Shown in pieces: positions 1 to 64,000 of a stretch of 64,000 nt of DNA. The notes below the pieces were generated by a model that was not told where the DNA came from, made no database searches, and saw only the letters and a program-made list of their open reading frames with translations. Numbering within the stretch: the stretch's first letter is position 1; each line of letters opens with the position of its first letter. The position numbers were made by a program, and so were the translations under genes. The DNA is from Alistipes sp. GTDB taxonomy: Bacteria; Bacteroidota; Bacteroidia; Bacteroidales; Rikenellaceae. The stretch lies in contig JAZQZQ010000025.1 in the NCBI GenBank assembly GCA_045634125.1, positions 49,941 to 113,940 on the forward strand, written 5' to 3'.

Positions 1-477
1 ATATGCCACTTTGTAGAGGAGGCTCATATGCGTCGTAGCGCTATCTGTAGCGAGGTGGATAATGAGTTGGAGGCGATGCTTGTGTCGTTGCGCGATATGA
101 TTGCGCGCGCACCTGAGGTGGCACGAGTACGTCGCAACCTTGAGCGTTTCTATCCGAAGGTGAATATGCGTTTGGAGGCAAATGGTATGATGCGTTCAAA
201 GAACGAACTAAGAGAGTGGCTTGCAGCATCCATCGAGCGAGGCTATCTTACCCCTACTGCAAACTGTGATTTGGTGGTCGATGTGTTGCACAACTGCGTG
301 CAGGGTATGTTAGTTGTAGAGTATAGCGACGACACCCGCTCGGCGAATGTGGTGTCGCGCGTGGCTTGTTCGGTTATTATATTTATTCGTGGTTTATGCA
401 CCCCTGCGGGATTGGAGGTTGTAGACCGCTGTTTTAACACATACTTCAGTAATATTTGCCTTAGCGAGACGTTATAA
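1..477 (+). CDS. TetR/AcrR family transcriptional regulator, 5'-truncated
   Basis: Frame is open from base 1 (ICHFVEEAHM...). Helical C-terminal domain ends in FIRGLCTPAG, like Bacteroidetes TetR C-termini. Lies directly upstream of an RND operon. The HTH is outside the window. Confidence 0.7.
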   Translation: MCHFVEEAHMRRSAICSEVDNELEAMLVSLRDMIARAPEVARVRRNLERFYPKVNMRLEANGMMRSKNELREWLAASIERGYLTPTANCDLVVDVLHNCVQGMLVVEYSDDTRSANVVSRVACSVIIFIRGLCTPAGLEVVDRCFNTYFSNICLSETL

Positions 478-512
478 CTATAGCGAAATCAAAACAATAA
501 ACTATATATAGT

Positions 513-1907
513 ATGAAAAAGTATCTTTGTCTAATCTGTATGGGACTTATGTCGCTCGGTGTGGCGATGGCTCAGAGTGTTGGTGGCAATACGTTGACAC
601 TTACGCTTGATGAGGCTATCGACCTTGCTCTTAGCGATAACCCTACAGTCAAGGTTGCAAACCTTGAAGTTGAACGCTACGACTATGTGCGCAAGCAGAC
701 TCTATCGTCGCTCTACCCACAGGTCGATGCGTCGTTGCAGTACTCCTTGGCGTTGCGTCGTCAGGAGATGACCGAGGGCTTCTCGTTTGGTGGTAAAAAC
801 ACCTTCAACACCGCGGCTTCGGTCTCACTACCACTCTTTGCCCCTGCGGTATATGAGCAGCTCAAGCTCAACCGTACGCAGATGGAGAGCGCTGTGGAGA
901 GCGCTCGTGCTACGCGTATTGATATGATTGCATCGGTGCGTTCGGCATACTACAATGTCTTGCTTGCCGAGCAGTCGCTTGCAGTACTCCAGGAGGCAGT
1001 GCTTACTACAGAGCGCGTTGTGGCAAATACTAAGAATTTGTACGACAACGGTTTGGCTTCTGAGTACGATTACCTTACAGCGCAGGTGCAGCTCTCGAAT
1101 CTTCGTCCACAAGTCTTGCAGACTGAGAATGCTATCAGCATCACGAAGCTTCAGTTGAAGATGTATCTCTCGCTTCCTGCGGATGTAGATGTTGAGGTTG
1201 TTGGTACGCTCGATGGTTTCCGCGATAAGGTGCTTCTTTCGGAGGACTACTCGCGCGATATCAGCGACAACACAACCCTTCGCAGTCTCGATATTCAAGC
1301 CGATATGCTTAAGCATCAGGAGCAGCTAATCAAGTCGGCACGTATGCCTATGGTTGCAGCTTTTGGTCAGGTGTCGTATATCGGTCAGGAGCGCGTAGAC
1401 CTTAGCGGTCTTATGGGTGGTATGGCTGGCGGTGGTGCCAGTGGAGGTCAGAGCGATGTTGTAGCGCAGACACGCGCTCAGGCAGCAGCATCGCAGTCTA
1501 AGTTCTGGTGGCAGTGTCCTATCTCTGTAGGTGCGCAGGTAAGCATTCCGCTCTTTGCAGGTTTTAAGACTGTAAATCAGCTTCGTGAGGTGCGCAACCA
1601 GATGTCGCAGCTCGATATCCAGCGCCAATATGCTGAGGAGGGTATCCGCCTACAGGTTGAGCAGGCTATCAACACCCTTATAACTGCCCGCGAGACTATG
1701 CTCTCGAACGAGCGTACTGTGGAGCAGGCTGAGAAGGCGTACGAGATCTCGCTTACACGCTACAACGCTGGTGCAGGTACTATACTTGAGCTTAACTCGT
1801 CGCAGCTATCGCTTACACAGGCGCAGCTAAGCTACTCGCAGTCTATCTACGACTACCTATCGGCATACGCCTCATATGAAAAGACTCTCGGCAACGAAAA
1901 TATGTAA
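513..1907 (+). CDS. TolC family outer membrane efflux protein
   Basis: Signal peptide, two OEP-like halves, Y..G....L(D/E) motifs (YDNGLASEYDY, YNAGAGTILEL); first gene of the RND operon. Confidence 0.93.
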   Translation: MKKYLCLICMGLMSLGVAMAQSVGGNTLTLTLDEAIDLALSDNPTVKVANLEVERYDYVRKQTLSSLYPQVDASLQYSLALRRQEMTEGFSFGGKNTFNTAASVSLPLFAPAVYEQLKLNRTQMESAVESARATRIDMIASVRSAYYNVLLAEQSLAVLQEAVLTTERVVANTKNLYDNGLASEYDYLTAQVQLSNLRPQVLQTENAISITKLQLKMYLSLPADVDVEVVGTLDGFRDKVLLSEDYSRDISDNTTLRSLDIQADMLKHQEQLIKSARMPMVAAFGQVSYIGQERVDLSGLMGGMAGGGASGGQSDVVAQTRAQAAASQSKFWWQCPISVGAQVSIPLFAGFKTVNQLREVRNQMSQLDIQRQYAEEGIRLQVEQAINTLITARETMLSNERTVEQAEKAYEISLTRYNAGAGTILELNSSQLSLTQAQLSYSQSIYDYLSAYASYEKTLGNENM

Positions 1908-1946
1908 TATATAATATAGAATAACATCCCTTTGAAAAAGATAACT

Positions 1947-2963
1947 ATGAAGAAGAGTTTGATGCTTATCGCTTTGGCTGCAACAATGGTTGGTTGTGGC
2001 TCTAATGGCCCAAAGAGCGCAGTTGTTGCTCAGGAGGAGTCAGCAGTGGCTGTGAAGGTATGCACAGCCGAGACATCTAAGATGGAGATAACCGAGACCT
2101 ATACATCTGAGATTTTACCATACAAGCAGAACGACATTACCCCTGCTGCTCAGGGTCTACATATCGACAAGATTTTGGTTGATGTAGGCGACAAAGTTAA
2201 GGCTGGCGATGTTGTGGCAACAATGAATAGAACATCTCTCAAGCAGTTGGAGATCAACCTCGCAACTGTTGAGGATAGTTACAACCGTATGAAGCCAGTA
2301 CACGAGGCTGGTGGTATCTCAGACCAGCAGTTCTTGGAGTTGGAGAATACGCTCAACTTGCAGCGCGAGATGGTGGATAATATGCGTCGCAACTCAGAGA
2401 TTAAGTCTCCAATCTCGGGCGTTATCACAGCGCGCAACTATGAGAATGGCGACCTCTTCACTTCGATGCCTATCCTTCACGTTATGCAGATTAACAAGCT
2501 TAAGGTTATGGCAAATGTGTCGGAGCAGTACTACCCAAATGTCAAGGTTGGCGATAAGGTAGATATCAATGTAGATATCTTCCCAGGCGAGAGCTTCGAG
2601 GGTAAGGTGTCGCGTATTGCTCCAGCGTTGGATGCTGCAACACGCACCTTCAGCGTGGAGATTACCATTCCTAACACCAACGAGCGTCTTCGTCCAGGTA
2701 TGTTTGCGCGTGCTACATTCCATTTGGGCGATATTGAGGGTGTTATGGTTGACGATGTAGCAGTTCAGAAGCAGGCAGGTTCGGCAGAGCGTTTTGTATA
2801 TGTTATCGAGGATGGCGTTGCAAAGTTCCGTTTTGTACGCGATGGTCGCCGTGTAGGTAACAAGGTGAGCATCGTTGAGGGTCTTAATGCCGGCGAGCAG
2901 GTTGCTACAACATCGTTTGTGCGCCTTATGGATGGTAAGGCTGTGGAGATTGTTGCTGAGTAA
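1947..2963 (+). CDS. RND efflux periplasmic adaptor (MFP) lipoprotein
   Basis: Lipobox MVGC, lipoyl-like halves (VDVGDKVKAGD, IKSPISGVI), RTF...LRPGMF. Start moved from TTG 1932 to in-frame ATG 1947. Confidence 0.93.
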   Translation: MKKSLMLIALAATMVGCGSNGPKSAVVAQEESAVAVKVCTAETSKMEITETYTSEILPYKQNDITPAAQGLHIDKILVDVGDKVKAGDVVATMNRTSLKQLEINLATVEDSYNRMKPVHEAGGISDQQFLELENTLNLQREMVDNMRRNSEIKSPISGVITARNYENGDLFTSMPILHVMQINKLKVMANVSEQYYPNVKVGDKVDINVDIFPGESFEGKVSRIAPALDAATRTFSVEITIPNTNERLRPGMFARATFHLGDIEGVMVDDVAVQKQAGSAERFVYVIEDGVAKFRFVRDGRRVGNKVSIVEGLNAGEQVATTSFVRLMDGKAVEIVAE

Positions 2964-2996
2964 GCGTTATTGTATCACTTATAACGAGTTACAACG

Positions 2997-5900
2997 ATGA
3001 AGATATACGAAACAGCGGTACGAAAACCTATTTCTACTGCGCTGATATTTATCGCGGTCATTGTCTTTGGATTGTTCTCTGTGGGCAAGCTCGGCATTGA
3101 CCAGTATCCAGAGATTGAGGTGCCTTATATCTCTGTTATCACGATGTATCCTGGTGGTAATGCCGAGGATATTGAGACCAACATTACCCGTATTCTTGAG
3201 GATCAGCTCAACTCGGTGGATAATCTTGACAAGATTACTTCACAGTCGAAGGATAATGTGTCGATTATCTCGTTGGAGTTTGAGTATGGATGCGACCTTA
3301 CCGAGGCAGCGAACGATGTTCGCGATATTGTGAGCCGTGCGCAGTCTATCCTTCCTGATGAGGTGGAGTATCCTACCGTGATGAAGCTCTCGGCATCTAT
3401 GGCGCCTATTATGATGCTCTCGGTAACGGCAGATGAGAGCTATGCTGGTTTGGCGAAGATGTTGGATGACAAGATGGTCAACGAGCTTAACCGTATCGAA
3501 GGTATTGGCTCGGTGGCCGTTATTGGTGCCCAGCAGCGTGAGGTACAGGTTAACGTTGACCCTAATAAGTTGGAGGCATATGGTCTTACAATCGAGTCGT
3601 TGGGTCAGCTTATTGCAGCGGAGAATATCAATGTTCCTGCGGGTACGCTCGATCTTGGCGATCAGGTGTTCAACCTTAAGTCGGATTTGCAGTTCGAAGA
3701 CTCGCGTGTATTGCGTGATATCGTAGTATCTAACCGTAACGGTCGTACCGTAATGCTCTCGGATGTGGCTACCATCATCGATACCTTGGAGAAGGCTACC
3801 ATGGATGAGCGTATCAATGGTCGTCGTGGTGTGCGTGTTATGGTGCAGAAGCAGACTGGTGCTAACACCGTACAGATTATCGAGGATGTGCAGGCTAAAT
3901 TGGAGGAGATTATCCCTACGCTCCCAAATGATTGTGAGGTAAATACCATCTTTGAGAGTTCAAGCGAGATTAAGGATGCGATTAATTCGCTCTCGGATAC
4001 TATTATGTATGCCTTTATCTTCGTTATCCTTGTGGTGATGTTCTTCCTTGGTCGTTGGCGAGCTACCTTCATCATCTGCTTGACCATCCCTATCTCGTTG
4101 ATATGTGCCTTTATCTACCTCTTTGCTACAGGCTCAACCCTCAACATCATATCTCTCTCGGCGCTCTCTATTGCCATCGGTATGGTTGTGGATGATGCTA
4201 TCGTGGTGTTGGAGAATATCACAACACATATCGAGCGAGGCTCTAAGCCTAAGGAGGCGGCTATCTACGCTACTAACGAGGTGTGGTTGTCAGTAATCGC
4301 TACTACCTTGGTTGTTGTGGCGGTATTTATGCCACTTACTATGATTCCAGGTATGGCAGGTATCCTCTTTAAGGAGCTTGGTTGGATTGTTACTATCGTG
4401 GTCTGCGTATCAACCACTGCGGCTATTACGCTTACCCCTATGATGTCGGCATACTTCCTTAAGATTGACGGTGCGGAGCATACATATAAGGGTATCGGTA
4501 TCATCTACAAGCCTATCGACAAGTTCCTCGGCTGGCTTGATGGTGTCTATGAGCGTGCTTTGCGCTTTGTTGTCAAGTGGCGTAAAAGTGTTATCGCTGT
4601 GTTGATGCTCTTCTTCGTGCTATCGATGACGCTTGTTAGCAAGGTGCCTACGGAGTTCTTCCCACCGGCAGATAATGCTCGTATATCTATGAATGTGAAG
4701 CTCCCTCAGAATGTACATGTGGACTATACTACAAAGGTTGCGCGCCAGATTGATGGTATCATTGCAGAGAAGTTCCCATTCATCAACATTGTCTCTACAT
4801 CGGCAGGTGCTAACTCTTCGGAGAGTGCTTTTGCGGCTATGCAGTCTACAGGTTCGCATATCATCAACTATAATATGCGTATGCCACGCCGTAGCGATAT
4901 CGAGCGTCCTTCGATTTTTGAGATTGCCGATGTTCTCCGTCACGAGCTTGCACAGATACCAGAGATTTCTGACTTCTCGGTATCCCCTGGTGGTGGTAGC
5001 GGTGGCGGTATGGGTGCCAGCACCGTGAATATCAAGGTCTTTGGTCACAATATGGATGATGCTATGGCCACTGCTAATGAGCTACGAAATAAGGTTTCCA
5101 ACCTCAGCACTATGCGTGATGCGCAGCTCTCTCGCGAGGATTTGCAGCCAGAGTATAATGTAATCTTCGACCGCGAGAAGATGGCTATGTATGGCATCAG
5201 CCCAGCTACGGCGGCGCAGTTTATCCGCAACCGTATCTATGGTTATGAGTGTACTAAGTATCGTGAGGATGGTGATGAGTACGATATCGTTGTACGCTAC
5301 GACGAGCCTTTCCGCGAATCTTTGGAGAGTGTTGAGAATATCACCTTGTATAGCTCTACAGGTATGCCTATAAAGCTTAGAGATGTGGCTCGTATTGAGG
5401 AGTCATTCTCATCGCCTACCATCGAGCGCGAGAACCGTCAGCGTATTGTTACGGTTAAGGGTGCTGTAGGTGCAAATGTGGCGTTGGGAGATGCTCTTGC
5501 TGAGGTTAACGCTATGCTTGCCGAGTATGATGCCCCAACAGGTATCAGCTTGGAGCTTGGTGGTACTATCGAGGAGCAGGGCGATGCCTTCTCGGATATC
5601 CTAACCCTCCTCGTGTTGATTATCATCCTTGTATATGTGGTTATGGCGACGCAGTTTGAGTCGCTCACCGACCCATTCATCATTATGTTCACCATCCCAT
5701 TTGCAATGTCGGGCGTATTTATCGCGTTGTGGCTCACCAATACACCACTCTCGCTTATTGCGCTTATCGGTGCCATTATGCTTGTGGGTATCGTAACTAA
5801 GAATGGTATCGTACTTGTGGACTATATGAACTTGCTTGTTGAGCGTGGTGCAACCCTTGCGGATGCCGTTATCGAGGGCGGTAAGAGCCGTCTCCGCCCT

Positions 5901-6155
5901 GTGCTTATGACCTCGCTCACAACTATCCTCGGTATGGTGCCTATGGCATTGGGTATTGGTGAGGGCTCAGAGATATGGCAGCCTATGGGTATCTCGGTTG
6001 TAGGTGGTTTGCTTGTATCGACACTTCTAACCCTCTTTATCGTACCATCGTTGTATGCAATGTTGGAGGGTCGCAAGGAGCGTAAGGAGGCACGCAAGGC
6101 ACAGCTTCAGGCACACGAGGATGAGTTTATCCGTACACATATTAACAATAAGTAA
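2997..6155 (+). CDS. RND efflux permease (AcrB/AcrD/AcrF family)
   Basis: 1052 aa; proton-relay motifs VVDDAIVVLENI, GIVTKNGI and RLRPVLMTSLTT. Confidence 0.96.
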   Translation: MKIYETAVRKPISTALIFIAVIVFGLFSVGKLGIDQYPEIEVPYISVITMYPGGNAEDIETNITRILEDQLNSVDNLDKITSQSKDNVSIISLEFEYGCDLTEAANDVRDIVSRAQSILPDEVEYPTVMKLSASMAPIMMLSVTADESYAGLAKMLDDKMVNELNRIEGIGSVAVIGAQQREVQVNVDPNKLEAYGLTIESLGQLIAAENINVPAGTLDLGDQVFNLKSDLQFEDSRVLRDIVVSNRNGRTVMLSDVATIIDTLEKATMDERINGRRGVRVMVQKQTGANTVQIIEDVQAKLEEIIPTLPNDCEVNTIFESSSEIKDAINSLSDTIMYAFIFVILVVMFFLGRWRATFIICLTIPISLICAFIYLFATGSTLNIISLSALSIAIGMVVDDAIVVLENITTHIERGSKPKEAAIYATNEVWLSVIATTLVVVAVFMPLTMIPGMAGILFKELGWIVTIVVCVSTTAAITLTPMMSAYFLKIDGAEHTYKGIGIIYKPIDKFLGWLDGVYERALRFVVKWRKSVIAVLMLFFVLSMTLVSKVPTEFFPPADNARISMNVKLPQNVHVDYTTKVARQIDGIIAEKFPFINIVSTSAGANSSESAFAAMQSTGSHIINYNMRMPRRSDIERPSIFEIADVLRHELAQIPEISDFSVSPGGGSGGGMGASTVNIKVFGHNMDDAMATANELRNKVSNLSTMRDAQLSREDLQPEYNVIFDREKMAMYGISPATAAQFIRNRIYGYECTKYREDGDEYDIVVRYDEPFRESLESVENITLYSSTGMPIKLRDVARIEESFSSPTIERENRQRIVTVKGAVGANVALGDALAEVNAMLAEYDAPTGISLELGGTIEEQGDAFSDILTLLVLIIILVYVVMATQFESLTDPFIIMFTIPFAMSGVFIALWLTNTPLSLIALIGAIMLVGIVTKNGIVLVDYMNLLVERGATLADAVIEGGKSRLRPVLMTSLTTILGMVPMALGIGEGSEIWQPMGISVVGGLLVSTLLTLFIVPSLYAMLEGRKERKEARKAQLQAHEDEFIRTHINNK

Positions 6156-6164
6156 TAGCATACT

Positions 6165-6458
6165 ATGAAAGCACTATTTATATCATACAATCAGGCGTTG
6201 ACTGATCGTATCAATAAGATGCTTGACCTTCACGGAGTCCGCGGCTTTACACGCTGGGGACTCACCGAGGGTCGCGGTAGCATCGATGGCGAGCCACACT
6301 ATGGCACACACGCCTGGCCAGCAATGAATAGCTCTGTCCTCGCTATTGTCGAGGATGAGAAGATTGCACCACTTCTCGATGCACTTCGTGCAATCGATGA
6401 GACCACTAAGCAGCAGGGGTCGAGAGCTTTTGTGTGGAATATTGAGCAAGCGATGTAG
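6165..6458 (+). CDS. PG0541-family transporter-associated P-II-like protein
   Basis: 97 aa with GRGS..GEPHYGTHAWP motif; last gene of a Bacteroidales RND operon. Confidence 0.8.
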   Translation: MKALFISYNQALTDRINKMLDLHGVRGFTRWGLTEGRGSIDGEPHYGTHAWPAMNSSVLAIVEDEKIAPLLDALRAIDETTKQQGSRAFVWNIEQAM

Positions 6459-6585
6459 TTAGAAACCGTCTAACAAGGCTCTTTTGGCATCTGCCTTATG
6501 CGTAAAATGCTCATTTACGCCAAGTAAACTCCGCTTTTACGCACTGCGAGCAGCTTCAAAATAGCTTTTGTTATACAATTTCTAA
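6459..6585. repeat. Fold-back element family A, copy A1 (127 bp imperfect palindrome)
   Basis: Ends TTAGAAA/TTTCTAA. Core TGCTCATTTAC-gccaa-GTAAACTCCGC is shared with 40592-40857. Confidence 0.85.
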
Positions 6586-6592
6586 AAGAGTA

Positions 6593-6618
6593 TTGGGTGT
6601 CCAAATTTGGACACCCAA
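6593..6618. terminator. Perfect hairpin, likely intrinsic terminator of the RND operon
   Basis: TTGGGTGTCCAAA/TTTGGACACCCAA followed by a T-run. Confidence 0.7.
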
Positions 6619-6743
6619 TCTTTTTAAGGTGAAAAGTGAAAACTGAAAACGGAAAAGTGTGGTGCGCTTTGCGCAGTGTTTTTTAAGACGGCAGAGACAA
6701 AGGGATGACAGCGATATGTTAAAAGGCGATGCCTTTTTGGGGT

Positions 6744-6834
6744 GTGTTAATATGGGTTAATATAGGTTACTATAGGTTAAAATAATAAAATTGCATAGTA
6801 ACCCATAGAAACTCATAAGAACTTATATTAACCC
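6744..6834. repeat. Inverted array of 10-bp phased repeats (4+4 units)
   Basis: gtgttaatat gggttaatat aggttactat aggttaaaat ... atagtaaccc atagaaactc ataagaactt atattaaccc. Confidence 0.75.
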
Positions 6835-6886
6835 ACTGCTTTAGCTGTCGCTCCTTAATAGCGAATAATACTTATTCCACTTAATA

Positions 6887-6925
6887 AAATATAGGGTGTT
6901 AGCACTTTGCTAACACCCTATATTT
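6887..6925 (-). terminator. Hairpin terminator for the convergent membrane-protein gene
   Basis: AAATATAGGGTGTTAGCA / GCTAACACCCTATATTT inverted repeat just past the stop at 6944. Confidence 0.7.
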
Positions 6926-6943
6926 CGTTTGGCTCTCAGACTA

Positions 6944-8500
6944 TTAGCGAGATAGTTGGAAAGGTATCGCCTCATCGAGAGCTTTGACCTCCTCAGGGGT
7001 TAGCTCTGTGAGTGGACGGTTGTAGAGACGTTTAGCGATAGAGTCGCGGTACATCTCGAAACCTGCCTCGACCTCCGAGATTAGGCTCTCGCGGGTCTCT
7101 GATGTCAACTTATCCATAGCGATAAGGTCGGCAGCGTCAATCTTCTCGCCCTCAACAACCTCAATCTTATCATGCTCGGCAAGCAACATAGACTCGATAA
7201 CGCGAGCCAATGAACCCTCCTCCTCTGGAGTGTCGTCAGCCTCGTCAGTAAAGACGCGGTCGCCAAGGCGTACCTGATTCTCGCCAACGATCTCGATAAC
7301 GATAGGAGATGTAGTATAGCGGTCTGCGCCACCCTCAAATGTGGTTGGTGCGCCAAAGGCAAAGGTGTAAAGCACGAACAACCAGTGTGCTGCGATAGCG
7401 GCAACAAGACCACCGATAGTGTGTGCAAGGATAGCCTTAGATGTGAGCTTGCGGTAACCAAGAGCGTCAAGCATAGCTGTATGTGTGCTGAGGTAACCGC
7501 TCCAGCACATACCGATAGCTGTAAATACTGCGATGGCGTTACCATTTACGATGCCCTGAGCAGAGAACTCAGGTACAAGGCTCAATGCAGCACCCACAGC
7601 ACCAAGCGATGTGATAGGGAATGCCATAAGAGCAGGATGCTCGAAGCCAAATAGCCACTCGAAGACGAAATTAATCTTACCGAACAACCATGGCAAGAAC
7701 TCGATACCCTCGTATGCAGCGCCGTCGTAAGTACCGTTGCTACCAGCACCGAACGTTAGCAACATAACAAGAGTAGAGATAATAAGTACGCCTGGGATGA
7801 TAGAGAGACCTACATCAACACCTGTCTTACCACCATCGAGCAATGAGTTGAGGATACGGGTAAACATAGATGTCTCCTTAACCTCCTCTTTCTCCTTCAT
7901 CTCCTCCTCAGTAAGCACTGCTGCGAACTCGTCAGCGAACTCTGGATGCTCCTTGAGGATGAAGCGCTGCATAAGGCGTGTAGAGCAGATACAGCCGATA
8001 AATGCACCCAATAAACCGAGGAATGGCTCAACGAAGTAGCCCTGCGAAATCATAAATACGATAACAAGAAGACCCATACCGAAGGCTGTACCGAAGTTGG
8101 TAAGCGAGATAAACTGGAACTTCTTGAAGTATGAGCTAAAACGCTTATCCTTAGCAAGTGAGATAATAGCTGGATTATCTGAAAGGAATGTCATCACAGC
8201 ACCTAACGATGCTACACCTGGAAGGTTGAAGAGTGGCTTCATCAATGGGCGTAGGATGCGCTCCAAGAGGTTTACAACGCCAAACTCAACGAAGATGCTA
8301 CCAAGCGCACCTGTGATAACGCAGATAGCCATAAGGTAGAAGACGGTGTTAAGCAACAGGTCGTGCGCTGTCTTCATAATAGTATTAAGCATATTTGGCA
8401 CACCCATCACTGAGCCGATACCGCCAAAGATGCCGATAACGATAACAAGGCAGAAGATACCGGCAAGGTACTTCTTAAATCCCTTAGAATTGTTCTCCAT
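6944..8500 (-). CDS. Nucleoside-recognition (Gate)-like membrane protein (CD0519/CD1768-like) with an extra C-terminal soluble domain
   Basis: Many TM helices; motifs FLSDNPAII, LTNFGTAFGMG, GMCWSGYLSTH; about 130-aa acidic tail. Family call is from recall. Confidence 0.6.
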   Translation of the reverse strand: MENNSKGFKKYLAGIFCLVIVIGIFGGIGSVMGVPNMLNTIMKTAHDLLLNTVFYLMAICVITGALGSIFVEFGVVNLLERILRPLMKPLFNLPGVASLGAVMTFLSDNPAIISLAKDKRFSSYFKKFQFISLTNFGTAFGMGLLVIVFMISQGYFVEPFLGLLGAFIGCICSTRLMQRFILKEHPEFADEFAAVLTEEEMKEKEEVKETSMFTRILNSLLDGGKTGVDVGLSIIPGVLIISTLVMLLTFGAGSNGTYDGAAYEGIEFLPWLFGKINFVFEWLFGFEHPALMAFPITSLGAVGAALSLVPEFSAQGIVNGNAIAVFTAIGMCWSGYLSTHTAMLDALGYRKLTSKAILAHTIGGLVAAIAAHWLFVLYTFAFGAPTTFEGGADRYTTSPIVIEIVGENQVRLGDRVFTDEADDTPEEEGSLARVIESMLLAEHDKIEVVEGEKIDAADLIAMDKLTSETRESLISEVEAGFEMYRDSIAKRLYNRPLTELTPEEVKALDEAIPFQLSR

Positions 8501-8537
8501 AGTTTAGATATTTAATTTGCTTAAAATCAATAATATA

Positions 8538-9674
8538 TTACTTTAGTGCAGCCTTTAGACCCTGCAAAGCATCAATCTTCCATGTGATACCGAAGGTGAA
8601 GAATGAACCCTTATCGAGGGCGGTACCATTAGGGTCGTCATTTTTACCAGTGTTGTAAACATAGGCAGCGTGTAGGCGTACATCGCGGTTGCCGAGGTGC
8701 CCCATAGGGTAGTACTCGATACCGCCACCGATGCGAGTAAGGTCGGTATTAGGGTATACAAAGAGTGGCTGAGCATCAGCGCCAGCCTTGTCGTAGGTAA
8801 CCTTAGCAAATAGGTTTACGCGCTGTGCAACCAACTGTGAGAACTCCGCCATAATAGAGAAGTTCTTAAGCATAAACTCCTTAGCTGTTGTTCCACGGTT
8901 CATAAAGTCGAGTTCAAGAGTGGTGTTGCCCAACTTGAACTGGTTACCCAAAACAATGTATGCATCAAACTTCCCCTTCTGGTACTCCACGAAGTTTATT
9001 GAGTGGATTGCCTTGTAGCAGCCGTGTGAACCAAAATAGTAGAGGTTGTAGGCGTATAGGTCGCCAAGCTTTGTGATGATCTCTGGTGTGCAATCGTCAC
9101 AGCAATACTCTTTGTCTGTAGCTAACTCTGAGTGATAGTTAAGCGCCATTTTGTCGTATGGGCTTTGGCAAATCTGGAATGTGAATGAGTCGTTGCTCTT
9201 ATTTGTAGTATATGTCGCTGAAGCACCAAGCTGGAAGCAGTTTACATTGTTCCAATACTCCGAGCAGTAGTAGATCTCGATAGGGGCGCGGTCATACTCC
9301 CAACCACCAATCCAAACAACCTGCTTGCCTGCTGAGAACGACCAGTTGTCGTTAGCCTTATATGTAAGGTGCAACCAATCCGTATTGTTTACGAATGTGC
9401 CATCTACATTAGGACGGCTGAAACGCTGACGCCATGAGTAGCTGAACTTTGGTGCAATCTGACCATCCATTCGGAGGTTGAAGTAGCGCGCCTTAAAGCC
9501 TGTTGCGCCATAGATCTTATCGCCATTGAGAGCCTCGTTAAGATAGTCGAAACGTACCTCTACACCAAGGCGGAAGATCTCATTGCTCTTCTCGTAGCCC
9601 TGCTGTGCTACTGCCGATGTAAGGCTTAATACTGCTATGGCAATGCAGAGAATTTTGGTAAATGTATTCTTCAT
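8538..9674 (-). CDS. Outer-membrane porin (Bacteroidetes OprO/P-like)
   Basis: Signal peptide MKNTFTKILC..., beta-strand pattern, AGKQ...GGWEYD motif. The TATCTTTG promoter at 9730-9723 lies inside the longer track ORF, which supports ATG 9674. Confidence 0.7.
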   Translation of the reverse strand: MKNTFTKILCIAIAVLSLTSAVAQQGYEKSNEIFRLGVEVRFDYLNEALNGDKIYGATGFKARYFNLRMDGQIAPKFSYSWRQRFSRPNVDGTFVNNTDWLHLTYKANDNWSFSAGKQVVWIGGWEYDRAPIEIYYCSEYWNNVNCFQLGASATYTTNKSNDSFTFQICQSPYDKMALNYHSELATDKEYCCDDCTPEIITKLGDLYAYNLYYFGSHGCYKAIHSINFVEYQKGKFDAYIVLGNQFKLGNTTLELDFMNRGTTAKEFMLKNFSIMAEFSQLVAQRVNLFAKVTYDKAGADAQPLFVYPNTDLTRIGGGIEYYPMGHLGNRDVRLHAAYVYNTGKNDDPNGTALDKGSFFTFGITWKIDALQGLKAALK

Positions 9675-9722
9675 ATTTTGTAAGTTTAGATTTTGCAAAC
9701 GCCTAATACCTCTAATTACGGG

Positions 9723-9730
9723 CAAAGATA
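9723..9730 (-). promoter_or_regulatory. Bacteroidetes sigma-A -7 element
   Basis: TATCTTTG on the minus strand upstream of the porin. Confidence 0.55.
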
Positions 9731-9760
9731 TATAAAATATCTTAAGTATGCACATAAAAA

Positions 9761-9792
9761 TAGGGTTGCCCGCAATTTTTTGGACAACCCTA
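9761..9792 (-). terminator. Hairpin after the HMA gene (GGCTGTC-like family)
   Basis: TAGGGTTGCC...GGACAACCCTA. Confidence 0.55.
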
Positions 9793-9815
9793 CTCATTAT
9801 AAGAGTATCTACTCA

Positions 9816-10130
9816 CTATTTCTGCTCCTCGTTTACCTTAGCCTCCGCCTTAATCTTAATCTTTGCGAAAGCCTTAACGAGGGTCTCGTTGTTAGTCTTT
9901 GCTGGGTCGTAGGTTACAGTTACGGTCTTAGTAGGAACGTCAACCTGCACATCCTTAACACCCTTCTCATAAGGGATTGTGTTTGTAACCTTCTTAGCAC
10001 AGCCTGCGCAGTCGATATCTGTTACAAACTCAACGACAACACTCTTCTTATCGCCCTTCTTAGGCTCCTGAGCATTTGTAATGCCAATACCAAATAGTGC
10101 TACAAGGCACATCAAAATTATCTTCTTCAT
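9816..10130 (-). CDS. Secreted heavy-metal-associated (HMA) domain protein
   Basis: Signal peptide; CxxC motif DCAGC; HMA pattern GVKDVQVD...VTVTYDP. Confidence 0.88.
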   Translation of the reverse strand: MKKIILMCLVALFGIGITNAQEPKKGDKKSVVVEFVTDIDCAGCAKKVTNTIPYEKGVKDVQVDVPTKTVTVTYDPAKTNNETLVKAFAKIKIKAEAKVNEEQK

Positions 10131-10170
10131 AGTTCAGAGGTTTTATCTATATAACGTTCAAATTGTCAAA

Positions 10171-12525
10171 TTAGTATATGTTCAATCGAAGACCGATATA
10201 GAACTTACGTCCCATAAGTGGTCCCCATACCATTGATGAGTTAAAGCCCGGTGCGTATGGCTTATCGCCACCTACGATAGGCTTGTTGCCACCGCTTACA
10301 CCTTGTAGATAGTTAGCAATATTTTCGCAACCAGCGTATAGAGTGAGGTTGCTCATCTTGTAGCTTACCTGAGCGAAGTACATCGGATATACAGGTGAGA
10401 GCGTAGGGTTGTTCACCGCGGCATCCATATCGCCCATAAGCTCTGGGAGACGTACTGGTCCATTCACCTGTGCTGTAACGTCGAATACCCAGCGCTGCAC
10501 AGCATACTGAATATTGATAAGACCCTTGTAGCGCGATGTTAGTGGTCGCTCCACCAGAATCTGCTTACCATCATGCTCTAAGGTCATCACAGCGTTGGTG
10601 TAGCGGAATGTTGCAAAGAGGTCGAAGCCACGGAATGGTGTCCAGTTGAAGTCTACTTGATAGTTGTCGGTGTATGACTTGCCATCGGTGTTGTAGATAT
10701 GTGTGGTATTGTCGCCACGCTCCTGATCAAAGACCATGGTGTTGAAGAACTGCGTGCGGAAGTAGTCAACACTGATTGTTGCCTGATCGTCGCCAGCCAA
10801 ACGGAAGGTCTGCGCAAGGCTACCACCAAAGGTTGCAGCGCGCTCCATATCGTCGTTGAGGTTGTCGGTAACGATATTGCGTGACGATGTCATAATCCAG
10901 ATGTTGTCTGTAACGAGGTTCTGACGACGGTAGCCCATACCTGCCGATGCACGTAGTGTTGTGCGTGGAGTTATCGCCCAGCGGATATGTGAACGAGGTG
11001 TGATAAGAAACTCTGGCTTAGCATCATAGTAGTAGTTACCATTTACAATCGAGTAGTCGCCACGAATACCTACCACCCACGAGAACTTCTCTTCGTTGTT
11101 GTATGTATACTCGGCAAAGATACCCGGCTCGGCGAGTGTTGCCTTGCCCTTAGCCTGCCACATTGGCTGTGGTGTACCCGATGAGGCATCCTGCTGGAGG
11201 TAGTCGTTATCCATCATACGCGCATATACCGAGATACCCGCATTGAGCGACGAACGCTGTGTGAAGTAGTGTGCATATGTGGCGTTGAAGCGGAAGGTGT
11301 CCTCCATAACATCTACATTGTTAACACCGAAGTATGAGTCGGTGAGGTAGTTGTCGTAGTCGAATACCATAGCGATGTTGTTCTGCACAGCATCGTCTGG
11401 GTCGCCTGTGAAGGTTCGCTCGTAACCTACTGGAATACCGAGCTTAGCATAGGCATTGATATTACGATTGTGAATCTTCGAGCCGTAAGGAGTGGCGAGT
11501 GGGTTCTGCATCATCTGGTCGAACATATCCTCGCGGTAGTCCATCTGACCACCGATACGGTTCTCGTTCACCACCTTCCAACCCCAGCGGAGTTGTACGC
11601 CATCACTATTCTGCCACAACCACTTATTTGCGATGTTTATCTGATTTGCCTTTGGCATATCGGCAAAGCCGTCGCCGTTCATATCGTGGTGCGCCGTGTC
11701 GAGTGAGCCGTGTGCCATGATTACTGTTGAGAGGCTCTTATCTGGAGTCAATGGAATAGCCGACGAGATGTTAATCTCTGGGCGCATCTCGTTGTCGAAG
11801 TAGAGGTTTAGGAAGAAGCGCTCGTCGTCGGTAGGCTTGCGGTGCTCAAGGTTAATCTGACCAGTGATAGCCTCGTGACCTGCCGTTACCGATGCTACGC
11901 CCTTAGATACCTGGATAGAGTTAAGCCACATACCTGGGGTGTAGCTAAGACCGTATGTAGCACCTGCGCCCTGCATAATAGGGCGGTTCTCGTCGAGAAT
12001 CTGAGTGTAAGTACCCGCAAGACCAAGCATCTTAATCTGGCGAGCACCAGAGATCGCGTCGCTATAACCTACGGTTACCGAAGCAGAGTTCTCGAATGAC
12101 TCGGCAAGCGAACAGCACGCCATCTTACATAATCCTGCAAACGAAATCTGCTCCTGACGTGTGATACCAGTAGTCTTTGCGTAGTTACCACGCTGCTGAC
12201 CCTCTACAATGACCTCGTCAATATCTACGGCAGATGGGGTCAACTCAATATCGAGGGTAGCGACACCCTTCTCCTCGACCTCAATCTCCACCAAATCGTA
12301 GCCCAAGTAGTCCACTACAAGAGTGTTGAAGTCGTGAACACGCTTAATCGAGTAGCTACCATCGGCTGTTGATGTAGCACCTGCTGTAGTGTTCTTCCAA
12401 AAAAGTGTTGCACCTACAAGTGGCTGACCGTTGTTTACGTCGGTTACCTTACCTGTAAGGGTACGCTGTGCCATTGCCACGATAGGCAAGCATAAAGCAA
12501 TAAAAAGTATAATTGATTTTTTCAT
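10171..12525 (-). CDS. TonB-dependent receptor, likely for a metal ion
   Basis: Signal peptide, CarboxypepD_reg-like N-domain, plug with LCKMACCSLAESF, IQVSKG motif, C-terminal aromatic strand FYIGLRLNIY. Confidence 0.9.
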   Translation of the reverse strand: MKKSIILFIALCLPIVAMAQRTLTGKVTDVNNGQPLVGATLFWKNTTAGATSTADGSYSIKRVHDFNTLVVDYLGYDLVEIEVEEKGVATLDIELTPSAVDIDEVIVEGQQRGNYAKTTGITRQEQISFAGLCKMACCSLAESFENSASVTVGYSDAISGARQIKMLGLAGTYTQILDENRPIMQGAGATYGLSYTPGMWLNSIQVSKGVASVTAGHEAITGQINLEHRKPTDDERFFLNLYFDNEMRPEINISSAIPLTPDKSLSTVIMAHGSLDTAHHDMNGDGFADMPKANQINIANKWLWQNSDGVQLRWGWKVVNENRIGGQMDYREDMFDQMMQNPLATPYGSKIHNRNINAYAKLGIPVGYERTFTGDPDDAVQNNIAMVFDYDNYLTDSYFGVNNVDVMEDTFRFNATYAHYFTQRSSLNAGISVYARMMDNDYLQQDASSGTPQPMWQAKGKATLAEPGIFAEYTYNNEEKFSWVVGIRGDYSIVNGNYYYDAKPEFLITPRSHIRWAITPRTTLRASAGMGYRRQNLVTDNIWIMTSSRNIVTDNLNDDMERAATFGGSLAQTFRLAGDDQATISVDYFRTQFFNTMVFDQERGDNTTHIYNTDGKSYTDNYQVDFNWTPFRGFDLFATFRYTNAVMTLEHDGKQILVERPLTSRYKGLINIQYAVQRWVFDVTAQVNGPVRLPELMGDMDAAVNNPTLSPVYPMYFAQVSYKMSNLTLYAGCENIANYLQGVSGGNKPIVGGDKPYAPGFNSSMVWGPLMGRKFYIGLRLNIY

Positions 12526-12598
12526 TTTGGCTTAGGTATTATGTTGATATAGTATTATTTATGGGTGTAAAGCCCAGCCTCAGCCAATGCCAAGGATA

Positions 12599-13003
12599 TT
12601 AAGCCAATGCGGGTGGGGCACGAAGTCCAAAACTACGACTATAGGAGTCGGAGGGTGTACCAATATCGAGTAGTTCTAATCTCTCATACTGCGCATAGCT
12701 ATATAGAGATAGTTCCTCGTCAACAGAGGTTAGAACTATAGGGGCAACGAGCAACGATAGAGCTGCTGCGGTGCGTGAGTCAGTACGAGACTCGATAAAA
12801 TCGGTGTGGTTATCGCCGAGAATAGGGTGATGATGGTCGCAACAATCTTTGGTAACGCCAATGTGCGAACAACACTCCGATTTACAACTGTGATGATGGT
12901 GGTGATGATGATCGCATGTGAGCAGCGACAACGACGAAAGAAGTGTGGCTACGGTATATACCGCTACCATCAAAAAGGCATATATCTTTCTTCGTTGTGC
13001 CAT
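12599..13003 (-). CDS. His/Cys-rich leader protein ending in RAPP (DUF2946/CruR-like)
   Basis: N-terminal hydrophobic segment, CDHHHHHHHSC, CC pairs, C-terminal GLRAPPALA; ends 73 nt upstream of the TBDR. Confidence 0.72.
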   Translation of the reverse strand: MAQRRKIYAFLMVAVYTVATLLSSLSLLTCDHHHHHHHSCKSECCSHIGVTKDCCDHHHPILGDNHTDFIESRTDSRTAAALSLLVAPIVLTSVDEELSLYSYAQYERLELLDIGTPSDSYSRSFGLRAPPALA

Positions 13004-13018
13004 GCTTGCTCTGCTTAA

Positions 13019-13285
13019 CTACTCTGCAATGTTGCACTCGCGGAGCTTCTCTATCCAGCGCTCTGCATCTGTAGTGGCAACGCTCATATCAATACTGTAA
13101 CGCTCTATAATTAGCTTTGCAACCGCCTCGGTATCAAACTCTTTGCCCTGTAACTCATTCCAGAGATACAACGCGCTCTCATTGAGAGATATAATCTTTG
13201 TAAGGTCGCTACCGTGCTTGCCCTGCATAATAATTACATGCTCGCCAGCCATCTCGCGTACCTTGTACTGCTCCTTAATCTTCAT
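13019..13285 (-). CDS. PqqD family (RRE-like) protein
   Basis: 88 aa; ISLNESALYLWNEL and YSID...A..D...W pattern of Bacteroidetes PqqD proteins. Confidence 0.85.
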   Translation of the reverse strand: MKIKEQYKVREMAGEHVIIMQGKHGSDLTKIISLNESALYLWNELQGKEFDTEAVAKLIIERYSIDMSVATTDAERWIEKLRECNIAE

Positions 13286-13357
13286 AGTAATTAATGTTTT
13301 GCGGGGCGAAGTTACGAAAAATATTTTATTACGTAGTAATATCCCTTAGAAATTTCT

Positions 13358-13365
13358 TATATTTG
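13358..13365 (+). promoter_or_regulatory. Sigma-A -7 element directly before the recQ ATG
   Basis: TATATTTG-TGCA-ATG. Confidence 0.55.
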
Positions 13366-13369
13366 TGCA

Positions 13370-15301
13370 ATGAATATAAACAAGGCAGAGCAAACAAATA
13401 TATCGATTGAGACCATCCTTGAAAAGTGGTGGGGATATAAGGAGTTTAGACCTATGCAGCGCGAGATTATTGAATCGGTGTTGCAGGGGCGTGATACCCT
13501 TGCCCTTATGCCTACGGGTGGCGGTAAGTCGATAACATATCAAGTGCCAGCCTTGGCAATGGATGGTCTTTGCATTGTTGTAACGCCACTTATTGCCTTA
13601 ATGAAGGATCAGGTCGACCAACTTCAACGACGAGGAATATCTGCTGTGGCAGTGCATTCGGGTCTCGACCCACGACGTATCGAGATAGCCTTGGATAATT
13701 GTACCTATGGCGATGTCAAGATGCTCTATATCGCCCCAGAGCGCTTGGAGACCGAAGCCTTTAAGGTGCGCCTTAGACAAATGAATATCAGTCTAATAGC
13801 AGTTGATGAGGCGCACTGTATCTCGCAGTGGGGCTACGACTTTCGCCCCTCGTATCTCAATATTGCAAAGGTGCGTGAGTTTGCACTCGATGCTCCGATA
13901 TTGGCACTTACAGCCTCGGCAACGGAGGAGGTGGCGAGGGATATTATGCGCCATCTACACTTTGGCAGTGAGAATATCTTGCGTTCGAGTTTTGCGCGCC
14001 CAAATTTGTCCTATGTGGTGCGCGATAGTGGCGATAAGTATGAGAACCTGCTACGCGTAATAAACAATGTCCCTGGCTCGGGTATTGTCTATATGCGTAC
14101 TCGTGAGGGTGCGGAGCAACTTGCGGAGCAACTACGCAAGGATGGCGTGAATGCCAACTACTACCATGCGGGACTCCCATCGATGGAGCGCTCTCTGCGT
14201 CAGGATGAGTGGCGCGATGGCAAGACTCGCGTTATTGTTGCTACGAATGCCTTTGGTATGGGCATCGATAAGGCGGATGTTAGGTTTGTTATCCACTTTG
14301 CGATGTGCGATTCGTTGGAGGCTTACTATCAGGAGGCGGGTCGTGCCGGTCGTGATGGTAGGCGTAGTTATGCTGTGCTTCTTGCCGAGCAGAGAGATGG
14401 CGAGAGTATCGCAAAATTATTTAAGACAGAGTTTCCGCCTATCACCGAAATTAAGCGTGTCTACGAGTTGATATGCAACTACTTACAAGTGGCTGTAGGC
14501 GATGGCTTTGGGGCATCGTTCGCCTTCAATATATATGACTTTTGCCATACGGTAAAGCTCTCCTCGATAATGGTTACGAATGCTCTAAAAATCTTGGAGC
14601 AGAATAGATTGATGACCCTTATTGATGAGCAGGATAATCCTGCGAAATTGATGTTTACTTGTTCGCGCGACGCACTCTATAAGCTTAATGCCGAGGGCAA
14701 TGATATGGATGCGATGTTGTTGGCGATACTGCGCCTATATAATGGTGTTTTTACCAGTTTCCGTAATATCGACGAGTTGCAAATTGCCTCCTTCGCGAAG
14801 CTCTCACCAGAGCGTGTGCATGAGTTATTGAAGATACTGTGGCGTATGCATGTCATACGCTATATCCCTGCTGCGCGTACACCGATGATATATTTCAACT
14901 CGGAGCGACTGCCTCAGAAGGATGTCTATATTGCTCCCGAGACCTACCGTTATCGTTATGACCGAGCTGTGGAGCGATTCAATAGTATGTTGCGCTATAC
15001 GACTACGACTGATGAGTGTCGTAGTAAAATTATAGAGGAGTACTTTGGCGAGCCTAATGCTCGGGATTGTGGGATATGCGATATATGCATTAGTAAACGA
15101 AAAAAAACAGCCTTGTCATATGTGCCAGAGAATATTGATACACACATACTTAGTATGCTCGCCGATGGCGAGGTTTCGATAAAGGATATTGTCGCTGCTA
15201 TTGGTGGTCGTAGTGAACTTATTGCCGAGCGTATAGATTATTTATTGAACGAGAAGAAAATTTCTGTTTCGATAAGTGGAAAAGTAAAAATAAATAAGTA
15301 A
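13370..15301 (+). CDS. recQ: RecQ-family ATP-dependent DNA helicase
   Basis: MPTGGGKS, AVDEAHCISQWGYDFRP, ATNAFGMGIDK, YYQEAGRAGRDG and the Zn-binding CR...CGICDIC; no HRDC domain. Confidence 0.93.
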   Translation: MNINKAEQTNISIETILEKWWGYKEFRPMQREIIESVLQGRDTLALMPTGGGKSITYQVPALAMDGLCIVVTPLIALMKDQVDQLQRRGISAVAVHSGLDPRRIEIALDNCTYGDVKMLYIAPERLETEAFKVRLRQMNISLIAVDEAHCISQWGYDFRPSYLNIAKVREFALDAPILALTASATEEVARDIMRHLHFGSENILRSSFARPNLSYVVRDSGDKYENLLRVINNVPGSGIVYMRTREGAEQLAEQLRKDGVNANYYHAGLPSMERSLRQDEWRDGKTRVIVATNAFGMGIDKADVRFVIHFAMCDSLEAYYQEAGRAGRDGRRSYAVLLAEQRDGESIAKLFKTEFPPITEIKRVYELICNYLQVAVGDGFGASFAFNIYDFCHTVKLSSIMVTNALKILEQNRLMTLIDEQDNPAKLMFTCSRDALYKLNAEGNDMDAMLLAILRLYNGVFTSFRNIDELQIASFAKLSPERVHELLKILWRMHVIRYIPAARTPMIYFNSERLPQKDVYIAPETYRYRYDRAVERFNSMLRYTTTTDECRSKIIEEYFGEPNARDCGICDICISKRKKTALSYVPENIDTHILSMLADGEVSIKDIVAAIGGRSELIAERIDYLLNEKKISVSISGKVKINK

Positions 15302-15336
15302 TTTTGTGGGTTGCACCATAGAAATATAGATAGCAG

Positions 15337-16035
15337 ATGGCATTTCAACATACCATAGATAACGATACCGTAGCCGCACTTCCCGCAGCCCGTTTTCCGG
15401 GTCGCATTGTCGTTGTGGAGACCAACGAGCAGGCAGAGGAGGCGTGTTTGGAGCTACAGCGCCACACGATGATAGGATTCGATACCGAGACGCGTCCATC
15501 CTTTAGGGCGGGTGTGAGCTATAAGGTGGCACTTCTGCAGCTATCTACGGATGATGTATGTTATCTATTCCGTCTATCGCAGATACGCCTAAGTAATAGC
15601 ATCCTCAAAATATTGGGATCTAAGCAGATTGTGAAGGTGGGAGCAGACGTTTCAGGAGATATCCGTTCGTTGCACGCCTTGCGCCACTTCCAGGCTGATG
15701 GCTTTGTAGATTTGCAGATCGAGGCATCGCGCTGGGGTATCGAGGAGAAGAGCCTTAGAAAGTTATCGGCGATAGTTCTTGGCGAGAGAGTGTCAAAGGC
15801 GCAGCGCCTAAGCAATTGGGAGGCAACAATCCTTACCGACCAGCAGCAGGAGTATGCTGCAACGGATGCTTGGGTGTGTACCCGCATCTTGCGCACGTTG
15901 GAGGAGAGTGAGAGTGTTGCGGGCGAGCGCACCATAATAGCGGTAGCACCACCAAAGGAGACAAAGGATGATGACAAGCGCCACTACAAATATCGCAAAC
16001 GTAGAAATAGAGAGAATAAGCAACAAAAGATATGA
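15337..16035 (+). CDS. 3'-5' exonuclease (RNase D/WRN-exo DEDDy family)
   Basis: IGFDTET, LLQL, SLRKLSA, SNW...YAATDA motifs; basic C-terminal tail. Confidence 0.9.
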   Translation: MAFQHTIDNDTVAALPAARFPGRIVVVETNEQAEEACLELQRHTMIGFDTETRPSFRAGVSYKVALLQLSTDDVCYLFRLSQIRLSNSILKILGSKQIVKVGADVSGDIRSLHALRHFQADGFVDLQIEASRWGIEEKSLRKLSAIVLGERVSKAQRLSNWEATILTDQQQEYAATDAWVCTRILRTLEESESVAGERTIIAVAPPKETKDDDKRHYKYRKRRNRENKQQKI

Positions 16036-17240
16036 GTAAAGAGAGATTAAACATCGTACACCTACGCCGAGGTAAGGAGGAGTCGCTCGAAAGACGTCAT
16101 CCTTGGGTATTCTCGGGAGCAATTGAGCGTATTACTGAGCACCTTGCGCCACTTATCGAGGGCGACTTGGTGGATGTGGTAACCAAATCGGGAGACTTTA
16201 TTGCACGAGGTCATTGGCAGATAGGTTCTATTGCTGTGCGTGTGCTTACCTTCGAGCAGGAGGAGATCGACCAGAGTTGGTGGAACAGACGTGTCAGCGA
16301 GGCTTTGGGCGTGCGTAAGGCATTGGGCTTGGTGGATAATGCTGAGACAACATGCTACCGTCTTGTGCATGGCGAGGGCGACTTGTTGCCAGGCTTGGTT
16401 ATCGATATATATGAGCGTACGGCTGTCGTTCAGTGCCACTCTGTGGGTATGTACCACTCGCGCACCGCTATCGCTGAGGCACTACGCGAGGCCTATGGCG
16501 ATAAGTTGGAGGCTATCTATGATAAGAGTTCGCAGACATTACCTTTCAAGGCTGACTTGGGTGCTATTGATGGCTACCTATGGGGTCGTTGCGCTGAGAA
16601 AGATAATGTGGTCTTGGAGAATGGTTTGAAGTTCAAGGTTAACTGGGAGGAGGGTCAGAAGACAGGTTTCTTTATCGACCAGCGTGTTAACCGTGATCTT
16701 GTGCGCCAGTACTCTAAGGGGCGTAAGGTGTTGAATACATTCTGTTATACAGGAGGCTTCTCGGTTGCAGCCCTTGTGGGTGGTGCTACAGAGGTTGTCT
16801 CTATTGACCTCTCGGAGCGCGCTGTGAAGCTTGCCGACGAGAATGCTCGACTCAACTTTGGAGATGAGGCTCCACACAAGGCTATCGCTTGCAATGCCGT
16901 GGAGTATTTGAAGGATATTGATTCGTCATACGACCTTATTATCCTCGACCCACCAGCCTTCGCAAAGCATCATAAGGTTTTGGGCAATGCTTTGCAGGGA
17001 TATAAGAAGATTAATGCCCGCGCTTTGGAGAAGATACGCCCAGGAGGTATCCTATTTACCTTCTCATGTTCGCAGGCTGTGAGCCGCGATTTGTTCCGCA
17101 CAACGATATTTACTGCTGCGGCAATCGCTAAGCGTAAGGTGCGTATTATCGGTCAGTTGACTCAGCCTGCTGACCATCCAATCAATATCTACCATCCTGA
17201 GGGCGAGTATCTTAAGGGCTTGGTAGTCTATGTTGAGTAG
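16032..17240 (+). CDS. rlmI: Class I SAM-dependent 23S rRNA methyltransferase (RlmI-like)
   Basis: PUA-like N-terminus (RRHPWVFSG), GQKTGFFIDQR, LDPPAF, TFSCS. Confidence 0.88.
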   Translation: MSKERLNIVHLRRGKEESLERRHPWVFSGAIERITEHLAPLIEGDLVDVVTKSGDFIARGHWQIGSIAVRVLTFEQEEIDQSWWNRRVSEALGVRKALGLVDNAETTCYRLVHGEGDLLPGLVIDIYERTAVVQCHSVGMYHSRTAIAEALREAYGDKLEAIYDKSSQTLPFKADLGAIDGYLWGRCAEKDNVVLENGLKFKVNWEEGQKTGFFIDQRVNRDLVRQYSKGRKVLNTFCYTGGFSVAALVGGATEVVSIDLSERAVKLADENARLNFGDEAPHKAIACNAVEYLKDIDSSYDLIILDPPAFAKHHKVLGNALQGYKKINARALEKIRPGGILFTFSCSQAVSRDLFRTTIFTAAAIAKRKVRIIGQLTQPADHPINIYHPEGEYLKGLVVYVE

Positions 17241-17241
17241 T

Positions 17242-17529
17242 ATGCGTAGGGCACTCCTCATAACCACACTTTTATTAGTTGTGGGGTGTGATGGTAGGAC
17301 GACTACAACTACGGCGGTTGCCCACGAGGAGGTTATCAATGTCGACTCGCTACTTGAGGTTATGGATGCGCGCTATAATCAGCTTTGCGCCGAGCGTAAG
17401 GTGGCATATAGCGAGCGTGACCCAGAGTTGCGTAGAGAGTTCTTGGAGCGCAATGATGCTGCGTGCAGGGCTTTGGATGATTCGCTAAAATGGGCGATAT
17501 CGCTTAAGGGGATGGAGCTTACCAGATAA
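17242..17529 (+). CDS. Small hypothetical lipoprotein
   Basis: MRRALLITTLLLVVGC lipobox; ATG 1 nt after the rlmI stop. Confidence 0.55.
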   Translation: MRRALLITTLLLVVGCDGRTTTTTAVAHEEVINVDSLLEVMDARYNQLCAERKVAYSERDPELRREFLERNDAACRALDDSLKWAISLKGMELTR

Positions 17530-17588
17530 TACAGCCTTAGGTTTTATCGTTAATGCATATGTAATCACTAATAATAAATATTGAAACT

Positions 17589-17876
17589 ATGAATTTTACA
17601 GGAATAATCGTAGGACTTGCAACATTTCTAATTATTGGCATATTTCATCCTATTGTAATCAAGGCGGAGTACTATCTTGGAACAAAGTGCTGGTGGATGT
17701 TTGTTGTTGCAGGTATCCTGTTTTGTGCGTTGTCGTTGGTGGTGAGTAATCTTATTATCTCTACAATACTTGGTGTTACCGCATTTTCATCATTCTGGAG
17801 CATCTTGGAGCTTGTGCACCAGAAGAGACGTGTGGATAAGGGTTGGTTTCCAGAGGGCCCTGGACATAAGAAGTAG
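17589..17876 (+). CDS. DUF4491 family membrane protein
   Basis: IGIFHPIVIKAEYY and QKRRVDKGWFP motifs; three TM segments. Confidence 0.85.
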   Translation: MNFTGIIVGLATFLIIGIFHPIVIKAEYYLGTKCWWMFVVAGILFCALSLVVSNLIISTILGVTAFSSFWSILELVHQKRRVDKGWFPEGPGHKK

Positions 17877-17919
17877 ATTATAATGTAGAGGTTTGAATAG
17901 TTTTACAAATAATAGAAAA

Positions 17920-17945
17920 GGCTGTCCAACGTATGTTAGACAGCC
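17920..17945. terminator. Bidirectional hairpin between convergent genes
   Basis: GGCTGTCCAAC...GTTAGACAGCC. Confidence 0.65.
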
Positions 17946-17968
17946 AATTTTGTTTGGTTTAGGCTATA

Positions 17969-18523
17969 TTAGTGGCAGCCGTTGCAGTCGCAACCATCGC
18001 CGCACTCGTGCTCACCGCAGCCACCGCCGCAGTCGCCACAACCGCAACCACCACCCATAATCTGAGAAAGATCCTCAGGAGTAGTGTCGCGTACAGCAAC
18101 AACAGTAACGTCGAAGTTCAAGGTCTTACCAGCCATAGGGTGGTTGAAGTCCATCATTACAGACTCCTCCTTAACCTCCTTCACAACGCCCATCATATGC
18201 TGACCCTCAGCTGTAGACATTGGAATCTGGCTACCTACGAACAAAATCTCCTCAGCAACCTTGCCGTCCATCATAAACACTGTCTTTGGAAGCTCCACGA
18301 TAGCCTCAGCGATAACCTCGCCGTAGCCATCCTTAGCCTCAAGAGTGAATGATACAGACTCACCTGGCTCCTTATCCATAATAGCCTCCTCGAACTTAGG
18401 AAGCAACATACCCATACCACAGATAAACTCAAGTGGCTGACCTGGCTGTGACTGGTCTGCAACCTGACCATCTACTGTAAGCTTGTAGTCTACAGAGACC
18501 ATCTTACCGTTTTCAACTTTCAT
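17969..18523 (-). CDS. slyD: FKBP-type peptidyl-prolyl isomerase SlyD
   Basis: DFNHPMAGKTLNF, FKBP with IF domain, Cys/Gly-rich metal-binding tail. Confidence 0.93.
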   Translation of the reverse strand: MKVENGKMVSVDYKLTVDGQVADQSQPGQPLEFICGMGMLLPKFEEAIMDKEPGESVSFTLEAKDGYGEVIAEAIVELPKTVFMMDGKVAEEILFVGSQIPMSTAEGQHMMGVVKEVKEESVMMDFNHPMAGKTLNFDVTVVAVRDTTPEDLSQIMGGGCGCGDCGGGCGEHECGDGCDCNGCH

Positions 18524-18564
18524 ATCTATACTTTTTTAAGTTAATAAATCGCGTTTAGCGAGCG

Positions 18565-18596
18565 CAAAGATAACGTCTTCCTCGGTAGTTGCCAAA
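18565..18596 (-). promoter_or_regulatory. Sigma-A promoter of slyD (-33 TTTG / -7 TATCTTTG)
   Basis: Minus-strand TTTG (18596-18593) and TATCTTTG (18572-18565), 20 nt apart. Confidence 0.6.
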
Positions 18597-18927
18597 TTTA
18601 TAGTGTGAAAAGTGAAAACTATTTTAAAAGGTATAAACTTTTTTCGTATCAACAATTTTTATTGACAGATTATTGCATATTCTGAAAAAAAAATAATCGG
18701 ACAAGCATCCCAAGTGTGCGCGTATTTATATATAGGTATAATACGTATATATGGGCTAAAACGAAAAAAAAGCACGTGAACTTAAAAAAAAGTGGTCAGA
18801 GTGTTTCTCGTTTCACAAAATAGTTATATATTTGCACTCGATTTTCCGTCAAAACCCCTAAAAAGGGGCGCGGATTGTTCTTTGAAAGAGCGAGTACAAA
18901 AATTTTTTGAAAAAAGTTGCAAAAAAA

Positions 18928-18958
18928 TTTGCAAGTTAAAAAAAATGATGTACCTTTG
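18928..18958 (+). promoter_or_regulatory. Sigma-A promoter of the tRNA-tuf operon
   Basis: TTTG (18928-31), 19 nt, TACCTTTG (18951-58). A second TATATTTG at 18827-34 suggests tandem promoters. Confidence 0.65.
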
Positions 18959-18976
18959 CACTCCGAAATGGTTAAC

Positions 18977-19050
18977 GCCGATGTAGCTCAGTTGGCCAGA
19001 GCAGCTGATTTGTAATCAGCTGGTCGGGGGTTCGAATCCCTCCATCGGCT
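18977..19050 (+). tRNA. tRNA-Thr(TGT)
   Basis: Acceptor GCCGATG/CATCGGC, anticodon loop TT-TGT-AA, GGTTCGAATCC. Confidence 0.97.
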
Positions 19051-19090
19051 CACCCAAGCCTTGAGATTTTCTCAAGGCTTGTAAATATTA

Positions 19091-19173
19091 GGGAAGATAC
19101 CAGAGTGGCCAAATGGGGCAGACTGTAAATCTGCTGGCGCACGCCTTCGGTGGTTCGAATCCATCTCTTCCCA
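19091..19173 (+). tRNA. tRNA-Tyr(GTA)
   Basis: GGGAAGA/TCTTCCC, CT-GTA-AA loop, long variable arm. Confidence 0.97.
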
Positions 19174-19248
19174 CAAAATTGACGCCGTCGGAGTTTCAAA
19201 GTCTTGCTCGATATTGCGAGTGGGAGTTGCTCTGAACGGTGTATTTTT

Positions 19249-19321
19249 GCGGAAGTAGCTCAGTTGATAGAGCAATAGCCTTCCAAGCTATGGGTCGCGA
19301 GTTTGAGCCTCGTCTTCCGCT
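19249..19321 (+). tRNA. tRNA-Gly(TCC) with A19/U56
   Basis: GCGGAAG/CTTCCGC, CT-TCC-AA loop; D-loop AGTTGATA, T-loop TTTGAGC. Confidence 0.95.
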
Positions 19322-19430
19322 CATAAGGGTCAGCGTGTGGCACAACACTTCAATAGGAGAGGTGTGTGTTGCGCGATTGGTCTGTAAAATTTAAAGAATA
19401 GTAACTTTAAAACTTAAAACATATATTACT

Positions 19431-20618
19431 ATGGCAAAAGAAAAATTTGATCGTTCGAAACCACACGTGAACATCGGTACTATCGGTCACGTTGACCACG
19501 GTAAGACTACTCTTACTGCTGCTATCACAACTGTATTGGCAAATCGCGGTCTCTCTGAGAAGCGTGACTTCGATTCAATCGATAATGCTCCAGAGGAGAA
19601 GGAGCGTGGTATCACCATTAACACAGCTCACGTTGAGTATCAGACTGCAAACCGTCACTACGCTCACGTAGACTGTCCAGGTCACGCCGACTATGTAAAG
19701 AACATGGTTACTGGTGCTGCTCAGATGGATGGTGCTATCCTTGTAGTTGCTGCTACTGATGGTCCTATGCCTCAGACTAACGAGCACGTACTTCTTGCAA
19801 AGCAGGTAAACGTTCCACGTATCGTTGTTTTCTTGAACAAGTGTGATATGGTTGACGATCCTGAGATGCTTGATCTTGTTGAGATGGAGGTTCGTGATCT
19901 TCTTTCTAAGTATGACTTTGACGGTGATAACGCTCCAGTTATCCGTGGTTCAGCTCTTGGTGGTTTGAACGGCGAGCCAAAGTGGGAGGAGAAGATTATG
20001 GAGCTTATGGATAGCGTTGATGAGTTTATCCAGTTGCCTCCACGTGAGAACGAGAAGCCATTCTTGATGCCAGTTGAGGACGTATTCTCAATCACAGGTC
20101 GTGGTACTGTAGTAACAGGTCGTATCGAGACTGGTATTATCCACGTAGGTGATCCAGTTGAGATCATCGGTTTGGATGAGGAGATCCGTACATCAACTTG
20201 TACAGGTGTTGAGATGTTCCGTAAGCTTCTTGACCAGGGTGAGGCTGGTGATAACGTAGGTCTTTTGATGCGTGGTCTTGATAAGAAGGACGTTAAGCGT
20301 GGTATGGTTGTTGCTAAGCCAGGTTCTATCACTCCACACACTAAGTTCTCTGCTGAGGTTTATATCCTCAAGAAGGAGGAGGGTGGTCGTCACACACCAT
20401 TCCACAACAAGTACCGTCCTCAGTTCTACCTCCGTACAATGGATATCACTGGTGAGGTAATGCTTCCAGAGGGTGTAGATATGGTTATGCCAGGTGACCA
20501 CGTAACTATCACTGTTCAGTTGATCTACCCAGTTGCGTTGAACGAGGGTCTTCGTTTCGCAATCCGTGAGGGTGGCCGTACAGTAGGTGCAGGTCAGGTA
20601 ATCAAGGTTCTTGAGTAA
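19431..20618 (+). CDS. tuf: Elongation factor Tu
   Basis: [22 protein letters not shown]. Confidence 0.99.
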
Positions 20619-20641
20619 TCAATTTCCTAAGATATAACCAA

Positions 20642-20666
20642 AAGAGGCAGGTTCTGCCTGCCTCTT
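20642..20666 (+). terminator. Hairpin between tuf and tRNA-Trp
   Basis: AAGAGGCAGG/CCTGCCTCTT, followed by ATTT. Confidence 0.5.
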
Positions 20667-20670
20667 ATTT

Positions 20671-20741
20671 AGGAGCATAGTTCAAGGGTAGAATAGCGGT
20701 CTCCAAAACCGTTGATGGGGGTTCGAATCCCTCTGCTCCTG
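20671..20741 (+). tRNA. tRNA-Trp(CCA)
   Basis: AGGAGCA/TGCTCCT, CT-CCA-AA loop, GGTTCGAATCC. Confidence 0.96.
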
Positions 20742-20763
20742 CTTATTAAAATGAGATTTAGTT

Positions 20764-20949
20764 ATGTTTAAGTACTTTAAGAATTCATACAACGAGTTGG
20801 TGAACAAGGTAACTTGGCCATCGTATGAGCAGCTTCTTGGCTCTACAAAGGTCGTTTTGGTTGCCTCAGTAATCTTCGCATTGGTTGTATTGGCCATGGA
20901 TCTCGTATTCGAGGGTCTTATGAATGGCATTTATAACTTGTTGGGCTAA
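20764..20949 (+). CDS. secE: Preprotein translocase subunit SecE
   Basis: ELVNKVTWP motif, one TM helix, synteny. Confidence 0.95.
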   Translation: MFKYFKNSYNELVNKVTWPSYEQLLGSTKVVLVASVIFALVVLAMDLVFEGLMNGIYNLLG

Positions 20950-20968
20950 TTATAAGCTTTAAGAAACA

Positions 20969-21529
20969 ATGGGAGAGATTACTAAGCAGTGGTATGTAGT
21001 CCGCGCTATTGGTGGCAAGGAGAAGAAGGTTAAAGATTATATCGAGGCCGAAATTCGTCACAGCCACTTGGAGGAGTACATATCACAGGTACTTATTCCG
21101 ACTGAGAAGGTCTATACAATTCGTAACGGAAAGAAAGTATCGAAAGAGAAGGTTTCGTATCCAGGATATGTCCTAATCGAGGCCGCTCTGGAAGGTCAAA
21201 TACCACTAATCATACGCAACATACCTAATGTGCTTGGTTTCTTAGGTGATACTAAGGAGGACAGCCGAAAGATGAATGCTACACCACTACGTCCACAGGA
21301 GGTGAGCAGAATTCTTGGTCTTGTAGACGAACTAAGCCAGCAGGATGAGCAGAACGAGATTCCATTCGTTGTCGGCGAGACCGTCAAGGTTACAGACGGT
21401 CCATTCTCAAGCTTCCAAGGTACCATTGAGAGTGTCGATAGTGAGCATCGTAAACTCGTTGTGAGCGTAAAGATTTTTGGACGCAAGACTCCTATGGAGT
21501 TGAGCTTTACACAAGTTGAAAAAGAATAA
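20969..21529 (+). CDS. nusG: Transcription factor NusG
   Basis: WYVVR, YPGYVLI, KOW motif VKVTDGPF, IFGRKTP. Confidence 0.97.
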   Translation: MGEITKQWYVVRAIGGKEKKVKDYIEAEIRHSHLEEYISQVLIPTEKVYTIRNGKKVSKEKVSYPGYVLIEAALEGQIPLIIRNIPNVLGFLGDTKEDSRKMNATPLRPQEVSRILGLVDELSQQDEQNEIPFVVGETVKVTDGPFSSFQGTIESVDSEHRKLVVSVKIFGRKTPMELSFTQVEKE

Positions 21530-21545
21530 TTAACCAAGGAAAATT

Positions 21546-21986
21546 ATGGCAAAAGAGGTTGCTGCATTTATTAAATTGCAGATCAAAGGTGGTGCTGCCA
21601 ATCCTTCACCTCCAGTAGGTCCTGCATTGGGTTCAAAGGGAGTCAACATCATGGACTTCTGCAAGCAGTTCAATGCACGTACACAGGCTCAGGCAGGTAA
21701 GGTTCTTCCGGTCATCATCACTGTTTACAGCGATAAGTCGTTTGACTTTGTAGTTAAACAGCCACCGGTAGCCATTCAGCTCAAGGAAGCAGCCAAGGTT
21801 CAGACAGGTTCGGCTCAGCCTAACCGTCAGAAGGTTGGTCAGGTAACATGGGATCAGGTAAAAGAGATCGCAGAGTGCAAGATGCCTGATATGAACTGCT
21901 TCACTATTGAGGCTGCTATGCGTATGGTAGCTGGTACTGCACGCAGTATGGGTATCAACGTAGTTGGTGAATTTCCTAACATGTAA
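21546..21986 (+). CDS. rplK: 50S ribosomal protein L11
   Basis: [19 protein letters not shown]. Confidence 0.99.
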
Positions 21987-22000
21987 CGAAAATTACAAGA

Positions 22001-22696
22001 ATGAGTAAGTTGACAAAAAATCAAAAGATTGCCTACGCAAAGGTCGAGGACAAGGCGTACAAGCTTTCTGAGGCTGCAGCTCTTCTAAAGGAAATTACCT
22101 TTACGAAATTTGATGCTTCAGTAGATATTGACGTGCGTCTCGGCGTAGATCCTCGTAAGGCAAATCAGATGGTTCGTGGCGTTGTTACATTGCCACACGG
22201 TACAGGTAAGACTGTTCGTGTTTTGGTTCTTTGTACTCCAGATAAGGAGGCAGAGGCTCAGGCAGCTGGCGCAGACTATGTAGGTCTTGACGAGTACATT
22301 GAGAAGATCAAGGGCGGTTGGACAGATGTAGACGTAATCATCACTACACCTAACGTAATGGGTAAGGTTGGTGCTTTGGGTCGTATTTTGGGTCCACGCG
22401 GTTTGATGCCAAACCCTAAGACTGGTACAGTTACAATGGATATTGCTAAGGCTGTACAGGAGGTTAAGGCAGGTAAGATCGACTTCAAGGTTGACAAGTA
22501 TGGTATTATCCACACTGCTATTGGTAAGGTGTCTTTCACACCAGAGCAGATTGTAGATAACGCTAAGGAGGTTCTAAGCACAATTATTAAGCTTAAGCCA
22601 TCAGCAGCTAAGGGTACATATGTAAAGAGTATTTTCATCTCTACAACAATGAGCCCAGGTATTGAGGTTGATACTAAGTCAGTTGATAACAAGTAA
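22001..22696 (+). CDS. rplA: 50S ribosomal protein L1
   Basis: [27 protein letters not shown]. Confidence 0.99.
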
Positions 22697-22715
22697 TTGA
22701 GGAGGATAGAAAATT

Positions 22716-23240
22716 ATGACTAAGCAAGAAAAGTTGGCCGTTATCAACGGTCTTACCGAGCAGCTTCAGAACTACCCTCACTTCTACTTGGTTGACATCG
22801 AGGCTTTGAACGCTGAGCAGACTGCAAATTTGCGTCGTCAGTGTTTCGAGAAGAAGGTAAAGCTTGTTGTTGTTAAGAACACATTGCTTTGCAAGGCCTT
22901 GGAGAATGTTGGCAAGGCTGACGAGGAGTTGGTAGCCGTATTGAAGGGCTCAACATCAATTATGTTCACAGAGACAGGTAAGGCTCCTGCGCAGCTCATT
23001 AAGGAGTTCCGCAAGAAGTGCGATAAGCCTGTTTTGAAGGCAGCAAACGTTGAGGGTAGTGTTTATGTTGGTGACAACCAGCTTGACGCACTTTGCAACA
23101 TCAAGAGCCGCGAGGAGCTTATTGGCGATATCGTTATGCTCTTGCAGTCGCCTGCTAAGAACGTCATTTCTGCTTTGCAGTCAAATGCAGGTCAGAAGAT
23201 CGCGGGTCTCGTAAAGGCCCTCGAGGAGAGAAATAACTAA
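22716..23240 (+). CDS. rplJ: 50S ribosomal protein L10
   Basis: VVKNTL, SREELIG, synteny. Confidence 0.97.
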   Translation: MTKQEKLAVINGLTEQLQNYPHFYLVDIEALNAEQTANLRRQCFEKKVKLVVVKNTLLCKALENVGKADEELVAVLKGSTSIMFTETGKAPAQLIKEFRKKCDKPVLKAANVEGSVYVGDNQLDALCNIKSREELIGDIVMLLQSPAKNVISALQSNAGQKIAGLVKALEERNN

Positions 23241-23277
23241 TTCAAAGAAAAACAAAAAAATTTAATAAATTACAACT

Positions 23278-23655
23278 ATGGCAGATATTAAGGTATTGGC
23301 AGAGGAGTTGGTAAACTTGACTGTTAAGGAGGTAAACGAATTGGCTACAATCCTCAAGGAGGAGTACGGTATTGAGCCAGCTGCTGCAGCTGTTGCAGTA
23401 GCAGCTCCTGCTGCAGGTGCAGGCGAGGCTGCTCCTGCTGAGAAGTCAACTTTTGATGTAATCTTGAAGAGCGCTGGTCAGGCTAAGCTTCAGGTTATCA
23501 AGGTTGTTAAGGAGATCGCAGGCTTGTCATTGGGCGATGCTAAGGCTTTGGTTGATGGCGCTCCTAAGGCTATTAAGGAGGGTATCTCTAAGGAGGAGGC
23601 TGAGTCTATCAAGGCTGGTCTTGAGGAGGCAGGTGCTGAGGTTGAGCTTAAGTAA
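23278..23655 (+). CDS. rplL: 50S ribosomal protein L7/L12
   Basis: Ala-rich hinge, [13 protein letters not shown]. Confidence 0.99.
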
Positions 23656-23690
23656 TTCCTAAGGGATTATTAAGTCTCTCACCAACCTTT

Positions 23691-23730
23691 AAGGTGTAGG
23701 GCTTACGTCAAGTAAGCTCTATGCCTTTTC
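23691..23730 (+). terminator. Terminator/attenuator after rplL
   Basis: AAGGTGTAGGGCTTAC-gtcaa-GTAAGCTCTATGCCTT with G-U pairs and a T-run. Confidence 0.65.
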
Positions 23731-24047
23731 TGGTCTAATATTCAGAAGTGCTTATATTGCTGTGTCTGAATTTTAGATAGTTTGATGCTCTCAGAGTGTA
23801 CATTGTTGACACTGAGGGCATTAGCGGGATAATAAAGTTCCGAAAAATTTCGGCTTATGCCCATATCGTTGCCTCTTGGAACTAGCGAGACTCTTGTTGT
23901 GTTGTCTTGCCGTGATGTCAGAGAGGAGCTTGCACCAAGGGCGTTGGTAACGACGCTTGAGGAGCAGGTCAAGACGATGCGTTGTCGGATGTCTACCGAC
24001 CGGTAATAGGTCCCAAGTGTATAATTTCACTAAAACCATTGGATTAT

Positions 24048-27000
24048 ATGTCCACAACACAACAGCGAATAAGCTTCTCTACAATCAAGAACAGGGTGCC
24101 TTACCCTGACTTGTTGGAGATTCAGCTTAAATCATTCAGAGATTTCTTCCAGCTTGACACCACAGCCGAGAATCGCAAGAACGAGGGCTTGTACAAGGTG
24201 TTCAACGAGAATTTCCCAATCACAGACACCAGAAACAATTTCGTTCTGGAGTTCATCGATTACTACATTGACCAGCCTCGCTACACCATCGAGGAGTGTT
24301 TGGAGCGTGGTTTGACTTACAGTGTGCCTCTCAAGGCGAAGCTCAAGCTCTACTGTACTGACACCGAGCATGAGGACTTTGATGAGGTAGTACAGGATGT
24401 CTACTTTGGTCTAATCCCTTACATGACCGAGCGCGGTACCTTCATCTTCAACGGTGCTGAGCGCGTGGTTGTATCTCAGCTTCACCGTTCTCCAGGTGTG
24501 TTCTTTGGTCAGAGTATGCACACCAACGGTACAAAGCTCTATTCAGCACGTATCATCCCATTCAAGGGTTCTTGGATTGAGTTTGCTACAGACATCAACA
24601 ACGTAATGTATGCTTACATCGACCGTAAGAAGAAGTTACCTGTAACAACATTGTTGCGTGCTATTGGCTTTGAGACCGACCAGCAGATTTTGGAGATCTT
24701 CGACCTTGCAGACGAGGTTAAGGTTACTAAGGCAAACCTTAAGAAGAATGTAGGTCGCAAACTCGCAGCTCGTGTTCTTTCGACATGGGTTGAGGACTTC
24801 GTAGATGAGGATACTGGTGAGGTTGTATCTATTGAGCGTAATAAGGTTATCGTAGATCGTGAGGTAGAGCTTCAGGAGGAGCATATTGACGAGATTATCG
24901 AGTCGGGTGCTAAGTCCATCTTGTTGCACAACGAGACTCCATCAGGTCTTGACTTCTCGATTATCTACAACACCCTACACAAGGACCCATGTAACTCCGA
25001 GAAGGAGGCCGTTGTCTACATCTATAGACAGTTGCGCGCTTCGGAGCCACCAGATGAGGCTACTGCTCGTGATGTTATCGAGAAGTTGTTCTTCTCAGAT
25101 AAGCGTTACGACTTGGGCGATGTAGGTCGTTTCCGTATAAATAAGAAGTTGGAGTTGAGTACTGATCCTAACACTCGCACACTTACACGTGAGGATATCA
25201 TCGAGATCATCAAGTACCTTATCCAGCTAATCAATTCGAAGGCTGAGGTTGACGATATCGACCACTTGTCAAATCGTCGTGTACGTACTGTAGGTGAGCA
25301 GCTTGCCAACCAGTTCTCTGTTGGTTTGGTGCGTATCGCACGTACAATCCGCGAGCGTATGAACGTTCGTGATAACGAGGTCTTCACTCCAGAGGATTTG
25401 ATCAATGCTAAAACATTGGCGAGCGTAGTGAACTCATTCTTCGGTACCAGCCAGTTGTCTCAGTTTATGGATCAGATCAACCCATTGGCTGAGATTACCC
25501 ACAAGCGTCGTCTTTCAGCGTTGGGTCCTGGTGGTCTTTCACGTGATCGTGCTGGTTTCGAGGTTCGAGATGTACACTATACACACTATGGTCGTTTGTG
25601 TCCTATCGAGTCTCCTGAGGGTCCTAACATCGGTCTTATCTCATCTTTGTGTGTATTCGCGAAGATTTCAGATATGGGCTTTATCGAGACCCCATACCGT
25701 AAGGTTAATGATGGTGTGGTAGACCTTAACCCAGATAATATCCGTTACTACTCTGCAGAGGAGGAGGAGGGTCAGACTGTAGCTCAGTCAAATGAGCCTA
25801 TTACAGATGATGGACACTTCATCAACACTGACCGTATCAAGGCACGTTTGGGTGCAGACTTCCCTGTAGTACGCGATACAGAGGTTGACCTTGTGGATGT
25901 TGCACCTAATCAGGTTGCATCTATCGCTGCCAGCCTTATTCCTTTCCTTGAGCATGATGATGCGAACCGTGCGTTGATGGGATCTAACATGATGCGTCAG
26001 GCAGTGCCATTGGTGCGTCCAGAGGCTCCTATCGTAGGTACAGGTATTGAAAAGGAGATGATCGTGGATAGCCGTATTCAGGTTGTTGCTGAGGGCGATG
26101 GCGAGGTTGTATTTGCTGATGCTACTCGTATCGAGGTGCGTTATGACCGTTCTGAGGATGAGCAGATTGCAACATTCCAGCCAGAGGTTACAGTATACAC
26201 ACTTCCACGCTACCGTCGTACAAACCAGAATACGACAGTAACACTTAAGCCTACAGTATTGACTGGCGATAAGGTTACTAAGGGTCAGATTTTGACTGAG
26301 GGTTACTCAACCGAGAAGGGCGAGTTGGCATTGGGTCGTAACCTTAAGGTGGCGTTCATGCCATGGAAGGGTTACAACTTCGAGGATGCGATTGTTATCT
26401 CGGAGCGTATCCAGCGTGAGGATATCTTCACTTCTGTACACGTTGACGAGTATATCATGGAGGTTCGTGATACTAAGCGTGGTGTCGAGGAGCTTACATC
26501 AGATATTCCAAACGTATCGGAGGATGCAACCAAGGATTTGGATGCAAACGGTATTATCCGTATTGGTGCTAAGGTAACTCCAGGCGATATTCTTATCGGT
26601 AAGATTACGCCTAAGGGTGAGAGCGATCCATCACCAGAGGAGAAGTTGCTTCGTGCAATCTTCGGCGATAAGGCTGGCGATGTTAAGGATGCTTCACTCA
26701 AGGCACAGCCATCATTGCACGGTGTTGTTATCGACACTAAGCTTTACAGCCATGCTCAGAAGGAGGGTAAGCGTAACCGCGCTGCTGAGAAGGCTCAGAT
26801 GGAGCAGCTCGATGCAGAGTATGCAGAGAAGATTGCAGATCTTACTAAGATTTTGGTTTCTAAGTTGTGGCGTTTGTTGGAGGGTAAGACTACAACAGGC
26901 ATCTACGACTACTATAATGTTGAGTTGTTCGCTGCTGGCGAGAAGTTTACTGAGAAGATGCTTGAGAGCATTGCCTCAACAAGTTTCGACAGCAAGACAA

Positions 27001-27902
27001 ATGTACCTAACGGCTATATGACCCTTGGTCAGACACGCTGGACAGGTGATGCACATGACGACGCTCTAATCTCGCTAACTATCAATAACTACATTATTGA
27101 GTGTAAGAAAGTTGCAGCAGCCGTTAACCGCGAGAAGTATAACCTTACTAACGGTGATGAGATTCCTACATCTGGTGTTATCCAGATGGCTAAGGTTTAC
27201 ATCGCTAAGAAGCGTAAGCTTAAGGTTGGTGATAAGATGGCGGGTCGTCACGGTAATAAGGGTATTGTTGCGAAGGTGGTACGCGATGAGGATATGCCAT
27301 TCTTGGAGGATGGTACTATCGTAGACATCTGTCTAAACCCACTTGGTGTGCCTTCGCGAATGAACCTTGGTCAGATTTACGAGACTGTTCTTGGTTGGGC
27401 TGGTCGTGAGTTGGGCTTGAAGTTCGCAACACCTATCTTCGACGGTGCATCTTTGGATCAGATTAACGAGTACACTGCCGAGGCAGGTATCCCACATAGT
27501 GGTCGTACTTACCTCTACGATGGTGGTACTGGCGAGCGTTTCGATCAGCCAGCAACTGTAGGTGTTATCTACATGCTTAAGCTTGGTCACATGATTGACG
27601 ATAAGATGCATGCTCGTTCTATCGGTCCATACTCACTCATCACACAGCAGCCACTTGGTGGTAAGGCACAGTTTGGTGGTCAGCGTTTCGGAGAGATGGA
27701 GGTTTGGGCATTGGAGGGCTTCGGTGCTGCAAACATCCTTCAGGAGATTCTTACTATCAAGTCTGATGATGTTGTGGGTCGTGCTAAGGCATACGAGGCT
27801 ATTGTCAAGGGTGACAATCTACCACGCCCAGGTGTTCCTGAGGCTATGAATGTGCTTCTACACGAGTTGCGTGGTTTGGCACTGTCGGTAAAACTTGAGT
27901 AA
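24048..27902 (+). CDS. rpoB: RNA polymerase beta subunit
   Basis: [34 protein letters not shown]. Start placed at ATG 24048 ([10 protein letters not shown]). Confidence 0.99.
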
Positions 27903-27926
27903 GCGAACTTAAAAAACTTGGACATT

Positions 27927-30900
27927 ATGTCATTTAATAGAGATAATAATAAAATGAGTAGCTATAGCCGTATCTCGATTGGTCTTGCATCTCCTGAGGA
28001 GATTCGCGCCCAGTCGAGTGGCGAGGTACTAAAGCCTGAGACCATCAACTACCGCACATACAAGCCTGAGCGTGACGGTCTATTCTGCGAGCGCATCTTT
28101 GGTCCTGTGAAGGATTATGAGTGCCATTGCGGAAAGTATAAGCGCATTCGTTATAAGGGCATCGTATGTGATAGATGTGGTGTTGAGGTTACCGAGAAGA
28201 AGGTTCGTCGTGAGCGTATGGGTCATATCTCATTGGTTGTGCCAGTGGTACACATCTGGTACTTCCGTTCGCTCCCATCAAAGATTGGTTACCTACTTGG
28301 CATCCCATCAAAGAAGTTGGAGGCTATCATCTACTACGAGCGCTATGTAGTTATCAATGTAGGTGCTGCTAAGGAGCAGGGTATTGAGCGTTTGCAGACC
28401 CTCTCTGAGAAGGAGTACTTGGATGTTGTTGCTGCATTGCCTAAGGGTAATCAGTCATTGCCAGATGATGATCCAGAGAAGTTCGTAGCGGATATGGGTG
28501 GTGAGGCTATCTACACTCTTCTAAAGCAGGTAGACCTCGACTCTATGTCATACGCATTGCGTGATCGTGCCTCTAAGGAGACATCCCAGCAGCGTAAGAC
28601 TGAGGCTTTGAAGTGTTTGAACGTCATCGAGTCGTTCCGTGCTTCAAATGGCAAGAACCGCCCAGAGTGGATGGTACTTACTGATATTCCAGTGATTCCA
28701 CCAGAGTTGCGTCCATTGGTACCACTTGATGGTGGTCGATTCGCAACATCTGATCTTAATGACCTTTACCGTCGTGTTATCATCCGTAACAACCGTCTAA
28801 AGCGTCTTATCGAGATTAAGGCTCCTGAGGTGATCCTTCGTAACGAGAAGCGTATGTTGCAGGAGGCTGTAGACTCGTTGTTCGATAACTCACGTAAGAG
28901 CAACGCTGTAAAGAACGATTCTAACCGTCCATTGAAGTCTTTGTCAGACTCGTTGAAGGGTAAGCAGGGTCGCTTCCGTCAGAACTTGCTTGGTAAGCGT
29001 GTTGACTACTCTGCGCGTTCGGTTATCGTCGTTGGTGCAGAGCTTAAGATGCACGAGATGGGTATTCCTAAGGATATGGCGGCTGAGTTGTACAAGCCAT
29101 TCGTTATCCGTAAGCTCATTGAGCGTGGTATCGTTAAGACTGTTAAGTCAGCAAAGAAGATTATCGATAGAAAGGATCCTGTGATTTGGGGTATCTTGGA
29201 GAACGTAATCAAGGGTCATCCAGTGTTGATGAACCGAGCACCGACCCTTCACCGTTTGGGTATCCAGGCATTCCAGCCTAAGCTTATCGAGGGTAAGGCA
29301 ATGCAGCTCCACCCACTATCATGTACTGCGTTTAACGCCGACTTCGATGGTGACCAGATGGCGGTACACTTGCCACTTGGCAATGCTGCGATCCTTGAGG
29401 CTCAGATTCTTATGTTGGGTTCTCATAACGTACTTAACCCTGCTAACGGTGCGCCTATTACCGTGCCTTCGCAGGATATGGTCTTGGGTCTTTATTATAT
29501 CACAAAGCCACGTCCAAATGCTAAGGGTACAGGTTTGAAGTTCTATGGTCCAGAGGAGGCTATCATCGCTTACAACGAGAAGCGTGCAGACCTTCACGCT
29601 GTAGTTCACTGTCGCGTACGAGACATCGACGAGAATGGCAACGAGGTATATGTACTTAAGGAGACAACTATCGGTCGTATCCTTTTCAACCAGAATGTTC
29701 CTGCTGAGGTAGGTTACATCAACGAGGTATTGACTAAGCGTTCTTTGCGTGATATCATCGCAGTTGTGATGAAGAAGGCAGGTGCTGATAAGGTAGCTAA
29801 GTTCTTGGATGATATCAAGAATATGGGTTACCGTATGGCATTCCAGGGTGGTCTATCGTTTAACCTTGATGCGGTTGTTATTCCAGAGAACAAGCAGGAG
29901 CTTATCAATGAGGGTTACGCAGCAGCAGATGCGGTTATCGATGATTATAACATGGGTCTTATCACCAACAACGAGCGTTATAACCAGATTGTCGATATTT
30001 GGACAACCATCAACAATCGTCTTACAAACCAGGTAATCACTACCTTGAAGAATGATAACGATGGTTTCAACCCAGTATATATGATGCTTGACTCAGGAGC
30101 CCGTGGTTCTAAGGAGCAGATTCGTCAGCTCTCTGGTATGCGTGGTCTTATGGCTAAGCCACAGAAGTCAGGTGTTGAGGGCGGTCAGCAGGTTATCGAG
30201 AACCCTATCTTGTCGAACTTTAAGGAGGGTCTTTCGGTGTTGGAGTACTTTATCTCTACCCACGGTGCTCGTAAGGGTTTGGCGGATACCGCTCTTAAGA
30301 CTGCCGATGCGGGTTACTTGACTCGTCGTTTGGTTGACGTTGCACAGGATGTGATTATTAACGAGGAGGATTGTGGTACATTGCGTGGTTTGACAGCTAC
30401 TGCCATCAAGCGTAACGAGGATGTCGTACAGACACTCTATGATCGCATTCTTGGTCGTACAGCACTTAACGATATCATCCACCCAACTACAAACGAGATC
30501 ATTTGCAAGGCAGGTGAGGAGATTACCGAGGAGATTGCTGATGCTATCGAGAAGTCTCCATTGGAGTCTGTTGAGATCCGTTCAGTACTTACTTGTGAGG
30601 CACGTCGCGGTGTTTGTGCTAAGTGTTACGGTCGTAACCTTGCTACTGCGCGTATGGTACAGAAGGGTGAGGTTGTTGGTGTTATCGCAGCACAGTCTAT
30701 CGGTGAGCCAGGTACTCAGTTGACACTTCGTACGTTCCACGTCGGTGGTGTTGCGGGTGGCTCAACAGTTGAGACAAACGTTGTCTCTAAGTACGAGGGT
30801 CGCCTTGAGATTGATGACTTGCGCACAATTAAGGGTAAGAACGCTGCAGGCGAGGCTATCGATATCGTTGTATCACGTCAGTCTGAGTTCCGTATCGTAG

Positions 30901-32183
30901 ATAAGAATACTGAGATTGTTCTCTATACTCACGCTTTGCCATATGGTGCAACCCTATTTATGAAGGATGGTGCCGATGTCGCTAAGGGCGATATGATCTG
31001 CGAGTGGGATCCATATAACGCAGTTATCATCGCTGAGACTGAGGGTAAGATTGCATACGAGAGCATTATCGAGGGTGTTACTTACCGTGAGGAGCGTGAT
31101 GAGCAGACAGGTCTTTCTGAGCGCGTAGTAATTGAGTCTAAGGATAAGACTAAGAACCCTGTTATCAAGATTGTTAACAAGGAGGGTGATGAGGTTAAGT
31201 CTTACAACTTGCCAGTGAACGCCCACATTATGGTTAAGAATAATGCGAAGATTCACGCTGGCGAGACCCTTATCAAGATTCCACGTGCTGTAGGTAAGAC
31301 TGGTGGCGATATCACCGGTGGTTTGCCTCGAGTAACCGAGTTGTTCGAGGCTCGTAACCCATCTAACCCAGCTATCGTATCTGAGATCGACGGTGAGGTA
31401 TCATTCGGTAAGATTAAGCGTGGTAACCGTGAGGTTGTTGTTACATCTAAGGATGGCGATCAGAAGCGTTACCTCGTGCCACTTTCACGTCAGATTATCG
31501 TACAGGAGAACGACTACGTTCGTGCAGGTATGGCGTTGTCTGATGGTGCTATCACACCAGGTGATATCCTACGCATTCTCGGTCCTACCAAGGTTCAGGA
31601 GTACATCGTGAACGAGGTACAGGAGGTATACCGTATGCAGGGTGTAAAGATTAACGATAAGCACTTTGAGGTTATCGTACGCCAGATGATGTCGAAGGTA
31701 CAGATCGAGGATCCAGGTGATACTCGCTTCTTCGAGGATCAGGTAGTAGATAAGTGGGAGTTTATGGATGTTATCGATGAACTCTACGACAAGGTTGTTG
31801 TTACTGATGCCGGTGGTTCACAGAATGTTCAGGCTGGTCAGATTATCTCAATGCGTAAGTTGCGTGATGAGAATTCAGCACTTAAGCGTCGTGATATGGC
31901 TTTGGTTGAGGTTCGTCCTATCGTTCCAGCAACATCTAACCAGGTACTTCAGGGTATCACACGTGCGGCATTGCAGACATCAAGCTTTATCTCTGCTGCG
32001 TCGTTCCAGGAGACTACTAAAGTACTTAATGAGGCTGCTATTCAGGCTAAGACCGATGATTTGGTTAACCTTAAGGAGAACGTTATCACTGGTAACCCAA
32101 TCCCTGGTGGTACAGGTTTGCGCGACTACGAGGATTTGATCGTAGGTTTGCGTGCAGAGCTTGAGCCAGTTGTGGAGGAGTAA
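27927..32183 (+). CDS. rpoC: RNA polymerase beta' subunit
   Basis: NADFDGD, Zn-finger CHCGKYK...[17 protein letters not shown]; start at ATG 27927. Confidence 0.99.
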
Positions 32184-32203
32184 TCCGATACATACTTAAT
32201 ATG

Positions 32204-32232
32204 AGAGGGCGACTAAATTTTAGTCGCCCTCT
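32204..32232. terminator. Bidirectional terminator between rpoC and the hydrolase gene
   Basis: AGAGGGCGACTAAA/TTTAGTCGCCCTCT followed by a T-run. Confidence 0.8.
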
Positions 32233-32260
32233 TATTTTTTGTGGGTAAAATATTTATTGT

Positions 32261-33061
32261 CTACTCTCCCAATACCATAGATGTAATTGCTTCGGCACAC
32301 TTCTCAGGCTCCTCGTAGAAGCCCATATGTCCTGACTCTTCGAGCCATACTACGCGAGCGTTGCCATCTGCAGCAATCATCTCCTCGGCAACATCGTTAG
32401 GGATGTAGTAGTCGTGCTTACCGAAGATAAAGAGGTGTGGGATGCCACTATCGCGTAGTTGCTCGCCACGACTCTTGCGCTCGATCATACCTGCAAGAAT
32501 TGCGATAACACCCTCATCTTCAGTAATAAGTATCAGTTCGCTTATATCTTCGATATAATCCTTAAGGCGCTTTACATTCTGTGGTGCGAAGCCTGCGTGT
32601 GGCACAAGGCGTGCGAGGGTATTCTTCTTCCCCGCCTTTATAAGCTCAATCTCGCGGCGACGACGGTCGCACTTCTCTTGGCTATCGGCTGAGGTTGTAG
32701 AGCTTAGCAGAATGATGTTTTCAAGGTTTGTGGCGTAGTTATCCATCATAGCGAGAGCCACATATCCGCCCATCGAGTGTCCCACAATGCTGTAGCGCTC
32801 AATGCCGAGAGCCTTCATTGTAAGACCCACGCAGTCGGCAAGAAACTCCATCGTATGAATCTCACCATTCACAATCGACACACCGTGTCCAGGGAGGTCT
32901 ATGGTAACTACACGCATCGAGCCTTTGAGTAAATCCACAAACTCATCCCATACAAGCATCGACTCCAAGTAGCCATGAAGCAATACCACACACTTCTCAC
33001 CTTGCTCAGTATCAGCTATATGCATAGGGGTCTTCCCCGCCATAATAAATTTCTCAGTCAT
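32261..33061 (-). CDS. Alpha/beta hydrolase
   Basis: LLHGY oxyanion, DLPGHG, GHSMG nucleophile elbow, SGH catalytic His; start MTEKF at 33061. Confidence 0.9.
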   Translation of the reverse strand: MTEKFIMAGKTPMHIADTEQGEKCVVLLHGYLESMLVWDEFVDLLKGSMRVVTIDLPGHGVSIVNGEIHTMEFLADCVGLTMKALGIERYSIVGHSMGGYVALAMMDNYATNLENIILLSSTTSADSQEKCDRRRREIELIKAGKKNTLARLVPHAGFAPQNVKRLKDYIEDISELILITEDEGVIAILAGMIERKSRGEQLRDSGIPHLFIFGKHDYYIPNDVAEEMIAADGNARVVWLEESGHMGFYEEPEKCAEAITSMVLGE

Positions 33062-33207
33062 AAGTCTATTTCGGTTAGATTTTACAATGTTACAAAAAAA
33101 ACGCGAGATATGCAATAGTGGGGAGCAAAAATCGAAAAGTTGCGACCAGAGATTTTGCTAAAGCAAAAATAATTCGTAACTTTGAGGGAGTATAACGATA
33201 TAGAAAG

Positions 33208-34086
33208 ATGGAGTTTATCAAGTGCCACGGTTCGGGAAATGATTTCATACTTATTGATGCTGTCAAGTACCACGATTTTAGCAGAGAGGAGTGGAGCGAG
33301 TTCGCCCGTATAGCCTGCTGTAGAGAGTCTGGTATAGGTAGTGATGGCGTGTTGTTGCTTGTGCAACATGCCGACGGAGTCTATGGTATGGATATGCTCA
33401 ATCCTGATGGTACTTATGCCGAGATGTGTGGCAATGGTATTCGTTGCGTGGCGCGTCTTGCATATGAGCTTGGCTATATCTCGGCTCAGGGTGTGTTACG
33501 CTCGGGAGGCAGAGACTACAAGGTGCAGCGCATAGAGTCTATCGATGGTGAGGAGACCTTCGGTGTGGATATTCCGATTAATACATGGTCGAAGGATTTT
33601 ACCTTCTATAGTGCCGATGAGCGCTTCGTAGCGCGAAAGATTGAGGCTTTGGATGATAAGTTGGAGTTTACGGCACTCAATTTGGGTAATCCACATATTG
33701 TCGCAGAGGTTGAGAGTATCTCGTTGGAGTATCTTACGACTTTAGGTGAGAGAGTTCTTGAACTTAAGGAGTTGTTCCCCTTTGGTGTGAACGTTTCATT
33801 TTATGAGCGTCGTTCGCCACGCGAGATATTTGTATCGACATACGAGCGTGGTGCTGGTTTGACCTTATCGTGCGGTACAGCAATGACCGCTTCGGCAACA
33901 GCTGTGGCGATACGTGGTAGGGTAGATGCTGGTGAGCGCATCGATGTTAGAAATCGCGGTGGCAAGGTATTCTGTACCACGCAGCTTTCGGATAGCATCA
34001 TTACTCGTTTGGAGGGTAATGCTACGTTTGAGTGGTATGGCGAGGCATCGTTTGTTGACGATAAGCTAAGTTTTGAGCGTAAATAG
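33208..34086 (+). CDS. dapF: Diaminopimelate epimerase
   Basis: KCHGSGNDF, AEMCGNG, LGNPH, ERGAGLTLSCGT; TAACTTTG promoter at 33177-84. Confidence 0.96.
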   Translation: MEFIKCHGSGNDFILIDAVKYHDFSREEWSEFARIACCRESGIGSDGVLLLVQHADGVYGMDMLNPDGTYAEMCGNGIRCVARLAYELGYISAQGVLRSGGRDYKVQRIESIDGEETFGVDIPINTWSKDFTFYSADERFVARKIEALDDKLEFTALNLGNPHIVAEVESISLEYLTTLGERVLELKELFPFGVNVSFYERRSPREIFVSTYERGAGLTLSCGTAMTASATAVAIRGRVDAGERIDVRNRGGKVFCTTQLSDSIITRLEGNATFEWYGEASFVDDKLSFERK

Positions 34087-34089
34087 TTT

Positions 34090-36426
34090 ATGAATAGGTT
34101 GATACTTAGATATTTGATAGTTGTGGGGTTGGTGCTTTTTGCCATCTCCTGCGGTGTTACTAGTTCACTATCAGATGGCGAGTATCTTCTTACAAAGGTA
34201 GATGTTAAGGCGGATAAGAGAGTGCCACGTAAGGAGCGCATTACCGTTGAGAAGGATCGATATATCCGTCAGCTACCAAATAAGCGAATACTAGGTTTCT
34301 ATTTCCATGTATGGGTCTATCAGAATGCTAATTACACCAAGAGTGAGCGTATAAATAAGTTTATGCGCAAGATTGGCGAGCCTCCGGTGTTGGTCGATAC
34401 AGCACTCACAGAGCGCTCGGTGCAGAACTTGCAGACCTATCTCCATACTCGCGGATACTTTGCATCGGATGTTAGTTGCGATATTGACACTTCTACATTT
34501 AGACGACATAGAGCAATGATAACATACTCAATAAAGCAGGGTCCCGCAACACGTATAGACTCTATAAGTTACAATTTTAGAGACACCTCGTTGCGGAATA
34601 TAATCCTTGCCGATACAGCCTCCTCGTTAATTGTGCGTGGAGAGATCTTCGATGAGTCGGTATTGGAGGCGGAGCGCAACCGCATTGCTACACTGCTTAA
34701 TAACAATGGTTACTACGACTTTACAGCCAACAGTATCTCATACGAGGTAGACACCCTTGGTAGGGGGTTGGACGCCTCGGTATGTATGGTTGTAAGTCCT
34801 CTGTTAGTGGGCTATAGCGCTAATAGCGAGCAGATTTGGGAGAACCACCACATCTACCGCATCCGCAACATAGATGTCTATCCTACCTACGACCCAATGT
34901 ATCGTTCTACATCGGGTTTTGCGCAGGACGCGAAGATAGATACCACAATTTTCAAGGGTCTAAACATTATTCGCGATTTGGATGCTCCGTCGCAGTTGCG
35001 TAGCATTGTTTTGCGTCGTAATATCATGCTCTATCCCGATCAGGTTTACAACGCTCAGCGTGTATGGAGTACACAGAAGGAGTTGGTGTCGTTGGGCTTC
35101 TTCCGCAGTTCAAAGATCGCCTTTACACCTGTTCCCGATAGCGCGAAACTTGGCGAGAGGTATATTGATTGCAATATCTATGCTGCTCCAGCTCTTAAGC
35201 AGAGTATGAAGGTTGAGGTTGAGGCATCATCTACCTCTACATTCCACGGTCTTAGCTTCACGCTCGGTTATTCGAATAGAAATCTATTCCGCGCTGCGGA
35301 GTCCTTTGACGTATCTACCCGCTTTGGTTTCGAGTGGATGCGCGCCCGTGATGTGGCGAAGCGCAGTGCGCAGGAGATAGGTGTTACTGCGGGTCTCTCT
35401 TTTCCGCGCTTCCTTGTGCCATTCCGTATTACGCCAGGACCAAATATTGCGAAGCCACGTACACGTCTTGAGTTTGCCTTCGACTACCAGAATCGCCCAT
35501 ACTATAGTCGTAACATCTTCACAGCACGATGGGCTTATATCTGGCAGCAGGGTAATCGTGCTTCGTGGGTGTTGCGACCCGTAGATATCAACTGGATTAA
35601 TGTGCAGAGCATCAACGAGACATTCCTTAAGGATATGGACAACCAGTATTTAAAGACATCTTTTGAGTCGCAACTTAATGCTGGTCTCTCGCTCTCGTGG
35701 ATATATAACACGCAACGCTCCGATTTCGATGAGAATGTTACTATCATTCGTGCAAATTTAGAGTCTGTAGGTAATACCCTGCAACTCCTAACTACTGCCT
35801 TTGGAGACAATGCACATAATGAGAGCTATAACAAGATTCTTGGTGTCCGCTTTGCGCAGTATGTGCGTGGCGAGACGAGCATTAGCCATAAGATTGACCT
35901 TGGTGGCAAGATGGCGCTTGCAAGTCGTTTCTTTACGGGTGTAGGTGTAACCTATGGTAACTCAAAGGATCGCTCAATACCTTTCGATCGTATGTTCTAT
36001 TGCGGTGGTGCCAACTCGATGCGTGGTTGGGTGCCTCGTACTTTGGGCCCAGGTAATAAGCCTGAACTTAAAGGTGTTACCTACCCTTCGCAGGTGGGCG
36101 ATGTGCGCCTTGAAGCCAACCTTGAGTATCGTTTTCCTCTATGGTGGATACTTAATGGAGCCATCTTCTTTGATGTGGGTAATGTCTGGTATCTCCGTGA
36201 TACCGAGGATAGCAACCCCGAAGAGGTCTTCCACTTCAATAGCTTCTATAAGCAGCTTGGTTTCAACACCGGTCTTGGTATCCGCCTCGATCTCTCATAT
36301 GTTATTCTCCGTTTCGACCTCGGTATGCAGATTCACAACCCCGATCGCCCCGAGAATAATCGTTGGATAAAGACCTTTAATTGGCAGAATACTGCGCTGA
36401 ACTTTAGTGTCGGCTACCCATTCTAA
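34090..36426 (+). CDS. tamL: TamL/BamA-family outer membrane translocation lipoprotein
   Basis: Lipobox AISC, POTRA-like domains, barrel motifs GGANSMRGW and FFDVGNVW, terminal YPF. Confidence 0.85.
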   Translation: MNRLILRYLIVVGLVLFAISCGVTSSLSDGEYLLTKVDVKADKRVPRKERITVEKDRYIRQLPNKRILGFYFHVWVYQNANYTKSERINKFMRKIGEPPVLVDTALTERSVQNLQTYLHTRGYFASDVSCDIDTSTFRRHRAMITYSIKQGPATRIDSISYNFRDTSLRNIILADTASSLIVRGEIFDESVLEAERNRIATLLNNNGYYDFTANSISYEVDTLGRGLDASVCMVVSPLLVGYSANSEQIWENHHIYRIRNIDVYPTYDPMYRSTSGFAQDAKIDTTIFKGLNIIRDLDAPSQLRSIVLRRNIMLYPDQVYNAQRVWSTQKELVSLGFFRSSKIAFTPVPDSAKLGERYIDCNIYAAPALKQSMKVEVEASSTSTFHGLSFTLGYSNRNLFRAAESFDVSTRFGFEWMRARDVAKRSAQEIGVTAGLSFPRFLVPFRITPGPNIAKPRTRLEFAFDYQNRPYYSRNIFTARWAYIWQQGNRASWVLRPVDINWINVQSINETFLKDMDNQYLKTSFESQLNAGLSLSWIYNTQRSDFDENVTIIRANLESVGNTLQLLTTAFGDNAHNESYNKILGVRFAQYVRGETSISHKIDLGGKMALASRFFTGVGVTYGNSKDRSIPFDRMFYCGGANSMRGWVPRTLGPGNKPELKGVTYPSQVGDVRLEANLEYRFPLWWILNGAIFFDVGNVWYLRDTEDSNPEEVFHFNSFYKQLGFNTGLGIRLDLSYVILRFDLGMQIHNPDRPENNRWIKTFNWQNTALNFSVGYPF

Positions 36427-36559
36427 ATTTCTTGTGATAAGGGGCAACATCTTTGTCCCATCCCAAAAAGTAAGACCCCTCGGGCTGTACTACTTGTACT
36501 ATCCCGAGGGGATCTTCTTGTGCGATAGAACAAATCTGACTCCTTCTGACATGAAATTT
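36425..36559. repeat. Fold-back element family B, copy B1 (135 bp)
   Basis: AAATTTC/GAAATTT ends; core GGGCTGTAC-tactt-GTACTATCCC; homologous to 48286-48414 and 50835-50963. Confidence 0.82.
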
Positions 36560-36618
36560 GGTCTTGCGCGAAGCGTACCTTACTTTTTAGTTTTAACCTT
36601 TCAGGTTTCGCTTTGTCT

Positions 36619-37239
36619 CTAAATCACCACAGCATCATATCTTGTCTCGATAATCGACCAGTCGACCACGTGCCATAGCTTCTCAACAGCATCCTTGCGA
36701 GCGTTGCGGTAGTCTATGTAGTATGCGTGTTCCCAGACATCGATGCAGAGCAGCGGTATAAGTCCATCTGTTAGTGGTGTGCCAGCGTTAGGCTTTGAGA
36801 GTATATAGAGTTTGCCATCGCTGTCCGTTGCAAGCCATACCCAGCCTGAGCCAAAGAGCGTTACCGCCATCGTTGTCATTCGCTTTTTAAGTTCATCCAC
36901 TGAGCCAAACTGTTCATCTATAGCGCGTCGTAGCTCCCCCGTAGGGTGGTGCTTTGCCTTATTCTTTGGTGATAGACTCTCGAAGTAGAAGACATGGTTC
37001 CACGCCTGCGCTGCATTGTTAAATATAGCGCCATCGCTGCTTGTTACCACCTCCTCCAATGGCATGCCTCTATATCGCGTACCTTCTGTAAGCTCTCCGA
37101 GTTTCGCTACATAGCCTGCATAGTGTTTGTCGTGATGAAAGTGCATCGTCTCAGCAGAGATATATGGCTCCAATGCATCGTAAGCATATGGTAACTCCGT
37201 AATCGTAAGTAGTGATGCAGCAATAGTTCTTAGTGTCAT
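36619..37239 (-). CDS. sodB: Superoxide dismutase with Fe-type signature
   Basis: HHDKH, FNNAAQAWNH, DVWEHAYY; NNAAQ and PNAG match Fe-SOD rather than Mn-SOD. Confidence 0.9.
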   Translation of the reverse strand: MTLRTIAASLLTITELPYAYDALEPYISAETMHFHHDKHYAGYVAKLGELTEGTRYRGMPLEEVVTSSDGAIFNNAAQAWNHVFYFESLSPKNKAKHHPTGELRRAIDEQFGSVDELKKRMTTMAVTLFGSGWVWLATDSDGKLYILSKPNAGTPLTDGLIPLLCIDVWEHAYYIDYRNARKDAVEKLWHVVDWSIIETRYDAVVI

Positions 37240-37301
37240 AATCGTTAAATTAAAGGATTTATATATACTAAGGTATATTGCAACAATAACGCCAAAACAA
37301 A

Positions 37302-37332
37302 AACAAGCGGCAGCCTTTTGCTGCCGCTTGTT
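37302..37332 (-). terminator. Terminator of the peptidase M64 gene
   Basis: AACAAGCGGCAGC/GCTGCCGCTTGTT with a T-run on the minus strand. Confidence 0.75.
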
Positions 37333-37352
37333 CTATCTATAACAGTTTAATA

Positions 37353-38636
37353 TTATTTTGCCTGATGTAAAATGACTCGCTCGATAGCGCGCTCGCAGAC
37401 TGGGCAGAAACGCTCAGCAGTGTTGTTGCGCATACGGCAGACATCCGCTGGACGGTAGATGCCCTTAGAGAGATAGCCGCCACCCTCATAGAGACCTACG
37501 GTGTAGTTTGCTGTGCGCTTTGGAGTTACTCTTGTTGGTACCTCAATCCCCGGAGGAAGCATATCAGCCCACTTAGAGTCGAAGTCTACCAATGTAGTGA
37601 TATTGGGCTCCCAAGGCTCATGCTTAAGTGAGTGCATATTGTCGTTGTCATCGTCGTTGTCGTAGAAGTACTCGTCACCAAGACCTGCAAACGAGTGTCC
37701 GAACTCATGCACTACAACAGGGCGGAAGTCCTTATGGTGTGCAGTGGTAAGCGTGTATGAGTTGTAGATACCACCGCCACCATAGTTGCCAGTATTTGCA
37801 AGTATTATGAAATGCTCACAAGGGATATTTGTAACCAAGTCGTACATATCGTATACATTACCAGAGGTAAGGTAGCGCGCCATATAGAAGGTCATAAAGT
37901 TTGAACTTACAGCAGTATCACGCCAGTCGCCAGTCTGAGGAACGCTAACATTTGTATCTAATGATGGCGATGATACGGCGATAAAGTTGAACTTCTCGCT
38001 ATGGCTCTTGAAAGGCTCGTAGCTAAGAATCTCCATCTTTGTAGTTAGGGCATCCGTCAAGAATGTATCCATCTCCTCAGCCTTATAACCCTCGGCAAGA
38101 ATTACAACGTCGATGCACTCCTTCGAGTCGCCACCTTTATGTAGATATTTATAAGGGAGTGGCTGTTGCTGCGAGAGGTTGCGGATAAGTACATCGTTAG
38201 GGTTAATGGTGTAGCTGTGTACGCTCTCTTTGCCTGTGTTATCGCGTAGTACAAGGGTTGCAGTAGCTGGCTTTAGAGGCATAGGAACAAGGAGTGTGAA
38301 CTCAAAGCTCTTAGATACCTCCAGTGCCTCGGGGGTTGTAATCCACTCCTGAAAGAGTGATGAAAACGAAGTCTTATAGATAACCATACCACTTTGGCTG
38401 TCGCGAAGAGTTAGGTCGCCATTGCCCTTGAGTGGCACGTTATTGAGATTAATGCGACGACCATACCAATTGTCCGTATATGACATATCGCGTAGCGCCA
38501 CATACTGCTCGTTGGCATTACCCATAAAAGTATAATCTATGCGAAGCGTACCATCCTTGAAGGTATCTTTAAACTCTTGCGCGTATAGCGATGTTGTGAA
38601 GGCAACAGCCATTATTGCCAATAGAAGTCGTCTCAT
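37353..38636 (-). CDS. Secreted peptidase M64 family metalloprotease
   Basis: Signal peptide, DVVILAEGY, YGGGG, HEFGHSFAGLGDEY, C-terminal CRMR...FCPVC. Confidence 0.92.
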   Translation of the reverse strand: MRRLLLAIMAVAFTTSLYAQEFKDTFKDGTLRIDYTFMGNANEQYVALRDMSYTDNWYGRRINLNNVPLKGNGDLTLRDSQSGMVIYKTSFSSLFQEWITTPEALEVSKSFEFTLLVPMPLKPATATLVLRDNTGKESVHSYTINPNDVLIRNLSQQQPLPYKYLHKGGDSKECIDVVILAEGYKAEEMDTFLTDALTTKMEILSYEPFKSHSEKFNFIAVSSPSLDTNVSVPQTGDWRDTAVSSNFMTFYMARYLTSGNVYDMYDLVTNIPCEHFIILANTGNYGGGGIYNSYTLTTAHHKDFRPVVVHEFGHSFAGLGDEYFYDNDDDNDNMHSLKHEPWEPNITTLVDFDSKWADMLPPGIEVPTRVTPKRTANYTVGLYEGGGYLSKGIYRPADVCRMRNNTAERFCPVCERAIERVILHQAK

Positions 38637-38648
38637 AGTGAGTCTGTT

Positions 38649-39356
38649 TTAGTTATTTGTATTTTCCTTATTCTCCTCTTGTGGGGCGCCCCAGAGATAT
38701 ATCTTCGACTCAGTGCCATCCTTTAAGCGGCTTATATTCTTGCGGTGTGTCCATATTAGGAGCACTGCTACAGCCCACGAGAATACAATAAATGGTACGT
38801 TGCCAAATGGCGCAGCATCGTCGTAGGTCATAGTAGAGAAGATAATCACAAAGAGTGGGTAGCTACATCCAGCTATCATAGATGCAAGCGATACATAGTG
38901 CCATATAGCGAAGACTACACACCACACACCAAAGCTAAGTAGTAGGATAGGGGCGTAGATACCAGTACCGGCACCGAGAAGTGTTGCAACACCCTTGCCA
39001 CCCTTGAAGCCTGCAAAGATTGGGAAGATGTGTCCAAGCACCACAAATGCTGTGGCGATAATGCGGAGAGTAATAATGTTTGAATCAGAAATAGCTTCAT
39101 CGTAGCGCATAAGTGATGTTAGGATCACTGCCACAAAGCCCTTGAAATAGTCTATAACAAATACAGGGAGTGCCGCCTTTTTGCCCAGCACACGAAGCAT
39201 ATTTGTAGTACCTGCATTCTTTGATCCATGTTCACGAATATCTATGCCATAATATTTCTTACCAATCCACACAGCGCTTGGTATTGAACCAAGCAAATAG
39301 GCTGCCACCATAATAGCAATGATAGAGAGCCAAGTCGTTACACTCCACGCTTCCAT
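38649..39356 (-). CDS. plsY: Glycerol-3-phosphate acyltransferase
   Basis: YLLGSIP, GSKNAGTTN, GHIFP..GFKGGKGVAT, HRKNI. Confidence 0.96.
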   Translation of the reverse strand: MEAWSVTTWLSIIAIMVAAYLLGSIPSAVWIGKKYYGIDIREHGSKNAGTTNMLRVLGKKAALPVFVIDYFKGFVAVILTSLMRYDEAISDSNIITLRIIATAFVVLGHIFPIFAGFKGGKGVATLLGAGTGIYAPILLLSFGVWCVVFAIWHYVSLASMIAGCSYPLFVIIFSTMTYDDAAPFGNVPFIVFSWAVAVLLIWTHRKNISRLKDGTESKIYLWGAPQEENKENTNN

Positions 39357-39580
39357 AAATAGTTAATTGTTTGATCTTTAATTGTTTGTGTTTGTGTAAG
39401 CACACTGCTTATAAGACAAAGATACTAAAAAAAGGGCAAATACAAAATTTTTAGCATCTATTTTAATTCCGGGTACCATAATTAAAACTTATTGTTGATG
39501 TTAAAAACTTAGTTTGAACTATTGCAGTTTCAAAAAAATACTCTAAATTTGTCATAGAGAAAACACATAAACGCATATTT

Positions 39581-40594
39581 ATGAAATTGAAATTGAATTT
39601 TGCCAATATGTCTGCCTCTGTAAAGGAGTCTGTAACAGATTGGCGTTGGTGGGCACAGATGGCACAGATTGTCTTTGGATGTATCCTTGTAGCTGTCGCC
39701 TTCGTTGTATTTATTAACCCATACAACTTGGTCCCTGGAGGTATTTACGGTTTGGCTTTGGTACTCCACAACCTATTTCCATCAATTCAGGTGGGTACAT
39801 TTGGCTATATGTTTGATGTACCACTTATCTGCACTGCACTTCTTCTTTTTGGCGGTACTTTTGGTGGCCGTACAATCTTCGCATCATTCATCACTCCAGG
39901 TATAATGAATATCCTCGACTACTTGGTTTATCCAAATCAGGCTGCTATCGAGGCTCTCGACCCTACACTTTTGCTCGGTGGTCAGATTAACCTATCATCA
40001 CACCTTATGCTTGCAGCTATTATCGGTGGTGTGTTCAGTGGTATTGGCGTAGGTATCGTTATTCGCAATAATGCTGCTACAGGTGGTACCGATATTACAG
40101 GTATGCTCCTACATAAGTTCGCGAAGATGAAGTTCGCTAATGGTGTTCTTCTTTCTGATGCTATTATCGTGCTTAGTGGTTTAGTGGTTATCGGCTTCGG
40201 TGTCGGTATTGAAGGTCCAGGTCAGGGCGTTGTACTATCTCTCTACTCGGCAGTATGTATCTTCGTGAATGCTAAGGTTTTGGGCTATACTATTGATGGT
40301 GCTTCGCGCGATAAACTCCTTTTTATTATCAGCGAGGAACACTCTGATGAGATGCGCAACTATATCCTTCACGACCTTAATCGTGGTGGTACATATCTTA
40401 AAGCTAAAGGTATGTACACTAACAATGAAAAAGAGATGATCTTCCTTGTTATTAACCGCAAGGAGGTGCGCACCGTACAGCAAAAAATCAAAGAGTTCGA
40501 CCCTACAGCCTTTGTGGTTGTAACTGATGCATACGATACCTTTGGTAAGGGTTTCAAGCCGTTCCCAGAGGAGAATGGTATGCCAACGGAGTAA
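39581..40594 (+). CDS. YitT family membrane protein
   Basis: PGGIYG, ATGGTDI, RGGT...KGMYT, DPTAFVVV C-terminal DUF2179-like domain. Confidence 0.9.
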   Translation: MKLKLNFANMSASVKESVTDWRWWAQMAQIVFGCILVAVAFVVFINPYNLVPGGIYGLALVLHNLFPSIQVGTFGYMFDVPLICTALLLFGGTFGGRTIFASFITPGIMNILDYLVYPNQAAIEALDPTLLLGGQINLSSHLMLAAIIGGVFSGIGVGIVIRNNAATGGTDITGMLLHKFAKMKFANGVLLSDAIIVLSGLVVIGFGVGIEGPGQGVVLSLYSAVCIFVNAKVLGYTIDGASRDKLLFIISEEHSDEMRNYILHDLNRGGTYLKAKGMYTNNEKEMIFLVINRKEVRTVQQKIKEFDPTAFVVVTDAYDTFGKGFKPFPEENGMPTE

Positions 40595-40715
40595 AATTGT
40601 TTTAAGTGGCTCTTTTGGCGTCTGCCTCGATTGAAAAATGCTCATTTACGTCGAGTAAACTCCGCTTTTTCAATCTTCGAGCAGCCTCAAAATAGCCTAC
40701 TTAAAAGCAATTTTA
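40592..40715. repeat. Fold-back element family A, copy A2 (124 bp)
   Basis: TAAAATTG/CAATTTTA ends; core TGCTCATTTAC-gtcga-GTAAACTCCGC. Confidence 0.88.
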
Positions 40716-40747
40716 TTGTGCAACCAGTAAAGTTATTTTTAGATTGT

Positions 40748-40857
40748 TCTTTTGGCGTCTGCCTCGATTGAAAAATGCTCATTTACGTCGAGTAAACTCC
40801 GCTTTTTCAATCTTCGAGTAGTCTCAAAATAGCCGACTTAAAAGTAATTTTATTGTG
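40748..40857. repeat. Family A copy A3 (tandem duplicate lacking the left outer arm)
   Basis: Near-identical to 40611-40720, period 137 bp. Confidence 0.88.
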
Positions 40858-40882
40858 AAACAAAAATAAGATAAAACAATTA

Positions 40883-40912
40883 GGGGCAGTCCAAAATTAA
40901 TAGGATAGCCCC
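40883..40912. terminator. Hairpin of the GGCTGTC-like family
   Basis: GGGGCAGTCC...GGATAGCCCC. Confidence 0.5.
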
Positions 40913-40929
40913 TTATTTAAGTAAAGGAT

Positions 40930-42282
40930 ATGAATATTAACATTAATAACCTTCGCCCACTAACAGGCAGTGGACGTAAATTATACATCGAGACCTACGG
41001 TTGCCAGATGAATGTTGGCGATTCGGAGATTGTGGTGTCGATTATGCAGCAGGAGGGCTTTCGCTATACCGAGAGCCTTGAGGAGGCGGATATTGTGTTG
41101 ATTAACACCTGCTCTATTCGCGATAATGCCGAGCAGCGTATCTGGGGACGTCTTAGCGAGATGCGCCATATGCGTAAGAAGAAGCCTTCGCTTATCATCG
41201 GCATCATCGGCTGTATGGCAGAGCGTCTAAAGGAGGATCTTACTAAGGGCGGTACTGGCGTAGACATCGTTGCTGGTCCAGACTCATATCGTGATCTCCC
41301 ACGCTTGGTACGTGAGGTAGATAGTGGTGCTACGGGTGTTAATGTCGAACTCTCGAAGGAGGAAACCTATGCAGAGATTGCACCAGTACGTCTTGATAGA
41401 AATGGCGTGAGCGCCTTTATTGCGATTATGCGTGGTTGCAACAACTACTGCTCATATTGTGTCGTGCCATATACCCGTGGTATTGAGCGCAGTCGCGATG
41501 CTGCCACTATCGTTGCCGAGGCTCGCACACTCTTCGAGAATGGTTATCGTGAGGTAACGCTTCTCGGTCAGAACGTAAACTCATACCGTACGGGCGATGT
41601 AGACTTCCCAGAGCTTCTTAAGCAGGTGGCAGATATTTCGCCTCTACTTCGTGTGCGCTTTGCAACATCGCACCCTAAGGACATCAGCGATAAGCTCCTT
41701 GAAACTATGGCGTTGATGCCAAATATCTGCAAGGCAATACACCTCCCTGCGCAGTCGGGCTCTACCGAGATGCTTAAGCGTATGAATCGTAAGTACACAC
41801 GCGAATGGTACTTGGAGCGTGTTGAGGCTATACGTCGTTATATGCCTGATTGTGCTATTACCACCGATCTTATTGCAGGCTTTGCCCATGAGACCGAGGA
41901 GGAGCATCAGGAGACTCTATCTCTTATGCGCGAGGTGGGCTACGACTTTGCCTATATGTTCAAGTACTCAGAGCGTCCAGGTACCTTTGCACAGCGTAAC
42001 CTCGGCGACGACATCCCTGAGGATGTTAAGACGCGCCGTCTAACCGAGATTATCGACCTTCAAAATAAGCTATCTGAGGAGAGCAACAAGCGCGATATTG
42101 GTAAGGAGTTTGAAATCCTTGTTGAGTGTACGTCTAAGCGTAGTGATGCACAGCTCTCTGGTCGCACCTCGCAGAATAAGATGGTAGTATTCGACCGCCA
42201 CGATTATAAGGTCGGAGATTATGTGAGAGTTAGAATTACAGGTTGCTCATCAGCAACGTTGTTTGGTGAGGTTATTTTATAA
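40930..42282 (+). CDS. miaB: tRNA-i6A37 methylthiotransferase
   Basis: TYGCQMN, NTCSIR, CNNYCSYC radical-SAM motif, TRAM domain. Confidence 0.97.
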   Translation: MNININNLRPLTGSGRKLYIETYGCQMNVGDSEIVVSIMQQEGFRYTESLEEADIVLINTCSIRDNAEQRIWGRLSEMRHMRKKKPSLIIGIIGCMAERLKEDLTKGGTGVDIVAGPDSYRDLPRLVREVDSGATGVNVELSKEETYAEIAPVRLDRNGVSAFIAIMRGCNNYCSYCVVPYTRGIERSRDAATIVAEARTLFENGYREVTLLGQNVNSYRTGDVDFPELLKQVADISPLLRVRFATSHPKDISDKLLETMALMPNICKAIHLPAQSGSTEMLKRMNRKYTREWYLERVEAIRRYMPDCAITTDLIAGFAHETEEEHQETLSLMREVGYDFAYMFKYSERPGTFAQRNLGDDIPEDVKTRRLTEIIDLQNKLSEESNKRDIGKEFEILVECTSKRSDAQLSGRTSQNKMVVFDRHDYKVGDYVRVRITGCSSATLFGEVIL

Positions 42283-42301
42283 TTCGAATATGTAATATTA
42301 A

Positions 42302-42323
42302 AGCCTGCTCAGACGAGCAGGCT
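42302..42323. terminator. Bidirectional terminator between miaB and truA
   Basis: AGCCTGCTC/GAGCAGGCT. Confidence 0.7.
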
Positions 42324-42335
42324 ATATTTTTATTA

Positions 42336-43067
42336 CTATTTGTATTTTACATCCGACAAAAACAATCCACACGCGGGAGCACCGGCACTACAGCGCGAGA
42401 GATCTTTCGACAGGATGATATCCTCAAACTCCGCAATGCTATATTTGCCACGACCTACATCTACTAAGGTGCCAACAATAGCGCGTACCATATTTCGCAA
42501 GAAACGGTTGGCTCGGATAGTAAAGCGTAGTGTGCCATCGCTCTCTACGACCCACTCTGCGTGGCTTATATGGCAGATATTGGTCTTATTATTTGAGTTC
42601 AGCTTCGCAAACGAGGTAAAGTCCTCGTATTCAAGGAGCTTTGTTGCTGCCTCGTTCATCTTTGCTACATCAATATCGGCTGTAAAATGCCATGCCGAGT
42701 AGCGACGGAATGGCGACTTGTGAGGAGTTAGAAAGTAGGTATACTCTCTCTCTATGGCATCGAAGCGGGCATGAAGCGTCGGCTCGACCTTGTAGATGCG
42801 CATAATGGCAATATCTACGGGTAGCACCTTATTTAATTTATAGCATAGCTGTGCGCAGTCTATCTCTTTATCGCTATCGAAGTGTGCCGTGTAGAACGAG
42901 GCGTTAACCCCAGTGTCGGTACGTCCTGCGCCGACAATCTCGGTAGGCACACGCAGTAGCATGGAGAGTTTATCCTCGATAGTTCTCTCCACTGTTACAG
43001 CATCAGGCTGGCGTTGCCAACCGAAGTATGCCGAGCCGTCGTATTGTAGTTCAATGAAATAGCGCAT
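42336..43067 (-). CDS. truA: tRNA pseudouridine(38-40) synthase
   Basis: YDGSAYFGWQ, GAGRTDTGV, FLRNMVR; start MRYFIEL at 43067. Confidence 0.96.
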   Translation of the reverse strand: MRYFIELQYDGSAYFGWQRQPDAVTVERTIEDKLSMLLRVPTEIVGAGRTDTGVNASFYTAHFDSDKEIDCAQLCYKLNKVLPVDIAIMRIYKVEPTLHARFDAIEREYTYFLTPHKSPFRRYSAWHFTADIDVAKMNEAATKLLEYEDFTSFAKLNSNNKTNICHISHAEWVVESDGTLRFTIRANRFLRNMVRAIVGTLVDVGRGKYSIAEFEDIILSKDLSRCSAGAPACGLFLSDVKYK

Positions 43068-43085
43068 AAAGCATTTTACTAACGG

Positions 43086-43194
43086 CAATTAAGGGTAATT
43101 AAGGGCTATTAGGGGTTTTTAAGGAGAGATAACAAACCTTTAATTGCCCTTAATAACCTTTAATCACCCTTAAATACCTTTATACACCTTTAAG
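43086..43194. repeat. Inverted array of 10-bp phased repeats (4+6 units)
   Basis: caattaaggg taattaaggg ctattagggg tttttaagga / cctttaattg cccttaataa cctttaatca cccttaaata cctttataca cctttaag. Confidence 0.8.
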
Positions 43195-43195
43195 T

Positions 43196-44578
43196 TTACA
43201 TATGTATTGCGCATCCCAAAGCATCCTCCGCAGCCTCCATAACAGCCTCATGCATAGATGGATGTGCGTGGATGGTGCGAGCGATGCGGTGAGCATCTAC
43301 GCCCAAGACCTTAGCCAATGTAGGCTCGCCAATCATCTCCGTAACGTTGTGGCCTACGAAGTGCGCACCAAGCAACTTCTCCTCCTTGTCGAAGATAAGC
43401 TTCACGAAGCCATCGCGCTCGCCAGCAGCGGTAGCCTTACCCGATGCGGTGTATGGGAACTTACCAACCTTATACTCGATGCCCTGAGCCTGCACCTGTG
43501 CCTCGGTCATACCTACAGATGCCACCTCTGGTGAGGTGAAGATGCACGATGGGATTGTTGAGTAGTCGATTGGCTCTGGGTTAAGACCGCAGATATGCTC
43601 TACGCAGTGGATAGCCTCGGTAGAAGCCACGTGTGCAAGAGCTGGTGTTGCGATAATATCACCGATAGCATATACACCATCGACACTTGTTTTGAAGTGC
43701 TCGTCAACCGTAATCTTGTCGCGCTCGATATCGATGCCAAGTTCCTCAAGACCCATATCCTCGATGTTAGACTTGATACCTACTGCCGAGAGTACGATGT
43801 CTGCCTCGATAGTCTGTGCGCCCTTCTTGCCCTCGATGTCGATTACGCACTTGCCCTCATCGTTAACACTAACTTGCTTAACAGTAGTTGAGGTCATCAC
43901 TGTAGCGCGTAGCTTTCGGAAGGCGCGCTCCATTGCCTTAGCAGTATCCTCATCCTCCAAAGGCATAATCTGTGGCATATACTCGATAATGGTAACCTTA
44001 ACACCCAATGTAGCGTAGATATATGCAAACTCAGAGCCGATAGCGCCTGAGCCTACAACAACCATAGACTCTGGCAACTCTGGCAATACCAACGCCTCCT
44101 TTGAGGAGATGATATGCTTGCCGTCGACAGGCATGAATGGCATAACTCGTGGACGTGCGCCAGTAGCGAGGATGATATGGTCAGCCTCATAGTCTACGCC
44201 CTCAACCTCTACGACATCCGACGCCTTTAGGCGACCGAAGCCTGCGATAACGTCAATGTTGTTCTTCTTCAAAAGGAACTGAACGCCCTTGTTCATAGTT
44301 GATGCAACCATACGCTCGCGCTCTACCATCTTTGTCCAGTCAGGCTTTACCTCGCCCTCGATAGCGACACCAAATGTAGCAGCAGCCTTGCAGTCGGCAT
44401 ATACCTGTGCCGAGCGCACAAGAGCCTTAGTAGGGATGCAACCCCAGTTGAGGCACACGCCACCAGCATCAGCCTTCTCAACGATAGCCACGCGCTTGCC
44501 ACACTGTGCAGCACGGATAGCGGCAACATAACCACCAGGGCCTGAGCCGATCACGATAATATCATATCTGTTGTCCAT
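43196..44578 (-). CDS. lpdA: Dihydrolipoyl dehydrogenase
   Basis: GSGPGG, GGVCLNWGCIP disulfide motif, HPSMHE. Confidence 0.96.
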   Translation of the reverse strand: MDNRYDIIVIGSGPGGYVAAIRAAQCGKRVAIVEKADAGGVCLNWGCIPTKALVRSAQVYADCKAAATFGVAIEGEVKPDWTKMVERERMVASTMNKGVQFLLKKNNIDVIAGFGRLKASDVVEVEGVDYEADHIILATGARPRVMPFMPVDGKHIISSKEALVLPELPESMVVVGSGAIGSEFAYIYATLGVKVTIIEYMPQIMPLEDEDTAKAMERAFRKLRATVMTSTTVKQVSVNDEGKCVIDIEGKKGAQTIEADIVLSAVGIKSNIEDMGLEELGIDIERDKITVDEHFKTSVDGVYAIGDIIATPALAHVASTEAIHCVEHICGLNPEPIDYSTIPSCIFTSPEVASVGMTEAQVQAQGIEYKVGKFPYTASGKATAAGERDGFVKLIFDKEEKLLGAHFVGHNVTEMIGEPTLAKVLGVDAHRIARTIHAHPSMHEAVMEAAEDALGCAIHM

Positions 44579-44593
44579 AGTCTATATCTATTT

Positions 44594-46222
44594 TTACTTT
44601 ACAACTTTCAAAATCTCTCCCTTATCTGCTGCTACAGCGCGCTTCCAGTTCTCTGTGTAACCAGGCTGTAGAATCTTACCAGGGATATCCTTGCCATTGC
44701 CATTGTCGATGAACTTACCGTTCTCTTCGCCCTTAACGTTACCGTCGATATACTTAACCATTAGATACTTGTCAAGCTCTACCCACTTGTTGAAGAGTTT
44801 CTGAGCAGTAGCTACGGTGAAGTTTGTTGCAGCCTTACGAGCCTTCTTGCTGTTTGAAATCTGTGCCAATGCGATATCCATGCCGTTTACAGCCTCAATC
44901 ATAGCATTCTCCCAAGCATCTACCTCCTCGCGAACGTGCTTGCCCACGATGTTGTAGCGCAAGTATGCAAACTGAGCAACACGGTTTGTAACCCAGAACA
45001 TCGCAGTATCAGAGTACTCCAACATAGAGCCATTGCCCTCCTTAAGAGCCTCTGGCACCTCCAAAGAGTTAACATAGATAGGAGTCAATGGAGATGTTGC
45101 AGCATCGTCAGTACCAAACCAAAGGATACCCACCTTCTCAGGGCGAGCCTGACCTACAAGCCAGAAGCCTGTCTGCTGTGTCGCTGTAGCACGCTCGTTG
45201 CAGTACTCCACGCCGTCAACGGTGAAGTACATAGGGCGCCAACGGTATGGGCAGCCCTCGCCACCAGCACCGATGTCTGATGTCATATCCATCTTTGTAC
45301 CTTCGTAGTGGTCGCGCATGCAGTCCATAAGGAGCTTTGGCGATACCTTCTCGCGTGGCATAACCCACAAAGGCATACGGTTATTAGGGTTGTGTCCCAT
45401 AGCGTAGTCCTCGTACTGATCCATATCGTCAGCTACGGTGCGGAAGAAAGCCCATACGCGAGCCTCGCAACCACGCATAGCACCGAAATCGAGTGGCGCG
45501 TAAGCATCAGCAAAGCTGAAATCCTTGTTCTCGCCCTCGAACCAACCGAACTTACGAGCTACATCCGCTACATCTGGAGCGTAGATACAGTTCTCGGGGT
45601 CGTTCCAAGGGAATGTAGTTATGCGAGCCTGATTTGCGTGAGCCGAAACGTAGCCATCAGGAATACGACGTGCTACCCATACGATACCCTTATCCTCTGG
45701 ACCCTTGCCGATAAGCTCCATAATCCACGCCTCCTTCTGGTCGATAAGCGAGAATGACTCGCCTGATGAGCAGTAGCCGTAGGTGTTAGCAAGGTCTACG
45801 ATGATGTCGATAGCCTCACGAGCGGTCTTAGCGCGCTGCAAAGTGATGTAGATAAGTGAGCCGTAGTCGATGCCACCCTTTGGATTCTCCAACTCTGGGC
45901 GACCGCCGAATGTAGTCTCAGTGATAAAGAGCGAATGCTCGTTAGAGTTGCCAAGAGTGCGGTATGTTACAGGAGCCTGCTTAATCTTGCCGATATAGCG
46001 ACCAGTATCCCACTCAGTTACATCCATCCACTCGGTAAACTTACCAGGGATATACTGATAAAGTGAACCATAGAGACCGTGAGAGTCGGCAGCGTATGTT
46101 ACCATATTTGAGCCATCTGTCGAAGCTCCGCGTGTTACGATAAAGTTCGTACAAGCATCCGCTGTTGCGATGCCTGCGAAGAATGCGCCCACAAGGGCAA
46201 CAACTTTAAGTAGTCTGTTCAT
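44594..46222 (-). CDS. C69 family dipeptidase (secreted Ntn hydrolase)
   Basis: Signal peptide followed by N-terminal Cys (ADA-CT), SAHANQARI, CRYRWRP-like motif. Confidence 0.88.
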   Translation of the reverse strand: MNRLLKVVALVGAFFAGIATADACTNFIVTRGASTDGSNMVTYAADSHGLYGSLYQYIPGKFTEWMDVTEWDTGRYIGKIKQAPVTYRTLGNSNEHSLFITETTFGGRPELENPKGGIDYGSLIYITLQRAKTAREAIDIIVDLANTYGYCSSGESFSLIDQKEAWIMELIGKGPEDKGIVWVARRIPDGYVSAHANQARITTFPWNDPENCIYAPDVADVARKFGWFEGENKDFSFADAYAPLDFGAMRGCEARVWAFFRTVADDMDQYEDYAMGHNPNNRMPLWVMPREKVSPKLLMDCMRDHYEGTKMDMTSDIGAGGEGCPYRWRPMYFTVDGVEYCNERATATQQTGFWLVGQARPEKVGILWFGTDDAATSPLTPIYVNSLEVPEALKEGNGSMLEYSDTAMFWVTNRVAQFAYLRYNIVGKHVREEVDAWENAMIEAVNGMDIALAQISNSKKARKAATNFTVATAQKLFNKWVELDKYLMVKYIDGNVKGEENGKFIDNGNGKDIPGKILQPGYTENWKRAVAADKGEILKVVK

Positions 46223-46349
46223 AGTTTTGTTTTAGGTTATTGTTATTATAATTAATTCATAAAATCTTTCAAAGGTAGTAATTTTTTTGAAATGCATACT
46301 AATATTTAATGTAATTTACTATTTTTGTAGGCAAAATAAGCGATTAACT

Positions 46350-47009
46350 ATGACTATTAAGGAGCGATTAGAGAGAATATTGGCGACCCTACCTGAGTGT
46401 GTTCAGCTTGTTGCGGTGTCGAAGTTTCACCCTGTGGAGCGCCTACAGGAGGCCTACGATGCGGGTCAGCGTATCTTTGGCGAGAGCCGACCTCAGGAGA
46501 TGGCAGCTAAGGCAGAGGTCTTGCCTAAGGATATTGTGTGGATAATGATTGGACATCTGCAAACCAATAAGGTCAAAATGATTGCCCCATTCGTGTCGAT
46601 GATTGCATCGGTGGATTCTGAGCGCCTTATCGAGGAGATTGAGAAGCAGGCGGCAAAACTCGACCGCACGATAGATATACTCCTTGAAGTGCACGTTGCG
46701 CAGGAGGAGACAAAATCGGGATGGTCGGAGCAGGAACTCCTCGACTACCTTGCTACGGATGCTCTAAGCCGTATGCCACATGTGCGCGTTCGTGGCGTTA
46801 TGACCATTGCCTCTAATACTGATAATGAGAGCATTGTTCGTTCTGATTTCCAGCGTATAAAAGATATATTTGATACTCTTAAGCCACGCTTTGGCGAGGC
46901 GTTCGACACACTCTCAATAGGTATGTCCGACGACTATCCTTTGGCCTTGGAGTATGGCTCAACAATGGTGCGAATCGGTACAGCTATCTTTGGCCAAAGA
47001 GAGTACTAA
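46350..47009 (+). CDS. yggS: YggS family PLP-binding protein
   Basis: VAVSKF, FGESRPQE, IGHLQTNK, SIGMSDD, VRIGTAIFG. The TATTTTTG promoter at 46320-27 supports ATG 46350. Confidence 0.96.
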   Translation: MTIKERLERILATLPECVQLVAVSKFHPVERLQEAYDAGQRIFGESRPQEMAAKAEVLPKDIVWIMIGHLQTNKVKMIAPFVSMIASVDSERLIEEIEKQAAKLDRTIDILLEVHVAQEETKSGWSEQELLDYLATDALSRMPHVRVRGVMTIASNTDNESIVRSDFQRIKDIFDTLKPRFGEAFDTLSIGMSDDYPLALEYGSTMVRIGTAIFGQREY

Positions 47010-47032
47010 TACCAATTGGTAATGAATATTTT

Positions 47033-47061
47033 AAGGGTGTCAATGATTTTTTGATACCCTT
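47033..47061 (+). terminator. Terminator after yggS
   Basis: AAGGGTGTCAA...TTGATACCCTT followed by a T-rich run. Confidence 0.65.
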
Positions 47062-47162
47062 ATTCTTTTTTTTGCATACAATCTCAGTGGTGGTTTTGCT
47101 TATTTGGGAGAATTTGCGTAAATTTGCCTATCAATCGACAAATAATTATAATCAGATACACT

Positions 47163-48287
47163 ATGAAAAAACTGTTTTTACTACTTGCCCTTATTGGCAT
47201 TATTGGCGTTGGCTGTTCTAAGGAGGAGGTCGATAAAGGCAATGATATCCCTAAAAATATCTTCTTTGGACTTGATAAGGAGAGTATCACTATTTCTCCT
47301 GACGGAGGAAGTGTGGATGTAGTTGTATATAGTAACTACAATTGGGAAATTTCTGGTGTAAGTGATTGGTGTACACCATCAGTAAAAAAAGGTGATGCTA
47401 ATGAGGATGGTCAAAAAGTTACATTCTCTGCAGATGTGGCCTATGACGATAGAGAGGCAACCTTCTGGTTCCGCTGTGCTAATGAGAAGATTAAGTTTGT
47501 TGTTTCGCAGAAATTCAAGGAGGTTTTTATAGCAGATGAGAATAATGTATTCACCGTTTCAGGTTCAGGTGGCGAAGTCGTAATAAAGTATCAAACAAAT
47601 GTAGACTGTGATATTATTATTCCTGAGGAGGCAAAAGATTGGATAACTATTGTTCCAGCAACACGAGGCTTGGTTGCATATAATACTACTCTCAATATTG
47701 ATGCTAATAATTCTAGCGAACTAAGGAGCAGTGTGATTAAGGTTGTCTCTCAAGAAGATAACGAACTATTTGCAGAGTATACCATTAACCAAAATCCGAT
47801 ACGTTTTCTATATTATACATCAAGCGACGGCAATATAGTTAAGCCTTACAGCAGTTCCAGCAGTTCAGCCTTTGATGCTACTATACTGTCTAATACATAT
47901 AAAGATGGGGTTGGTATCATTGAATTTAATGCTCCTATAACCCAAATTGGAAATTATGCATTCTCTGATTGCGATAGCCTAACAAGTGTAACAATTCCTG
48001 ATAGTGTAACTACAATTGGAGAGTGGGCATTCAATGGTTGCAGTAACCTTACAAGTGTAACTATTGGTGATAGTGTAACTACAATTGGTAGTTGGGCATT
48101 CAAAAATTGCAGTAGCCTAACAAGTGTATATTGCAAGGCTGTAACACCGCCTGCTGGAGGTTCTTGGATGTTCGATGGTAACGCCTCTGGTCGTAAGATT
48201 TATGTGCCTGCGGAGTCGGTAGAGGCTTATAAGTCGGCATCTTATTGGAGAAATTATAAATCAGATATTGTTGGCTACGACTTTTAA
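47163..48287 (+). CDS. Surface lipoprotein with two BACON-like domains and BspA-type leucine-rich repeats
   Basis: Lipobox GVGC; BACON W..V and DWITI motifs; 23-aa repeats LTSVTIPDSVTTIGEWAFNGC. Confidence 0.85.
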   Translation: MKKLFLLLALIGIIGVGCSKEEVDKGNDIPKNIFFGLDKESITISPDGGSVDVVVYSNYNWEISGVSDWCTPSVKKGDANEDGQKVTFSADVAYDDREATFWFRCANEKIKFVVSQKFKEVFIADENNVFTVSGSGGEVVIKYQTNVDCDIIIPEEAKDWITIVPATRGLVAYNTTLNIDANNSSELRSSVIKVVSQEDNELFAEYTINQNPIRFLYYTSSDGNIVKPYSSSSSSAFDATILSNTYKDGVGIIEFNAPITQIGNYAFSDCDSLTSVTIPDSVTTIGEWAFNGCSNLTSVTIGDSVTTIGSWAFKNCSSLTSVYCKAVTPPAGGSWMFDGNASGRKIYVPAESVEAYKSASYWRNYKSDIVGYDF

Positions 48288-48414
48288 TTTTCGATTTATA
48301 TAGGGCGTCTTCGTCCTATCCTAAACAAAATATCGTGGGCTGTACGCTTTGGTACTATCCCGCGATATTTTATTTATACGATAGAACAAATCTGCTCCTC
48401 TAAAATCAAAAATT
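48286..48414. repeat. Fold-back element family B, copy B2 (129 bp)
   Basis: AATTTTCGATTT/AAATCAAAAATT ends; core GGGCTGTAC-gctttg-GTACTATCCC; CGATAGAACAAATCTG shared with B1. Confidence 0.82.
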
Positions 48415-48474
48415 CAGTTTTAACTTTTGACTTTTCAGTTTTCAGTTCGTAAGTAGCGTGGGTATTATTTATTT

Positions 48475-48671
48475 AATTAGTAATGAGTAAATAGTAATTA
48501 GTAATGATTAAAAGGCTGTGCCTTTTTTGGAAAAAGGGAATAAAGCGTCCAAAAGGGGACCAAAGGGGGATAAAATAATTAGTAATGAGTAGAGAGTAAT
48601 TAGTAATAGTTAAAAGGCGTTGCCTTTTTATATTTTACCCTTTAGGCCCTTTTCTGCCTCTTTCTGCCCTT
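48475..48671. repeat. Direct-repeat module (period 102) with 10-bp phased inverted arrays
   Basis: AATTAGTAATGAGTA...AATTAGTAAT..TTAAAAGGCnnnGCCTTTT occurs twice, each followed by four 10-bp units (AAAGGG-type, then CCCTTT-type). Confidence 0.7.
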
Positions 48672-48754
48672 GGGTATTAGACACTGTAATTATAACACGC
48701 GTCGCAGACACCACACTTTTTAGTTTCCCCTTTTCAGTTCGTTTTGTCATTTTG

Positions 48755-48859
48755 CTGACAAAATGTCAGTTGGTGGCTATCTGGTATGGCAGTTTTGTCA
48801 TAAGAAATAGAAGAAGTGCGTCAGTTTTGGCGCATTTTTTTGTTTGGCACTACGTTTGT
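48755..48859 (+). promoter_or_regulatory. Putative sigma54-like promoter with upstream TGMCA inverted repeats (dnaK)
   Basis: TGGCAC-TACGT-TTGT at 48845-59; palindromes at 48755-69, 48786-801 and 48817-34. Confidence 0.45.
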
Positions 48860-48940
48860 TCGGCAAGAAATCGTAACAGCGAAATAATGGTTGCACAGAC
48901 AGAAGAAAGAAATTATTAACAAATATAAAATTTAAGAATT

Positions 48941-50836
48941 ATGAGCAAGATTATTGGTATTGATTTGGGTACAACCAACTCGTGTGTGGCTGTAATGGAG
49001 GGTAACGAGCCTGTTGTTATTCCTAACGCTGAGGGTCATCGTACAACCCCTTCTGTAGTGGCATTTACTGAGGGCGGTGAGCGCAAGGTGGGTGATCCTG
49101 CAAAGCGTCAGGCTATCACTAACCCTAAGCGTACAGTATTCTCTATTAAGCGCTTTATGGGTGAGCGTTACGATGCAGTAACATCAGATATCGCACGCGC
49201 TCCATACTCAATCGTTAAGGGCGACAACAACACTCCACGTGTAGACATCGACGGTCGTCAGTACACTCCACAGGAGATTTCGGCTATCATTCTTCAGAAG
49301 ATGAAGAAGACGGCAGAGGATTACCTTGGTCAGGAGGTTACAGAGGCAGTTATCACTGTTCCTGCATACTTCTCTGACTCACAGCGTCAGGCTACTAAGG
49401 AGGCAGGTGAGATTGCTGGTTTGAAGGTACGTCGTATCATCAATGAGCCTACAGCTGCGGCTTTGGCATACGGTCTCGATAAGAAGCAGAACGATATGAA
49501 GATTGCTGTATACGACCTTGGTGGTGGTACCTTCGATATCTCAATCCTTGAGTTGGGTGATGGCGTATTCGAGGTTAAGTCTACAAATGGTGATACTCAC
49601 CTTGGTGGTGATGACTTCGACCACGTTCTAATCGACTATATGGCCGAGGCATTCAAGGCTGAGCACCAGATCGACCTTCGTCAGGATCCTATGGCATTGC
49701 AGCGTTTGAAGGAGGCTGCTGAGAAGGCTAAGATTGAGCTTTCATCTGCTACAACAACAGATATCAACCTCCCATACATCATGCCAGTAAATGGTATCCC
49801 TCAGCACCTCGTAATGACACTTACACGCGCTAAGTTCGAGCAGCTTTGCGACCACCTTGTACAGAAGACTATCGAGCCATGTCGTGTAGCTTTGCGCGAT
49901 GCAGGCTTGCAGGCAAGCCAGATCGACGAGGTTATCCTTGTGGGTGGTTCTACACGTATCCCTGCTATCCAGCGCGTTGTTGAGGAGTTCTTCGGTAAGG
50001 CTCCTAACCGATCAGTAAACCCAGATGAGGTTGTTGCCGTAGGTGCTGCGATCCAGGGTGGCGTTCTTACAGGCGAGGTTAAGGATGTGCTTTTGCTCGA
50101 CGTAACTCCACTTTCACTCGGTATCGAGACTTTGGGTGGTGTGATGACTCGCCTTATCGAGGCTAACACTACAATCCCTACTCGTAAGAGTCAGGTGTTC
50201 TCTACAGCCGCTGATAACCAGCCAACTGTAACTATCAATGTATGCCAGGGTGAGCGCGCAATGGCTGCAGATAACAAGTCTATCGGTCAGTTCAACCTCG
50301 ACGGTATCCCAGCAGCTCCACGTGGTGTGCCACAGATCGAGGTTACATTCGATATCGACGCTAACGGTATCCTTAACGTATCTGCTAAGGACCTTGGTAC
50401 AGGTAAGGAGCAGAAGATTCGTATCGAGGCTTCAAGCGGCTTGACAGATGCTGAGATTCAGCGTATGCGCGACGAGGCTAAGGCTAACGAGGCTAAGGAT
50501 AAGGCCGAGAAGGAGCGTATCGAGAAGATCAATATGGCGGACTCAAATATCTTCGCTTCAGAGAAGAATCTTAAGGAGTACGGCGATAAGCTTCCTGCTG
50601 ATAAGAAGTCGGCTATTGAGGGCGCTCTTGCAAAGCTTAAGGAGGCACACGCAGCTAAGGATATCGCAGCTATCGACACAGCTATCGAGAACCTTAACGC
50701 TGCATGGCAGGCAGCCTCACAGGATATCTACGCTCAGCAGCAGGCACAGCAGGCTCAGGGCGCACAGGGTGCCGAGCAGCAGGGCGCAGAGCAGCAGGCA
50801 CAGCCTGAGGATGTGGAGTTTGAGGAGGTAAAGTAA
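48941..50836 (+). CDS. dnaK: Chaperone DnaK
   Basis: [25 protein letters not shown]. Confidence 0.99.
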
Positions 50837-50963
50837 TTTCTCAGGAGAAGGCAGACATCTGCTGCCGCTAACAAAAAGTCCCGACAATGAGCAGTACACC
50901 AAGTACAGCCCATCGTCGGGATTTTTGCCGAGCGTTGCATCTGCAGCCTTCTCCTGAGAAATT
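50835..50963. repeat. Fold-back element family B, copy B3 (129 bp, core inverted)
   Basis: Perfect 18-bp terminal IR AATTTCTCAGGAGAAGGC; minus-strand core GGGCTGTAC-ttggt-GTACTGCTC. Confidence 0.82.
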
Positions 50964-50976
50964 TCCCCAGATGACC

Positions 50977-51051
50977 CCTTCTGACAAGAAATTGGGTCTT
51001 ACTCCTAATAAATATTAGTTGCTCCCTTCTGACAAGAAATTGGTCTCGCGC
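50977..51051 (+). repeat. Two solo copies of a family B right arm
   Basis: CCTTCTGACAAGAAATTG at 50977 and 51025; matches CCTTCTGACATGAAATTTGGTCTTGCGC at 36542-36569. Confidence 0.7.
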
Positions 51052-51102
51052 TGATTTAAGTTTTATTTTTCACGTTTCATATTTTTGTATTATCTTTGCT
51101 CC

Positions 51103-51444
51103 GCATTTGCGCTCTATCGCTGCCACCGTAAGGTGGGGGAGGAAAGTCCGAGCAACGCAGAGCACCACGCAAGTTAACGGCTTGATATCCGTGAGGGTAT
51201 AGTAACGTAGAAGAAAATAACCGCCCGCAAGGGTAAGGGTGAGAAGGCGGGGTAAGAGCCCACCGCGAGGGTAGCAATACTCCTCGGCTGTGCGTCTCGT
51301 GGGTTGCAAGACCATGTATACCGACAATTAAGGGTTGCTCGTCCAATGTCGGGGGGTAGGTTGCTAGAGGCTGTGGGCGACCACTGTCGTAGATAAATGA
51401 TAGAGGCCTCGCAAGAGGTACAGAACTCGGCTTATAGCAGATGC
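51103..51444 (+). ncRNA. rnpB: RNase P RNA, bacterial type A
   Basis: P1 GCATTTGC/GCAGATGC; GAGGAAAGTCCGAG and ACAGAACTCGGCTTA (P4, compensatory); TATCTTTG promoter at 51091-98. Confidence 0.97.
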
Positions 51445-51451
51445 TAACTAA

Positions 51452-51483
51452 AATAGGTGTTTCCCGAAAAGGAAACACCTATT
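51452..51483. terminator. Bidirectional terminator between rnpB and pgi
   Basis: AATAGGTGTTTCC/GGAAACACCTATT. Confidence 0.8.
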
Positions 51484-51501
51484 CTTATAATTACTCAATG
51501 A

Positions 51502-52833
51502 TTATAGTCTTGCTTTAATCTTCTTTGACTCCTCCTCGTAGCCTGGCTTATCGAGTAAGGCGAACATATTTTTCTTGTATGCCTCAACGCCTGGCTGGTC
51601 AAATGGGTTTACGCCAAGGATGTAACCACTGATACCGCAACCCTTCTCAAAGAAGTAGAGCAACTGACCGATAGTGCGCTCGTCGATGCGCTCAATCTCG
51701 ATAACGAGGTTTGGGACACCACCGTCCAAGTGTGCAAGGCGTACACCAAGCTCTGCCATCTTGTTAATCTCCGATAGACGCTTGCCTGTGAGGAAGTTAA
51801 GACCATCAAGGTTAGCCTCATCAGCCTCCACCTTAATCTCATACTTTGAGTTCTTAACCGAAATAATGGTCTCGAACAATGTGCGCTCGCCCTCCTGGAT
51901 ATACTGACCCATAGAGTGCAAATCGGCTGTAAGGGTTACGCTTGCAGGGAAGATGCCCTTCAACTCTTTACCTTCAGACTCTCCGTAGAGCTGCTTCCAC
52001 CACTCGGCGATATACTGCAACTTTGGCTCGTATGAACCCAAGATCTCAATCTTCTTACCTGCCTTATACAACTCGTTACGCACGATAGCGTACTGTGCTG
52101 CAGGGTTCTGCTCGATAGGTGTTGCAACACCTGTAAGACGCTCCATATCGCGTGCGCCCTCAACAAAAGCCTCCACGTCGACACCTGCAACAGCTAATGG
52201 CAACAAGCCTACTGGTGATAGCACTGAATAGCGACCACCTACATTATCCTCGATAACAAAAGTAGGGTAGCCCTCCTGTGTCGCGAGGGTCTTGAGTGCG
52301 CCACGAGCCTTATCTGTGATAGCTACGATGCGCTCCGCAGCCTCAGCCTTGCCATAGCGCTTCTCGATCTCAGCCTTGATAAGGCGGAAGGCGATAGCTG
52401 GCTCGGTAGTAGTACCCGACTTAGAGATTACGATAGCTGCGATAGAGTAATCCTTAACGGCATCCATCAACTCGTATGTGTAGTCCTCAGAGATGTTCTC
52501 GCCAGCATAAACAACCGTAGGGTTATCGTGGTGTTTCTTAAGGCTCTCAAATGAGTTTGACATAGCCTCCAACACTGCTTTAGCACCAAGATACGAGCCG
52601 CCTATACCTATACATATAACTACCTCTGCACGCTCACGTAGCTTTGCAGCTACACTCTTAATCTCTCTAATCTCGTCATCTGTGATAGATGATGGTAGGT
52701 TTACCCAACCCAAAAAATCGTTGCCCGCACCCTCGCCAGAGTGTAGGAGCGCATTAGCACGTGCAGCCTCAGCCTGCATATCTGCAGTGATAGCAACGCC
52801 CGAATGCGCAGCATTAAACTTGATTAACTCCAT
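51502..52833 (-). CDS. pgi: Glucose-6-phosphate isomerase
   Basis: [35 protein letters not shown]. Confidence 0.97.
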
Positions 52834-52851
52834 ATAGTCTTCTTAAATATT

Positions 52852-53856
52852 TTAATGTAAAATCTGTGTGAGAGCCTGCATAGCCTCACGCGCTGAAGCA
52901 TGATTGTATAGCACCTCCCACACCATATCTGCAATAGGCATTTCAATATTACGACGCATAGAGCTACGACGGATACACTCCGCAGCGTAGTAACCCTCAG
53001 CGACCATTGTCATTTCGTTAAGTGCGCTCTTCACGGTACAACCCTTGCCAAGTAGCGTTCCGAGACGACGGTTGCGGCTAAGTGGCGAATAGCAGGTAAC
53101 GAGCAAGTCGCCCATATAGGCTGCTGAGTTGATATCTCGATTCTCCATAGGCACAGCTTCGTCGATAAAGCGACGCATCTCGCCAGCACAGCATGAGATA
53201 AGCACAGAAAGGAAGTTATCGCCAAAGTGCAAACCTACAGCGATACCCACAGCCAAGGCGTAGACATTCTTCATAATTGCTGCTACCTCGACACCGAGAA
53301 CATCGTTCGAGATGCTGCAACGGAAGTACTCGTTAGCAAGAACACTGCGCACAGTTTCAGCAGTGTCGCTATCCTCCGATGCTACAGTTAGGTATGATAG
53401 CTGACACTGTCCTACCTCCTCGGCGTGCGAAGGACCAGTTACTACCGCCAAATTCTGCATAGGAACGTCGTAGTAGCGATTCATATGCTCTACGATAGTA
53501 AGGTAGTCGCCTGGAATGATACCCTTAACTGCCGATACCACAATCTTATTTTGTAGGCTCTCTGTCAATGGCTCTAAGAATTTCTTGAAGAATGCCGATG
53601 GCATAGCAAGGATTACGATGTCGGCATTGCGCACAACCTCGTTGATATCTGCTGAAGGGGTGAAAAACTCGCGATCGATATAGCACCAAGGAAGGTACTT
53701 TGGGTTGCGGCTACGTGTTAGTAGCGATTCACGAATATCATCATTTAGTACCAACCAATCTACGTGGTGGTGGTTAATAGTAAGCGTTTTTACAATTGCT
53801 GTGGCCCAACTGCCATAACCCAGTACAGCACACTTGGGACTCTTGTTTGTATCCAT
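52852..53856 (-). CDS. gpsA: NAD(P)H-dependent glycerol-3-phosphate dehydrogenase
   Basis: GYGSWATA, GPSHAEEV, IMKNVYA, GDLLVTC..SRN; start at ATG 53856. Confidence 0.94.
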   Translation of the reverse strand: MDTNKSPKCAVLGYGSWATAIVKTLTINHHHVDWLVLNDDIRESLLTRSRNPKYLPWCYIDREFFTPSADINEVVRNADIVILAMPSAFFKKFLEPLTESLQNKIVVSAVKGIIPGDYLTIVEHMNRYYDVPMQNLAVVTGPSHAEEVGQCQLSYLTVASEDSDTAETVRSVLANEYFRCSISNDVLGVEVAAIMKNVYALAVGIAVGLHFGDNFLSVLISCCAGEMRRFIDEAVPMENRDINSAAYMGDLLVTCYSPLSRNRRLGTLLGKGCTVKSALNEMTMVAEGYYAAECIRRSSMRRNIEMPIADMVWEVLYNHASAREAMQALTQILH

Positions 53857-53927
53857 AAGCAAAAAATTATTCACAAAATTAGCAAAAAAAATGTGAAAAC
53901 TCTTGCAAAATGTCCATATCTTTTTCC

Positions 53928-53935
53928 TATCTTTG
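53928..53935 (+). promoter_or_regulatory. Sigma-A -7 element for the mre operon
   Basis: TATCTTTG, divergent from a TAATTTTG for gpsA (53882-53875). Confidence 0.5.
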
Positions 53936-54105
53936 CAAAGTAGTATTGCGATATTTTGGCTAAATGTGGTCTAAAATATTGAACTACAGATGGTTTTGAC
54001 CTGCGAGATAAAAAAGTGGTAGATGCATTTTTTATTCTGACTTGATGATGAAAAAATGGGATTTCGTGGGTTTGTACGGTATTGAAATAATAAAAAATTA
54101 GATAT

Positions 54106-55134
54106 ATGGGAATATTTTCGCTCTATCAGGAGTTGGCAATTGACCTCGGTACAGCCAATACACTGATTATGCACAACGGTAAGGTTGTAGTTGACGAGCC
54201 GTCTATCGTGGCTCTAAGTATCAAGACGGGTGATCTAATGGCTATTGGTCATAAGGCTCGTCTTATGGATGGTAAGACCCACTCTAATATCCGCACTATT
54301 CGTCCTTTGAAGGATGGTGTAATTGCCGACTTCGAGGCTACAGAGCTTATGCTTCGTGGACTTATTAAGAAGGTAGGTGCTACACGTGGTATGTTTGCGC
54401 CATCTTTGCGTATGATGATTTGTATCCCATCGGGTTCGACAAATGTCGAGATTCGCGCTGTGCGTGACTCTGCCCAGCACGCTGGAGGTCGTGAGATCTA
54501 TCTTATCTTCGAGCCTATGGCGGCAGCGCTTGGTGCAGGTCTTGATGTTGAGGCTCCTGAGGGTAACCTTATCATTGATATCGGTGGTGGTACTTCTGAG
54601 ATTGCTTGTATCTCGCTCGGTGGTATCGTATGCTCAAAGTCTATCAACGTCGCGGGCGATGTATTCACTAACGATATCCAGAACTATATCCGTCAGCAGC
54701 ATGGTATCCGTATCGGTGAGCGTACTGCTGAGGATATCAAGTGCGCTATCGGTGCTGCGGTGCCAGAGTTGGAGAATGAGCCAGAGGACTATATCTTCAC
54801 TGGTTCAAATATGCTAACTAACTTGCCACAGACAGTAACTTTGAATTATAGCGAGATTGCTTATGCACTCGATAAGTCGCTTGTGAAGCTCGATAACGCC
54901 CTTATGGAGGTGCTTGAGGAGATGCCACCAGAGTTGTACTCTGATGTTGTGAAGAATGGTATCTACCTAGCCGGTGGTGGTGCGCTTATCAAGGGTCTTG
55001 ATCAGCGTCTATCGAAGAAGTCGGGTTTGCCAGTACACATTGCTGAGGATCCACTTCGTGCGATTGCTCGTGGTACTTGCATCGCGCTTAAGAATATCGG
55101 CAACTTCTCATTCCTAATGGGAGGCGAGAAGTAG
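54106..55134 (+). CDS. mreB: Rod shape protein MreB
   Basis: IDLGTANT, DIGGGTSE, AGGGAL. Confidence 0.98.
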   Translation: MGIFSLYQELAIDLGTANTLIMHNGKVVVDEPSIVALSIKTGDLMAIGHKARLMDGKTHSNIRTIRPLKDGVIADFEATELMLRGLIKKVGATRGMFAPSLRMMICIPSGSTNVEIRAVRDSAQHAGGREIYLIFEPMAAALGAGLDVEAPEGNLIIDIGGGTSEIACISLGGIVCSKSINVAGDVFTNDIQNYIRQQHGIRIGERTAEDIKCAIGAAVPELENEPEDYIFTGSNMLTNLPQTVTLNYSEIAYALDKSLVKLDNALMEVLEEMPPELYSDVVKNGIYLAGGGALIKGLDQRLSKKSGLPVHIAEDPLRAIARGTCIALKNIGNFSFLMGGEK

Positions 55135-55214
55135 TTAACCTAATGGGATGGGCGTCGTTATATGTTATGTATAAATTGTGCGCTCTGAGGTTTTTATGAT
55201 TATAAATTTAATAG

Positions 55215-55249
55215 AGAGGCTGTCGGCATAGGGTTGTTAGACAGCCTCT
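55215..55249 (+). terminator. Hairpin between mreB and mreC (GGCTGTC family)
   Basis: AGAGGCTGTC...GACAGCCTCT followed by TT. Confidence 0.55.
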
Positions 55250-55274
55250 TTCTAAAGGTTCTATAGATTAGAGA

Positions 55275-56093
55275 ATGTATAGGTTACTTGAATTTATAAA
55301 GCGTATATATGTGCTTGTTATCTTCCTTTTTTTGGAGGGTGTGGCACTATTTACCTACGCTACATCATCGCCATATACCGAGGCTAAGATACTTGCGCGT
55401 ACTACAGCAACGGGTGCTGCTATCAGTGGCGCGATATCGAATGTGGGACACTTCTTCTCGCTAACAACAGAGAATCGTATTCTTACTGAGCGCATTGCAG
55501 AGTTGAATGCCAATATTGAGGAGTATGAGCGTACAGAGGCAGATGCTGTAATAAGTGATGAAGATTCCCGCTTTAAGTACCATGCTGCGCGTGTGGTGTC
55601 GATGACAACAAATCGCCCACAGAATCATATTATTCTCGATCGTGGCTCACTTGATGGTATCGCAAAGGATATGGGAGTTGTAACTCCAAACAACGAACTC
55701 GTAGGCTATGTCTTATCCTGCACAGAACACTACTCTATTGTGCAGTCGATGCTGAATACGCAGTTTAATACGGGTGGTTGCCTTGTGGATAATGGTAATG
55801 TATGTGTGATAGGATGGGATGGCTCTTCGAAGTATAAGGTGCAGGCGATGGATCTCTCGGTCTACTCTGAGCCTCATGAGGGTATGGCTGTTGAGGTGCG
55901 CTCGGAGCGTTTGCCTGAGGGTGTCTTGATTGGTCATATCGAGGAGTTCAAACTTAACAATACACAGACAGCATATAGTGCTACAATTGCTATTGCTGCA
56001 AAGATGAGCATGTTGGATAATGTGCTTATCGTGGAGAATACCCACTCTGGCGAACTTGAGGAACTTCATATACAGGTGGGGGATAATAGGTAA
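55275..56093 (+). CDS. mreC: Rod shape protein MreC
   Basis: TM helix, coiled coil, ILDRGSLDGI..DMGVV; synteny. Confidence 0.92.
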   Translation: MYRLLEFIKRIYVLVIFLFLEGVALFTYATSSPYTEAKILARTTATGAAISGAISNVGHFFSLTTENRILTERIAELNANIEEYERTEADAVISDEDSRFKYHAARVVSMTTNRPQNHIILDRGSLDGIAKDMGVVTPNNELVGYVLSCTEHYSIVQSMLNTQFNTGGCLVDNGNVCVIGWDGSSKYKVQAMDLSVYSEPHEGMAVEVRSERLPEGVLIGHIEEFKLNNTQTAYSATIAIAAKMSMLDNVLIVENTHSGELEELHIQVGDNR

Positions 56094-56182
56094 ATGGAGA
56101 CTGTTTGGTAAACTTCTCTGATTTGGAAGATGGAAGTGCTACCATGCACCAGATGAATAATAGATAAAAGTATAGAATAGAG

Positions 56183-56695
56183 ATGTTTAAGAGTATACTA
56201 TATTTCTGGTTAACGCTTGCATTGCTATTTGTCCAGATATTTATTCTTGACGAGATTTCAATGGCAATGTGGCTACGACCAATGATTTTTCCGCTTGTAA
56301 TCCTGTTGTTGCCATTTGAGCGACGACCTATATGGGTTATACTAGCAGCATTGATTTTGGGTATTGTGATGGATATGGCGTTAGGTGGTGCTGGTCTCTA
56401 TACCTCGACCCTACTTCCAGTGGCTGTTATACGTAATTGGATACTATTTCTTACTACACGTCGTAGTGTTGAGGCTGGAGATCAGACATCGCTACTCTCG
56501 CGTATGCCACTACGTCAGGTAATGATATATGTAGGTGCTATGTTGCTAATTTACAATGCGATGTTCTTCGTGTTAGAGTCGTTGTCGTCGGTTGGTACAA
56601 TGCAACTTATTGCAACGATAATTTGTAGCACGATACTATCTGTGGTTCTGGCGTTGCCGATTGTTCGTTTATTCCTAAAGAGAGTTGTTAGATAA
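56183..56695 (+). CDS. mreD: Rod shape protein MreD
   Basis: Hydrophobic 170 aa with GIVMDMALGGAG; synteny. Confidence 0.85.
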   Translation: MFKSILYFWLTLALLFVQIFILDEISMAMWLRPMIFPLVILLLPFERRPIWVILAALILGIVMDMALGGAGLYTSTLLPVAVIRNWILFLTTRRSVEAGDQTSLLSRMPLRQVMIYVGAMLLIYNAMFFVLESLSSVGTMQLIATIICSTILSVVLALPIVRLFLKRVVR

Positions 56696-58557
56696 TGGAC
56701 AGAGGGTATGTAAGATATAGGATATTACGTTTGATAGTGCTTGCTGTAGGAGCTATTATACTTATCCGTCTGTTTGCCATGCAGATACTCTCGGACGAGT
56801 ATGATGCAAAGGCAACGAGCAATATCGTGCGTACAGAGATAGAGTACCCTATGCGTGGTGAGGTGCTGGATCGTAGAGGTGAATATCTTGTTAAGAGTCG
56901 TGTATGCTATGATGTTATGGTAGTGCATCGCCAGTTGCCTAAGGAGGGTTTCGATACGTTGCGTTTGGCATCTATTCTTGATATCACACCAGAGTATTTG
57001 GAGAAGCAACTAAAGAAGGCTCGCCAGAGTCCACGCGCAGCAATACTTGTTACGAACTACCTTTCGCAGGAGAACAAGTTGCTTTTGGATGAGGGTAATT
57101 TTGTAGGTTTCCATACACGTTTCCGCACCGCGCGAGAGTATCCACGAAAGATTGGTGGTAACTTGTTGGGTTATGTAAGTGAGGTTACGCGCGACCAAGT
57201 AGATAGATGGGATTACTACGACGTAGGAGACTATATTGGTGTTGGCGGCGTGGAGTCGGCATACGAGACAGTGTTGCGTGGCGAGAAGGGTATCAGCTAT
57301 CGTATATATGATTCACATGGTGCTGTGCAGGGTGCATATAAGGATGGCTACGATGATATTCTTCCGGTTAAGGGTGCGCAGCTTACATCGACTATCGATG
57401 CTCGCTTGCAGGAGTTCGCAGAGGAGCTGATGGAGGGTAAGATTGGAGCGTTGGTAGCTATCGAGCCATCTACGGGAGAGATTCTTGCTATGGTATCGTC
57501 GCCAAGCTATAATCCCGATTTGATGGTAGGACGTAACCGTAACAATAATTACGCAGCGATGCTCCACAACCAGCGTCAGCCACAGTTCAACCGTGCTGTT
57601 AAGGCCAAGTATCTGCCAGGCTCGACATTTAAGTTGGTGCAGGGACTTATCGGTCTGCAGGAGGGTGTGTTGCGTCCATCGCAGAAGTATCCTTGTGAGA
57701 TGGGTTATCGCTATGGTAAGCGTAAGATGGCGTGCCATGCTCATAGCTCACCACTCGATTTGCGCGATGCTGTGGCTCATTCGTGCAACGCCTATTTCTG
57801 CTATGTCTTCCGCGATATGATTACCAACTCGAAGTATGGCTCTGTGAAGGAGGGTGTGCGCGTGTGGAATGAGTATGTATATAGCTTTGGCTTTGGTCGT
57901 CAGCTTGGTACTGACCTATATGGCGAGGGTAGGGGCTTTGTGCCAACCCCTGAGTACTACGATAGGACTTATCCGAGTGGTTGGAACTGGGGCTCGGTGC
58001 TATCATGTGCTATTGGTCAGGGTGAGTTGGGCTGTACGCCACTGCAGATGGCAAACCTTGCCGCTATTGTTGCTAACCGTGGCTACTATTATATCCCACA
58101 TATTATAAAGCACATTGAGGGTCGTGATTCGCTCGATAGAAAGTACTACGAGCGCCATTATACGTTGGTAGACTCTATCAACTTTGTCCCTATTGTTGAG
58201 GGTATGTGGCGAGGTGTAAATGTGGCAGGTACATCGGGTAAGGCGCGCCTTGAGGGCTGGGATGTGTGTGGTAAGACGGGTACTGCTGAGAACTCGAGAG
58301 GTGCCGACCACTCTACATTCCTATCATTTGCCCCTAAGGATAATCCAAAGATTGCTATTTCGGTATATGTTGAGCATGGTGGTTTTGGTGCTGCCATTGC
58401 GTTGCCTATAGCCTCGCTTATTGAGGAGTTGTATCTTACCGATACTATCATGCGTCCAAAGATGGTGGAGGATGTCTTGAACTTCAAGCCTAACTACGCA
58501 CCAAACTACGATAGACAGCAGCAAAAGTACGATGCTAAACGTAATAGTAAGAAGTAG
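56695..58557 (+). CDS. mrdA: Penicillin-binding protein 2
   Basis: SxxK (PGSTFK), SxN (HSCN), KTG; RGEVLDRRG. Confidence 0.96.
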   Translation: MDRGYVRYRILRLIVLAVGAIILIRLFAMQILSDEYDAKATSNIVRTEIEYPMRGEVLDRRGEYLVKSRVCYDVMVVHRQLPKEGFDTLRLASILDITPEYLEKQLKKARQSPRAAILVTNYLSQENKLLLDEGNFVGFHTRFRTAREYPRKIGGNLLGYVSEVTRDQVDRWDYYDVGDYIGVGGVESAYETVLRGEKGISYRIYDSHGAVQGAYKDGYDDILPVKGAQLTSTIDARLQEFAEELMEGKIGALVAIEPSTGEILAMVSSPSYNPDLMVGRNRNNNYAAMLHNQRQPQFNRAVKAKYLPGSTFKLVQGLIGLQEGVLRPSQKYPCEMGYRYGKRKMACHAHSSPLDLRDAVAHSCNAYFCYVFRDMITNSKYGSVKEGVRVWNEYVYSFGFGRQLGTDLYGEGRGFVPTPEYYDRTYPSGWNWGSVLSCAIGQGELGCTPLQMANLAAIVANRGYYYIPHIIKHIEGRDSLDRKYYERHYTLVDSINFVPIVEGMWRGVNVAGTSGKARLEGWDVCGKTGTAENSRGADHSTFLSFAPKDNPKIAISVYVEHGGFGAAIALPIASLIEELYLTDTIMRPKMVEDVLNFKPNYAPNYDRQQQKYDAKRNSKK

Positions 58558-58562
58558 AGCCT

Positions 58563-60002
58563 ATGTTATCCGATTATAATAGAAATAACCGCAGTAGCAG
58601 TCGTTCGCTATTTGGTAATGTCGATATGGTGGCTTTGGGTATCTATATCGCCATAGCCATCATAGGCTTGCTATGTATCACGTCGGCATCGATTGAGCCA
58701 GATACAACAAATTTCTTCTCCTCGAGCCATAACCATATAAAACAGCTTGTTTGGATAGGAATATCGTGGGTTATGGCTACGGTGGTGTTGCTTTTGGAGA
58801 GACGATTCTTCCACATGTTTGCATATCCTGCCTATGCTTTAGGTATCTTACTTCTTCTTGCAGTGTTATTATTTGGTAAGGAGGTTAATGGTGCTAAGGC
58901 GTGGTTTGAGTTGGGTAGTGTGCGCTTGCAACCTGTGGAGTTTGTGAAGATTGCTACAGCGCTGATGATGGCGCGCGTGATGAGCGACTATGCCTTTAAT
59001 ATCAACCGCTTTATCGACCTTCTGAAGGTTGCAGCGATTATCCTTATTCCATTTATTATCATTGTTTTACAGAACGATACTGGCTCGGGCTTGGTGTTGG
59101 GCGCATTCCTCTTTGTGCTCTATCGCGAGGGTCTGACAAAGTATGTCTACTTTCCGGTGTTGTTTACGATAGTTTTGTTCGTCGCAGCGATGATGTTCTC
59201 GCCGGTGGTGATATTTGTGGTGTTGCTCATTGCCTTTGTGCTATATAGTGTGCTGCGTGTTGGCGAGATTGCGGGGCATGTGCGCTTTATTGTGGGTGTA
59301 TTTTTGGTGGCTCTGCTTCTTGCGGTGCTTACACCACTGAGTGGCTATGCGGCGTTGATGATTGCCTGCGGTATCTCGGCTGTGGGCTTGGCTATCGTGG
59401 CGTTGAAGACACGTACGATGATGCTTCTTTGGCCGATATTAATGTTTATTTACGCTATGGTCTTTGTGCCAACTACGGACTTCCTCTTCTCGAAGCTTGA
59501 GCCTCATCAGAAGAATCGAATACTTACCTTCGTAGGCTTGGTCGATGATCCTAAGAATACGGGATATAATGTCAATCAGTCGCAGATTGCCATTGGCTCT
59601 GGTGGTATGTGGGGCAAGGGCTTTATGGAGGGCACGCAGATTAAATATGACTATGTGCCAGAGAAACATACCGACTTTATCTTCTGTATTGTTGGAGAGG
59701 AGCAAGGTTTCGTAGGATGCCTTGTTGTAGTGGCGCTCTACATAGGATTGATGTTGAGGCTTATGCGTATGGGAGAGCGAATAAAGGAGCCTTTCGGCAG
59801 AATATATTGCTACTCGGTAGCGGCAATATTGCTAATTCACGTAATGGTAAATATGGGTATGACCATAGGTCTTATGCCAGTGATGGGTATCCCGCTGCCA
59901 CTGATGAGTTATGGCGGCTCGTCGTTCGTAGCCTTTACGCTGCTGATAATGATTGCTATACGTTTGGATGCCTCGACCTCCGAGAATGATATTTACTCAT
60001 AA
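58563..60002 (+). CDS. rodA: SEDS peptidoglycan polymerase RodA
   Basis: LQPVEFVK, LQNDTGS, PEKHTDFIF, MSYGGSS. Confidence 0.96.
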   Translation: MLSDYNRNNRSSSRSLFGNVDMVALGIYIAIAIIGLLCITSASIEPDTTNFFSSSHNHIKQLVWIGISWVMATVVLLLERRFFHMFAYPAYALGILLLLAVLLFGKEVNGAKAWFELGSVRLQPVEFVKIATALMMARVMSDYAFNINRFIDLLKVAAIILIPFIIIVLQNDTGSGLVLGAFLFVLYREGLTKYVYFPVLFTIVLFVAAMMFSPVVIFVVLLIAFVLYSVLRVGEIAGHVRFIVGVFLVALLLAVLTPLSGYAALMIACGISAVGLAIVALKTRTMMLLWPILMFIYAMVFVPTTDFLFSKLEPHQKNRILTFVGLVDDPKNTGYNVNQSQIAIGSGGMWGKGFMEGTQIKYDYVPEKHTDFIFCIVGEEQGFVGCLVVVALYIGLMLRLMRMGERIKEPFGRIYCYSVAAILLIHVMVNMGMTIGLMPVMGIPLPLMSYGGSSFVAFTLLIMIAIRLDASTSENDIYS

Positions 60003-60020
60003 CGCAAAATAATAGATAGG

Positions 60021-60800
60021 ATGAAGAATAGACCTCTAATATTTGTTACTAACGACGATAGCTATCTATCGAAGGGCTTTAAGGCTATGGTAAACCTTGC
60101 CCGAGAGTTTGGCGATGTTATAGCCATCGCGCCCGACCGTGTGCAGAGCGGTATGAGTCAGGCTATTACTATCAACACGCCACTCTTTCTACGCCCTGTA
60201 GAGAAGAGCGAGGGTGTTGAGATATATGCTTTCTCGGGTACTCCAGTAGATTGTGCAAAGTTTGCTTTCGACTACTTCTTTGAGGGTCGAGAGGTGGGTT
60301 TGGTATTGTCAGGTATCAACCATGGCTCTAATGCTGCGGTGAATGTGATGTACTCGGGTACTATGGGTGCCGCTATTGAGGGTAGCTTCTATGGTGTGCC
60401 ATCTATAGGTCTCTCGGTTGATGATCACGATGCCGATGCCGACTTTGAGGGAGCAGTGAAGTATGGCAGAGAGATTATTAGTTCTTTGCTTGATGCTGAG
60501 GCTCGCTTACCACGCCCATTGTGTTTGAATGTCAACGTCCCTCGTTGTAGCGTTGAGGAGATTAAGGGTGTGCGCCTATGTCGTCAGACACGTGGCTTCT
60601 GGCGCGAGGAGTTCTACGAGCGCGAGGATCCACACGGTCGCAAATATTTCTGGCTCACGGGAGCTTTCCAGAATGCAGAGCCTGAGGCTTCGGATAGCGA
60701 TGAGTGGGCATTGGCTAATAACTACGTTTCGGTTGTGCCTGTGCAGGTTGATATGACCGACTATCTACAGCTTAAAAACTTGCAGGGCGTAATCAAGTAA
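60021..60800 (+). CDS. surE: 5'/3'-nucleotidase SurE
   Basis: VTNDD, SGTPVDC, SGINHGSN, YSGTMGAA. Confidence 0.96.
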   Translation: MKNRPLIFVTNDDSYLSKGFKAMVNLAREFGDVIAIAPDRVQSGMSQAITINTPLFLRPVEKSEGVEIYAFSGTPVDCAKFAFDYFFEGREVGLVLSGINHGSNAAVNVMYSGTMGAAIEGSFYGVPSIGLSVDDHDADADFEGAVKYGREIISSLLDAEARLPRPLCLNVNVPRCSVEEIKGVRLCRQTRGFWREEFYEREDPHGRKYFWLTGAFQNAEPEASDSDEWALANNYVSVVPVQVDMTDYLQLKNLQGVIK

Positions 60801-60807
60801 GTAGTAT

Positions 60808-61836
60808 ATGCGTGGTGTTGAGATATTGATACTCATTTCGATAGCGATGCAGTTAGTGGCTATTGCCATCGCTCTGCACTTGGTTAATAAAACCAAGTAT
60901 AAGGCGTTGTGGGTATGTTGTATCATCTCTCTTGCGATGCTCTGTGTCGACCACATTATGCAGTTCAATATCTTTCGAGGAGTTGAGGTCTCGGACTTAA
61001 CTCGCGGTTGGGTGGGTATCGTGGTGTCGCTAAGTTTCTCGATATGTGTGGTCTGTGCGCGTTTGTTGGTTGCGCACGTCGACCGTATGGCACAGCACCG
61101 CCAGATGCTCGAAAATAGGTTTATGACAGCGCTACTAAGGACTGAGGAGCGTAGTCGTGCATCCTTCTCGCGCGAGTTACATGATGGCTTAGGACCATTA
61201 TTGTCATCATCGAAGATGTCGCTCTCGGCACTCAATCGTGCTAATCTTAGCGATAGTGAGCGCGAGATTCTGCAAAATACATCGGCTGTTATTGACGAGG
61301 CCATACGCTCACTGCGCGAGATCTCGAATAACCTCTCGCCACATATTCTTAACGACTTTGGTTTGGTGCGTGGTATCAAGCACTTCGTTGACCGCTTAGG
61401 TACGGTGCGCGATACGAAAATCGAGTTTAAGACAACGCTTAAGGATGAGCGTTTCGATTCGAATATCGAGGTTATCTTGTACCGTGTAACCTGCGAGCTT
61501 ATAAACAACTCGTTGAAGCATGCTGAGGCAACAGAGATATCTATTGCTCTACGCCAGGAGCGAGGTCTGCTCGTAATCGACTATAGCGATAATGGCAAGG
61601 GCTTTACCTATAGCGAGGAGGAGTGCAATGGTATGGGATTGTCGAATATACGTTCGCGTATCTCATCCTTAAATGGCAAGTTTGAGATTATAAGTTGCAA
61701 GGGCGAAGGCATGAAGGCTAAGATTGCAGTATCGCCCAGTGGCGCTAATATGCACCTTACGCCGAGCGATATTCGTGAACTTCGTAGTATAGGCGATAAC
61801 ATTAAAAAACGAAGAAATGGAAAACAGAGAGATTAA
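60808..61836 (+). CDS. Membrane sensor histidine kinase (HisKA_3 type)
   Basis: Three N-terminal TM helices; RELHD H-box, NNSLKHA, DNGKG and GMGL boxes. Confidence 0.92.
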   Translation: MRGVEILILISIAMQLVAIAIALHLVNKTKYKALWVCCIISLAMLCVDHIMQFNIFRGVEVSDLTRGWVGIVVSLSFSICVVCARLLVAHVDRMAQHRQMLENRFMTALLRTEERSRASFSRELHDGLGPLLSSSKMSLSALNRANLSDSEREILQNTSAVIDEAIRSLREISNNLSPHILNDFGLVRGIKHFVDRLGTVRDTKIEFKTTLKDERFDSNIEVILYRVTCELINNSLKHAEATEISIALRQERGLLVIDYSDNGKGFTYSEEECNGMGLSNIRSRISSLNGKFEIISCKGEGMKAKIAVSPSGANMHLTPSDIRELRSIGDNIKKRRNGKQRD

Positions 61837-62470
61837 GATCGCGCTTGTGGATGACCATACGTTGTTCCGTACAGGATTGAAGGGTCTTCTTTCGCAGCGC
61901 GAAGGGTTCAAAATCGTTGCCGATGTAGGTAGCGGTAAGGAGTTCTTGAAGTTACTCCCAGAGTTGGATGTAGATGTGGTATTTATGGATATAGCGATGC
62001 CTGAGATGGATGGTGCTGAGACCACACGCGAGGCGCTTAAGCTAAAGCCCGATATGCGCGTTATCACGCTGTCGATGTTTGGCGATGACCACTACTACTC
62101 GCTTATGGTGCAGAGTGGAGCTTCTGGCTTTCTTTTGAAGGATTCTGATATTGAGGAGGTCTATGCTGCTGTGGATGCTGTAGTGGCGGGCGATAACTAC
62201 TTCAGTGCTATATTGTATGGCTCGTTGGTGCGCAATATGACACGTATCGAGGTGCCTAAGGTCGATGATGAGGATGCTCTCTCGGAGCGCGAGATAGAGA
62301 TCTTAGTTGAGGTTTGCGCAGGTCTCTCGAATCAGGAGATTGCCGACAAGCTATTTATCTCTAAGCGCACGGTAGATAAGCACCGCGCCAATATTCTTGA
62401 AAAGACAGGGTGCAAAAATACAGCAAACCTTGTGGTCTACGCTATAAAGAATCGTTTAGTGGAGATTTAA
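61817..62470 (+). CDS. NarL/LuxR family response regulator
   Basis: VDDH, DIAMP phospho-acceptor, LLKD, LuxR HTH (EIADKLFISKRTVDKH). Confidence 0.95.
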   Translation: MENREIKIALVDDHTLFRTGLKGLLSQREGFKIVADVGSGKEFLKLLPELDVDVVFMDIAMPEMDGAETTREALKLKPDMRVITLSMFGDDHYYSLMVQSGASGFLLKDSDIEEVYAAVDAVVAGDNYFSAILYGSLVRNMTRIEVPKVDDEDALSEREIEILVEVCAGLSNQEIADKLFISKRTVDKHRANILEKTGCKNTANLVVYAIKNRLVEI

Positions 62471-62484
62471 TTACGAAATTCGAC

Positions 62485-62527
62485 ATAATAGAGGCTGTCC
62501 AAATTTCCATTGGACAGCCTCTATTAT
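62485..62527. terminator. Bidirectional hairpin (GGCTGTC family)
   Basis: ATAATAGAGGCTGTCCAA/TTGGACAGCCTCTATTAT perfect stem. Confidence 0.8.
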
Positions 62528-62544
62528 ACTGAATATATTCCCTG

Positions 62545-64000
62545 CTACTTGCCCGCAGAGCCGTAGCCAGATAGCGGATGGAGTGATACTACCCATACGT
62601 TACCGTAGCGGGTGTCGCCCGTAAGTTGAATATGTGACTTGCCACTACCTATGCTAACACTATACTCGTTGAGTAGTTGCTGTTTAGGCTCTTTGGTGAG
62701 ATCGTCGGAGTCGGTGATCCATAATCGCGTAAGGAGACCTGTAGATTTGTCAATTTCGTAGCCCCACAATGTCACTGCGTGGTGCAAAGATGCTATATTG
62801 GAACTTAACGAAATGGTCATTGCTGCCATACCGCGGTTGAACGACTGAACAACCAAATCTGTAAAGTACTTTAAGCGGTCATTGCCTGTAAGTTCTGAAC
62901 CATTGCCCCAGAGGTAGTAGTTATTGTAGCAGTATGTGTACATCTGGGGGTATTGACTTGGGAATATATCGTGCTGATAACCTCGGTATATATATGGCTC
63001 TATGCTGCTCCACACGCTACTGAAGTAGCCCCCGTTGGTCTTAGGTGCTGCCTGCGAGCCAGCGGATGCAAACTCGCCACCATAGAGCTTGCCCTCGAAG
63101 TACCAAGGTATAGCCTCTTCAGGGTGTCCGCCCTTTGAGTTGTCCCATTCCGAGTGGTATACATCCATCAGTGCAAGTTCATAAGTGCCGTAACTACCGT
63201 GTGTCTTTGTACCAGGACCCGTTACCGCTGTTGAAGGTAGGGTTTTACCCGATGCTACATAGCGATCCTGCCACCACTGAATCATATTAGATGCCGCAGC
63301 AGCCCAGCACATATTGATATCGCCATTGTTGCCCTCGGCCTTCTTATTTACATCGTACCATCCCGATGTAAGCGATACACCCTCGGCAAAGACAATCGTT
63401 TTACCAGTTGAGGTAACCTCCTCGGCGGTAATCGTTATTGTGTTTGACTTCACGCCATAGCGCTCAGCGTAGATGGTATATGTTCCTGCCGATGTGGTTA
63501 GGAATGTTGTGCTGTTTAGTTTGCTGCCGTTAGCATAGATAGTCGATTGTGCGGTTACATCCTCGCCACCATCCGATGTCACGACACTAAGTACGGTGCT
63601 ATCTACACCATTAGCCTTGATAGAGTTCTTTGTTGCTTGCAGTGTTATAGTCTCAGCCGTAATTTCGCCTCCACCAACACTATTAGCCTTGCTTAGTTCA
63701 AGGTTTACGGTTGTAGTCTTACCCTCATGCATTGCGAAGGTGCTCAGTGTTCCGCTATCAGGTTTGCGAATCTCGTAGCGCTTCTCGCCATCTATATATA
63801 CACCAAACGTAAAGACAACCTCTCTTTCGAGTGTCATTGGAAAGAGCATTGCAGAGAATTGAGGTTTGTTGCCGTAGGCGCGAATAGTGGTAGTTTTGCT
63901 GTTATCGGAGATGGTGTTTGAGCGAAAGTTCAGGTCTCGTGTCTGGTTGAACTTAATATCTCCATTCTTCGATGTCGCAATTATCTCTACGATAATATTC
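62545..64000 (-). CDS. IdeS/Mac-family cysteine endopeptidase with Ig-like and fimbrillin-like N-terminal domains, 5'-truncated
   Basis: NMCWAAAASNMIQWW, HAVTLWG and ITDSDD match the IdeS catalytic motifs. The frame stays open from 63849 to the window edge. Confidence 0.8.
   Translation of the reverse strand, partial: NIIVEIIATSKNGDIKFNQTRDLNFRSNTISDNSKTTTIRAYGNKPQFSAMLFPMTLEREVVFTFGVYIDGEKRYEIRKPDSGTLSTFAMHEGKTTTVNLELSKANSVGGGEITAETITLQATKNSIKANGVDSTVLSVVTSDGGEDVTAQSTIYANGSKLNSTTFLTTSAGTYTIYAERYGVKSNTITITAEEVTSTGKTIVFAEGVSLTSGWYDVNKKAEGNNGDINMCWAAAASNMIQWWQDRYVASGKTLPSTAVTGPGTKTHGSYGTYELALMDVYHSEWDNSKGGHPEEAIPWYFEGKLYGGEFASAGSQAAPKTNGGYFSSVWSSIEPYIYRGYQHDIFPSQYPQMYTYCYNNYYLWGNGSELTGNDRLKYFTDLVVQSFNRGMAAMTISLSSNIASLHHAVTLWGYEIDKSTGLLTRLWITDSDDLTKEPKQQLLNEYSVSIGSGKSHIQLTGDTRYGNVWVVSLHPLSGYGSAGK

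Follow-up and report, generated by a model that had tools for sequence, protein, structure and literature searches.

The window analysed here is a 64,000-nt stretch of the genome under study (G000), that of an uncultured, Prevotella-like bacterium of the rumen. When its coordinates were checked, all six junctions between genes and fold-back repeats named in the initial annotation proved correct, and folding predicted long hairpins for all six elements (z −2.75 to −12). On the plus strand, the gene for a 97-aa P-II-like protein (6165–6458) ends with a TAG stop at 6456–6458, and the stem of fold-back A1 (6459–6585, plus strand; −38.6 kcal/mol) begins at the next base. The outer stem of A1 is formed by TTAGAAACC.../...CAATTTCTAA and its apex, at 6509–6534, consists of GCTCATTTAC-N5-GTAAACTCCGC. 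A second A element, A2 (40592–40717, plus strand; apex 40640–40665; −45.9 kcal/mol, z −6.2), contains within its stem the TAA stop of the YitT gene (40592–40594). It is followed by a second head-to-tail copy, A3 (40728–40852, plus strand), which is 93% identical to A2 and forms a weaker hairpin (−33.5 kcal/mol).

The B elements of the window, which also lie on the plus strand, share bases with the stops that they follow. The Omp85/POTRA (TamL-like) gene ends with TAA at 36424–36426, the final A of which is the first base of the AATTTC end of B1 (36426–36558). The left end of B1 is AATTTCTTGTGATAAGG (36426–36442), its apex is GTAC-N5-GTAC (36487–36499) and its right end, CCTTCTGACATGAAATT (36542–36558), is followed by the tail-like sequence TTGGTCTTGCGCG. 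B2 (48286–48414; ends AATTTTCGATTTATATAGGG and CCTCTAAAATCAAAAATT) starts at the second base of the TAA (48285–48287) of a BspA-LRR gene, and LRR paralogues carry the same gene-end and B2 junction. B3 (50835–50963), a near-perfect hairpin with its apex at 50894–50906 (−68.8 kcal/mol, z −12), likewise starts at the second base of the dnaK TAA (50834–50836). Distal to B3, the span 50977–51041 holds two solo right-end motifs, CCTTCTGACAAGAAATT, at 50977–50993 and 51025–51041 on the same strand, each followed by a GG(G)TCT.. tail; we read these as remnants of older elements.

The initial annotation had described all full-length elements, five in its count, as flush with a stop. This holds for the first members but not for A3, which is full length and, as the distal member of its tandem pair with A2, does not touch a stop. 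It had also included an inverted array of 10-bp units (TTAAGGGnnn; 43086–43194, minus strand), and this fold-back does end 1 nt from the stop of the LpdA-like gene (43196–43198, minus strand); it belongs, however, to a different repeat class from A and B, and its main stem starts ~22 nt past that stop.

A unit is a single hairpin of 125–135 nt with imperfect inverted ends of 17–19 nt, AATTTCTTGTGATAAGGGG ... CCCCTTCTGACAAGAAATT and variants thereof. These ends are common to more than 100 copies, form 119 left–right pairs within 200 nt and enclose interchangeable cores of types A, B1, B3 and at least one further type. The core apices are conserved, being GCTCATTTAC-N5-GTAAACTCCGC in A, GGGCTGTAC-N5-GTACTATCCC in B1 and GGGCAGTAC-N5-GTACAGCCC in B3, and within units GTAC is found at the apex only. 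The last hairpin is followed by a 13-nt tail, GGGTYGTGSKGCT, and often then by a canonical terminator; all 21 tail occurrences outside coding DNA (21/21) accompany a hairpin. The hairpin itself runs into GGGTYGTG.. with no T run and thus lacks the form of an intrinsic terminator, while a separate AAAAGGCnnnGCCTTTTT terminator lies ~35–50 nt further downstream in many copies. A search with Rfam covariance models gave no match at the gathering threshold and only chance-level miRNA matches at E up to 5.

We examined placement across the 1.87-Mb assembly, a 92%-complete MAG in 38 contigs, using our own ORF-based gene calls (1426 genes) and motif- and BLAST-based element sets, and scored an element as flush when its start fell between −6 and +11 nt relative to the stop of an upstream gene in the same orientation. 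Two other approaches were dropped, a hairpin census by MFE of all 3′ flanks being too permissive and a palindrome extender too strict. By this measure 60 of 78 B copies and 23 of 35 A copies are flush, compared to the 2.8% expected for random intergenic positions on a random strand (p ~1e-77 for B and ~1e-27 for A), which decisively refutes random placement. The upstream gene boundary is a co-oriented stop for 77 of the 78 B copies versus 51% at random, and promoter-side intergenic DNA is avoided. About 16 of 27 non-flush copies sit behind another element, in arrays whose first member is flush. Among 104 left ends matching TTTCTTGTGATAAGG with at most two mismatches, 41 (40%) lie at offset 0 from the stop and 74 (71%) at offsets 0–12. 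At offset 0 the repeat end AATTTC opens with the AA of the stop, and the junction strings before TTTC nearly always end in AA. The main A subfamily of species G225, although co-oriented, starts 8–51 nt past the stop; thus flushness is a trait of the AATTTC-type end and not of A and B elements at large.

The genes with flush elements differ from the remainder. Their stops comprise 72 TAA, 9 TAG and 0 TGA, against 66/29/5% genome-wide (odds ratio for TAA 4.3, p = 3e-6), and their codon-bias score is higher (0.48 vs 0.31, p = 2e-8); they include dnaK, groEL, efp, infC, pgk, ackA, secA and ileS. TAA stops are therefore favoured, in line with the targeting of TAA/TA sites put forward earlier, but neither TAA nor AATT is the sole target. 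By a rough count TAA/AATT sites are ~10x commoner in intergenic DNA than at stops, so that TAA or AATT alone cannot account for the placement.

A trivial origin for these positions would be that flushness is a by-product of gene calling, or that the upstream genes extend into the elements, as coding sequence or by read-through. One frame of the left end indeed reads TAA and another TGA TAA, so that an ORF entering it will often end there. The proteins themselves speak against this, since the final residue of DnaK is the same with and without an element and GcvH, EF-P and GreA are identical across alleles that carry different elements. Moreover, the stops used are overwhelmingly at the first TAA, with an internal TGA in one case only, and in only 28 of 103 copies does the frame beyond the stop stay open across the hairpin, a count equalled by another frame. 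The constant C-termini and the frame counts refute both versions, to which we assign a practically negligible probability. The identity of C-termini with and without elements likewise refutes the proposal that the element supplies the stop by truncating genes.

Comparison with metagenome strains (designated by L numbers) and with congeners revealed how the units vary. A1 is present in strain L038 and absent from L031, in which the P-II-like protein is identical. Where G000 carries B3+B1+B3, L101 has B1 alone between identical flanks; one of the junctions fits an AATT overlap and the other has 5 extra nt. A model with AATT as the target and the tail as pre-existing flank was rejected on these grounds, as only one of the two allele junctions fits and the tail accompanies the hairpin throughout. 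At the dnaK stop a B3-type element is found in G000 and, as an orthologous copy, in its relative G012, a B1-type element in G003 and G014 and an A-type element in G002, while six relatives have none; the C-terminus FEEVK* is constant throughout. An empty stop in six congeners and unrelated subfamilies in others imply repeated new arrivals. For GcvH, EF-P and GreA, all 30 metagenome contigs whose encoded protein is identical have the stop occupied by an element, and they differ in cores, arrays and junction variants of 0–5 nt. Exact-protein look-ups of the DnaK, YitT and SSB alleles found none on record.

By these sequence comparisons the elements turn over quickly. Gain, loss and exchange of units are confined to the stop codon and to the A/T-rich ends (AATT) of units already in place, and gain there builds head-to-tail arrays that start at the stop; the native stop and the C-terminus of the protein are unaltered. 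The gene-end placement inferred in the initial annotation from a handful of junctions is borne out: it is non-random, depends on the strand and recurs at a given stop from one species or strain to another. The further suggestion of an ERIC/Correia-type TA target with duplication was not upheld, because our junction and allele comparisons for a target-site duplication found no consistent direct repeat at the element flanks, the right flank being the conserved tail.

The constancy of occupation at some loci raises the possibility that the units do not move as transposons do and are a selected 3′-UTR RNA module, ancient at gene ends and homogenised or swapped by recombination or gene conversion through the shared ends. 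Such a module could act as a stability barrier, as an RNase III or other processing site or as a modulator of translation termination, in the manner of E. coli REPs lying <15 nt from a stop; REPs within ~15 nt of a stop reportedly lower expression via ribosome stalling, a finding said to be that of Liang, Rudd and Deutscher in 2015. The occupied gcvH, efp and greA stops of all strains are in keeping with a fixed module, and occupation of every strain examined at three loci fits active insertion no better than it fits an obligatory function combined with gene conversion. The strict co-orientation, the avoidance of promoter-side DNA, the link to highly codon-biased genes and the lack of a transposase and of a target-site duplication all favour it, as does the retention of the units at ~1% of the DNA in host genomes that are otherwise streamlined to 1.6–2.4 Mb. 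The stems also show many compensatory changes, with 323 compensatory pair changes versus 367 pair-breaking cells.

Several observations do not agree with a non-mobile module, however. The dnaK stop is empty in some congeners and filled by unrelated subfamilies in others, and units have been added on both sides of a resident unit while the flanks stayed identical. Selection for closeness to the stop would spread the starts over ~0–12 nt, but they peak sharply at offset 0, where stop and element have the AA in common. Furthermore, the hairpin of the mRNA strand is weaker than its complement, the fold being −60.5 kcal/mol on the strand complementary to the mRNA versus −52.0 kcal/mol on the sense strand, with the complement better in 75 of 84 copies. 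An element under selection solely as a hairpin in mRNA would not be expected to behave in this way. Private stem changes on the sense strand favour A:C over G:T (99 vs 58), the opposite of what selection at the mRNA level predicts, and together with the better fold of the complement this led us to reject purely mRNA-level selection as judged by G:U against A:C. We regard a module that is not mobile in the manner of a transposon as a tenable but rather unlikely explanation. Consistent with transcription of the units, B-type sequences were found in a rumen metatranscriptome, and depth drops across B3, a weak signal in fragmented contigs that break at repeats.

If the units move, one precedent is the REP/REPIN system, in which repeats are moved as single-stranded DNA by a RAYT or an IS200/IS605-type Y1 (HUH) transposase. 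The imperfect hairpins, conserved bulged apices and variable 5-nt loop of our units resemble the sites of hairpin-recognising enzymes, their orientation is strand-specific, and REPs that overlap stops are documented: the palindromic GTAG REPs abut coding regions or overlap or supply the stop, their GTAG ends often giving TAG (Di Nocera et al. 2013, PMC3733652). Like the REP/BIME elements of Enterobacteria, the REPs of the GTAG and CGTC superfamilies are extragenic and mostly downstream of genes, between tandem or convergent ORFs; they occur in clusters, combine with further short motifs into mosaics and have been proposed to stabilise mRNA or to act in termination (PMC3733652). The likeness to the A and B units, which are extragenic, lie mostly downstream of ORFs and may overlap a stop, is evident. 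There are also clear differences. The units are single hairpins of 125–135 nt with ends of 17–19 nt and interchangeable cores and not REPs of 20–40 nt; their ends read AATTTC.../...GAAATT and carry no GTAG or CGTC head; their arrays run head-to-tail and do not alternate; and their placement, by the offsets given above, is much tighter. In addition, the Y1_Tnp/RAYT family (Pfam PF01797) had 0 matches in G000; of the 151 genomes of the genus, 149 lacked it, among them all the element-rich ones, and the two with a match are not element-rich. The same search detected the family in 6 of 14 named control genomes. With the enzyme absent, a Y1-driven system is largely refuted and very unlikely to be the answer.

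Other searches for a mobilising partner gave no candidate. No longer element bounded by the same ends was found in G000, and the four left–right pairs lying 0.5–4 kb apart include none that looks like an IS, contents aside, in a 92%-complete MAG of the kind from which IS are often missing. A phage origin was rejected, as A2 and B3 had no match in 50,697 phage records.

The attC sites of integron-type (tyrosine recombinase) cassette systems provide another parallel, being structure-defined, sequence-variable imperfect hairpins that act through one folded strand, start at the stop of the cassette ORF and keep a fixed polarity. The units resemble them in falling within the 57–141-nt size class, in their imperfect palindromes with conserved asymmetric bulges and variable stems, and in a start at or over the stop codon in fixed orientation to the ORF; one A subfamily even has GTCTAAC ... 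GTTATAC, near the RYYYAAC/GTTRRRY core sites. The B-type ends, by contrast, are without AAC/GTT core sites, the hairpin arrays contain no intervening ORFs, and the hosts are dispersed single-copy housekeeping genes (dnaK, groEL, efp, secA and others) and not promoterless cassette arrays. It is this host gene content that makes an attC-like origin highly improbable.

Comparison with the small mobile repeats of bacteria is also instructive. Like ERIC/IRU and Correia/NEMIS elements, the units are fold-back repeats of ~100–150 nt with inverted ends and are probably co-transcribed with neighbouring genes, as those elements are, and for ERIC in Yersinia orientation-dependent effects on mRNA stability are reported (summarised in PMC2229807). 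ERIC and Correia elements, however, duplicate a TA target and lie in both orientations on both sides of genes, whereas our units have no TA duplication, are almost absolutely co-oriented (77/78 B) and avoid promoter-side DNA; there is no sequence relationship between them. Within the same phylum, the MITEs of Bacteroidota (the BrickBuilt/MITE families of P. gingivalis, PMC4596501; catalogue, PMC11602168) are non-autonomous inverted-repeat elements, and the catalogue lists Prevotella MITEs in bulk (PMC11602168). The A and B units have the terminal inverted repeats of a MITE and its presence/absence polymorphism between close strains (one versus three units; A1 in L038 versus L031) but not a fixed-length target-site duplication. 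Neither report mentions an association with stop codons, and the term 'stop codon' is absent from PMC11602168. Our literature search found no prior description in Prevotella. The term "undescribed" used in the initial annotation is thus fair for the A/B family, given its absence from Rfam and from the literature searched, but the general phenomenon is known from the GTAG REPs (PMC3733652). Palindromic repeats of bacteria are known to lie just after genes, and docking at the stop is the same tendency in an unusually tight form.

The reading that we favour, with a confidence somewhat above even, is that A and B form one lineage-specific superfamily of modular, non-autonomous fold-back repeats, a REP/BIME/MITE-like 3′-UTR repeat with a strong preference for stops. 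The superfamily occurs in rumen Prevotella-like genomes: 75 of the genus's 151 species have the A apex, which gave zero matches in controls, while the element ends, unlike the apex, are nearly species-specific. Under the superfamily reading, units would integrate or recombine via short A/T microhomology at the TAA/AATT junction, with the catalyst a putative enzyme that recognises the conserved apex and is not a Y1/HUH transposase. Selection would purge copies that are located elsewhere or inverted. The remaining units would form the transcribed beginning of the 3′ UTR, mainly in genes with high expression, where they would probably serve as a 3′ barrier or processing site before the real terminator.

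A more radical version, which we consider a long shot, is that the units are portable 3′-UTR cassettes that home to translation stops, through a putative apex-specific recombinase acting on the mRNA-complementary strand or through coupling to the ribosome exit point; the stop of a highly expressed gene would then be an integration landmark and not a leftover of later selection. If that were true, it would be a principle of target choice not described for any bacterial mobile element.

Whichever process underlies it, the docking bears on the biology of these bacteria. If it is mechanistic, it would provide a new way for mobile DNA to reach a harmless landing site, and it would point to an enzyme specific for a hairpin apex that is conserved across half of a large rumen genus of economic importance. 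If it is selective, streamlined rumen Prevotella would fit ~15% of their transcription-unit ends with an exchangeable 3′-UTR hairpin, preferentially those of highly expressed housekeeping genes, which would bear on mRNA decay and termination in Bacteroidota, where little work has been done on 3′-end biology. On the practical side, the elements break assemblies and mark strains, and they could become portable 3′ modules for expression design.

ORF listing, direct reading and Pfam scans bore out every junction between a stop codon and a fold-back element that the initial annotation had named in the window. The stem of A1, a copy of family A, begins at 6459, after the TAG (6456–6458) of a gene for a 97-aa P-II-like protein, and the TAA of the YitT gene (40592–40594) lies within the stem of A2. 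In family B, the last A of the Omp85/TamL-like gene's TAA (36424–36426) is common to the AATTTC end of B1, while B2 and B3 have 2-base overlaps with the TAA of the BspA-LRR gene (48285–48287) and of dnaK (50834–50836), respectively. The stop of the LpdA-like gene (43196–43198, minus strand) is 1 nt from an array of 10-bp units. A long hairpin fold is predicted for all elements in the window (B3, −68.8 kcal/mol, z = −12). The claim that all five full-length elements are flush with a stop holds for first units, but A3 (40728–40852) is also a full copy and, as the second member of a tandem pair, is not flush.

The 10-bp units occur in inverted arrays (43086–43194, 48531–48671 and 6744–6834), which form their own fold-backs (43080–43200, −41 kcal/mol, z = −5.6). 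In the rest of the genome such arrays usually lie 3' of the terminator closing an A or B unit, and the lpdA copy alone abuts a stop. A class A RNase P RNA gene (51101–51450, 222 bits) comes immediately 3' of the dnaK element with its pair of solo right-end remnants.

The assembly (1.87 Mb, 38 contigs, 92% complete; the window is C25:49941–113940) was searched by BLAST with the six window copies, which revealed approximately 36 A and 81 B loci. Sequence of the window is present in rumen or bovine-gut metagenome sequencing runs. Relative to 1426 genes called on ORF length and codon statistics, the extrapolated 5' end lay at −6 to +11 nt of the co-oriented upstream gene's stop (hereafter flush) in 60/78 B and 23/35 A copies, compared to 2.8% of random intergenic positions with random strand (p ~1e-77 and ~1e-27, respectively). 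The proposed non-random placement at gene ends thus withstood comparison with random intergenic DNA. The upstream gene boundary was a co-oriented stop for 77/78 B copies versus 51% at random, and approximately 16 of the 27 copies that are not flush sit 3' of another element within an array.

Among 104 matches to the exact left-end motif, TTTC stands immediately 3' of the stop in 41 and at 0–12 nt in 74. The bases from the stop to TTTC have AA as the final two in almost every copy (TAA, TAAA, TAATAA, TAGAAA, TAGCAA and others), and therefore the true element end is AATTTC; in offset-0 copies the stop codon's AA serves also as bases 1–2 of this end. Flush genes use TAA, TAG and TGA in 72, 9 and 0 cases (genome, 66, 29 and 5%). 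TAA stops are thus favoured among flush genes, but an ERIC/Correia-type TA target with duplication is not supported, as no target duplication was consistent across copies. We rejected TAA or AATT alone as the target, as these are, by rough estimate, ~10 times commoner in intergenic DNA than at stops, yet 70% of copies are at stops.

Alignment of the copies shows that their design is modular. A single imperfect inverted end (left, AATTTCTTGTGATAAGGGG; right, CCCCTTCTGACAAGAAATT; told apart by two conserved mismatches) encloses differing cores, with the apices GCTCATTTAC-N5-GTAAACTCCGC in A, GGGCTGTAC-N5-GTACTATCCC in B1, GGGCAGTAC-N5-GTACAGCCC in B3 and GGGAAATAC-N5-GTATGTCCC in at least one further core type. 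Inner stems vary with pairing kept (323 compensatory versus 367 pair-breaking cells). The last hairpin is followed by a 13-nt tail, GGGTYGTGSKGCT, which is preceded by the right end in 21/21 non-coding occurrences and, in many copies, leads into a canonical terminator, GTTAAAAGGCnnnGCCTTTTT, and then arrays of 10-bp units. No T run was found directly 3' of the hairpin, and thus the unit looks not like the terminator itself but like the start of a 3' UTR. In the congener G225 (loci L081, L084, L085 and L092) a B3-type unit is nested in an A-type left arm, after ...TTTTGTCGT, so a unit can insert within another's stem and not just at its end.

Among 201 genomes of the taxonomic family, the exact B end comes close to being species-specific, with 54 exact copies in our genome, 5 in a single congener and singletons elsewhere. 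Of the 151 species of the genus, 75 carry the A apex, with up to ~60 copies; these are mainly species with small genomes (1.6–2.4 Mb), and the apex was not found in the large complete genomes (2.7–3.9 Mb). Its 21 specified bases are conserved while stems and ends diverge. In G225 the main A subfamily has the orientation of the upstream ORF and starts 8–51 nt past the stop, and copies enclosed by an AATTTC-type end are flush. Hence location in the 3' UTR and co-orientation hold generally, and exact flushness is tied to the AATTTC-type end.

Comparison of alleles revealed turnover. At the dnaK stop, our genome and G012 have a B3 type, G003 and G014 a B1 type and G002 an A type; G005 carries a different hairpin there, and six species carry no element. 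As DnaK ends in ...FEEVK* in all congeners, the element neither provides the stop nor alters the protein, and the differing types indicate independent occupation. Such arrivals are less well explained by the main rival reading, a selected 3'-UTR module spread by recombination only. That reading accounts for universal occupancy at some genes: 30 metagenome contigs with identical GcvH, EF-P or GreA proteins all have an element at the stop, varying in core, tandem arrays, 0–5-nt A/T-rich junctions and a recurrent 10–11-nt remnant of an older left end. It accounts less well for the offset-0 spike and for unit addition between identical flanks. The clearest allele pair, 3' of a DUF3127 gene, has 100% identical flanks; strain L101 has a single B1 between TAA and tail and our genome has B3 + B1 + B3, the new units having joined on the stop side and at the resident unit's AATT end. 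Strain L038 carries A1; L031 lacks it and has, after the same TAG of the P-II-like gene, a 72-nt spacer containing ordinary terminators. Our data show mobility in a broad sense, in that units are gained, lost and exchanged at fixed junctions. The spacer of this P-II-like gene (window 6459–6943; L031–L038, 1795 onward) ranges from 72 to ~990 nt across metagenome strains with identical protein; its modules (fold-backs, small terminators, inverted 10-bp-unit arrays) are interchangeable, and the L035 allele contains a transposase gene fragment.

Flush genes, identified by N-terminal sequence or Pfam hit, include dnaK, groEL, efp, infC, greA, pgk, ackA, secA, ileS and a PFOR-like gene and have a higher codon-bias score (0.48 versus 0.31, p = 2e-8). 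About 15% of genes with a 3' spacer of at least 100 nt bear an element. BspA-type LRR/BACON paralogues (window 47124–48287; contig ends C4, C9, C14, C34 and C38) all end in ...GGYTAYRAYTTT TAA and have a B2 or A unit next to this end; these genes coincide with contig breaks, so gene family and repeat together fragment the assembly.

The hairpins are more stable on the mRNA-complementary strand (−60.5 versus −52.0 kcal/mol, a gap of ~8 kcal/mol; 75/84 copies), private one-sided stem changes yield more A:C than G:T on the sense strand (99 versus 58), and the mRNA strand is C-rich (GC skew −0.13 versus +0.045 in ordinary 3' flanks). This asymmetry argues against selection solely on an mRNA hairpin and hints at a role for the complementary strand, either as DNA or as antisense RNA.

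Searches gave no Rfam family match, no phage match, no coding or read-through signal and, in this genome, no end pair at 0.5–4 kb spacing resembling a longer element. REP-RAYT and IS200/IS605 models were rejected because a Y1/HUH transposase is missing from this genome and from 149/151 genus genomes. REPs are known downstream of genes, GTAG REPs often providing the TAG stop (PMC3733652), and the effects of ERIC elements on mRNA stability depend on orientation (PMC2229807). Compared to these, the extent of stop-docking with strict polarity and the modular cassette design with conserved apices are new, and so is the lack of the enzyme families by which the known cases are explained.

The best-supported reading is that A and B are exchangeable fold-back units of a REP/BIME/MITE-like superfamily specific to this lineage. 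Such units would build up, via short A/T microhomology, at stop codons and at the AATT ends of one another, would be retained only in sense orientation downstream of genes, and would be transcribed as the beginning of the 3' UTR.

Follow-up and report, generated by a model that had tools for sequence, protein, structure and literature searches.

Fold-back elements in the window

The window, a stretch of 64,000 nt from one contig of a 1.87-Mb Alistipes-like genome of ruminant gut origin, carries three copies of a fold-back element (hereafter the A family; Table 1). A1 begins 1 nt past the TAG stop of a 97-aa ORF (6165-6458), itself positioned downstream of an AcrB-type gene according to the ORF list and Pfam, and is followed by a terminator-like hairpin. 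The other two copies lie in tandem at the end of a YitT-family gene (39581-40594; ORFs, Pfam), whose TAA stop includes the first TA of A2. The original prediction described A1 and the block at 40592-40857 as imperfect palindromes of ~125 bp; their coordinates and sequences were confirmed, and the block resolves into A2 and A3, which are identical in core, loop and inner stem. A related element with a different (family B) core has the outer arms TAAATTTCTTGTGATAAGGGG..CTTCTGACATGAAATTT, and the same arms are found on some A-core copies elsewhere in the genome (C3:15140 and C33:40762). Two overlapping arm probes gave 123 and 137 matches in the genome, and paired matches 107-113 nt apart suggest several dozen elements. 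The genes adjoining A-family copies have unrelated functions as judged by Pfam.

Table 1. Positions of the fold-back elements and associated features in the window (R1, covariance model).
Feature	Position	Strand	Basis or score
Copy A1, fold-back element, 127 nt	6459..6585	+ (pyrimidine, mRNA-sense strand); better-folding GA strand is -	sequence, folds
A1 match to model R1	6473-6571	-	65.1 bits, E 1.9e-16
A1 conserved core, TGCTCATTTAC-GCCAA-GTAAACTCCGC	6508..6534	+	exact pattern match
TAG stop codon of 97-aa ORF 6165-6458	6456..6458	+	ORF list, Pfam
Terminator-like hairpin flanked on either side by T runs, 6 nt past A1	6592..6628		terminator scan
Copy A2, 124 nt	40592..40715	+	sequence
A2 match to model R1	40604-40702	-	73.6 bits
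A2 core	40639..40665	+	exact pattern match
Copy A3, 125 nt, tandem partner of A2	40728..40852	+	sequence
A3 match to model R1	40741-40839		60.7 bits
A3 core	40776..40802	+	exact pattern match
Related fold-back element, different (family B) core	36425..36559	+	sequence

Fold, conserved core and covariation

All three copies share the core TGCTCATTTAC-N5-GTAAACTCCGC, 27 nt long with 22 fixed bases, which occurs three times in the window against an expectation of zero from 100 shuffles. Compared with shuffled sequences, A1 folds at -38.6 kcal/mol on the plus strand (z -4.3) and at -46.9 kcal/mol on the minus strand (z -4.9). Copies of the A family are imperfect palindromes of 124-135 nt, in which taxon- or subfamily-specific outer arms enclose an inner stem of variable sequence, which in turn leads to a conserved, strand-asymmetric central module. 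On the better-folding strand the canonical form of this module is CAAGGC - stem - GA - 4 bp - A GC G GAG UUUAC N5 GUAAA UGA GC A U - 4 bp - GA - stem - AACGCAG. Its GA dinucleotides are opposed and form tandem G-A mismatches; the subfamily found in the window has continuous pairing in place of the GA/GA mismatch. In subfamily II the repeated unit includes a terminator-like hairpin. CAAGGC and CGCAG had at one stage been seen on swapped sides, as if the core of subfamily I were inverted relative to its arms, a reading that was dropped because subfamilies I and II are collinear across all 32 aligned copies.

That the arms differ between copies and still pair was borne out. The stems TGCGTAAAA/TTTTACGCA and GATTGAAAAA/TTTTTCAATC are present and paired in the window copies, and within the source genome 94.9% of cells are paired compared to 78.6% in shuffles, with 15 of 25 pairs changed on both sides and every slid control at or below 41%. 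Across phyla the pairing is 95.7% (73.4% in shuffles) and 16 of 25 pairs have changed on both sides. In neither comparison did any of 500 shuffles reach the observed pairing. Covariation at both scales, together with the 34 copies in this genome, establishes the covarying stems around conserved loops as a real multi-copy family. Of the parts described as conserved but poorly paired, GGCTCTTTTGGC and CAAAATAGCC in fact form a stem together (GGCT.TTTTG with CAAAA.AGCC), and their conservation is limited to one subfamily.

The predicted strand asymmetry of the fold is real, the strand reading GCGGAGTTTAC..GTAAATGAGCA being the more stable in 121/140 copies by a mean of ~7 kcal/mol, but it does not extend beyond the core and the GA/GA mismatch next to it. 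In the variable arms neither strand has an excess of G-U (2.17 vs 2.65 per copy). G-U and A-C positions are equally common there, and arm covariation as a sign of RNA, one of the two readings proposed, is not supported; for structure searches more generally, a DNA palindrome can have strongly covarying stems that do not by themselves demonstrate a function as RNA. As the same core recurs in different phyla between different arms, it is most natural to infer selection on the conserved centre. Its constancy amid changing surroundings makes the core probably a cis-acting site needed for spread or retention, which a partner would recognise as a folded single strand of nucleic acid.

Distribution within the genus and beyond

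A genome-wide collection with the 27-nt core, as the original prediction advised, recovered 27 copies rather than three only, and the covariance model recovered 34; they are dispersed on more than 20 contigs. In this genome the element family accounts for many contig breaks and 3'-UTR hairpins. Among 25 genomes of the genus, 15 have 4-75 copies and ten have none, and this patchy presence within one genus could offer a comparative handle for finding a partner protein. An even sample of the phylum gave the element in 22/151 genomes and 4/89 genera.

The exact core, with its 22 fixed bases, was found at more than 120 loci in other phyla. In Pseudomonas, Halomonas, Nitrosomonadales, Oligoflexales and other Bacteroidota it forms the middle of long hairpins whose arms differ. 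Its hosts thus comprise Alistipes-like Bacteroidota, a second Bacteroidota family, Pseudomonadaceae, Halomonadaceae, Nitrosomonadales and Oligoflexales. Mobile carriers include 19 plasmids of Pseudomonas or Halomonas and six viral contigs, within which the paired copies are ordinary elements. In metagenome contigs the depth over the element is ~10 to 400x that of its flanks. A literature search by the letters of the core returned unrelated primer matches only.

Position, transcription and insertion sites

An ORF stop lies within 45 nt of the model match in 26 of 32 full-length copies, and in 24 of these 26 the GA strand is antisense to the adjoining gene (p = 1e-5). A1 is situated between a stop codon and a terminator hairpin, and a contig assembled from RNA runs extends from the 3' end of the gene into the element (6380-6490). 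Depth over the element is 17-141 and falls to 1.3 at the terminator-like hairpin, in contigs that carry no direction, pool many organisms and derive from a metatranscriptome that possibly contains DNA. The element would therefore appear to be carried in the 3' end of the upstream mRNA, before the terminator. The preferred orientation would place the weaker-folding pyrimidine strand in the mRNA, for which RNA-level selection is the likely cause, as proposed for ERIC near stop codons.

In the source genome most copies begin and end with TA. The flanks of proteobacterial copies are CTAG, TTAA or TTAG (e.g., CTAG..CTAG in L186), although a duplicated flank that is itself palindromic, as CTAG and TTAA are, looks the same as an extension of the inverted repeat. 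The ends of A1, TTAG..CTAA, are inverted rather than direct, so that a duplication there could involve no more than the central TA. From the end sequences and the diverged orthologous sites, the TA flanks are apparently a target duplication. The stop-codon site orthologous to that of A1 is empty in one relative, in a sequence too diverged for a duplication to be read, and in three further relatives it is occupied by family-B elements, numbering one, two and three. Metagenome contigs yielded no empty-site allele for A1 and, for A2/A3, a single contig that joins 40649 to 40791 and is compatible with a one-copy allele. Tandem and nested copies also occur. As judged from ends and differences between genomes, insertion would take place at TA dinucleotides (CTAG, TTAA and TTAG in Proteobacteria) with apparent duplication, and in the source genome the elements would land on stop codons or directly past them and give rise to tandem arrays and nested insertions.

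Search for a transposase

As predicted, no cognate transposase is encoded in the window, and no domain of the IS630 (PF13358), IS4/IS5 (PF01609) or Y1 (PF01797) type was found anywhere in this genome, which holds ~34 A-family copies and many second-family elements. In the 15 element-bearing genomes of the genus, mostly draft metagenome assemblies from which insertion sequences can be lost, no IS630 or Y1 domain was found and two genomes have one IS4/IS5-type match each. Within the genus, PF01609 occurs mainly in genomes that lack the element; if anything, the two are anti-correlated. A search for an autonomous version returned no arm pair in the genome around a gene-sized insert, the readable paired matches being those 107-113 nt apart. 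In a genome that does not encode the three likeliest transposase types, how would such an element move? Mobilization would have to be in trans. In classical DDE-type MITEs the terminal repeats suffice for movement. The conserved centre and full-length pairing of the A family are features of which that model gives no account.

Probable distant kinship with ERIC

Rfam was scanned at gathering thresholds over the whole window, and permissively over 6400-6700, with no match at the elements. A covariance model (R1) trained on non-enterobacterial copies only was applied to an E. coli chromosome, where its top match fell at the ERIC position in 12/12 ERIC loci, over the full length of the model. Scores were 13.6-28.9 bits (E 5.5e-6 to 0.18, most between 0.03 and 0.2). 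The motifs aligned by R1 occur in the same order in ERIC, namely CAAGG, GA, GGAG-CUUAC..GUAAG-UGA, GA and UAACGC. There is no similarity between the A family and ERIC at the level of BLAST, and a structure-aware model is required. One E. coli ERIC copy of 127 bp has its end 1 nt from the ybhI stop; few ERIC copies in E. coli adjoin an ORF end. The model alignments support a kinship at the level of a superfamily rather than membership of ERIC proper. A match to an already described Rfam or IS-end family, which the original prediction named as grounds for its refutation, is half in evidence: no Rfam family matches, but the element is a distant relative of the described ERIC.

ERIC has been used in strain typing for decades, and we know of no enzyme that mobilises it and of no role for its conserved centre. 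Reportedly, from work by De Gregorio in 2005, it shows an orientation preference beside stop codons. Reviews class ERIC as a MITE that ends in TA and duplicates its target site, and that affects the upstream mRNA in an orientation-dependent way (PMC2229807, PMC3184786). It is likely that the three repeats in the window are non-autonomous fold-back miniature elements (MITEs) of the same kind as these enterobacterial ERIC/IRU repeats.

Alternative explanations

The proximity to stop codons and the single prevailing orientation could instead mean that the element is a functional 3'-UTR RNA (stabilising the mRNA, serving as a processing site, giving rise to a 3'-derived sRNA or forming part of the terminator) kept by the host, with mobility incidental or absent. 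Covariation of the structure, the place of A1 between stop codon and terminator, the terminator-like hairpin inside the subfamily II unit, the RNA contig across gene and element, and the detection of the related sX9 as a 75-nt RNA (PMC3300014) would all agree with this. Such a role is nevertheless improbable for an element that is wholly missing from ten of the 25 genomes of the genus, that is matched, at the orthologous gene end in relatives, by zero, one, two or three elements of another family, and that occurs on plasmids, in viral contigs and in nested copies beside functionally unrelated genes. The arms show no strand-specific tolerance of G-U, and the conserved G-A motifs are borne by the strand opposite to that in the mRNA. 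The analogy preferred in the original prediction, a single-stranded DNA hairpin acted on by an HUH (Y1) transposase in the manner of REP/REPIN-RAYT or IS200/IS605 ends, draws on the fold asymmetry between strands, the conserved bulged and mismatched bases and the lack of any classical transposase among those sought. It did not survive the comparison and is very improbable. Y1_Tnp is found neither in this genome nor in the 15 carrier genomes of the genus, though it is common elsewhere in the order. HUH elements make no target duplication, whereas the TA or YTAR flanks resemble one. On a complete Salinicola chromosome the strands of 67 copies are intermixed, with no switch between the halves visible by eye, and the 125 nt are paired over their full length, unlike a GC-rich REP of 20-40 nt.

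Palindromy and covariation might also be products of mutation, through templated quasi-palindrome correction or fold-back copying of arms, which would leave the core alone as informative. A symmetric process at the DNA level predicts just the equal frequency of G-U and A-C seen in the arms, and the exchange of arms between families with different cores points the same way. Little credence can be given to it, because such a symmetrising process would erase asymmetric features, and the GA/GA mismatch, the bulged G and A and the CAAGGC opposite AACGCAG persist across phyla; moreover, pairing of ~95% is held across lineages whose stems share no sequence. An integron attC- or Xer-type recombination site, its folded strand read by a tyrosine recombinase, could account for an imperfect palindrome that is about as long as attC and has extrahelical bases, and for the inverted repeat TTTAC-N5-GTAAA at the centre. 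This is barely credible for copies spread over more than 20 contigs among unrelated genes and outside cassette arrays, in which the conserved part is the centre and not, as in attC, the ends. Among fold-back miniature elements, the A family is placed with the ERIC kind, as a new and distant member, and not with HUH substrates of the REP/IS200 type.

Significance of the ERIC-like design

Counted among ERIC-type elements, the A family extends the ERIC design beyond enterobacteria, the design being that of a hairpin of 127 bp, with terminal TA and central G-A motifs, situated beside stop codons. With its core unchanged, the design is met again in distant phyla, both on plasmids and in viral contigs, and also in genomes in which a search for three transposase types found none. 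A bolder proposal, possible though rather unlikely, is that the 27-nt centre and the tandem G-A motifs make up a self-contained module, read as a folded single strand of nucleic acid by one widespread partner, and that ERIC, the sX9-type "sRNAs" and the A family belong to one cross-phylum superfamily. If so, the partner would be a mobilising enzyme unlike classical transposases or a universal host factor, the superfamily would spread or persist through it, and the mover and role of ERIC-type repeats would become testable. The core is letter-perfect in Bacteroidota, Gamma- and Betaproteobacteria and Oligoflexales, with the arms swapped for local ones. For annotation, some Rfam "small RNAs" (sX9 and V_AS5) resemble transcripts of such repeats.

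Comparison with known systems

Like REP/REPIN-RAYT systems and IS200/IS605 ends, the A family consists of short structured repeats with conserved unpaired bases, and in the HUH systems folded single strands are read. REPs are GC-rich palindromes of 20-40 nt with a GTAG or CGTC tag, whereas A-family elements are ~125 nt, AT-rich and untagged. Elements derived from IS200/IS605 combine subterminal hairpins and TnpA with a replication-tied orientation and make no target duplication; the A family, in contrast, has TA flanks, intermixed strands and no Y1_Tnp in its carrier genomes of the genus. MITEs of the IS630/Tc1 type, such as RUP, have a TA duplication and a resident IS630 transposase with matching ends, and the A family shares the TA ends but has no PF13358 in any carrier genome of the genus. 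In integron attC sites the R''/R' ends are conserved around a variable centre and cassettes are arrayed by intI, whereas the A family has a conserved centre, variable ends and dispersed copies.

MITEPsy1 of Pseudomonas syringae is 100 nt long, its transposition has been demonstrated in vivo (Bardaji et al. 2011, PMC3189936), and its insertion into CTAG or YTAA duplicates 4 nt, an IS5-family transposase being the proposed mover (PMC3189936). Proteobacterial A-family members carry flanks of the same CTAG/YTAA type. Some of their arms, e.g., GCAATGTCTGAAAACTG, resemble the MITEPsy1 terminal repeat GGAAGGTCTGAAAAAGCC, although this repeat itself is absent from all A-family loci examined. MITEPsy1 is not paired along its whole length, and membership of the A family was rejected because it does not have the TGCTCATTTAC..GTAAACTCCGC core. 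By analogy, it may provide a lead to the type of transposase that acts on proteobacterial arms.

The RNA sX9 is a 75-nt transcript of Xanthomonas confirmed by northern blot (PMC3300014) and ranks among the most abundant multi-copy "sRNAs" of bacterial genomes (PMC9029176). It is described as a small-RNA gene and is not termed a mobile repeat (PMC3300014, PMC9029176). Its Rfam model (RF02228) does not match the window copies at E values up to 10, but gives sub-threshold matches of 25.7-34.5 bits (gathering threshold 44 bits) to GTAC-core sister elements of another Bacteroidota family, on the pyrimidine strand, and a further sub-threshold match to a hairpin element directly past the stop codon of E. 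coli qseE. The model runs on the pyrimidine strand from an apex hairpin (AUGUAC-N5-GUACA-CUCCGG) down the right arm, and the A family is laid out alike, with GUAAA-CUCCGC and the right arm. The core of sX9 is of the GTAC type, unlike that of the window copies. The Rfam family V_AS5 matches ERIC (sub-threshold, 46 bits) and not the window copies.

The closest likeness is to ERIC (IRU, RU-1), a 127-bp MITE of Enterobacteriaceae and vibrios. Its hosts are Enterobacteriaceae and Vibrionaceae, and those of the A family Bacteroidota and non-enteric Proteobacteria. The arm sequences are unrelated, and the ERIC core, GGAGCTTAC-ATAA-GTAAGTGA with flanking motifs, differs in sequence from that of the A family but has the same architecture. 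At the apex the A family has UUUAC/GUAAA around a 5-nt loop and ERIC CUUAC/GUAAG around a 4-nt loop. A1 equals ERIC in length, and the A family shares with ERIC an imperfect palindrome over the whole length of the element (127, 124 and 125 nt in A1, A2 and A3), with the centre most conserved. Both have TA termini, the duplication being documented in reviews for ERIC and suggested by the ends for the A family. Both are also intergenic, lie beside stop codons in one preferred orientation and are co-transcribed, as an RNA contig spanning the stop codon would indicate for the A family. Finally, the two hold in common the motif order (C/G)AAGG, GA, GGAG-YUUAC-loop-GUAAR-UGA, GA, AACGC.

Family A Copies and Their Surroundings

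The three window copies of family A, a fold-back element in the form of an imperfect palindrome of about 125 nt, share the core TGCTCATTTAC-N5-GTAAACTCCGC (three occurrences in the window against zero expected), and both strands of A1 fold far better than shuffled sequences. The fold-back family of the original prediction is real and was well observed. The host genome (1.87 Mb in 38 contigs) contains 27 copies by the core pattern and 34 by R1, a covariance model of the family. To judge by near-identical copies in named records and by the runs in which the window occurs, the host is an Alistipes-like inhabitant of the ruminant gut. The copies divide into subfamilies with differing arms.

Features of the window and arm types of the fold-back elements
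Feature	Position	Description	Basis
A1	6459-6585	127 nt	sequence
Terminator hairpin	6592-6619	two-sided; 6 nt past A1	
A2	40592-40715	first of tandem pair with A3 inside block 40592-40857	
A3	40728-40852	second of tandem pair with A2 inside block 40592-40857	
Family B element	36425-36559		
Family B element	48286-48414		
Family B element	50835-50963		
Subfamily I		arms GGCTCTTTTGGCATCTGCC..GAGCAGCTTCAAAATAGCC; includes A1 to A3	
Subfamily II		GAGAGTGAATAAAAAG..; conserved terminator-like hairpin after it	
Third kind		arms ATTTCTTGTGATAAGGGG..CCCCTTCTGACAAGAAAT	

Arms of the third kind mostly carry a different centre, ..GTAC-N5-GTAC.., which is that of family B, the second fold-back family, and arms and centres are therefore modular. 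The family A centre lies within these arms at two host-genome positions (C3:15140 and C33:40762), which argues that arms and centres recombine. Probes for family B arms gave 123 and 137 matches in 1.87 Mb, in overlapping lists; from matches that pair at a spacing of 107-113 nt, there would be several dozen such elements, more than in family A.

Two further arrangements were seen in the host genome. After subfamily II copies, a conserved TTAGGTTATGGGG and the hairpin (GGCTGGCTAAGTTACTTTTTAGTCAGCC) recur (C5:25040-25110, C15:40090-40165, C30:112090-112160 and C37:48190-48265), so this hairpin apparently belongs to the repeated unit. Several subfamily I copies come after paralogous genes ending ..D(I/M)(V)GY(N/D)F* (C6:36420-36460, C8:2330-2371, C22 and C24:19090-19130), nested within a truncated left arm of the other family (TAATTTCCTTGTG/TA/CAAAG..). 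Contigs end at three of these copies, so the repeats break the assembly.

Conserved Centre and Covarying Stems

An alignment of 39 diverse copies (itself named A1, and distinct from copy A1) was made on the better-folding or GA strand, which for copy A1 is the minus strand of the window. Its consensus reads CAAGGC - stem - GA - 4 bp - A GC G GAG UUUAC N5 GUAAA UGA GC A U - 4 bp - GA - stem - AACGCAG. Across phyla, 16 of 25 pairs are altered on both sides, 95.7% of cells are paired vs. 73.4% in shuffles (0/500), and the covariation score is 0.578 vs. 0.164, with slid controls at or below 0.11. The host genome gave similar values (94.9 vs. 78.6% of cells paired; 15 of 25 pairs altered on both sides) from an alignment that is biased towards the model because it was fitted to it. 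The covarying stems originally described are borne out by the paired fractions of both comparisons.

In the centre, two GA dinucleotides stand opposite each other and could form tandem G-A pairs, GAG/UGA beside the apex stem provides two further G-A pairs and one G-U pair, and a single G and a single A bulge out. The complementary pyrimidine strand has pyrimidine mismatches at the G-A positions, and the GA strand is therefore the more stable (121 of 140 copies; mean gain about 7 kcal/mol). Subfamily I, to which the window copies belong, has continuous pairing in place of the GA/GA mismatch. In the variable arms, G-U pairs number 2.17 per copy on the GA strand vs. 2.65 on the other. The arms act as symmetric DNA palindromes with no strand preference, and strand-specificity is confined to the centre, which is where the strand-asymmetric fold of the original prediction has its seat.

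Distribution Across Genomes and Phyla

Family A is patchily distributed. Within the genus it occurs in 15 of 25 genomes, at 4-75 copies each, and is absent from the other 10; in an even sample of the phylum it was found in 22 of 151 genomes and 4 of 89 genera, and all carriers other than the host genome belong to one other family and have copies with a GTAC-type centre. A scan of one genome per species placed the exact core in at least 120 loci. The matches listed include Pseudomonas and relatives; Halomonas, Salinicola, Marinospirillum, Methylophaga and Cellvibrionaceae; Nitrosomonadales and Burkholderiales; one Oligoflexales MAG; and Alistipes, Tidjanibacter, other Bacteroidales and Lentimicrobiaceae. 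All of these cores form the apex of an approximately 130-nt hairpin with taxon-specific arms. Nineteen plasmids, most of which are conjugative or mobilisable, also carry copies, as do 6 viral contigs.

Many Pseudomonas copies (L035, L046, L052, L068, L073, L077, L095, L097 and L130) have an additional insert of about 60 nt (..GCCGCTTGCGGCTAACGC..GGGCGAGCGnAGCGAGT..) directly beside the core. Because it can lie in either arm and point either way, it looks like a second small element that targets family A.

Position, Orientation and Insertion Target

A stop codon lies within 45 nt of the model match, i.e., at or a few bases from the element end, in 26 of 32 full-length copies, and the GA strand is antisense to the stop-adjacent gene in 24 of these 26 (two-sided binomial p = 1e-5). 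The mRNA thus carries the weaker-folding pyrimidine strand. In Proteobacteria either element end can lie beside stop codons, and any bias is weaker, at about 24 to 17 by a rough count from a noisy ORF scan.

A1 starts 1 nt past the TAG of a 97-aa ORF that is preceded by an AcrB-type gene. The first TA of A2 is part of the TAA stop of a YitT-family gene, and a MiaB-like gene lies downstream of A3. A contig from an RNA run crosses the stop codon into A1, its depth falling at the terminator; as such contigs lack direction and pool many organisms, this is weak evidence of transcription. Beyond the terminator, a short stretch (6622-6679) with the hairpin TGCGCTTTGCGCA and a T run after it has a metagenome contig depth at least 100 times that of the flanks, which makes it either one more short repeat of wide occurrence or a terminator module in common use.

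In the host genome, a TA stands at each end of most copies. The flanks of Proteobacterial copies are CTAG, TTAA or TTAG (CTAG..CTAG in plasmid copy L186), in agreement with the YTAR targets of IS5-group elements. MITEPsy1 uses CTAG/YTAA targets and transposes in vivo (PMC3189936); its flanks agree with those of the Proteobacterial copies and its terminal repeat is similar, but it lacks the core and was rejected as a family member. For the arms of the Proteobacterial copies, it serves as a pointer to the type of enzyme.

Signs of mobility are also present at individual sites. At the stop codon orthologous to window position 6456, four relatives have two (L151, G012), three (L152, G010), one (L153, G013) and zero (L154, G015) family B elements, and the host genome has one family A element, A1. 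This gene end has therefore either been inserted into repeatedly, as a hot spot, or had its occupant replaced in place. Tandem and nested copies were found. One metagenome contig (run X1) joins 40649 to 40791, from the A2 to the A3 core region, with three extra letters at the joint, which fits a one-copy allele of the tandem site; the metagenome contigs yielded no clean strain-level empty/filled pair.

How Is the Element Mobilized?

The original prediction offered recognition by a REP/IS200-type HUH enzyme as one reading. Neither Y1/HUH (PF01797) nor IS630-type (PF13358) domains were found in the host genome or in any of the 15 element-bearing genus genomes, and the 67 copies on a complete Salinicola chromosome look mixed on both strands, with no replication-linked orientation visible by eye. 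Both results argue against an HUH system. IS4/IS5-type domains (PF01609) are likewise missing from the host genome and from 13 of the 15 carriers, and are abundant in larger element-free genus genomes. The predicted lack of a cognate transposase in the window thus extends, for these three domain types, to the whole host genome, a suggestive absence rather than proof because draft assemblies lose insertion sequences. Small genus genomes (1.7-2.4 Mb) were seen to be rich in fold-back repeats, with almost no IS4/IS5 and no IS630 or Y1 domains found, and larger ones (3.2-3.8 Mb) to lack these repeats and to encode many IS4/IS5 transposases.

The element would insert at TA and duplicate it, probably moved in trans by an enzyme encoded outside the host genome. 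It would then be co-transcribed as part of the 3' UTR, and selection on the mRNA could give rise to the orientation bias. The centre may be a cis-acting site, read by a partner on the folded single strand. A classical transposase needs the ends alone, and current models do not account for a letter-perfect centre.

Relationship to ERIC and Rfam Families

The ERIC core, known from the two standard ERIC-PCR primers, is CCCCAG-GAG-CTTAC-ATAA-GTAAG-TGA-CTGGGG and is present in 5,424 of 5,426 E. coli genomes. Its design is the same as that of the family A centre. R1 was built from the 39-copy alignment, which has no enterobacterial sequences, and nevertheless aligned full length to the E. coli ERIC copy between ybhI and ybhJ, matching the motifs CAAGG, GA, GGAG-CUUAC..GUAAG-UGA, GA and UAACGC. 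With filters off, and run on the 12 ERIC loci that one E. coli chromosome contains, it placed its best match correctly in every locus (13.6-28.9 bits, E 5.5e-6 to 0.18), and all matches away from ERIC positions had E of at least 0.49.

The window copies matched neither of the Rfam models sX9 and V_AS5. The GTAC-type sister elements match sX9 below threshold, and together with the qseE element score 25.7-34.5 bits (threshold 44). This qseE element, a hairpin of about 150 nt directly past the qseE stop codon in the qseE-qseG spacer of E. coli NZ_CP025916.1 (L149 95-250), has the centre TCCTCACGTAC-GACGT-GTACGCTCCGG and scores 31 bits with R1 and 31.7 with sX9, again below threshold; it may be one of the little-studied E. 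coli repeats and add a third branch to this superfamily. On the pyrimidine strand, the sX9 model begins at the apex and follows the right arm downwards. sX9 was described as a 75-nt Xanthomonas RNA visible on northern blots (PMC3300014) and is listed, among multi-copy "small RNAs", as one of the most abundant (PMC9029176). E. coli ERIC copies (L148 259-382 and L173 1505-1628) align to the whole V_AS5 model at 45-46 bits (threshold 96), and V_AS5, "Vibrio RNA AS5" and an "antisense RNA" in Rfam, looks like a Vibrio ERIC.

Family A is thus a fold-back repeat in many copies, whose stems covary and whose strand-asymmetric centre is constant across phyla. Its copies favor one orientation beside stop codons, and the family is kin to ERIC. 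Rather than being new in kind, it is a distant new member of the known ERIC kind of miniature element, and it is not an HUH substrate. What makes it valuable is that its core spans phyla, that its host genomes are poor in transposases, and that these features offer a comparative way into a long-standing question. ERIC copies beside stop codons, according to De Gregorio et al. in 2005, reportedly favor one orientation. ERIC is 127 bp long, as is A1, and it has TA ends with target duplication, is co-transcribed and influences upstream mRNA in a manner that varies with its orientation (PMC2229807, PMC3184786). Family A is placed in the same kind as ERIC, on a distant branch and distinct from ERIC proper.

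Follow-up and report, generated by a model that had tools for sequence, protein, structure and literature searches.

A candidate RAPP-type ribosome-arrest leader upstream of a TonB-dependent receptor and HMA protein operon in Alistipes

The closest described systems are CruR and CutF, in which a nascent peptide controls the expression of the following gene. CruR (Bp2923, a DUF2946 protein of Bordetella pertussis) carries RAPP three residues before its stop codon (PMC9426467), and its arrest was established by PURE translation and toeprinting (PMC12992588). CutF, a protein of Rhodobacter capsulatus with the copper motif CxxxC, governs expression of the multicopper oxidase CutO; when a ribosome stalls on CutF, the stem-loop occluding the ribosome-binding site of the next gene is opened (PMC9973294). 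A preliminary description of the locus reported here had invoked CutF as a Caulobacter regulator of a copper receptor; organism and target need correction, while CutF stands as a leader precedent. The text of the CutF study places many CutF-like proteins in Bacteroidota, beside RND efflux and TonB-like genes, and does not name the Alistipes family among them (PMC9973294). RAPP leaders as a class are already catalogued, Bacteroidota included: in the RAPP/RGPP catalogue of Chiba and co-workers, the commonest gene downstream of RAPP uORFs is 'TonB-dependent receptor' (5450), the entries include the Bacteroidales-like WP_118465261 and WP_118465805, and none in the searched portion of the supplementary list has the Alistipes family motifs (EMBO J 2025, PMC12992588).

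We analysed a 64,000-nt stretch of Alistipes sp. DNA (the window), in which a 134-codon reading frame precedes the genes for a TonB-dependent receptor and a secreted HMA-domain protein (Table 1). Re-reading the sequence confirmed this frame as it had been described, with a transmembrane or signal segment, a run of seven histidines, two Cys-Cys pairs and a G-L-R-A-P-P-A-L-A ending; the positions given for the RAPP codons and the 73-nt gap between its stop codon and the receptor start (ATG at 12525-12523) also agree. The proposed resemblance to CruR holds at the level of architecture: an export or anchor segment at the N-terminus, then a middle region rich in metal ligands and containing cysteines, then RAPP at three residues from the stop, and directly downstream a TonB-dependent receptor operon (PMC9426467). 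The spacing between ligand motif and RAPP is conserved in both systems. However, no homology to CruR is detectable beyond RAPP itself. The ligand motif is C-D-H7 with CC pairs, 73-75 residues from RAPP, in place of the CruR CxxC at 45; the predicted output is unmasking of a start region, whereas that of CruR is relief from Rho; and the Alistipes leader, unlike CruR, belongs to the phylum Bacteroidota and has a PqqD-like companion gene.

CutF-like proteins have been defined as shorter than 150 aa, with PP in the last 15 residues, a signal peptide and the next gene in the same orientation no further than 1000 nt away (PMC9973294). The leader shows all four features, being 134 aa long with PP at residues 130-131, an N-terminal anchor and a 73-nt gap to the receptor, and it also resembles CutF in having mRNA structure at the start of the next gene, here a predicted 8-bp helix that by our proposal is opened by the stall. 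With the catalogued arrest peptides it shares a C-terminal RAPP and a localisation signal, and its G-L-R-A-P-P resembles the G-I-R-A-G-P of SecM; ApdA, ApdP and SecM, on the other hand, monitor components of the Sec machinery, not metals. From the sequence evidence set out below, we consider it on balance probable that this ORF serves the receptor-HMA operon in cis as a ribosome-arrest leader of the RAPP type. It is probably a metal-sensing translational switch akin to those of the CruR and CutF kind.

Table 1. Features of the leader locus, in positions of the window
Feature	Position	Strand	Basis
PqqD-like gene, peptide-binding RRE fold, 88 aa	13019..13285	-	Pfam PF05402, E 5e-13
Leader gene (uORF), 134 aa, ATG start	12599..13003	-	TM anchor, His/Cys-rich domain, marginally hydrophobic segment, C-terminal arrest module
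N-terminal TM or signal-anchor segment, residues 7-29, RRK just before	12917..12985	-	KD19 peak 2.0
Putative metal-sensing domain, residues 30-77: C-D-H7, CxxxCC, CCDHHHPILGDNHTD...R...R	12773..12916	-	Invariant residues
Marginally hydrophobic segment, residues 79-95	12719..12769	-	KD19 1.1-1.6
Putative C-terminal arrest module, last ~26 residues, including G-L-R-A-P-P-A-L-A	12602..12679	-	hhalign against the DUF6769 alignment
RAPP codons cgt gcc cca ccc	12611..12622	-	Sequence; invariant in 144/144 homologs
Predicted stall: Pro130 in P site, Pro131 in A site	12616-12614, 12613-12611	-	ApdA/ApdP structures, CruR toeprint
Leader stop TAA	12601-12599	-	
Predicted helix, 5' strand UUGGCUUA: Leu133, Ala134, stop; +9 to +16 nt from the P-site codon	12600..12607	-	RNAfold MFE
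Predicted helix, 3' strand UAAGCCAA: -9 to -2 relative to the receptor AUG	12527..12534	-	RNAfold MFE
TonB-dependent receptor, 784 aa; CarboxypepD_reg-like, plug, barrel	10171..12525	-	Pfam PF13715, PF07715, PF14905
Secreted HMA-domain protein, 104 aa, motif D-I-D-C-A-G-C	9816..10130	-	Pfam PF00403, E 9e-14

All 144 small homologs, down to about 32% identity, end in LRAPP followed by a tail of three residues (four in a single case), and the same type of receptor lies downstream, in agreement with the expectation that RAPP would be conserved among orthologs preceding TonB-dependent receptors. The motif is written with 5 Leu, 4 Arg, 4 Ala and 4+4 Pro codons, in 35 distinct nucleotide versions; since every synonymous codon is in use, selection acts on the LRAPP peptide. 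In remoter relatives from the same bacterial family, only the transmembrane segment, the His/Cys content and LRAPP are kept. Elsewhere in the 1.87-Mb genome RAPP is avoided: stop-to-stop frames of at least 150 aa contain none against 3.0 expected, and the only other C-terminal RAPP belongs to a second His-rich leader, which precedes a second receptor. For Bacteroidota as a whole, a RAPP frequency bias of 0.14 is reported (supplement of PMC12992588). The placement of the stall with Pro130 in the P site follows the cryo-EM structures of RAP/P arrest (PMC10951233) and the CruR toeprint (PMC12992588). Taken together, the interpretation put forward in the preliminary description is supported, each of its predictions that could be addressed in silico having been borne out.

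Searches of Pfam and NCBIfam with the leader ORF gave no family match. Membership of DUF2946, which had been suggested for the leader, is rejected: with the DUF2946 model (PF11162, cut-off 23.7 bits) neither the ORF and 26 family members at E<=1 nor any protein in the whole genome matched, while 14/14 catalogued DUF2946 proteins, used as a positive control, did. Alignment of the family with DUF2946 by hhalign covered only the 8 columns of xLRAPPxx, at about 3% probability (3.4%). The CxxC that lies ~45 residues before RAPP in such proteins is absent from the leader, which has instead an invariant CC(D/N)H.H at 73-75; this spacing of the CC.H.H motif to RAPP is found in 133/142 homologs.

The relation to DUF6769 is of another kind. 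At its cut-off of 27 bits, the DUF6769 model (PF20558) was not reached by the leader and matched 0/26 family members at E<=1, although weaker relatives from the same bacterial family (L009, L011) scored 35-37 bits. A C-terminal module nevertheless appears to be shared: hhalign aligned the family with DUF6769 at 96% probability (E 1.5e-9), with confidence over the final 26 columns only, while towards the N-terminus the layout is collinear without significant similarity. Restriction of the similarity to the C-terminal 26 residues is expected for the part that sits in the ribosome tunnel, and LRAPP plus three residues is the only block common to the family and to the otherwise unalignable DUF6769 and DUF2946 leaders. 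Both groups have a transmembrane segment followed at once by a His run, a Cys-rich middle, an ending of (G/S/A)LRAPP plus 2-4 residues, and complementarity between the 3' end of the leader and the downstream start region. They differ in the ligand block, which is P-HHHH without the CCDHHHPILGDNHTD block in DUF6769 and C-(D/E)-HHHH in the Alistipes family. They also differ in their neighbours: DUF6769 members head CusCBA-like efflux operons (CusB-like adaptor with HlyD_D23, RND pump with ACR_tran, OEP) and have no PqqD-like gene beside them, whereas the Alistipes family precedes a TonB-dependent receptor and an HMA protein. Judged from these sequence features, DUF6769 members are likely arrest leaders of the efflux operons that they head.

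The second line of evidence concerns the mRNA. In the window, the last codons of the leader pair with the region just upstream of the receptor AUG in a predicted duplex of 8 bp (-10.7 kcal/mol, z -2.8, p 0.015) with a 65-nt loop between its strands. As a whole, the region folds no more stably than shuffled sequences (z -0.68), and the long-range duplex alone stands out. Across the family the pairing has a mean z of -1.3, with 9/28 loci below -2 and controls between -0.6 and +0.3 (post-stop control window -0.65); the corresponding p=0.002 is inflated because the family loci are phylogenetically related, and about a quarter of them (for example L065, L067 and L076) lack a convincing helix. The independent DUF6769 loci pair with different sequences at a mean z of -1.9 to -2.3, controls taken from other parts of the leader, or immediately past its stop, lying near 0, and their cognate duplexes average -9.5 kcal/mol vs -5.8 kcal/mol for non-cognate ones (permutation p<5e-5). 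The 5' strand of the helix lies mostly ~+3 to +20 nt from the P-site codon, and the complementarity shows covariation, with its centre at the AUG of the next gene. From these comparisons, leaders of this sort appear to follow a general design rule, whereby the stall site pairs with the start region of the gene behind it. As the last codons of the leader pair with the start region of the receptor, a stall at RAPP would unmask initiation on the receptor mRNA.

This pairing is also what separates the unmasking proposal from a transcriptional output. A stall could be real and act as in CruR, where the stalled ribosome prevents loading or access of Rho, so that transcription continues into the receptor gene, and release of the stall leads to Rho-dependent termination in the intergenic region, the helix being incidental or secondary; that mechanism is established for CruR (PMC9426467). 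The leader has more C than G over most of its length (26-33% vs 17-21%), from which a Rho-dependent layer as in CruR is possible, and a scan of the intergenic region returned no intrinsic terminator (the one hairpin that it picked up, at 12650-12636 within the leader, does not exceed chance expectation). The intergenic region itself, however, is A/U-rich (G 6-13%, C 17-19%) with no C-rich bubble, and the Rho model does not predict a specific, covarying complementarity centred on the AUG. We hold a purely Rho-based output to be unlikely, and the two layers could coexist.

Mechanistically, the preferred reading of a stall that unmasks the receptor start would proceed as follows. The N-terminal anchor of the leader would bring the translating ribosome to the membrane, and the His/Cys-rich domain would thread to the periplasmic side, so as to be already outside by the time that translation, some 50 residues further on, arrives at Arg-Ala-Pro/Pro. 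The stalled ribosome would then mask the last codons of the leader, which otherwise would pair with the 8 nt located 5' of the receptor AUG, and for the duration of the stall the receptor initiation region would be single-stranded and translatable. Upon release, termination would follow three codons on, the helix would re-form and initiation would be blocked. The length of the stall would be set by metal occupancy of the exported His/Cys domain, acting either through folding or a pulling force (the CruR model) or through slower export (the CutF model). We infer the stalling of Bacteroidota ribosomes at the RAPP site, metal as the signal and its identity, and the polarity of the receptor response.

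The putative sensor domain shows strong conservation of its own, with C30, H34, C54, C55, H57, H59, P60, L62-N65, T67, R73 and R77 invariant; the His7 run forms part of C30-D-H7 and the two Cys-Cys pairs occupy residues 44-45 and 54-55. C30 was rejected as a lipoprotein cysteine, as most members carry T, I, V, L or F immediately before it, which does not make a lipobox. AF2 modelling from a 32-sequence alignment (mean pLDDT 57.6) is confident only for the helix of residues 2-31 (pLDDT 80-90), which contains the transmembrane segment and its invariant Y16, S23 and S26.

The 134-aa ORF is rather long if it is only a leader and, with so conserved a middle domain, may also yield a mature protein with a function of its own. 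In the strict form of this idea, the ORF would encode a stable small inner-membrane metal-binding protein, for example an acceptor on the periplasmic face, with LRAPP serving the mature protein and no stall taking place. Length and the conservation of the 48-residue His/Cys domain would fit such a protein, as would the PqqD-like partner, which suggests a protein-peptide interaction. Yet the only block shared with the DUF6769 and DUF2946 leaders is the LRAPP-plus-three tail, the genome otherwise avoids RAPP, the start of the next gene is complementary to the last codons, and AF2 gives no confident fold, CruR being likewise poorly structured and short-lived (PMC9426467). A stable protein without a stall is thus decidedly unlikely; a dual role, as leader and as mature protein, is possible.

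The marginally hydrophobic segment raises another alternative. Its end lies 35 residues short of the P-site proline, a distance at which, according to the force-profile literature, engagement with the translocon pulls on the nascent chain. The leader could then be a monitoring substrate of the Sec/YidC type, freed from its stall by the force of membrane insertion and not by metal, and would report on export or the state of the envelope; the first RAPP leaders were indeed found in front of sec genes (PMC12992588). This is very improbable here, because the genes downstream encode a receptor and an HMA metal-binding protein and no Sec or YidC component, because the invariant residues are Cys and His, and because the operons behind the related DUF6769 leaders are for CusCBA-like metal efflux. 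The segment shows a weakly conserved LSLLxAPxV pattern.

Returning to the arrest-leader reading and its operon, the leader family is present in 165/251 genomes of the genus, with the order leader, receptor, HMA gene kept in all loci examined. The same receptor follows the leader throughout the family, its start being 50-150 nt beyond the leader in the 31 loci with a called start, and its plug contains a conserved CKMACC motif. Against the PDB, the receptor matched in its N-terminal domain only, so that the substrate cannot be inferred from a solved relative. The HMA gene after the receptor is conserved in L001-L003 and L016-L018 with an invariant IDCxxC; its Asp-Cys-x-x-Cys, by comparison with ZntA, hints at a divalent metal such as Zn. 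In gut metatranscriptome contigs the receptor and HMA genes are transcribed and one contig spans the 3' end of the PqqD-like gene and the 5' end of the leader, these data (X25-X28) being scattered contigs too sparse for attenuation or 3' ends.

Upstream, the PqqD-like gene stops 15 nt before the leader ATG, and it is the directly preceding gene in 31/37 family loci; in the other 6/37 there is none within 450 nt upstream, gene calls confirming the absence at L003 and L004. Homologs of its product, 66-98% identical, are named PqqD family protein [Alistipes sp.]. Such a neighbour could mean that the ORF is a RiPP-type precursor, recognised by the PqqD-like element and matured to a metal chelator that the receptor imports, the more so as in methanobactin clusters a TonB-dependent receptor adjoins a Cys/His-rich peptide, as one does here. 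Maturase, protease and exporter genes, however, occur in none of the loci examined, six of the 37 family loci showed no PqqD-like gene in the 450 nt upstream, and the peptide has an N-terminal membrane anchor and an invariant arrest-type C-terminus. We rejected this reading on the missing maturase, and regard it as scarcely credible. For an arrest leader, the PqqD-like protein may be a trans-acting partner that binds the nascent or released leader peptide and tunes the duration of the arrest.

The comparison with DUF6769 suggests that a portable module of ~26 residues bearing LRAPP, together with a helix directed against the start region, may drive metal import as well as metal efflux operons in Bacteroidales. 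With the same module in front of an import-type receptor in one case and of an efflux operon in the other, equal metal polarity is impossible unless the sensor domains act oppositely. The full combination, in which the PqqD-like protein is a cofactor of the arrest and the portable module and helix are given opposite polarity by their sensor domains, is speculative and rather unlikely to hold in all its parts.

To our knowledge, metal-sensing nascent-chain switches have been experimentally established only in Proteobacteria (CruR, CutF), and we know of no CutF-like member from Bacteroidota that has been tested. Bacteroidales of the gut account for a major share of its microbiota, where they compete for Zn and Cu, and their translation initiates without Shine-Dalgarno pairing. 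As the principle is already published, the gain is one of extension and annotation, not of a new mechanism. The leader-receptor-HMA locus offers a compact and well-conserved test case for nascent-chain switches, and the uncharacterised Pfam family DUF6769 gains a likely role. If the proposal for the PqqD-like protein is true, it would be the first dedicated peptide-binding cofactor of an arrest peptide.

The preliminary description of this locus had proposed a metal-sensing RAPP arrest leader controlling a TonB-dependent receptor, and the sequence features on which it was built (the 134-aa open reading frame, its His7 run, the two Cys-Cys pairs 44-45 and 54-55, the RAPP codons and a gap of 73 nt to the receptor ATG) were all as stated. 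Its expectation that RAPP would be conserved in orthologs upstream of such receptors also held. A search of 5.8 billion proteins returned 117 leader homologs, the few named ones being from Alistipes sp., while HMMER, run exhaustively against cluster representatives, gave 20 matches and a profile search 155 proteins. The LRAPP ending was present in 144/144 small homologs, followed by three residues in 143 and by four in one. In alignments reaching down to about 32% identity, Y16, S23, C30, H57 and the L-R-A-P-P block are fully invariant. RAPP follows the CC(D/N)H.H motif at a spacing of 73-75 residues in 133 of the 142 homologs. At the LRAPP positions, five Leu, four Arg, four Ala and all four Pro codons occur among 35 distinct nucleotide versions; the constraint therefore acts on the peptide, not on the RNA. 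The leader profile is present in 165 of 251 species and 65 of 102 high-quality genomes of the genus. Sampling of the whole bacterial family gave 9 of 151 genomes with the profile; more distant relatives in that family retain only the N-terminal hydrophobic segment, the His/Cys richness and a (G/S/A)LRAPP ending with 2-4 further residues.

Features of the leader locus, of a second leader on contig C12 of the same assembly, and of paired RNA strands in the window and in related loci
Feature	Position	Strand	Details
Leader ORF, 134 aa	12599-13003	-	ATG start; sequence MAQRRKIYAFLMVAVYTVATLLSSLSLLTCDHHHHHHHSCKSECCSHIGVTKDCCDHHHPILGDNHTDFIESRTDSRTAAALSLLVAPIVLTSVDEELSLYSYAQYERLELLDIGTPSDSYSRSFGLRAPPALA
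RAPP codons of leader	12622-12611	-	from sequence
Stop codon of leader	12601-12599	-	from sequence
Receptor, 784 aa	10171-12525	-	CarboxypepD_reg-like, plug and barrel domains; ATG at 12525
PqqD-like gene, 88 aa	13019-13285	-	stop 15 nt 5' of leader
Secreted HMA-domain protein	9816-10130	-	3' of receptor
Porin O/P-like gene	8538-9797	-	3' of HMA gene
Candidate -7 promoter element	13395-13402	-	TATATTTG; matches TAnnTTTG consensus
Second leader, His-only, ~112 aa	C12 16589-16933	-	GTG start; ...FIHSHNIDGRSIVHSHPF...TLRAPPSLV; outside window
5' strand, window	12607-12600	-	UUGGCUUA; spans Leu133, Ala134 and stop
3' strand, window	12534-12527	-	UAAGCCAA; -9 to -2 of receptor AUG
Strands, locus L070			5' UUGGUCU; 3' AGACCAA
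Strands, locus L062			5' GUAUUGG; 3' CCAAUAC
Strands, locus L013			5' GGCAUAAAAC; 3' GUUUUAUGUC
Strands, locus L010			5' UUACGG; 3' CCGUAA

The order leader, receptor, HMA protein is constant in metagenomic contigs and genomes. The porin O/P-like gene was not found after the HMA gene in three related loci (L001-L003) and therefore probably lies outside the conserved module. A CKMACC motif is conserved in the receptor plug, and the HMA proteins share an invariant I-D-C-x-x-C, with Asp preceding the first Cys; both may bear on metal specificity. The Asp-Cys-x-x-Cys is presumably nearer a ZntA-type divalent-metal site than the Cu(I) motif M-T/S-C-x-x-C, which we take as a lead only. The plug motif itself, FAGLCKMACC(S/N)LAESFENS (receptor residues ~141-152), is identical in distant orthologs, and such a Cys-rich motif is unusual for an outer-membrane protein.

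Upstream of the minus-strand set lies a divergent RecQ gene. Bacteroidetes promoters have the -7 consensus TAnnTTTG, and a possible operon promoter is TATATTTG, which precedes the PqqD-like ATG by about 110 nt and overlaps the first codons of the RecQ ORF as listed. The PqqD-like gene stands directly 5' of the leader in 31 of 37 leader-receptor loci, is absent in others (e.g. L003 and L004), and has no counterpart at the efflux loci of the DUF6769 family. This PqqD-fold gene is better conserved (66-98% identity) than the leader 3' of it. No maturase was found near it, and that the leader would be a RiPP precursor is unlikely.

Neither Pfam nor NCBIfam contains a match to the leader. The preliminary description had likened it to DUF2946-type uORFs and named DUF6769 as a further family to search; none of 26 members of the window's family matched either model at E<=1, while PF11162 was matched by all 14 catalogued DUF2946 leaders (supplement of PMC12992588) that formed our comparison set and positive control. 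With hhalign, DUF2946 and the window's family aligned over 8 RAPP columns only (3% probability). These outcomes therefore leave no detectable DUF2946/CruR homology, and this assignment was rejected. Against DUF6769, hhalign gave 96% probability (E 1.5e-9), confident over the last 26 columns only. About 26 residues is the length of peptide held within the ribosomal exit tunnel. Weak relatives from the same bacterial family (L009, L011) exceed the DUF6769 threshold. The lack of a Pfam match and the confinement of the alignment to the C-terminus thus mark a separate family unrecognised by Pfam, whose putative arrest-type C-terminal module is common to it and to leaders of metal-efflux operons.

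Of 301 Bacteroidales genomes, 45 contained DUF6769 above its cut-off, as did B. thetaiotaomicron, and at 27 of 30 fetched loci there was a centrally placed small ORF whose C-terminus is of the R(A/G)PP type. These ORFs consist of a TM segment, P-HHHH, a Cys-rich middle and, nearly always, a final (G/S/A)LRAPPxx; 3' of them lie genes for a His-rich CusB-type adaptor (HlyD_D23), an RND pump (ACR_tran) and an OEP. DUF6769 looks like a set of LRAPP arrest leaders of CusB-like adaptor/RND/OEP metal-efflux operons, a role of which our literature search found no description. The loci behind this reading are L019-L048, from Bacteroidales genomes, and L014:4782-10808. At two of them, L025 and L047, the same-strand gene just upstream begins M..D..LE.....GIR.T..R..IY..I and looks by eye like a Fur-family regulator.

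The 1.87-Mb assembly of the window's genome contains no RAPP, RGPP or RAGP in stop-to-stop frames of at least 150 aa (expected 3.0, 2.5 and 5.7), with RSPP and PPAR near expectation. The RAPP count agrees with the reported under-representation in Bacteroidota (frequency bias 0.14; supplement, PMC12992588). Only two credible small ORFs in the genome end in LRAPP, the window's leader and that on C12, which precedes a second TonB-dependent receptor (781 aa) by 136 nt (span noted as C12:16452-16933, minus strand) and resembles the catalogued WP_118465805. The AUG of that receptor lies in a 14-bp duplex (-16.0 kcal/mol) with the PP-S-L codons of this second leader.

At the window's leader, the MFE fold pairs UUGGCUUA with UAAGCCAA (-10.7 kcal/mol; z -2.8, p 0.015 against dinucleotide shuffles), and similar pairing with changed sequences occurs in related loci. 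Across the window's family the mean z was -1.3, with z < -2 in 9 of 28 loci and control windows at -0.6 to +0.3; cognate duplexes averaged -10.4 versus -9.2 kcal/mol for non-cognate ones (permutation p 0.002, inflated by relatedness). The DUF6769 loci, from many Bacteroidales families and with unrelated sequences, provided an independent test that we graded decisive. Here base pairing between the final codons of the leader and the start region of the adaptor gene gives helices of 8-15 bp that often cover the AUG, with mean z of -1.9 to -2.3 and z < -2 in 10-13 of 22-23 loci. Control windows further upstream in the leader, in the downstream coding region and just after the stop stayed at z -0.5 to +0.1. 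Cognate duplexes averaged -9.5 versus -5.8 kcal/mol for non-cognate ones, and 0 of 20,000 permutations were as good (p<5e-5).

The 5' strand lies mostly ~+3 to +20 nt from the first Pro codon and the 3' strand mostly at -30 to +2 of the AUG, a few being further upstream; the 5' strand would therefore be occupied by a stalled ribosome, leaving the start region unpaired. The host phylum is not known to rely on Shine-Dalgarno pairing. Such unmasking would follow the logic of SecM and CutF (PMC9973294). The excess of C over G along the leader, together with the lack of an intrinsic terminator, makes a CruR-like Rho-dependent layer possible, but such a layer leaves the start-region complementarity unexplained. 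As a modest addition, the pairing gives statistical support to the proposal that, in Bacteroidales, the downstream start region is masked in a stall-sensitive manner.

On the protein side, residues 7-29 form a strong hydrophobic segment after RRK, the sole element that AF2 models confidently. A lipoprotein reading of C30 was rejected, its context not being a lipobox. From residue 79 to residue 95 runs a marginally hydrophobic stretch, whose end is 35 residues short of the predicted stall site. We infer that, once the ribosome reaches residue 130, the membrane would already have been crossed by the invariant Cys/His domain (residues 30-77). A mature leader protein with a stable structural role may coexist with the putative switch; a leader serving as a Sec-monitoring substrate is unlikely.

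The principle was set out for CruR (PMC9426467) and CutF (PMC9973294); the latter belongs to Rhodobacter capsulatus and controls the multicopper oxidase CutO, which corrects the organism and target given in the preliminary description. The CutF report counts 5,334 CutF-like proteins, a large share in Bacteroidota, with RND efflux and TonB-like genes among the neighbours (PMC9973294). In the 2025 catalogue, 5,450 RAPP uORFs precede 'TonB-dependent receptor' genes, and it includes Bacteroidales-like entries (PMC12992588). The searched literature contained no experimental test of any Bacteroidota member. The reading as a RAPP arrest leader of the receptor is supported in silico and, judged by sequence, the leader is an unannotated new member of a known arrest-leader class, to which the PqqD-like companion gene and the arrest module common to DUF6769 efflux leaders are modest additions.

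Either polarity, and more than one metal, would be compatible with the data. As in the CruR model, the stall could be released by force or folding that arises on metal binding, which would suit an importer shut off at plentiful metal; or, as in the CutF model, metal binding could slow export and lengthen the stall, which would suit the DUF6769 efflux operons.

Follow-up and report, generated by a model that had tools for sequence, protein, structure and literature searches.

Stop-codon-adjacent palindromic repeats form a multi-copy superfamily in a ruminant-gut Alistipes genome

The window analysed here, a 64,000-nucleotide stretch of a 1.87-Mb Alistipes MAG from the ruminant gut, contains three fold-back elements, B1, B2 and B3, each at the 3' end of an open reading frame (ORF). 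The ORF 5' of B1 (778 amino acids, 34090-36426) ends in a TAA at 36424-36426, and B1 follows directly as a complete element in sense orientation (36427..36558, plus strand). Its left end TTTCTTGTGATAAGGGG (36428..36444, plus) pairs with its right end CTCCTTCTGACATGAAA (36540-36556), the stem carrying conserved mismatches in which GTGATAA lies opposite GTCAGAA. The central hairpin (36472..36516, plus) has a variable inner stem, AAGACCCCTCG / CGAGGGGATCTT, which encloses the apex GGGCTGTAC-TACTT-GTACTATCCC (36482-36505, plus), and is followed by a T-rich run; directly 3' of the right end stands a 'box', TTTGGTCTTGCGCG (36557..36570, plus). B2 (48286..48414, plus), at the end of the ORF at 47124-48287 (TAA 48285-48287), is also complete and has a B1-type interior, while its ends, TTTTCGATTTATATAGGG / CTCCTCTAAAATCAAAAA, are unlike those of B1. 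B3 (50835..50963, plus) is a complete member of a different, B3-type subfamily with the ends TTTCTCAGGAGAAGGC / GCCTTCTCCTGAGAAA; it lies at the end of the ORF at 48941-50836 (TAA 50834-50836), and its apex (50889-50911) has an A-run and a T-run on its two sides. B3 is followed by two short units (50964..51043, plus), each made of a right-end copy (CCCCTTCTGACAAGAAA at 50975-50991 and CTCCCTTCTGACAAGAAA at 51022-51039) and then a box, both of them truncated or miniature forms belonging to this system. The limits given to the three elements in the initial annotation fit this picture, the paired ends falling at 36428-36444/36540-36556 in B1 and the elements spanning 48288-48412 in B2 and 50837-50961 in B3. 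Three further elements in the window had been set apart as family A: A1 (6459..6585, plus), with the interior AATGCTCATTTAC-N5-GTAAACTCCGC and other outer stems, and the tandem pair A2 and A3 (40592..40857, plus).

The core GGGCTGTAC-N5/6-GTACT, annotated as common to B1 (36482-36500, plus), B2 (48337-48356, plus) and B3 (50893-50911, minus), is indeed shared: the window holds three matches against 0.01 expected, and none of 100 shuffles reached three. B1 and B2 also have in common CGATAGAACAAATCTG, exact in both, and GTCCYATCC, as had been noted. Describing the B3 core as inverted is a matter of wording, since the apex is itself a palindrome; in its own left-to-right frame it reads GAGCAGTAC-ACCAA-GTACAGCCC, where GAGCAGTAC is two letters away from the 5' half-site of B1 and the form usual in the B3 subfamily, GGGCAGTAC, only one. 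The count of three copies, on the other hand, was far too low. The genome contains 53 exact occurrences of the core, and the superfamily comprises about 125 elements (at least 125), here called rods, among them 87 full rods with standard ends, 11 with B2-type ends and 31 with family-A interiors. A covariance model, R1, scores B1 at 136 bits and B2 at 109 bits, and B1 to B3 each fold as one long hairpin (z-scores of -6.6 to -12.5 against shuffles). The initial proposal of a genuine family of fold-back elements, structured and present in many copies, is supported.

A rod is an imperfect palindrome of about 130 nucleotides whose modules reassort. These comprise an end stem in which two mismatches are conserved, arms, an inner stem that is hypervariable yet keeps its pairing by compensation, and a conserved apex of the pattern (G/A)TAC-N5-6-GTA(C/T). 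The standard ends, TTTCTTGTGATAAGG / CCTTCTGACAAGAAA, pair with each other and form terminal inverted repeats of about 19 nucleotides, and a box of the consensus TTGGGTYGTGS comes after the right end of most rods. Reassortment is seen directly in hybrid rods, in which 'major' arms enclose the B3 apex, B2-type ends flank other interiors, or standard ends flank a family-A interior, and the apex is joined to other ends again in the genomes G014 and G022. The suspicion that families A and B form one superfamily was therefore well founded, given such hybrids and family-A interiors between B1-like ends. Family B itself is not a natural group, because B1 and B2 on the one side and B3 on the other belong to different subfamilies that have only the near-palindromic apex in common. 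These are MAG assemblies, in which rod interiors could in principle be mis-joined; in four metagenomes the DNA depth within rods rose to about 100-230 times that of the flanks, and B1 was found in all four.

The stems had been described as unrelated in sequence and yet fully paired. The pairing holds, while 'fully' was slightly generous, with a bulged A in B1 and a G.U pair in B2. Among 57 inner stems with 32 different arms, a mean of 10.3 of 13 positions pair, against 5.4 when partners are swapped. In a single-subfamily alignment of 26 sequences, 97.1% of cells pair, compared with 80% after shuffling and 37-48% after sliding, so that pairing is kept in the larger alignment; changes on both sides occur in 19 of 32 pairs, and the observed score was matched in none of 500 shuffles. 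Between subfamilies, compensatory change is found in six of eight end-stem pairs. With mixed subfamilies in a plain MAFFT alignment, whose gaps are not structural, RNAalifold recovered the apex alone. Of 60 non-B1 rods, 56 keep the apical loop G-N-N-(N)-A on the sense strand. The conserved apex and the conserved mismatches are probably protein contact points.

Single rods and tandem runs of rods alike start at gene stops. With an upstream ORF of at least 100 codons as threshold, the left end lies no more than 19 nucleotides 3' of a same-strand stop codon in 72 of 87 rods, and in 41 the junction is exactly TAA followed by TTTCTTG. No right end among the 87 adjoins a convergent stop, which gives a gene-adjacent orientation of 72:0. 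The stop is TAA at 67 of the 72 rod-bearing gene ends, against 66% genome-wide. The upstream genes include conserved, syntenic ones; the ORF upstream of B1 is kept across the genus, and its stop codon has an unchanged position in relatives without rods, and therefore the rods sit behind native stops.

Roughly half of the sampled Alistipes species have rod matches, most of them small-genome MAGs. In the sister species G052, rods occur at nearly all the same sites; a rod lies flush with the stop at 20 of 22 orthologous gene ends, of the same subfamily in four cases and of a different one in 16. The B1 apex was also considered as a phylum-wide motif, a notion rejected when none of 400 other Bacteroidota genomes contained it. 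Phage, plasmid and IMG/VR collections held no true rod copies. Rfam gave no match at gathering thresholds, and at permissive thresholds only generic hairpin matches (13-18 bits, E 0.4-4), which came from hairpin-precursor models on the minus strand. We found no description of this repeat family in the published literature.

Small size, inverted ends of about 19 nucleotides, more than 100 copies and a patchy distribution among species are what would be expected of a classical MITE. On that reading rods would have arisen by deletion from an insertion sequence, and a DDE transposase supplied in trans would bind their terminal inverted repeats and insert them at an A/T-rich target such as TAA/TT. 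Left flanks indeed tend towards ..TAA and right flanks towards TT..; tandem copies join end to end, sharing only the palindromic AATT, and 'footprints' of a partial left end, TTTCTTGTGA, occur ahead of complete copies. Yet the term non-autonomous, used in the initial annotation, presupposes a helper transposase, for which no candidate was found: a profile search of the genome showed PF01609 (DDE_Tnp_1, the IS4/5-type DDE family), PF00665 (rve), PF01548 (IS110), PF01797 (Y1) and PF00078 (reverse transcriptase) to be absent. The rod-rich relatives also lack these five families, except for one rve match in G053, while the same transposase and reverse transcriptase families are abundant in the rod-free, large Alistipes genomes; MAG assemblies, it should be said, may miss multi-copy transposase genes. 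An insert of ORF size, as an autonomous copy would have, was not found between any two ends; orphan ends enclosed only truncated rods and mini-units. Variant rods of the form GATT...AATC have their outermost bases inverted rather than directly repeated, and therefore no target-site duplication is visible between the ..TAA and TT.. flanks. No clean empty site could be aligned, as the rod-free relatives do not align 3' of the stop of the ORF upstream of B1, and no contig joint skipping a rod was seen, the Logan contigs breaking inside the repeat. Moreover, the ends differ between subfamilies but co-vary, which would not be expected of a transposase binding site, and the strict orientation and position are not attainable from a short palindromic target. 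We regard a classical MITE as an unlikely reading.

Hairpin-dependent single-strand transposition by an HUH (Y1) enzyme, for example of the RAYT type as in REPINs, would account for the hairpin architecture, the conserved stem mismatches and the strand asymmetry described below, as well as for vertical persistence at copy numbers of tens to hundreds. It is very improbable here and largely refuted already by the lack of any Y1 gene: besides being absent from the rod genome, PF01797 has no match in 59 of 60 congeners, and the single match lies in a rod-free genome. Nor is there a conserved GTAG-type 5' tetranucleotide at the rod ends. The REP and BIME repeats of enterobacteria and pseudomonads nevertheless resemble rods: they are extragenic palindromes, dispersed in hundreds of copies and vertically persistent, and lie mainly at gene 3' ends, where they are co-transcribed and combined with other short motifs into modular mosaics. 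Rods differ from them in lacking a RAYT partner, in their ends (TTTCTTG..., with GTAC found only in the apex), in being single long units of 130 nucleotides whose apex is conserved and whose stems vary with compensation, and in lying flush with the stop codon in a strictly fixed orientation.

Placement behind ORF stops in one orientation also recalls integron attC sites, which are structured, 57-141 nucleotides long and thus of comparable length, variable in sequence with a conserved fold, and marked by unpaired bases that identify the strand, the bottom strand being the folded one. On such a reading, rods would be attC-like or other site-specific recombination sites. This would fit the conserved unpaired bases, the more stable fold of the bottom strand, and the apex, which resembles a pair of inverted half-sites separated by a 5-6-bp spacer. 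However, on direct reading the R''/R' core boxes (RYYYAAC / GTTRRRY) are missing from the ends of B1 to B3, and only the family-A copy A1 carries a look-alike (GTCTAAC / GTTATAC). There are no cassette arrays, the upstream genes include some that are conserved in place and are not cassettes, and recombination among more than 100 dispersed sites would scramble the chromosome. This explanation, too, is very improbable.

In 83 of 87 rods, folding favours the strand antisense to the upstream gene (mean -64 kcal/mol, against -52 for the sense strand). That strand also forms about ten times more G.U pairs, 4-7 in each rod compared with 0.3-1.4, and the asymmetry recurs in all six subfamilies and in three other species. 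The rods have more C than G on the sense strand, opposite to the skew of the surrounding DNA, and regional mutation bias is therefore ruled out as the cause of the asymmetry. A plain sense-strand 3'-UTR function does not predict this preference. It might mean that the antisense strand is the functional one, either as RNA read in the direction of the gene's 3' end and folded into a near-perfect 65-bp hairpin (a small-RNA precursor, an RNase III substrate or an antisense insulator) or as single-stranded DNA handled by a strand-specific enzyme. The minus-strand orientation of the only weak Rfam matches and an antisense-direction T-run at the central hairpins of B1 and B3 point the same way. Against this stand the conservation of the sense-strand loop and, by eye, the absence of a Bacteroidota-type TAnnTTTG promoter at a fixed distance on the antisense strand; the C>G composition bias of the sense strand would also yield the same numbers without any antisense function. 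We consider a functional antisense strand rather unlikely.

In the sense direction, at least seven T in the nine nucleotides after the central hairpin were counted in 52 of 98 rods, against 29 of 98 in the antisense direction. A hairpin of the form AAAAGGC..GCCTTTT comes after 26 of 87 rods, in 17 of these at a fixed spacing of 33-35 nucleotides. Since a good T-run is present in no more than about half of the rods, and a canonical terminator is frequently found behind them, the rod does not seem to be needed for termination; a simple terminator scanner did not call the rods, their bulged central hairpins not being recognised. In metatranscriptome contigs, which are unstranded and may contain DNA, RNA contigs span B3 and the stretch behind it at a lower depth than the 3' end of the upstream gene, and the gene upstream of B2 is too weakly expressed.

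Two other repeat systems come close to the rods. The Correia elements of Neisseria (CREE or NEMIS) are inverted repeats of 100-155 bp present in more than 100 copies in a genome of about 2 Mb. They are co-transcribed with their neighbours, and their RNA hairpins are cut by RNase III and alter mRNA level; they are not known to have a cognate transposase. They duplicate a TA target and lie before or after genes in either orientation, whereas rods are unrelated in sequence, show no TA duplication, and have all 72 gene-adjacent copies behind a stop in one orientation. On direct reading of the rod ends, the Neisseria-type 26-bp inverted repeats are absent. ERIC (IRU) sequences of Enterobacteriaceae and Yersinia are 127-bp imperfect palindromes of similar length to rods, located in transcribed intergenic regions, with a reported orientation-dependent effect on mRNA decay. 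They differ from rods in phylum and sequence, number from a few to about a hundred copies and are not locked to stop codons, and neither a transposase nor modular reassortment of stem and apex is known for them. Within the same phylum, small multi-copy elements with inverted ends occur in P. gingivalis (PMC4596501, PMC5771137). Those have a recognisable parent insertion sequence and target duplications, neither of which was found for rods, whose placement is strict.

On balance, we favour the view that B1 to B3 belong to a lineage-restricted superfamily of stop-adjacent palindromic repeats, similar in kind to REP/BIME, ERIC and Correia elements and being neither a classical MITE nor a known RNA family. 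We infer that transcription of the upstream gene would run on into the rod, which would form the start of that gene's 3' UTR, and that the folded rod may act as a 3'-end module in termination, in protection from 3' exonucleases, in processing, or in insulation from neighbouring transcription. Copies might spread and be swapped between gene ends by recombination at the shared ends and gene conversion, or alternatively through an enzyme acting on one folded strand. Gene conversion alone does not explain how rods come to be placed, accurate to the base, after over 70 unrelated stops. It is conceivable, albeit speculative, that the rods are interchangeable 3'-end cassettes, installed and replaced exactly behind stops and in fixed orientation by a transposase-independent process that works on one folded strand of antisense DNA or RNA. 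Such one-strand installation, possibly coupled to the termination of transcription or translation, would, if true, add a novel way in which repeats locate gene ends, and any dedicated mechanism that installs rods would itself be new.

REP, ERIC and Correia repeats are well known in Proteobacteria, and we found nothing like the rods described for gut commensals of the Bacteroidota. Site choice by palindromic repeats that lack a transposase has long been a puzzle, of which the rods offer an unusually clean case, with more than 100 copies in a streamlined genome where none of the five transposase and reverse transcriptase families was found. Their regularities, namely the exact placement at stops, the absolute orientation bias, the wobble asymmetry and the replacement of one subfamily by another at gene ends of a sister species, are concrete and testable; none of them was mentioned in the initial annotation. 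If rods do shape mRNA 3' ends, they would be relevant to models of gene expression in Bacteroidales and to genetic tools for these bacteria. They also have a practical side, in that short-read assemblies of these bacteria, which are abundant in the ruminant gut, break at the rods.

The core that the initial annotation had described in three fold-back copies, B1 (36425-36559), B2 (48286-48414) and B3 (50835-50963), is indeed common to them: the window has GGGCTGTAC-N5/6-GTACT three times, at 36482 (+), 48337 (+) and 50893 (-), versus 0.01 expected matches, and the strings attributed to both B1 and B2 are exact in both. Further copies exist. The genome under study (G000; 1.87 Mb, 38 contigs, 45.7% G+C, with the window on contig C25) contains 53 exact cores, which, when read with their flanks, reveal a unit of ~130 nt with inverted ends, TTTCTTGTGATAAGG on the left and CCTTCTGACAAGAAA on the right. 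Searching by these ends, not by the core, yielded 87 complete copies of this imperfect palindrome, here called rods. B2-type ends are carried by 11 further rods, and the interior of family A, the second fold-back group of the window, is found 31 times; as part of these interiors carry standard ends, the proposal that families A and B form one superfamily is borne out. ‘Family B’ as one group holds only in that its members share a near-palindromic apex; rather than a single family, it comprises two subfamilies, and the ‘inverted core’ of B3 is no true inversion, just a different base at the mismatch position of the palindromic apex. Among the 87 rods with standard ends, the apex classes (5' / 3') were GGGAAATAC / GTATGTCCC (29 copies), GGGCTGTAC / GTACTATCCC (B1 type, 14), GGGCAGTAC / GTACAGCCC (B3 type, 13), GGGACGTAC / GTACTACCC (9) and GGGGATGTAC / GTACACCCCC (7). 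Rod interiors in DNA metagenomes reach depths up to about 100- to 230-fold above the outside, and B1 junctions were found in four of four metagenome runs from at least three studies.

B1, B2 and B3 each fold into a single long hairpin (z -6.6 to -12.5 versus shuffled sequence), layered from outside to inside into end stem, arms, inner stem and apex. The end-stem arms keep two mismatches, GTGATAA versus GTCAGAA, even in species with different neighbouring letters, and both arms have TGA on the sense strand, that is, the strand of the upstream gene. In one rod of the sister species G052 (L160) both ends are of the right-end variant (GTCAGAAGG), so individual copies can lose these mismatches. The arms define the subfamilies, and the inner stem (~11 bp) is hypervariable. 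In the apex, (G/A)TAC-N5-6-GTA(C/T), a single mismatch is conserved 4-5 bp below the loop; the loop itself is G-N-N-(N)-A on the sense strand in 56 of the 60 copies outside the B1 type. Modules are reassorted: the B3 apex is found within ‘major’ arms, B2-type ends are combined with other interiors, and standard ends flank family-A interiors. Tandem rods adjoin without a gap.

Pairing was kept in a larger alignment of 26 B1-type rods from five species, where 97.1% of cells are standard pairs, compared with 79.9% after shuffling and 37-48% with the partners slid. Changes on both sides were seen in 19 of 32 pairs, including 9 of 11 in the inner stem and 6 of 8 in the end stem, and this covariation was reached by none of 500 shuffles. 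Across 57 copies with 32 different inner-stem arms, a mean of 10.3 of 13 positions pair, against 5.4 with the partner arm of another copy. A covariance model, the check proposed initially, was built from the same 26 rods; it gave scores of 136 bits for B1 and 109 bits for B2 and matched further genomes. The rod family is solidly real.

The two strands differ. As RNA, the antisense strand (relative to the upstream gene) folds more stably than the sense strand in 83 of the 87 rods (mean -64.2 versus -52.2 kcal/mol), as it does in G052 (23 of 24) and in two other Alistipes genomes, G014 and G022 (10 of 10). In each of six subfamilies with unrelated stems it has 3.9-6.9 G.U pairs per rod, versus 0.3-1.4 for the sense strand, which is richer in C than in G (skew -0.126, negative in 85 of 87 rods). 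A regional mutation bias would predict the opposite skew, since the flanking ±15 kb have more G than C at 82 of 87 rods; the asymmetry therefore belongs to the element. This leaves two readings: folding is under selection on the antisense strand, or selection keeps the sense strand rich in C and partly open.

Placement is directional. B1, B2 and B3 each start on the TAA of the upstream ORF (36424-26, 48285-87 and 50834-36), and in 72 of the 87 rods the left end lies no more than 19 nt behind the stop of a same-strand ORF with 100 codons or more; in 41 of these, TTTCTTG comes directly after TAA. The stop is TAA in 67 of the 72 cases, versus 66% genome-wide. The remaining 15 rods mostly seem to occupy later positions in tandem runs, and none of the 87 right ends adjoins a convergent stop. 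In rod-free relatives the ORF upstream of B1 stops at the same place, which indicates that rods lie behind native stops. We infer that they function as a 3'-end module. A 10-nt left-end remnant (TTTCTTGTGA) lies between the stop codon and a complete rod, in some cases a rod with another type of end, at several sites (G000 C2:3764, C6:12782, C13, C15, C16:38330 and C25:39682; G052 L151); earlier occupants could have left it as a footprint, or it could be a sign of insertion behind TGA.

Rod sites are stable and their occupants are not. Of 27 rod-bearing gene 3' ends sought in G052, the closest species, 22 had comparable orthologous ends (coding-end identity 83-95%); a rod lies flush with the stop in 20 and is absent from two, and of the 20 shared sites only four hold the same subfamily, the other 16 having another subfamily or inner stem. 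At the gene end that carries B1 in G000, two other rods are present in G052 and none in 14 other species; rods there in the related MAG G010 are in opposite orientation and probably belong to a convergent gene.

Of 61 Alistipes genomes, 29 gave matches to the covariance model; six genomes reached at least about 56 scored candidates each, and several of the largest and most complete had zero or a few weak matches. The B1 apex was absent from 400 other Bacteroidota genomes, and no rod copies were found in phage, plasmid and viral collections. Exact-pattern matches in public genomes come almost entirely from Alistipes/Rikenellaceae MAGs of cattle, goat, sheep, yak, deer and other guts, and the locus was found in bovine gut metagenomes. 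Isolated hairpins with the same asymmetric apex, GGGCTGTAC-N4/5-GTACTATCC, in a paired stem, in two Chitinophagaceae-type MAGs (L039, L113) and a Bacteroidaceae MAG (L098), could reflect chance, transfer or a shared binding motif. In G010 and G052 many contigs stop within 100-300 nt of a rod, and rods are probably among the chief reasons why assemblies of this clade break.

No Y1/RAYT, IS110, DDE_Tnp_1, rve or RVT_1 genes were found in G000, and rod-rich relatives had none except one rve match (G053) and a few RVT_1 (G014, G022), negatives that rest on MAGs, which tend to lose multi-copy genes. Rod-free Alistipes genomes of 3.3-3.8 Mb hold dozens of such genes. Rod-rich genomes are small, at 1.7-2.4 Mb, and their assemblies have hardly any IS elements or reverse transcriptases; large complete ones (3.3-3.8 Mb) are IS-rich, with rods absent or reduced to few weak model matches. 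With genes of these families, orphan end pairs enclosing an ORF and visible target duplications all not found, rods lack the defining features of classical MITEs and of REPINs, the latter including a Y1/RAYT gene. Recombination between shared ends would account for module reassortment and rod replacement; it would not account for how rods first came to lie behind over 70 different stop codons. The nearest known kinds are REP/BIME, ERIC and Correia elements, which are palindromic, multi-copy, 3'-proximal and co-transcribed and, in the case of ERIC and Correia, have no known transposase. Rods differ from these in phylum and sequence, in being strictly placed and oriented at stop codons, in combining a conserved apex with stems that vary yet stay compensated, in strand-biased wobble pairs and in cassette-like turnover; our literature search found no paper describing them.

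In unstranded Logan contigs of metatranscriptomes, the best run gave a depth of 65 at the 3' end of the gene upstream of B3, 11 for a B3-specific contig across the central hairpin and T-run, and 8 for the stretch from B3 up to the RNase P RNA, compatible with partial read-through or DNA carry-over. The gene upstream of B2 is barely expressed.

A ‘box’, TTGGGTYGTGS, lies 3' of the rod right end. The palindromic A4-GGC-N3-GCC-T4 hairpin (AAAAGGCnnnGCCTTTT), which looks like a bidirectional terminator, occurs at 48508-48526, 48612-48628 and 6723-6739 and genome-wide (118 pattern matches with both strands counted, hence fewer distinct sites). It is 3' of a rod in 26 cases, in 17 of which the spacing is fixed at 33-35 nt and 10-bp repeat arrays follow, and so it belongs to a composite intergenic module. 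These 10-bp units (GAGACNACAG.., AAGGGNCCNA.., GGTTACTATG..) form inverted arrays that regularly lie 3' of rod, box and terminator module, for example at 6744-6834 and 48531-48671 and in many rod downstream flanks, and G000 intergenic regions seem to be built from a limited range of repeat modules. Truncated mini-units, ~48 nt long and made up of box, small AT-rich hairpin and right-end copy, repeat 3' of some rods (window 50964-51043; G000 C7:21613-21900, C19:8017 and C13:22886), their box resembling the left end without GATAA. A class A RNase P RNA (51101-51450, +; 222 bits), with very high metatranscriptome coverage, lies 140 nt behind B3 and its two mini-units, and a cluster of four tRNA genes occupies 18977-20741 (+).
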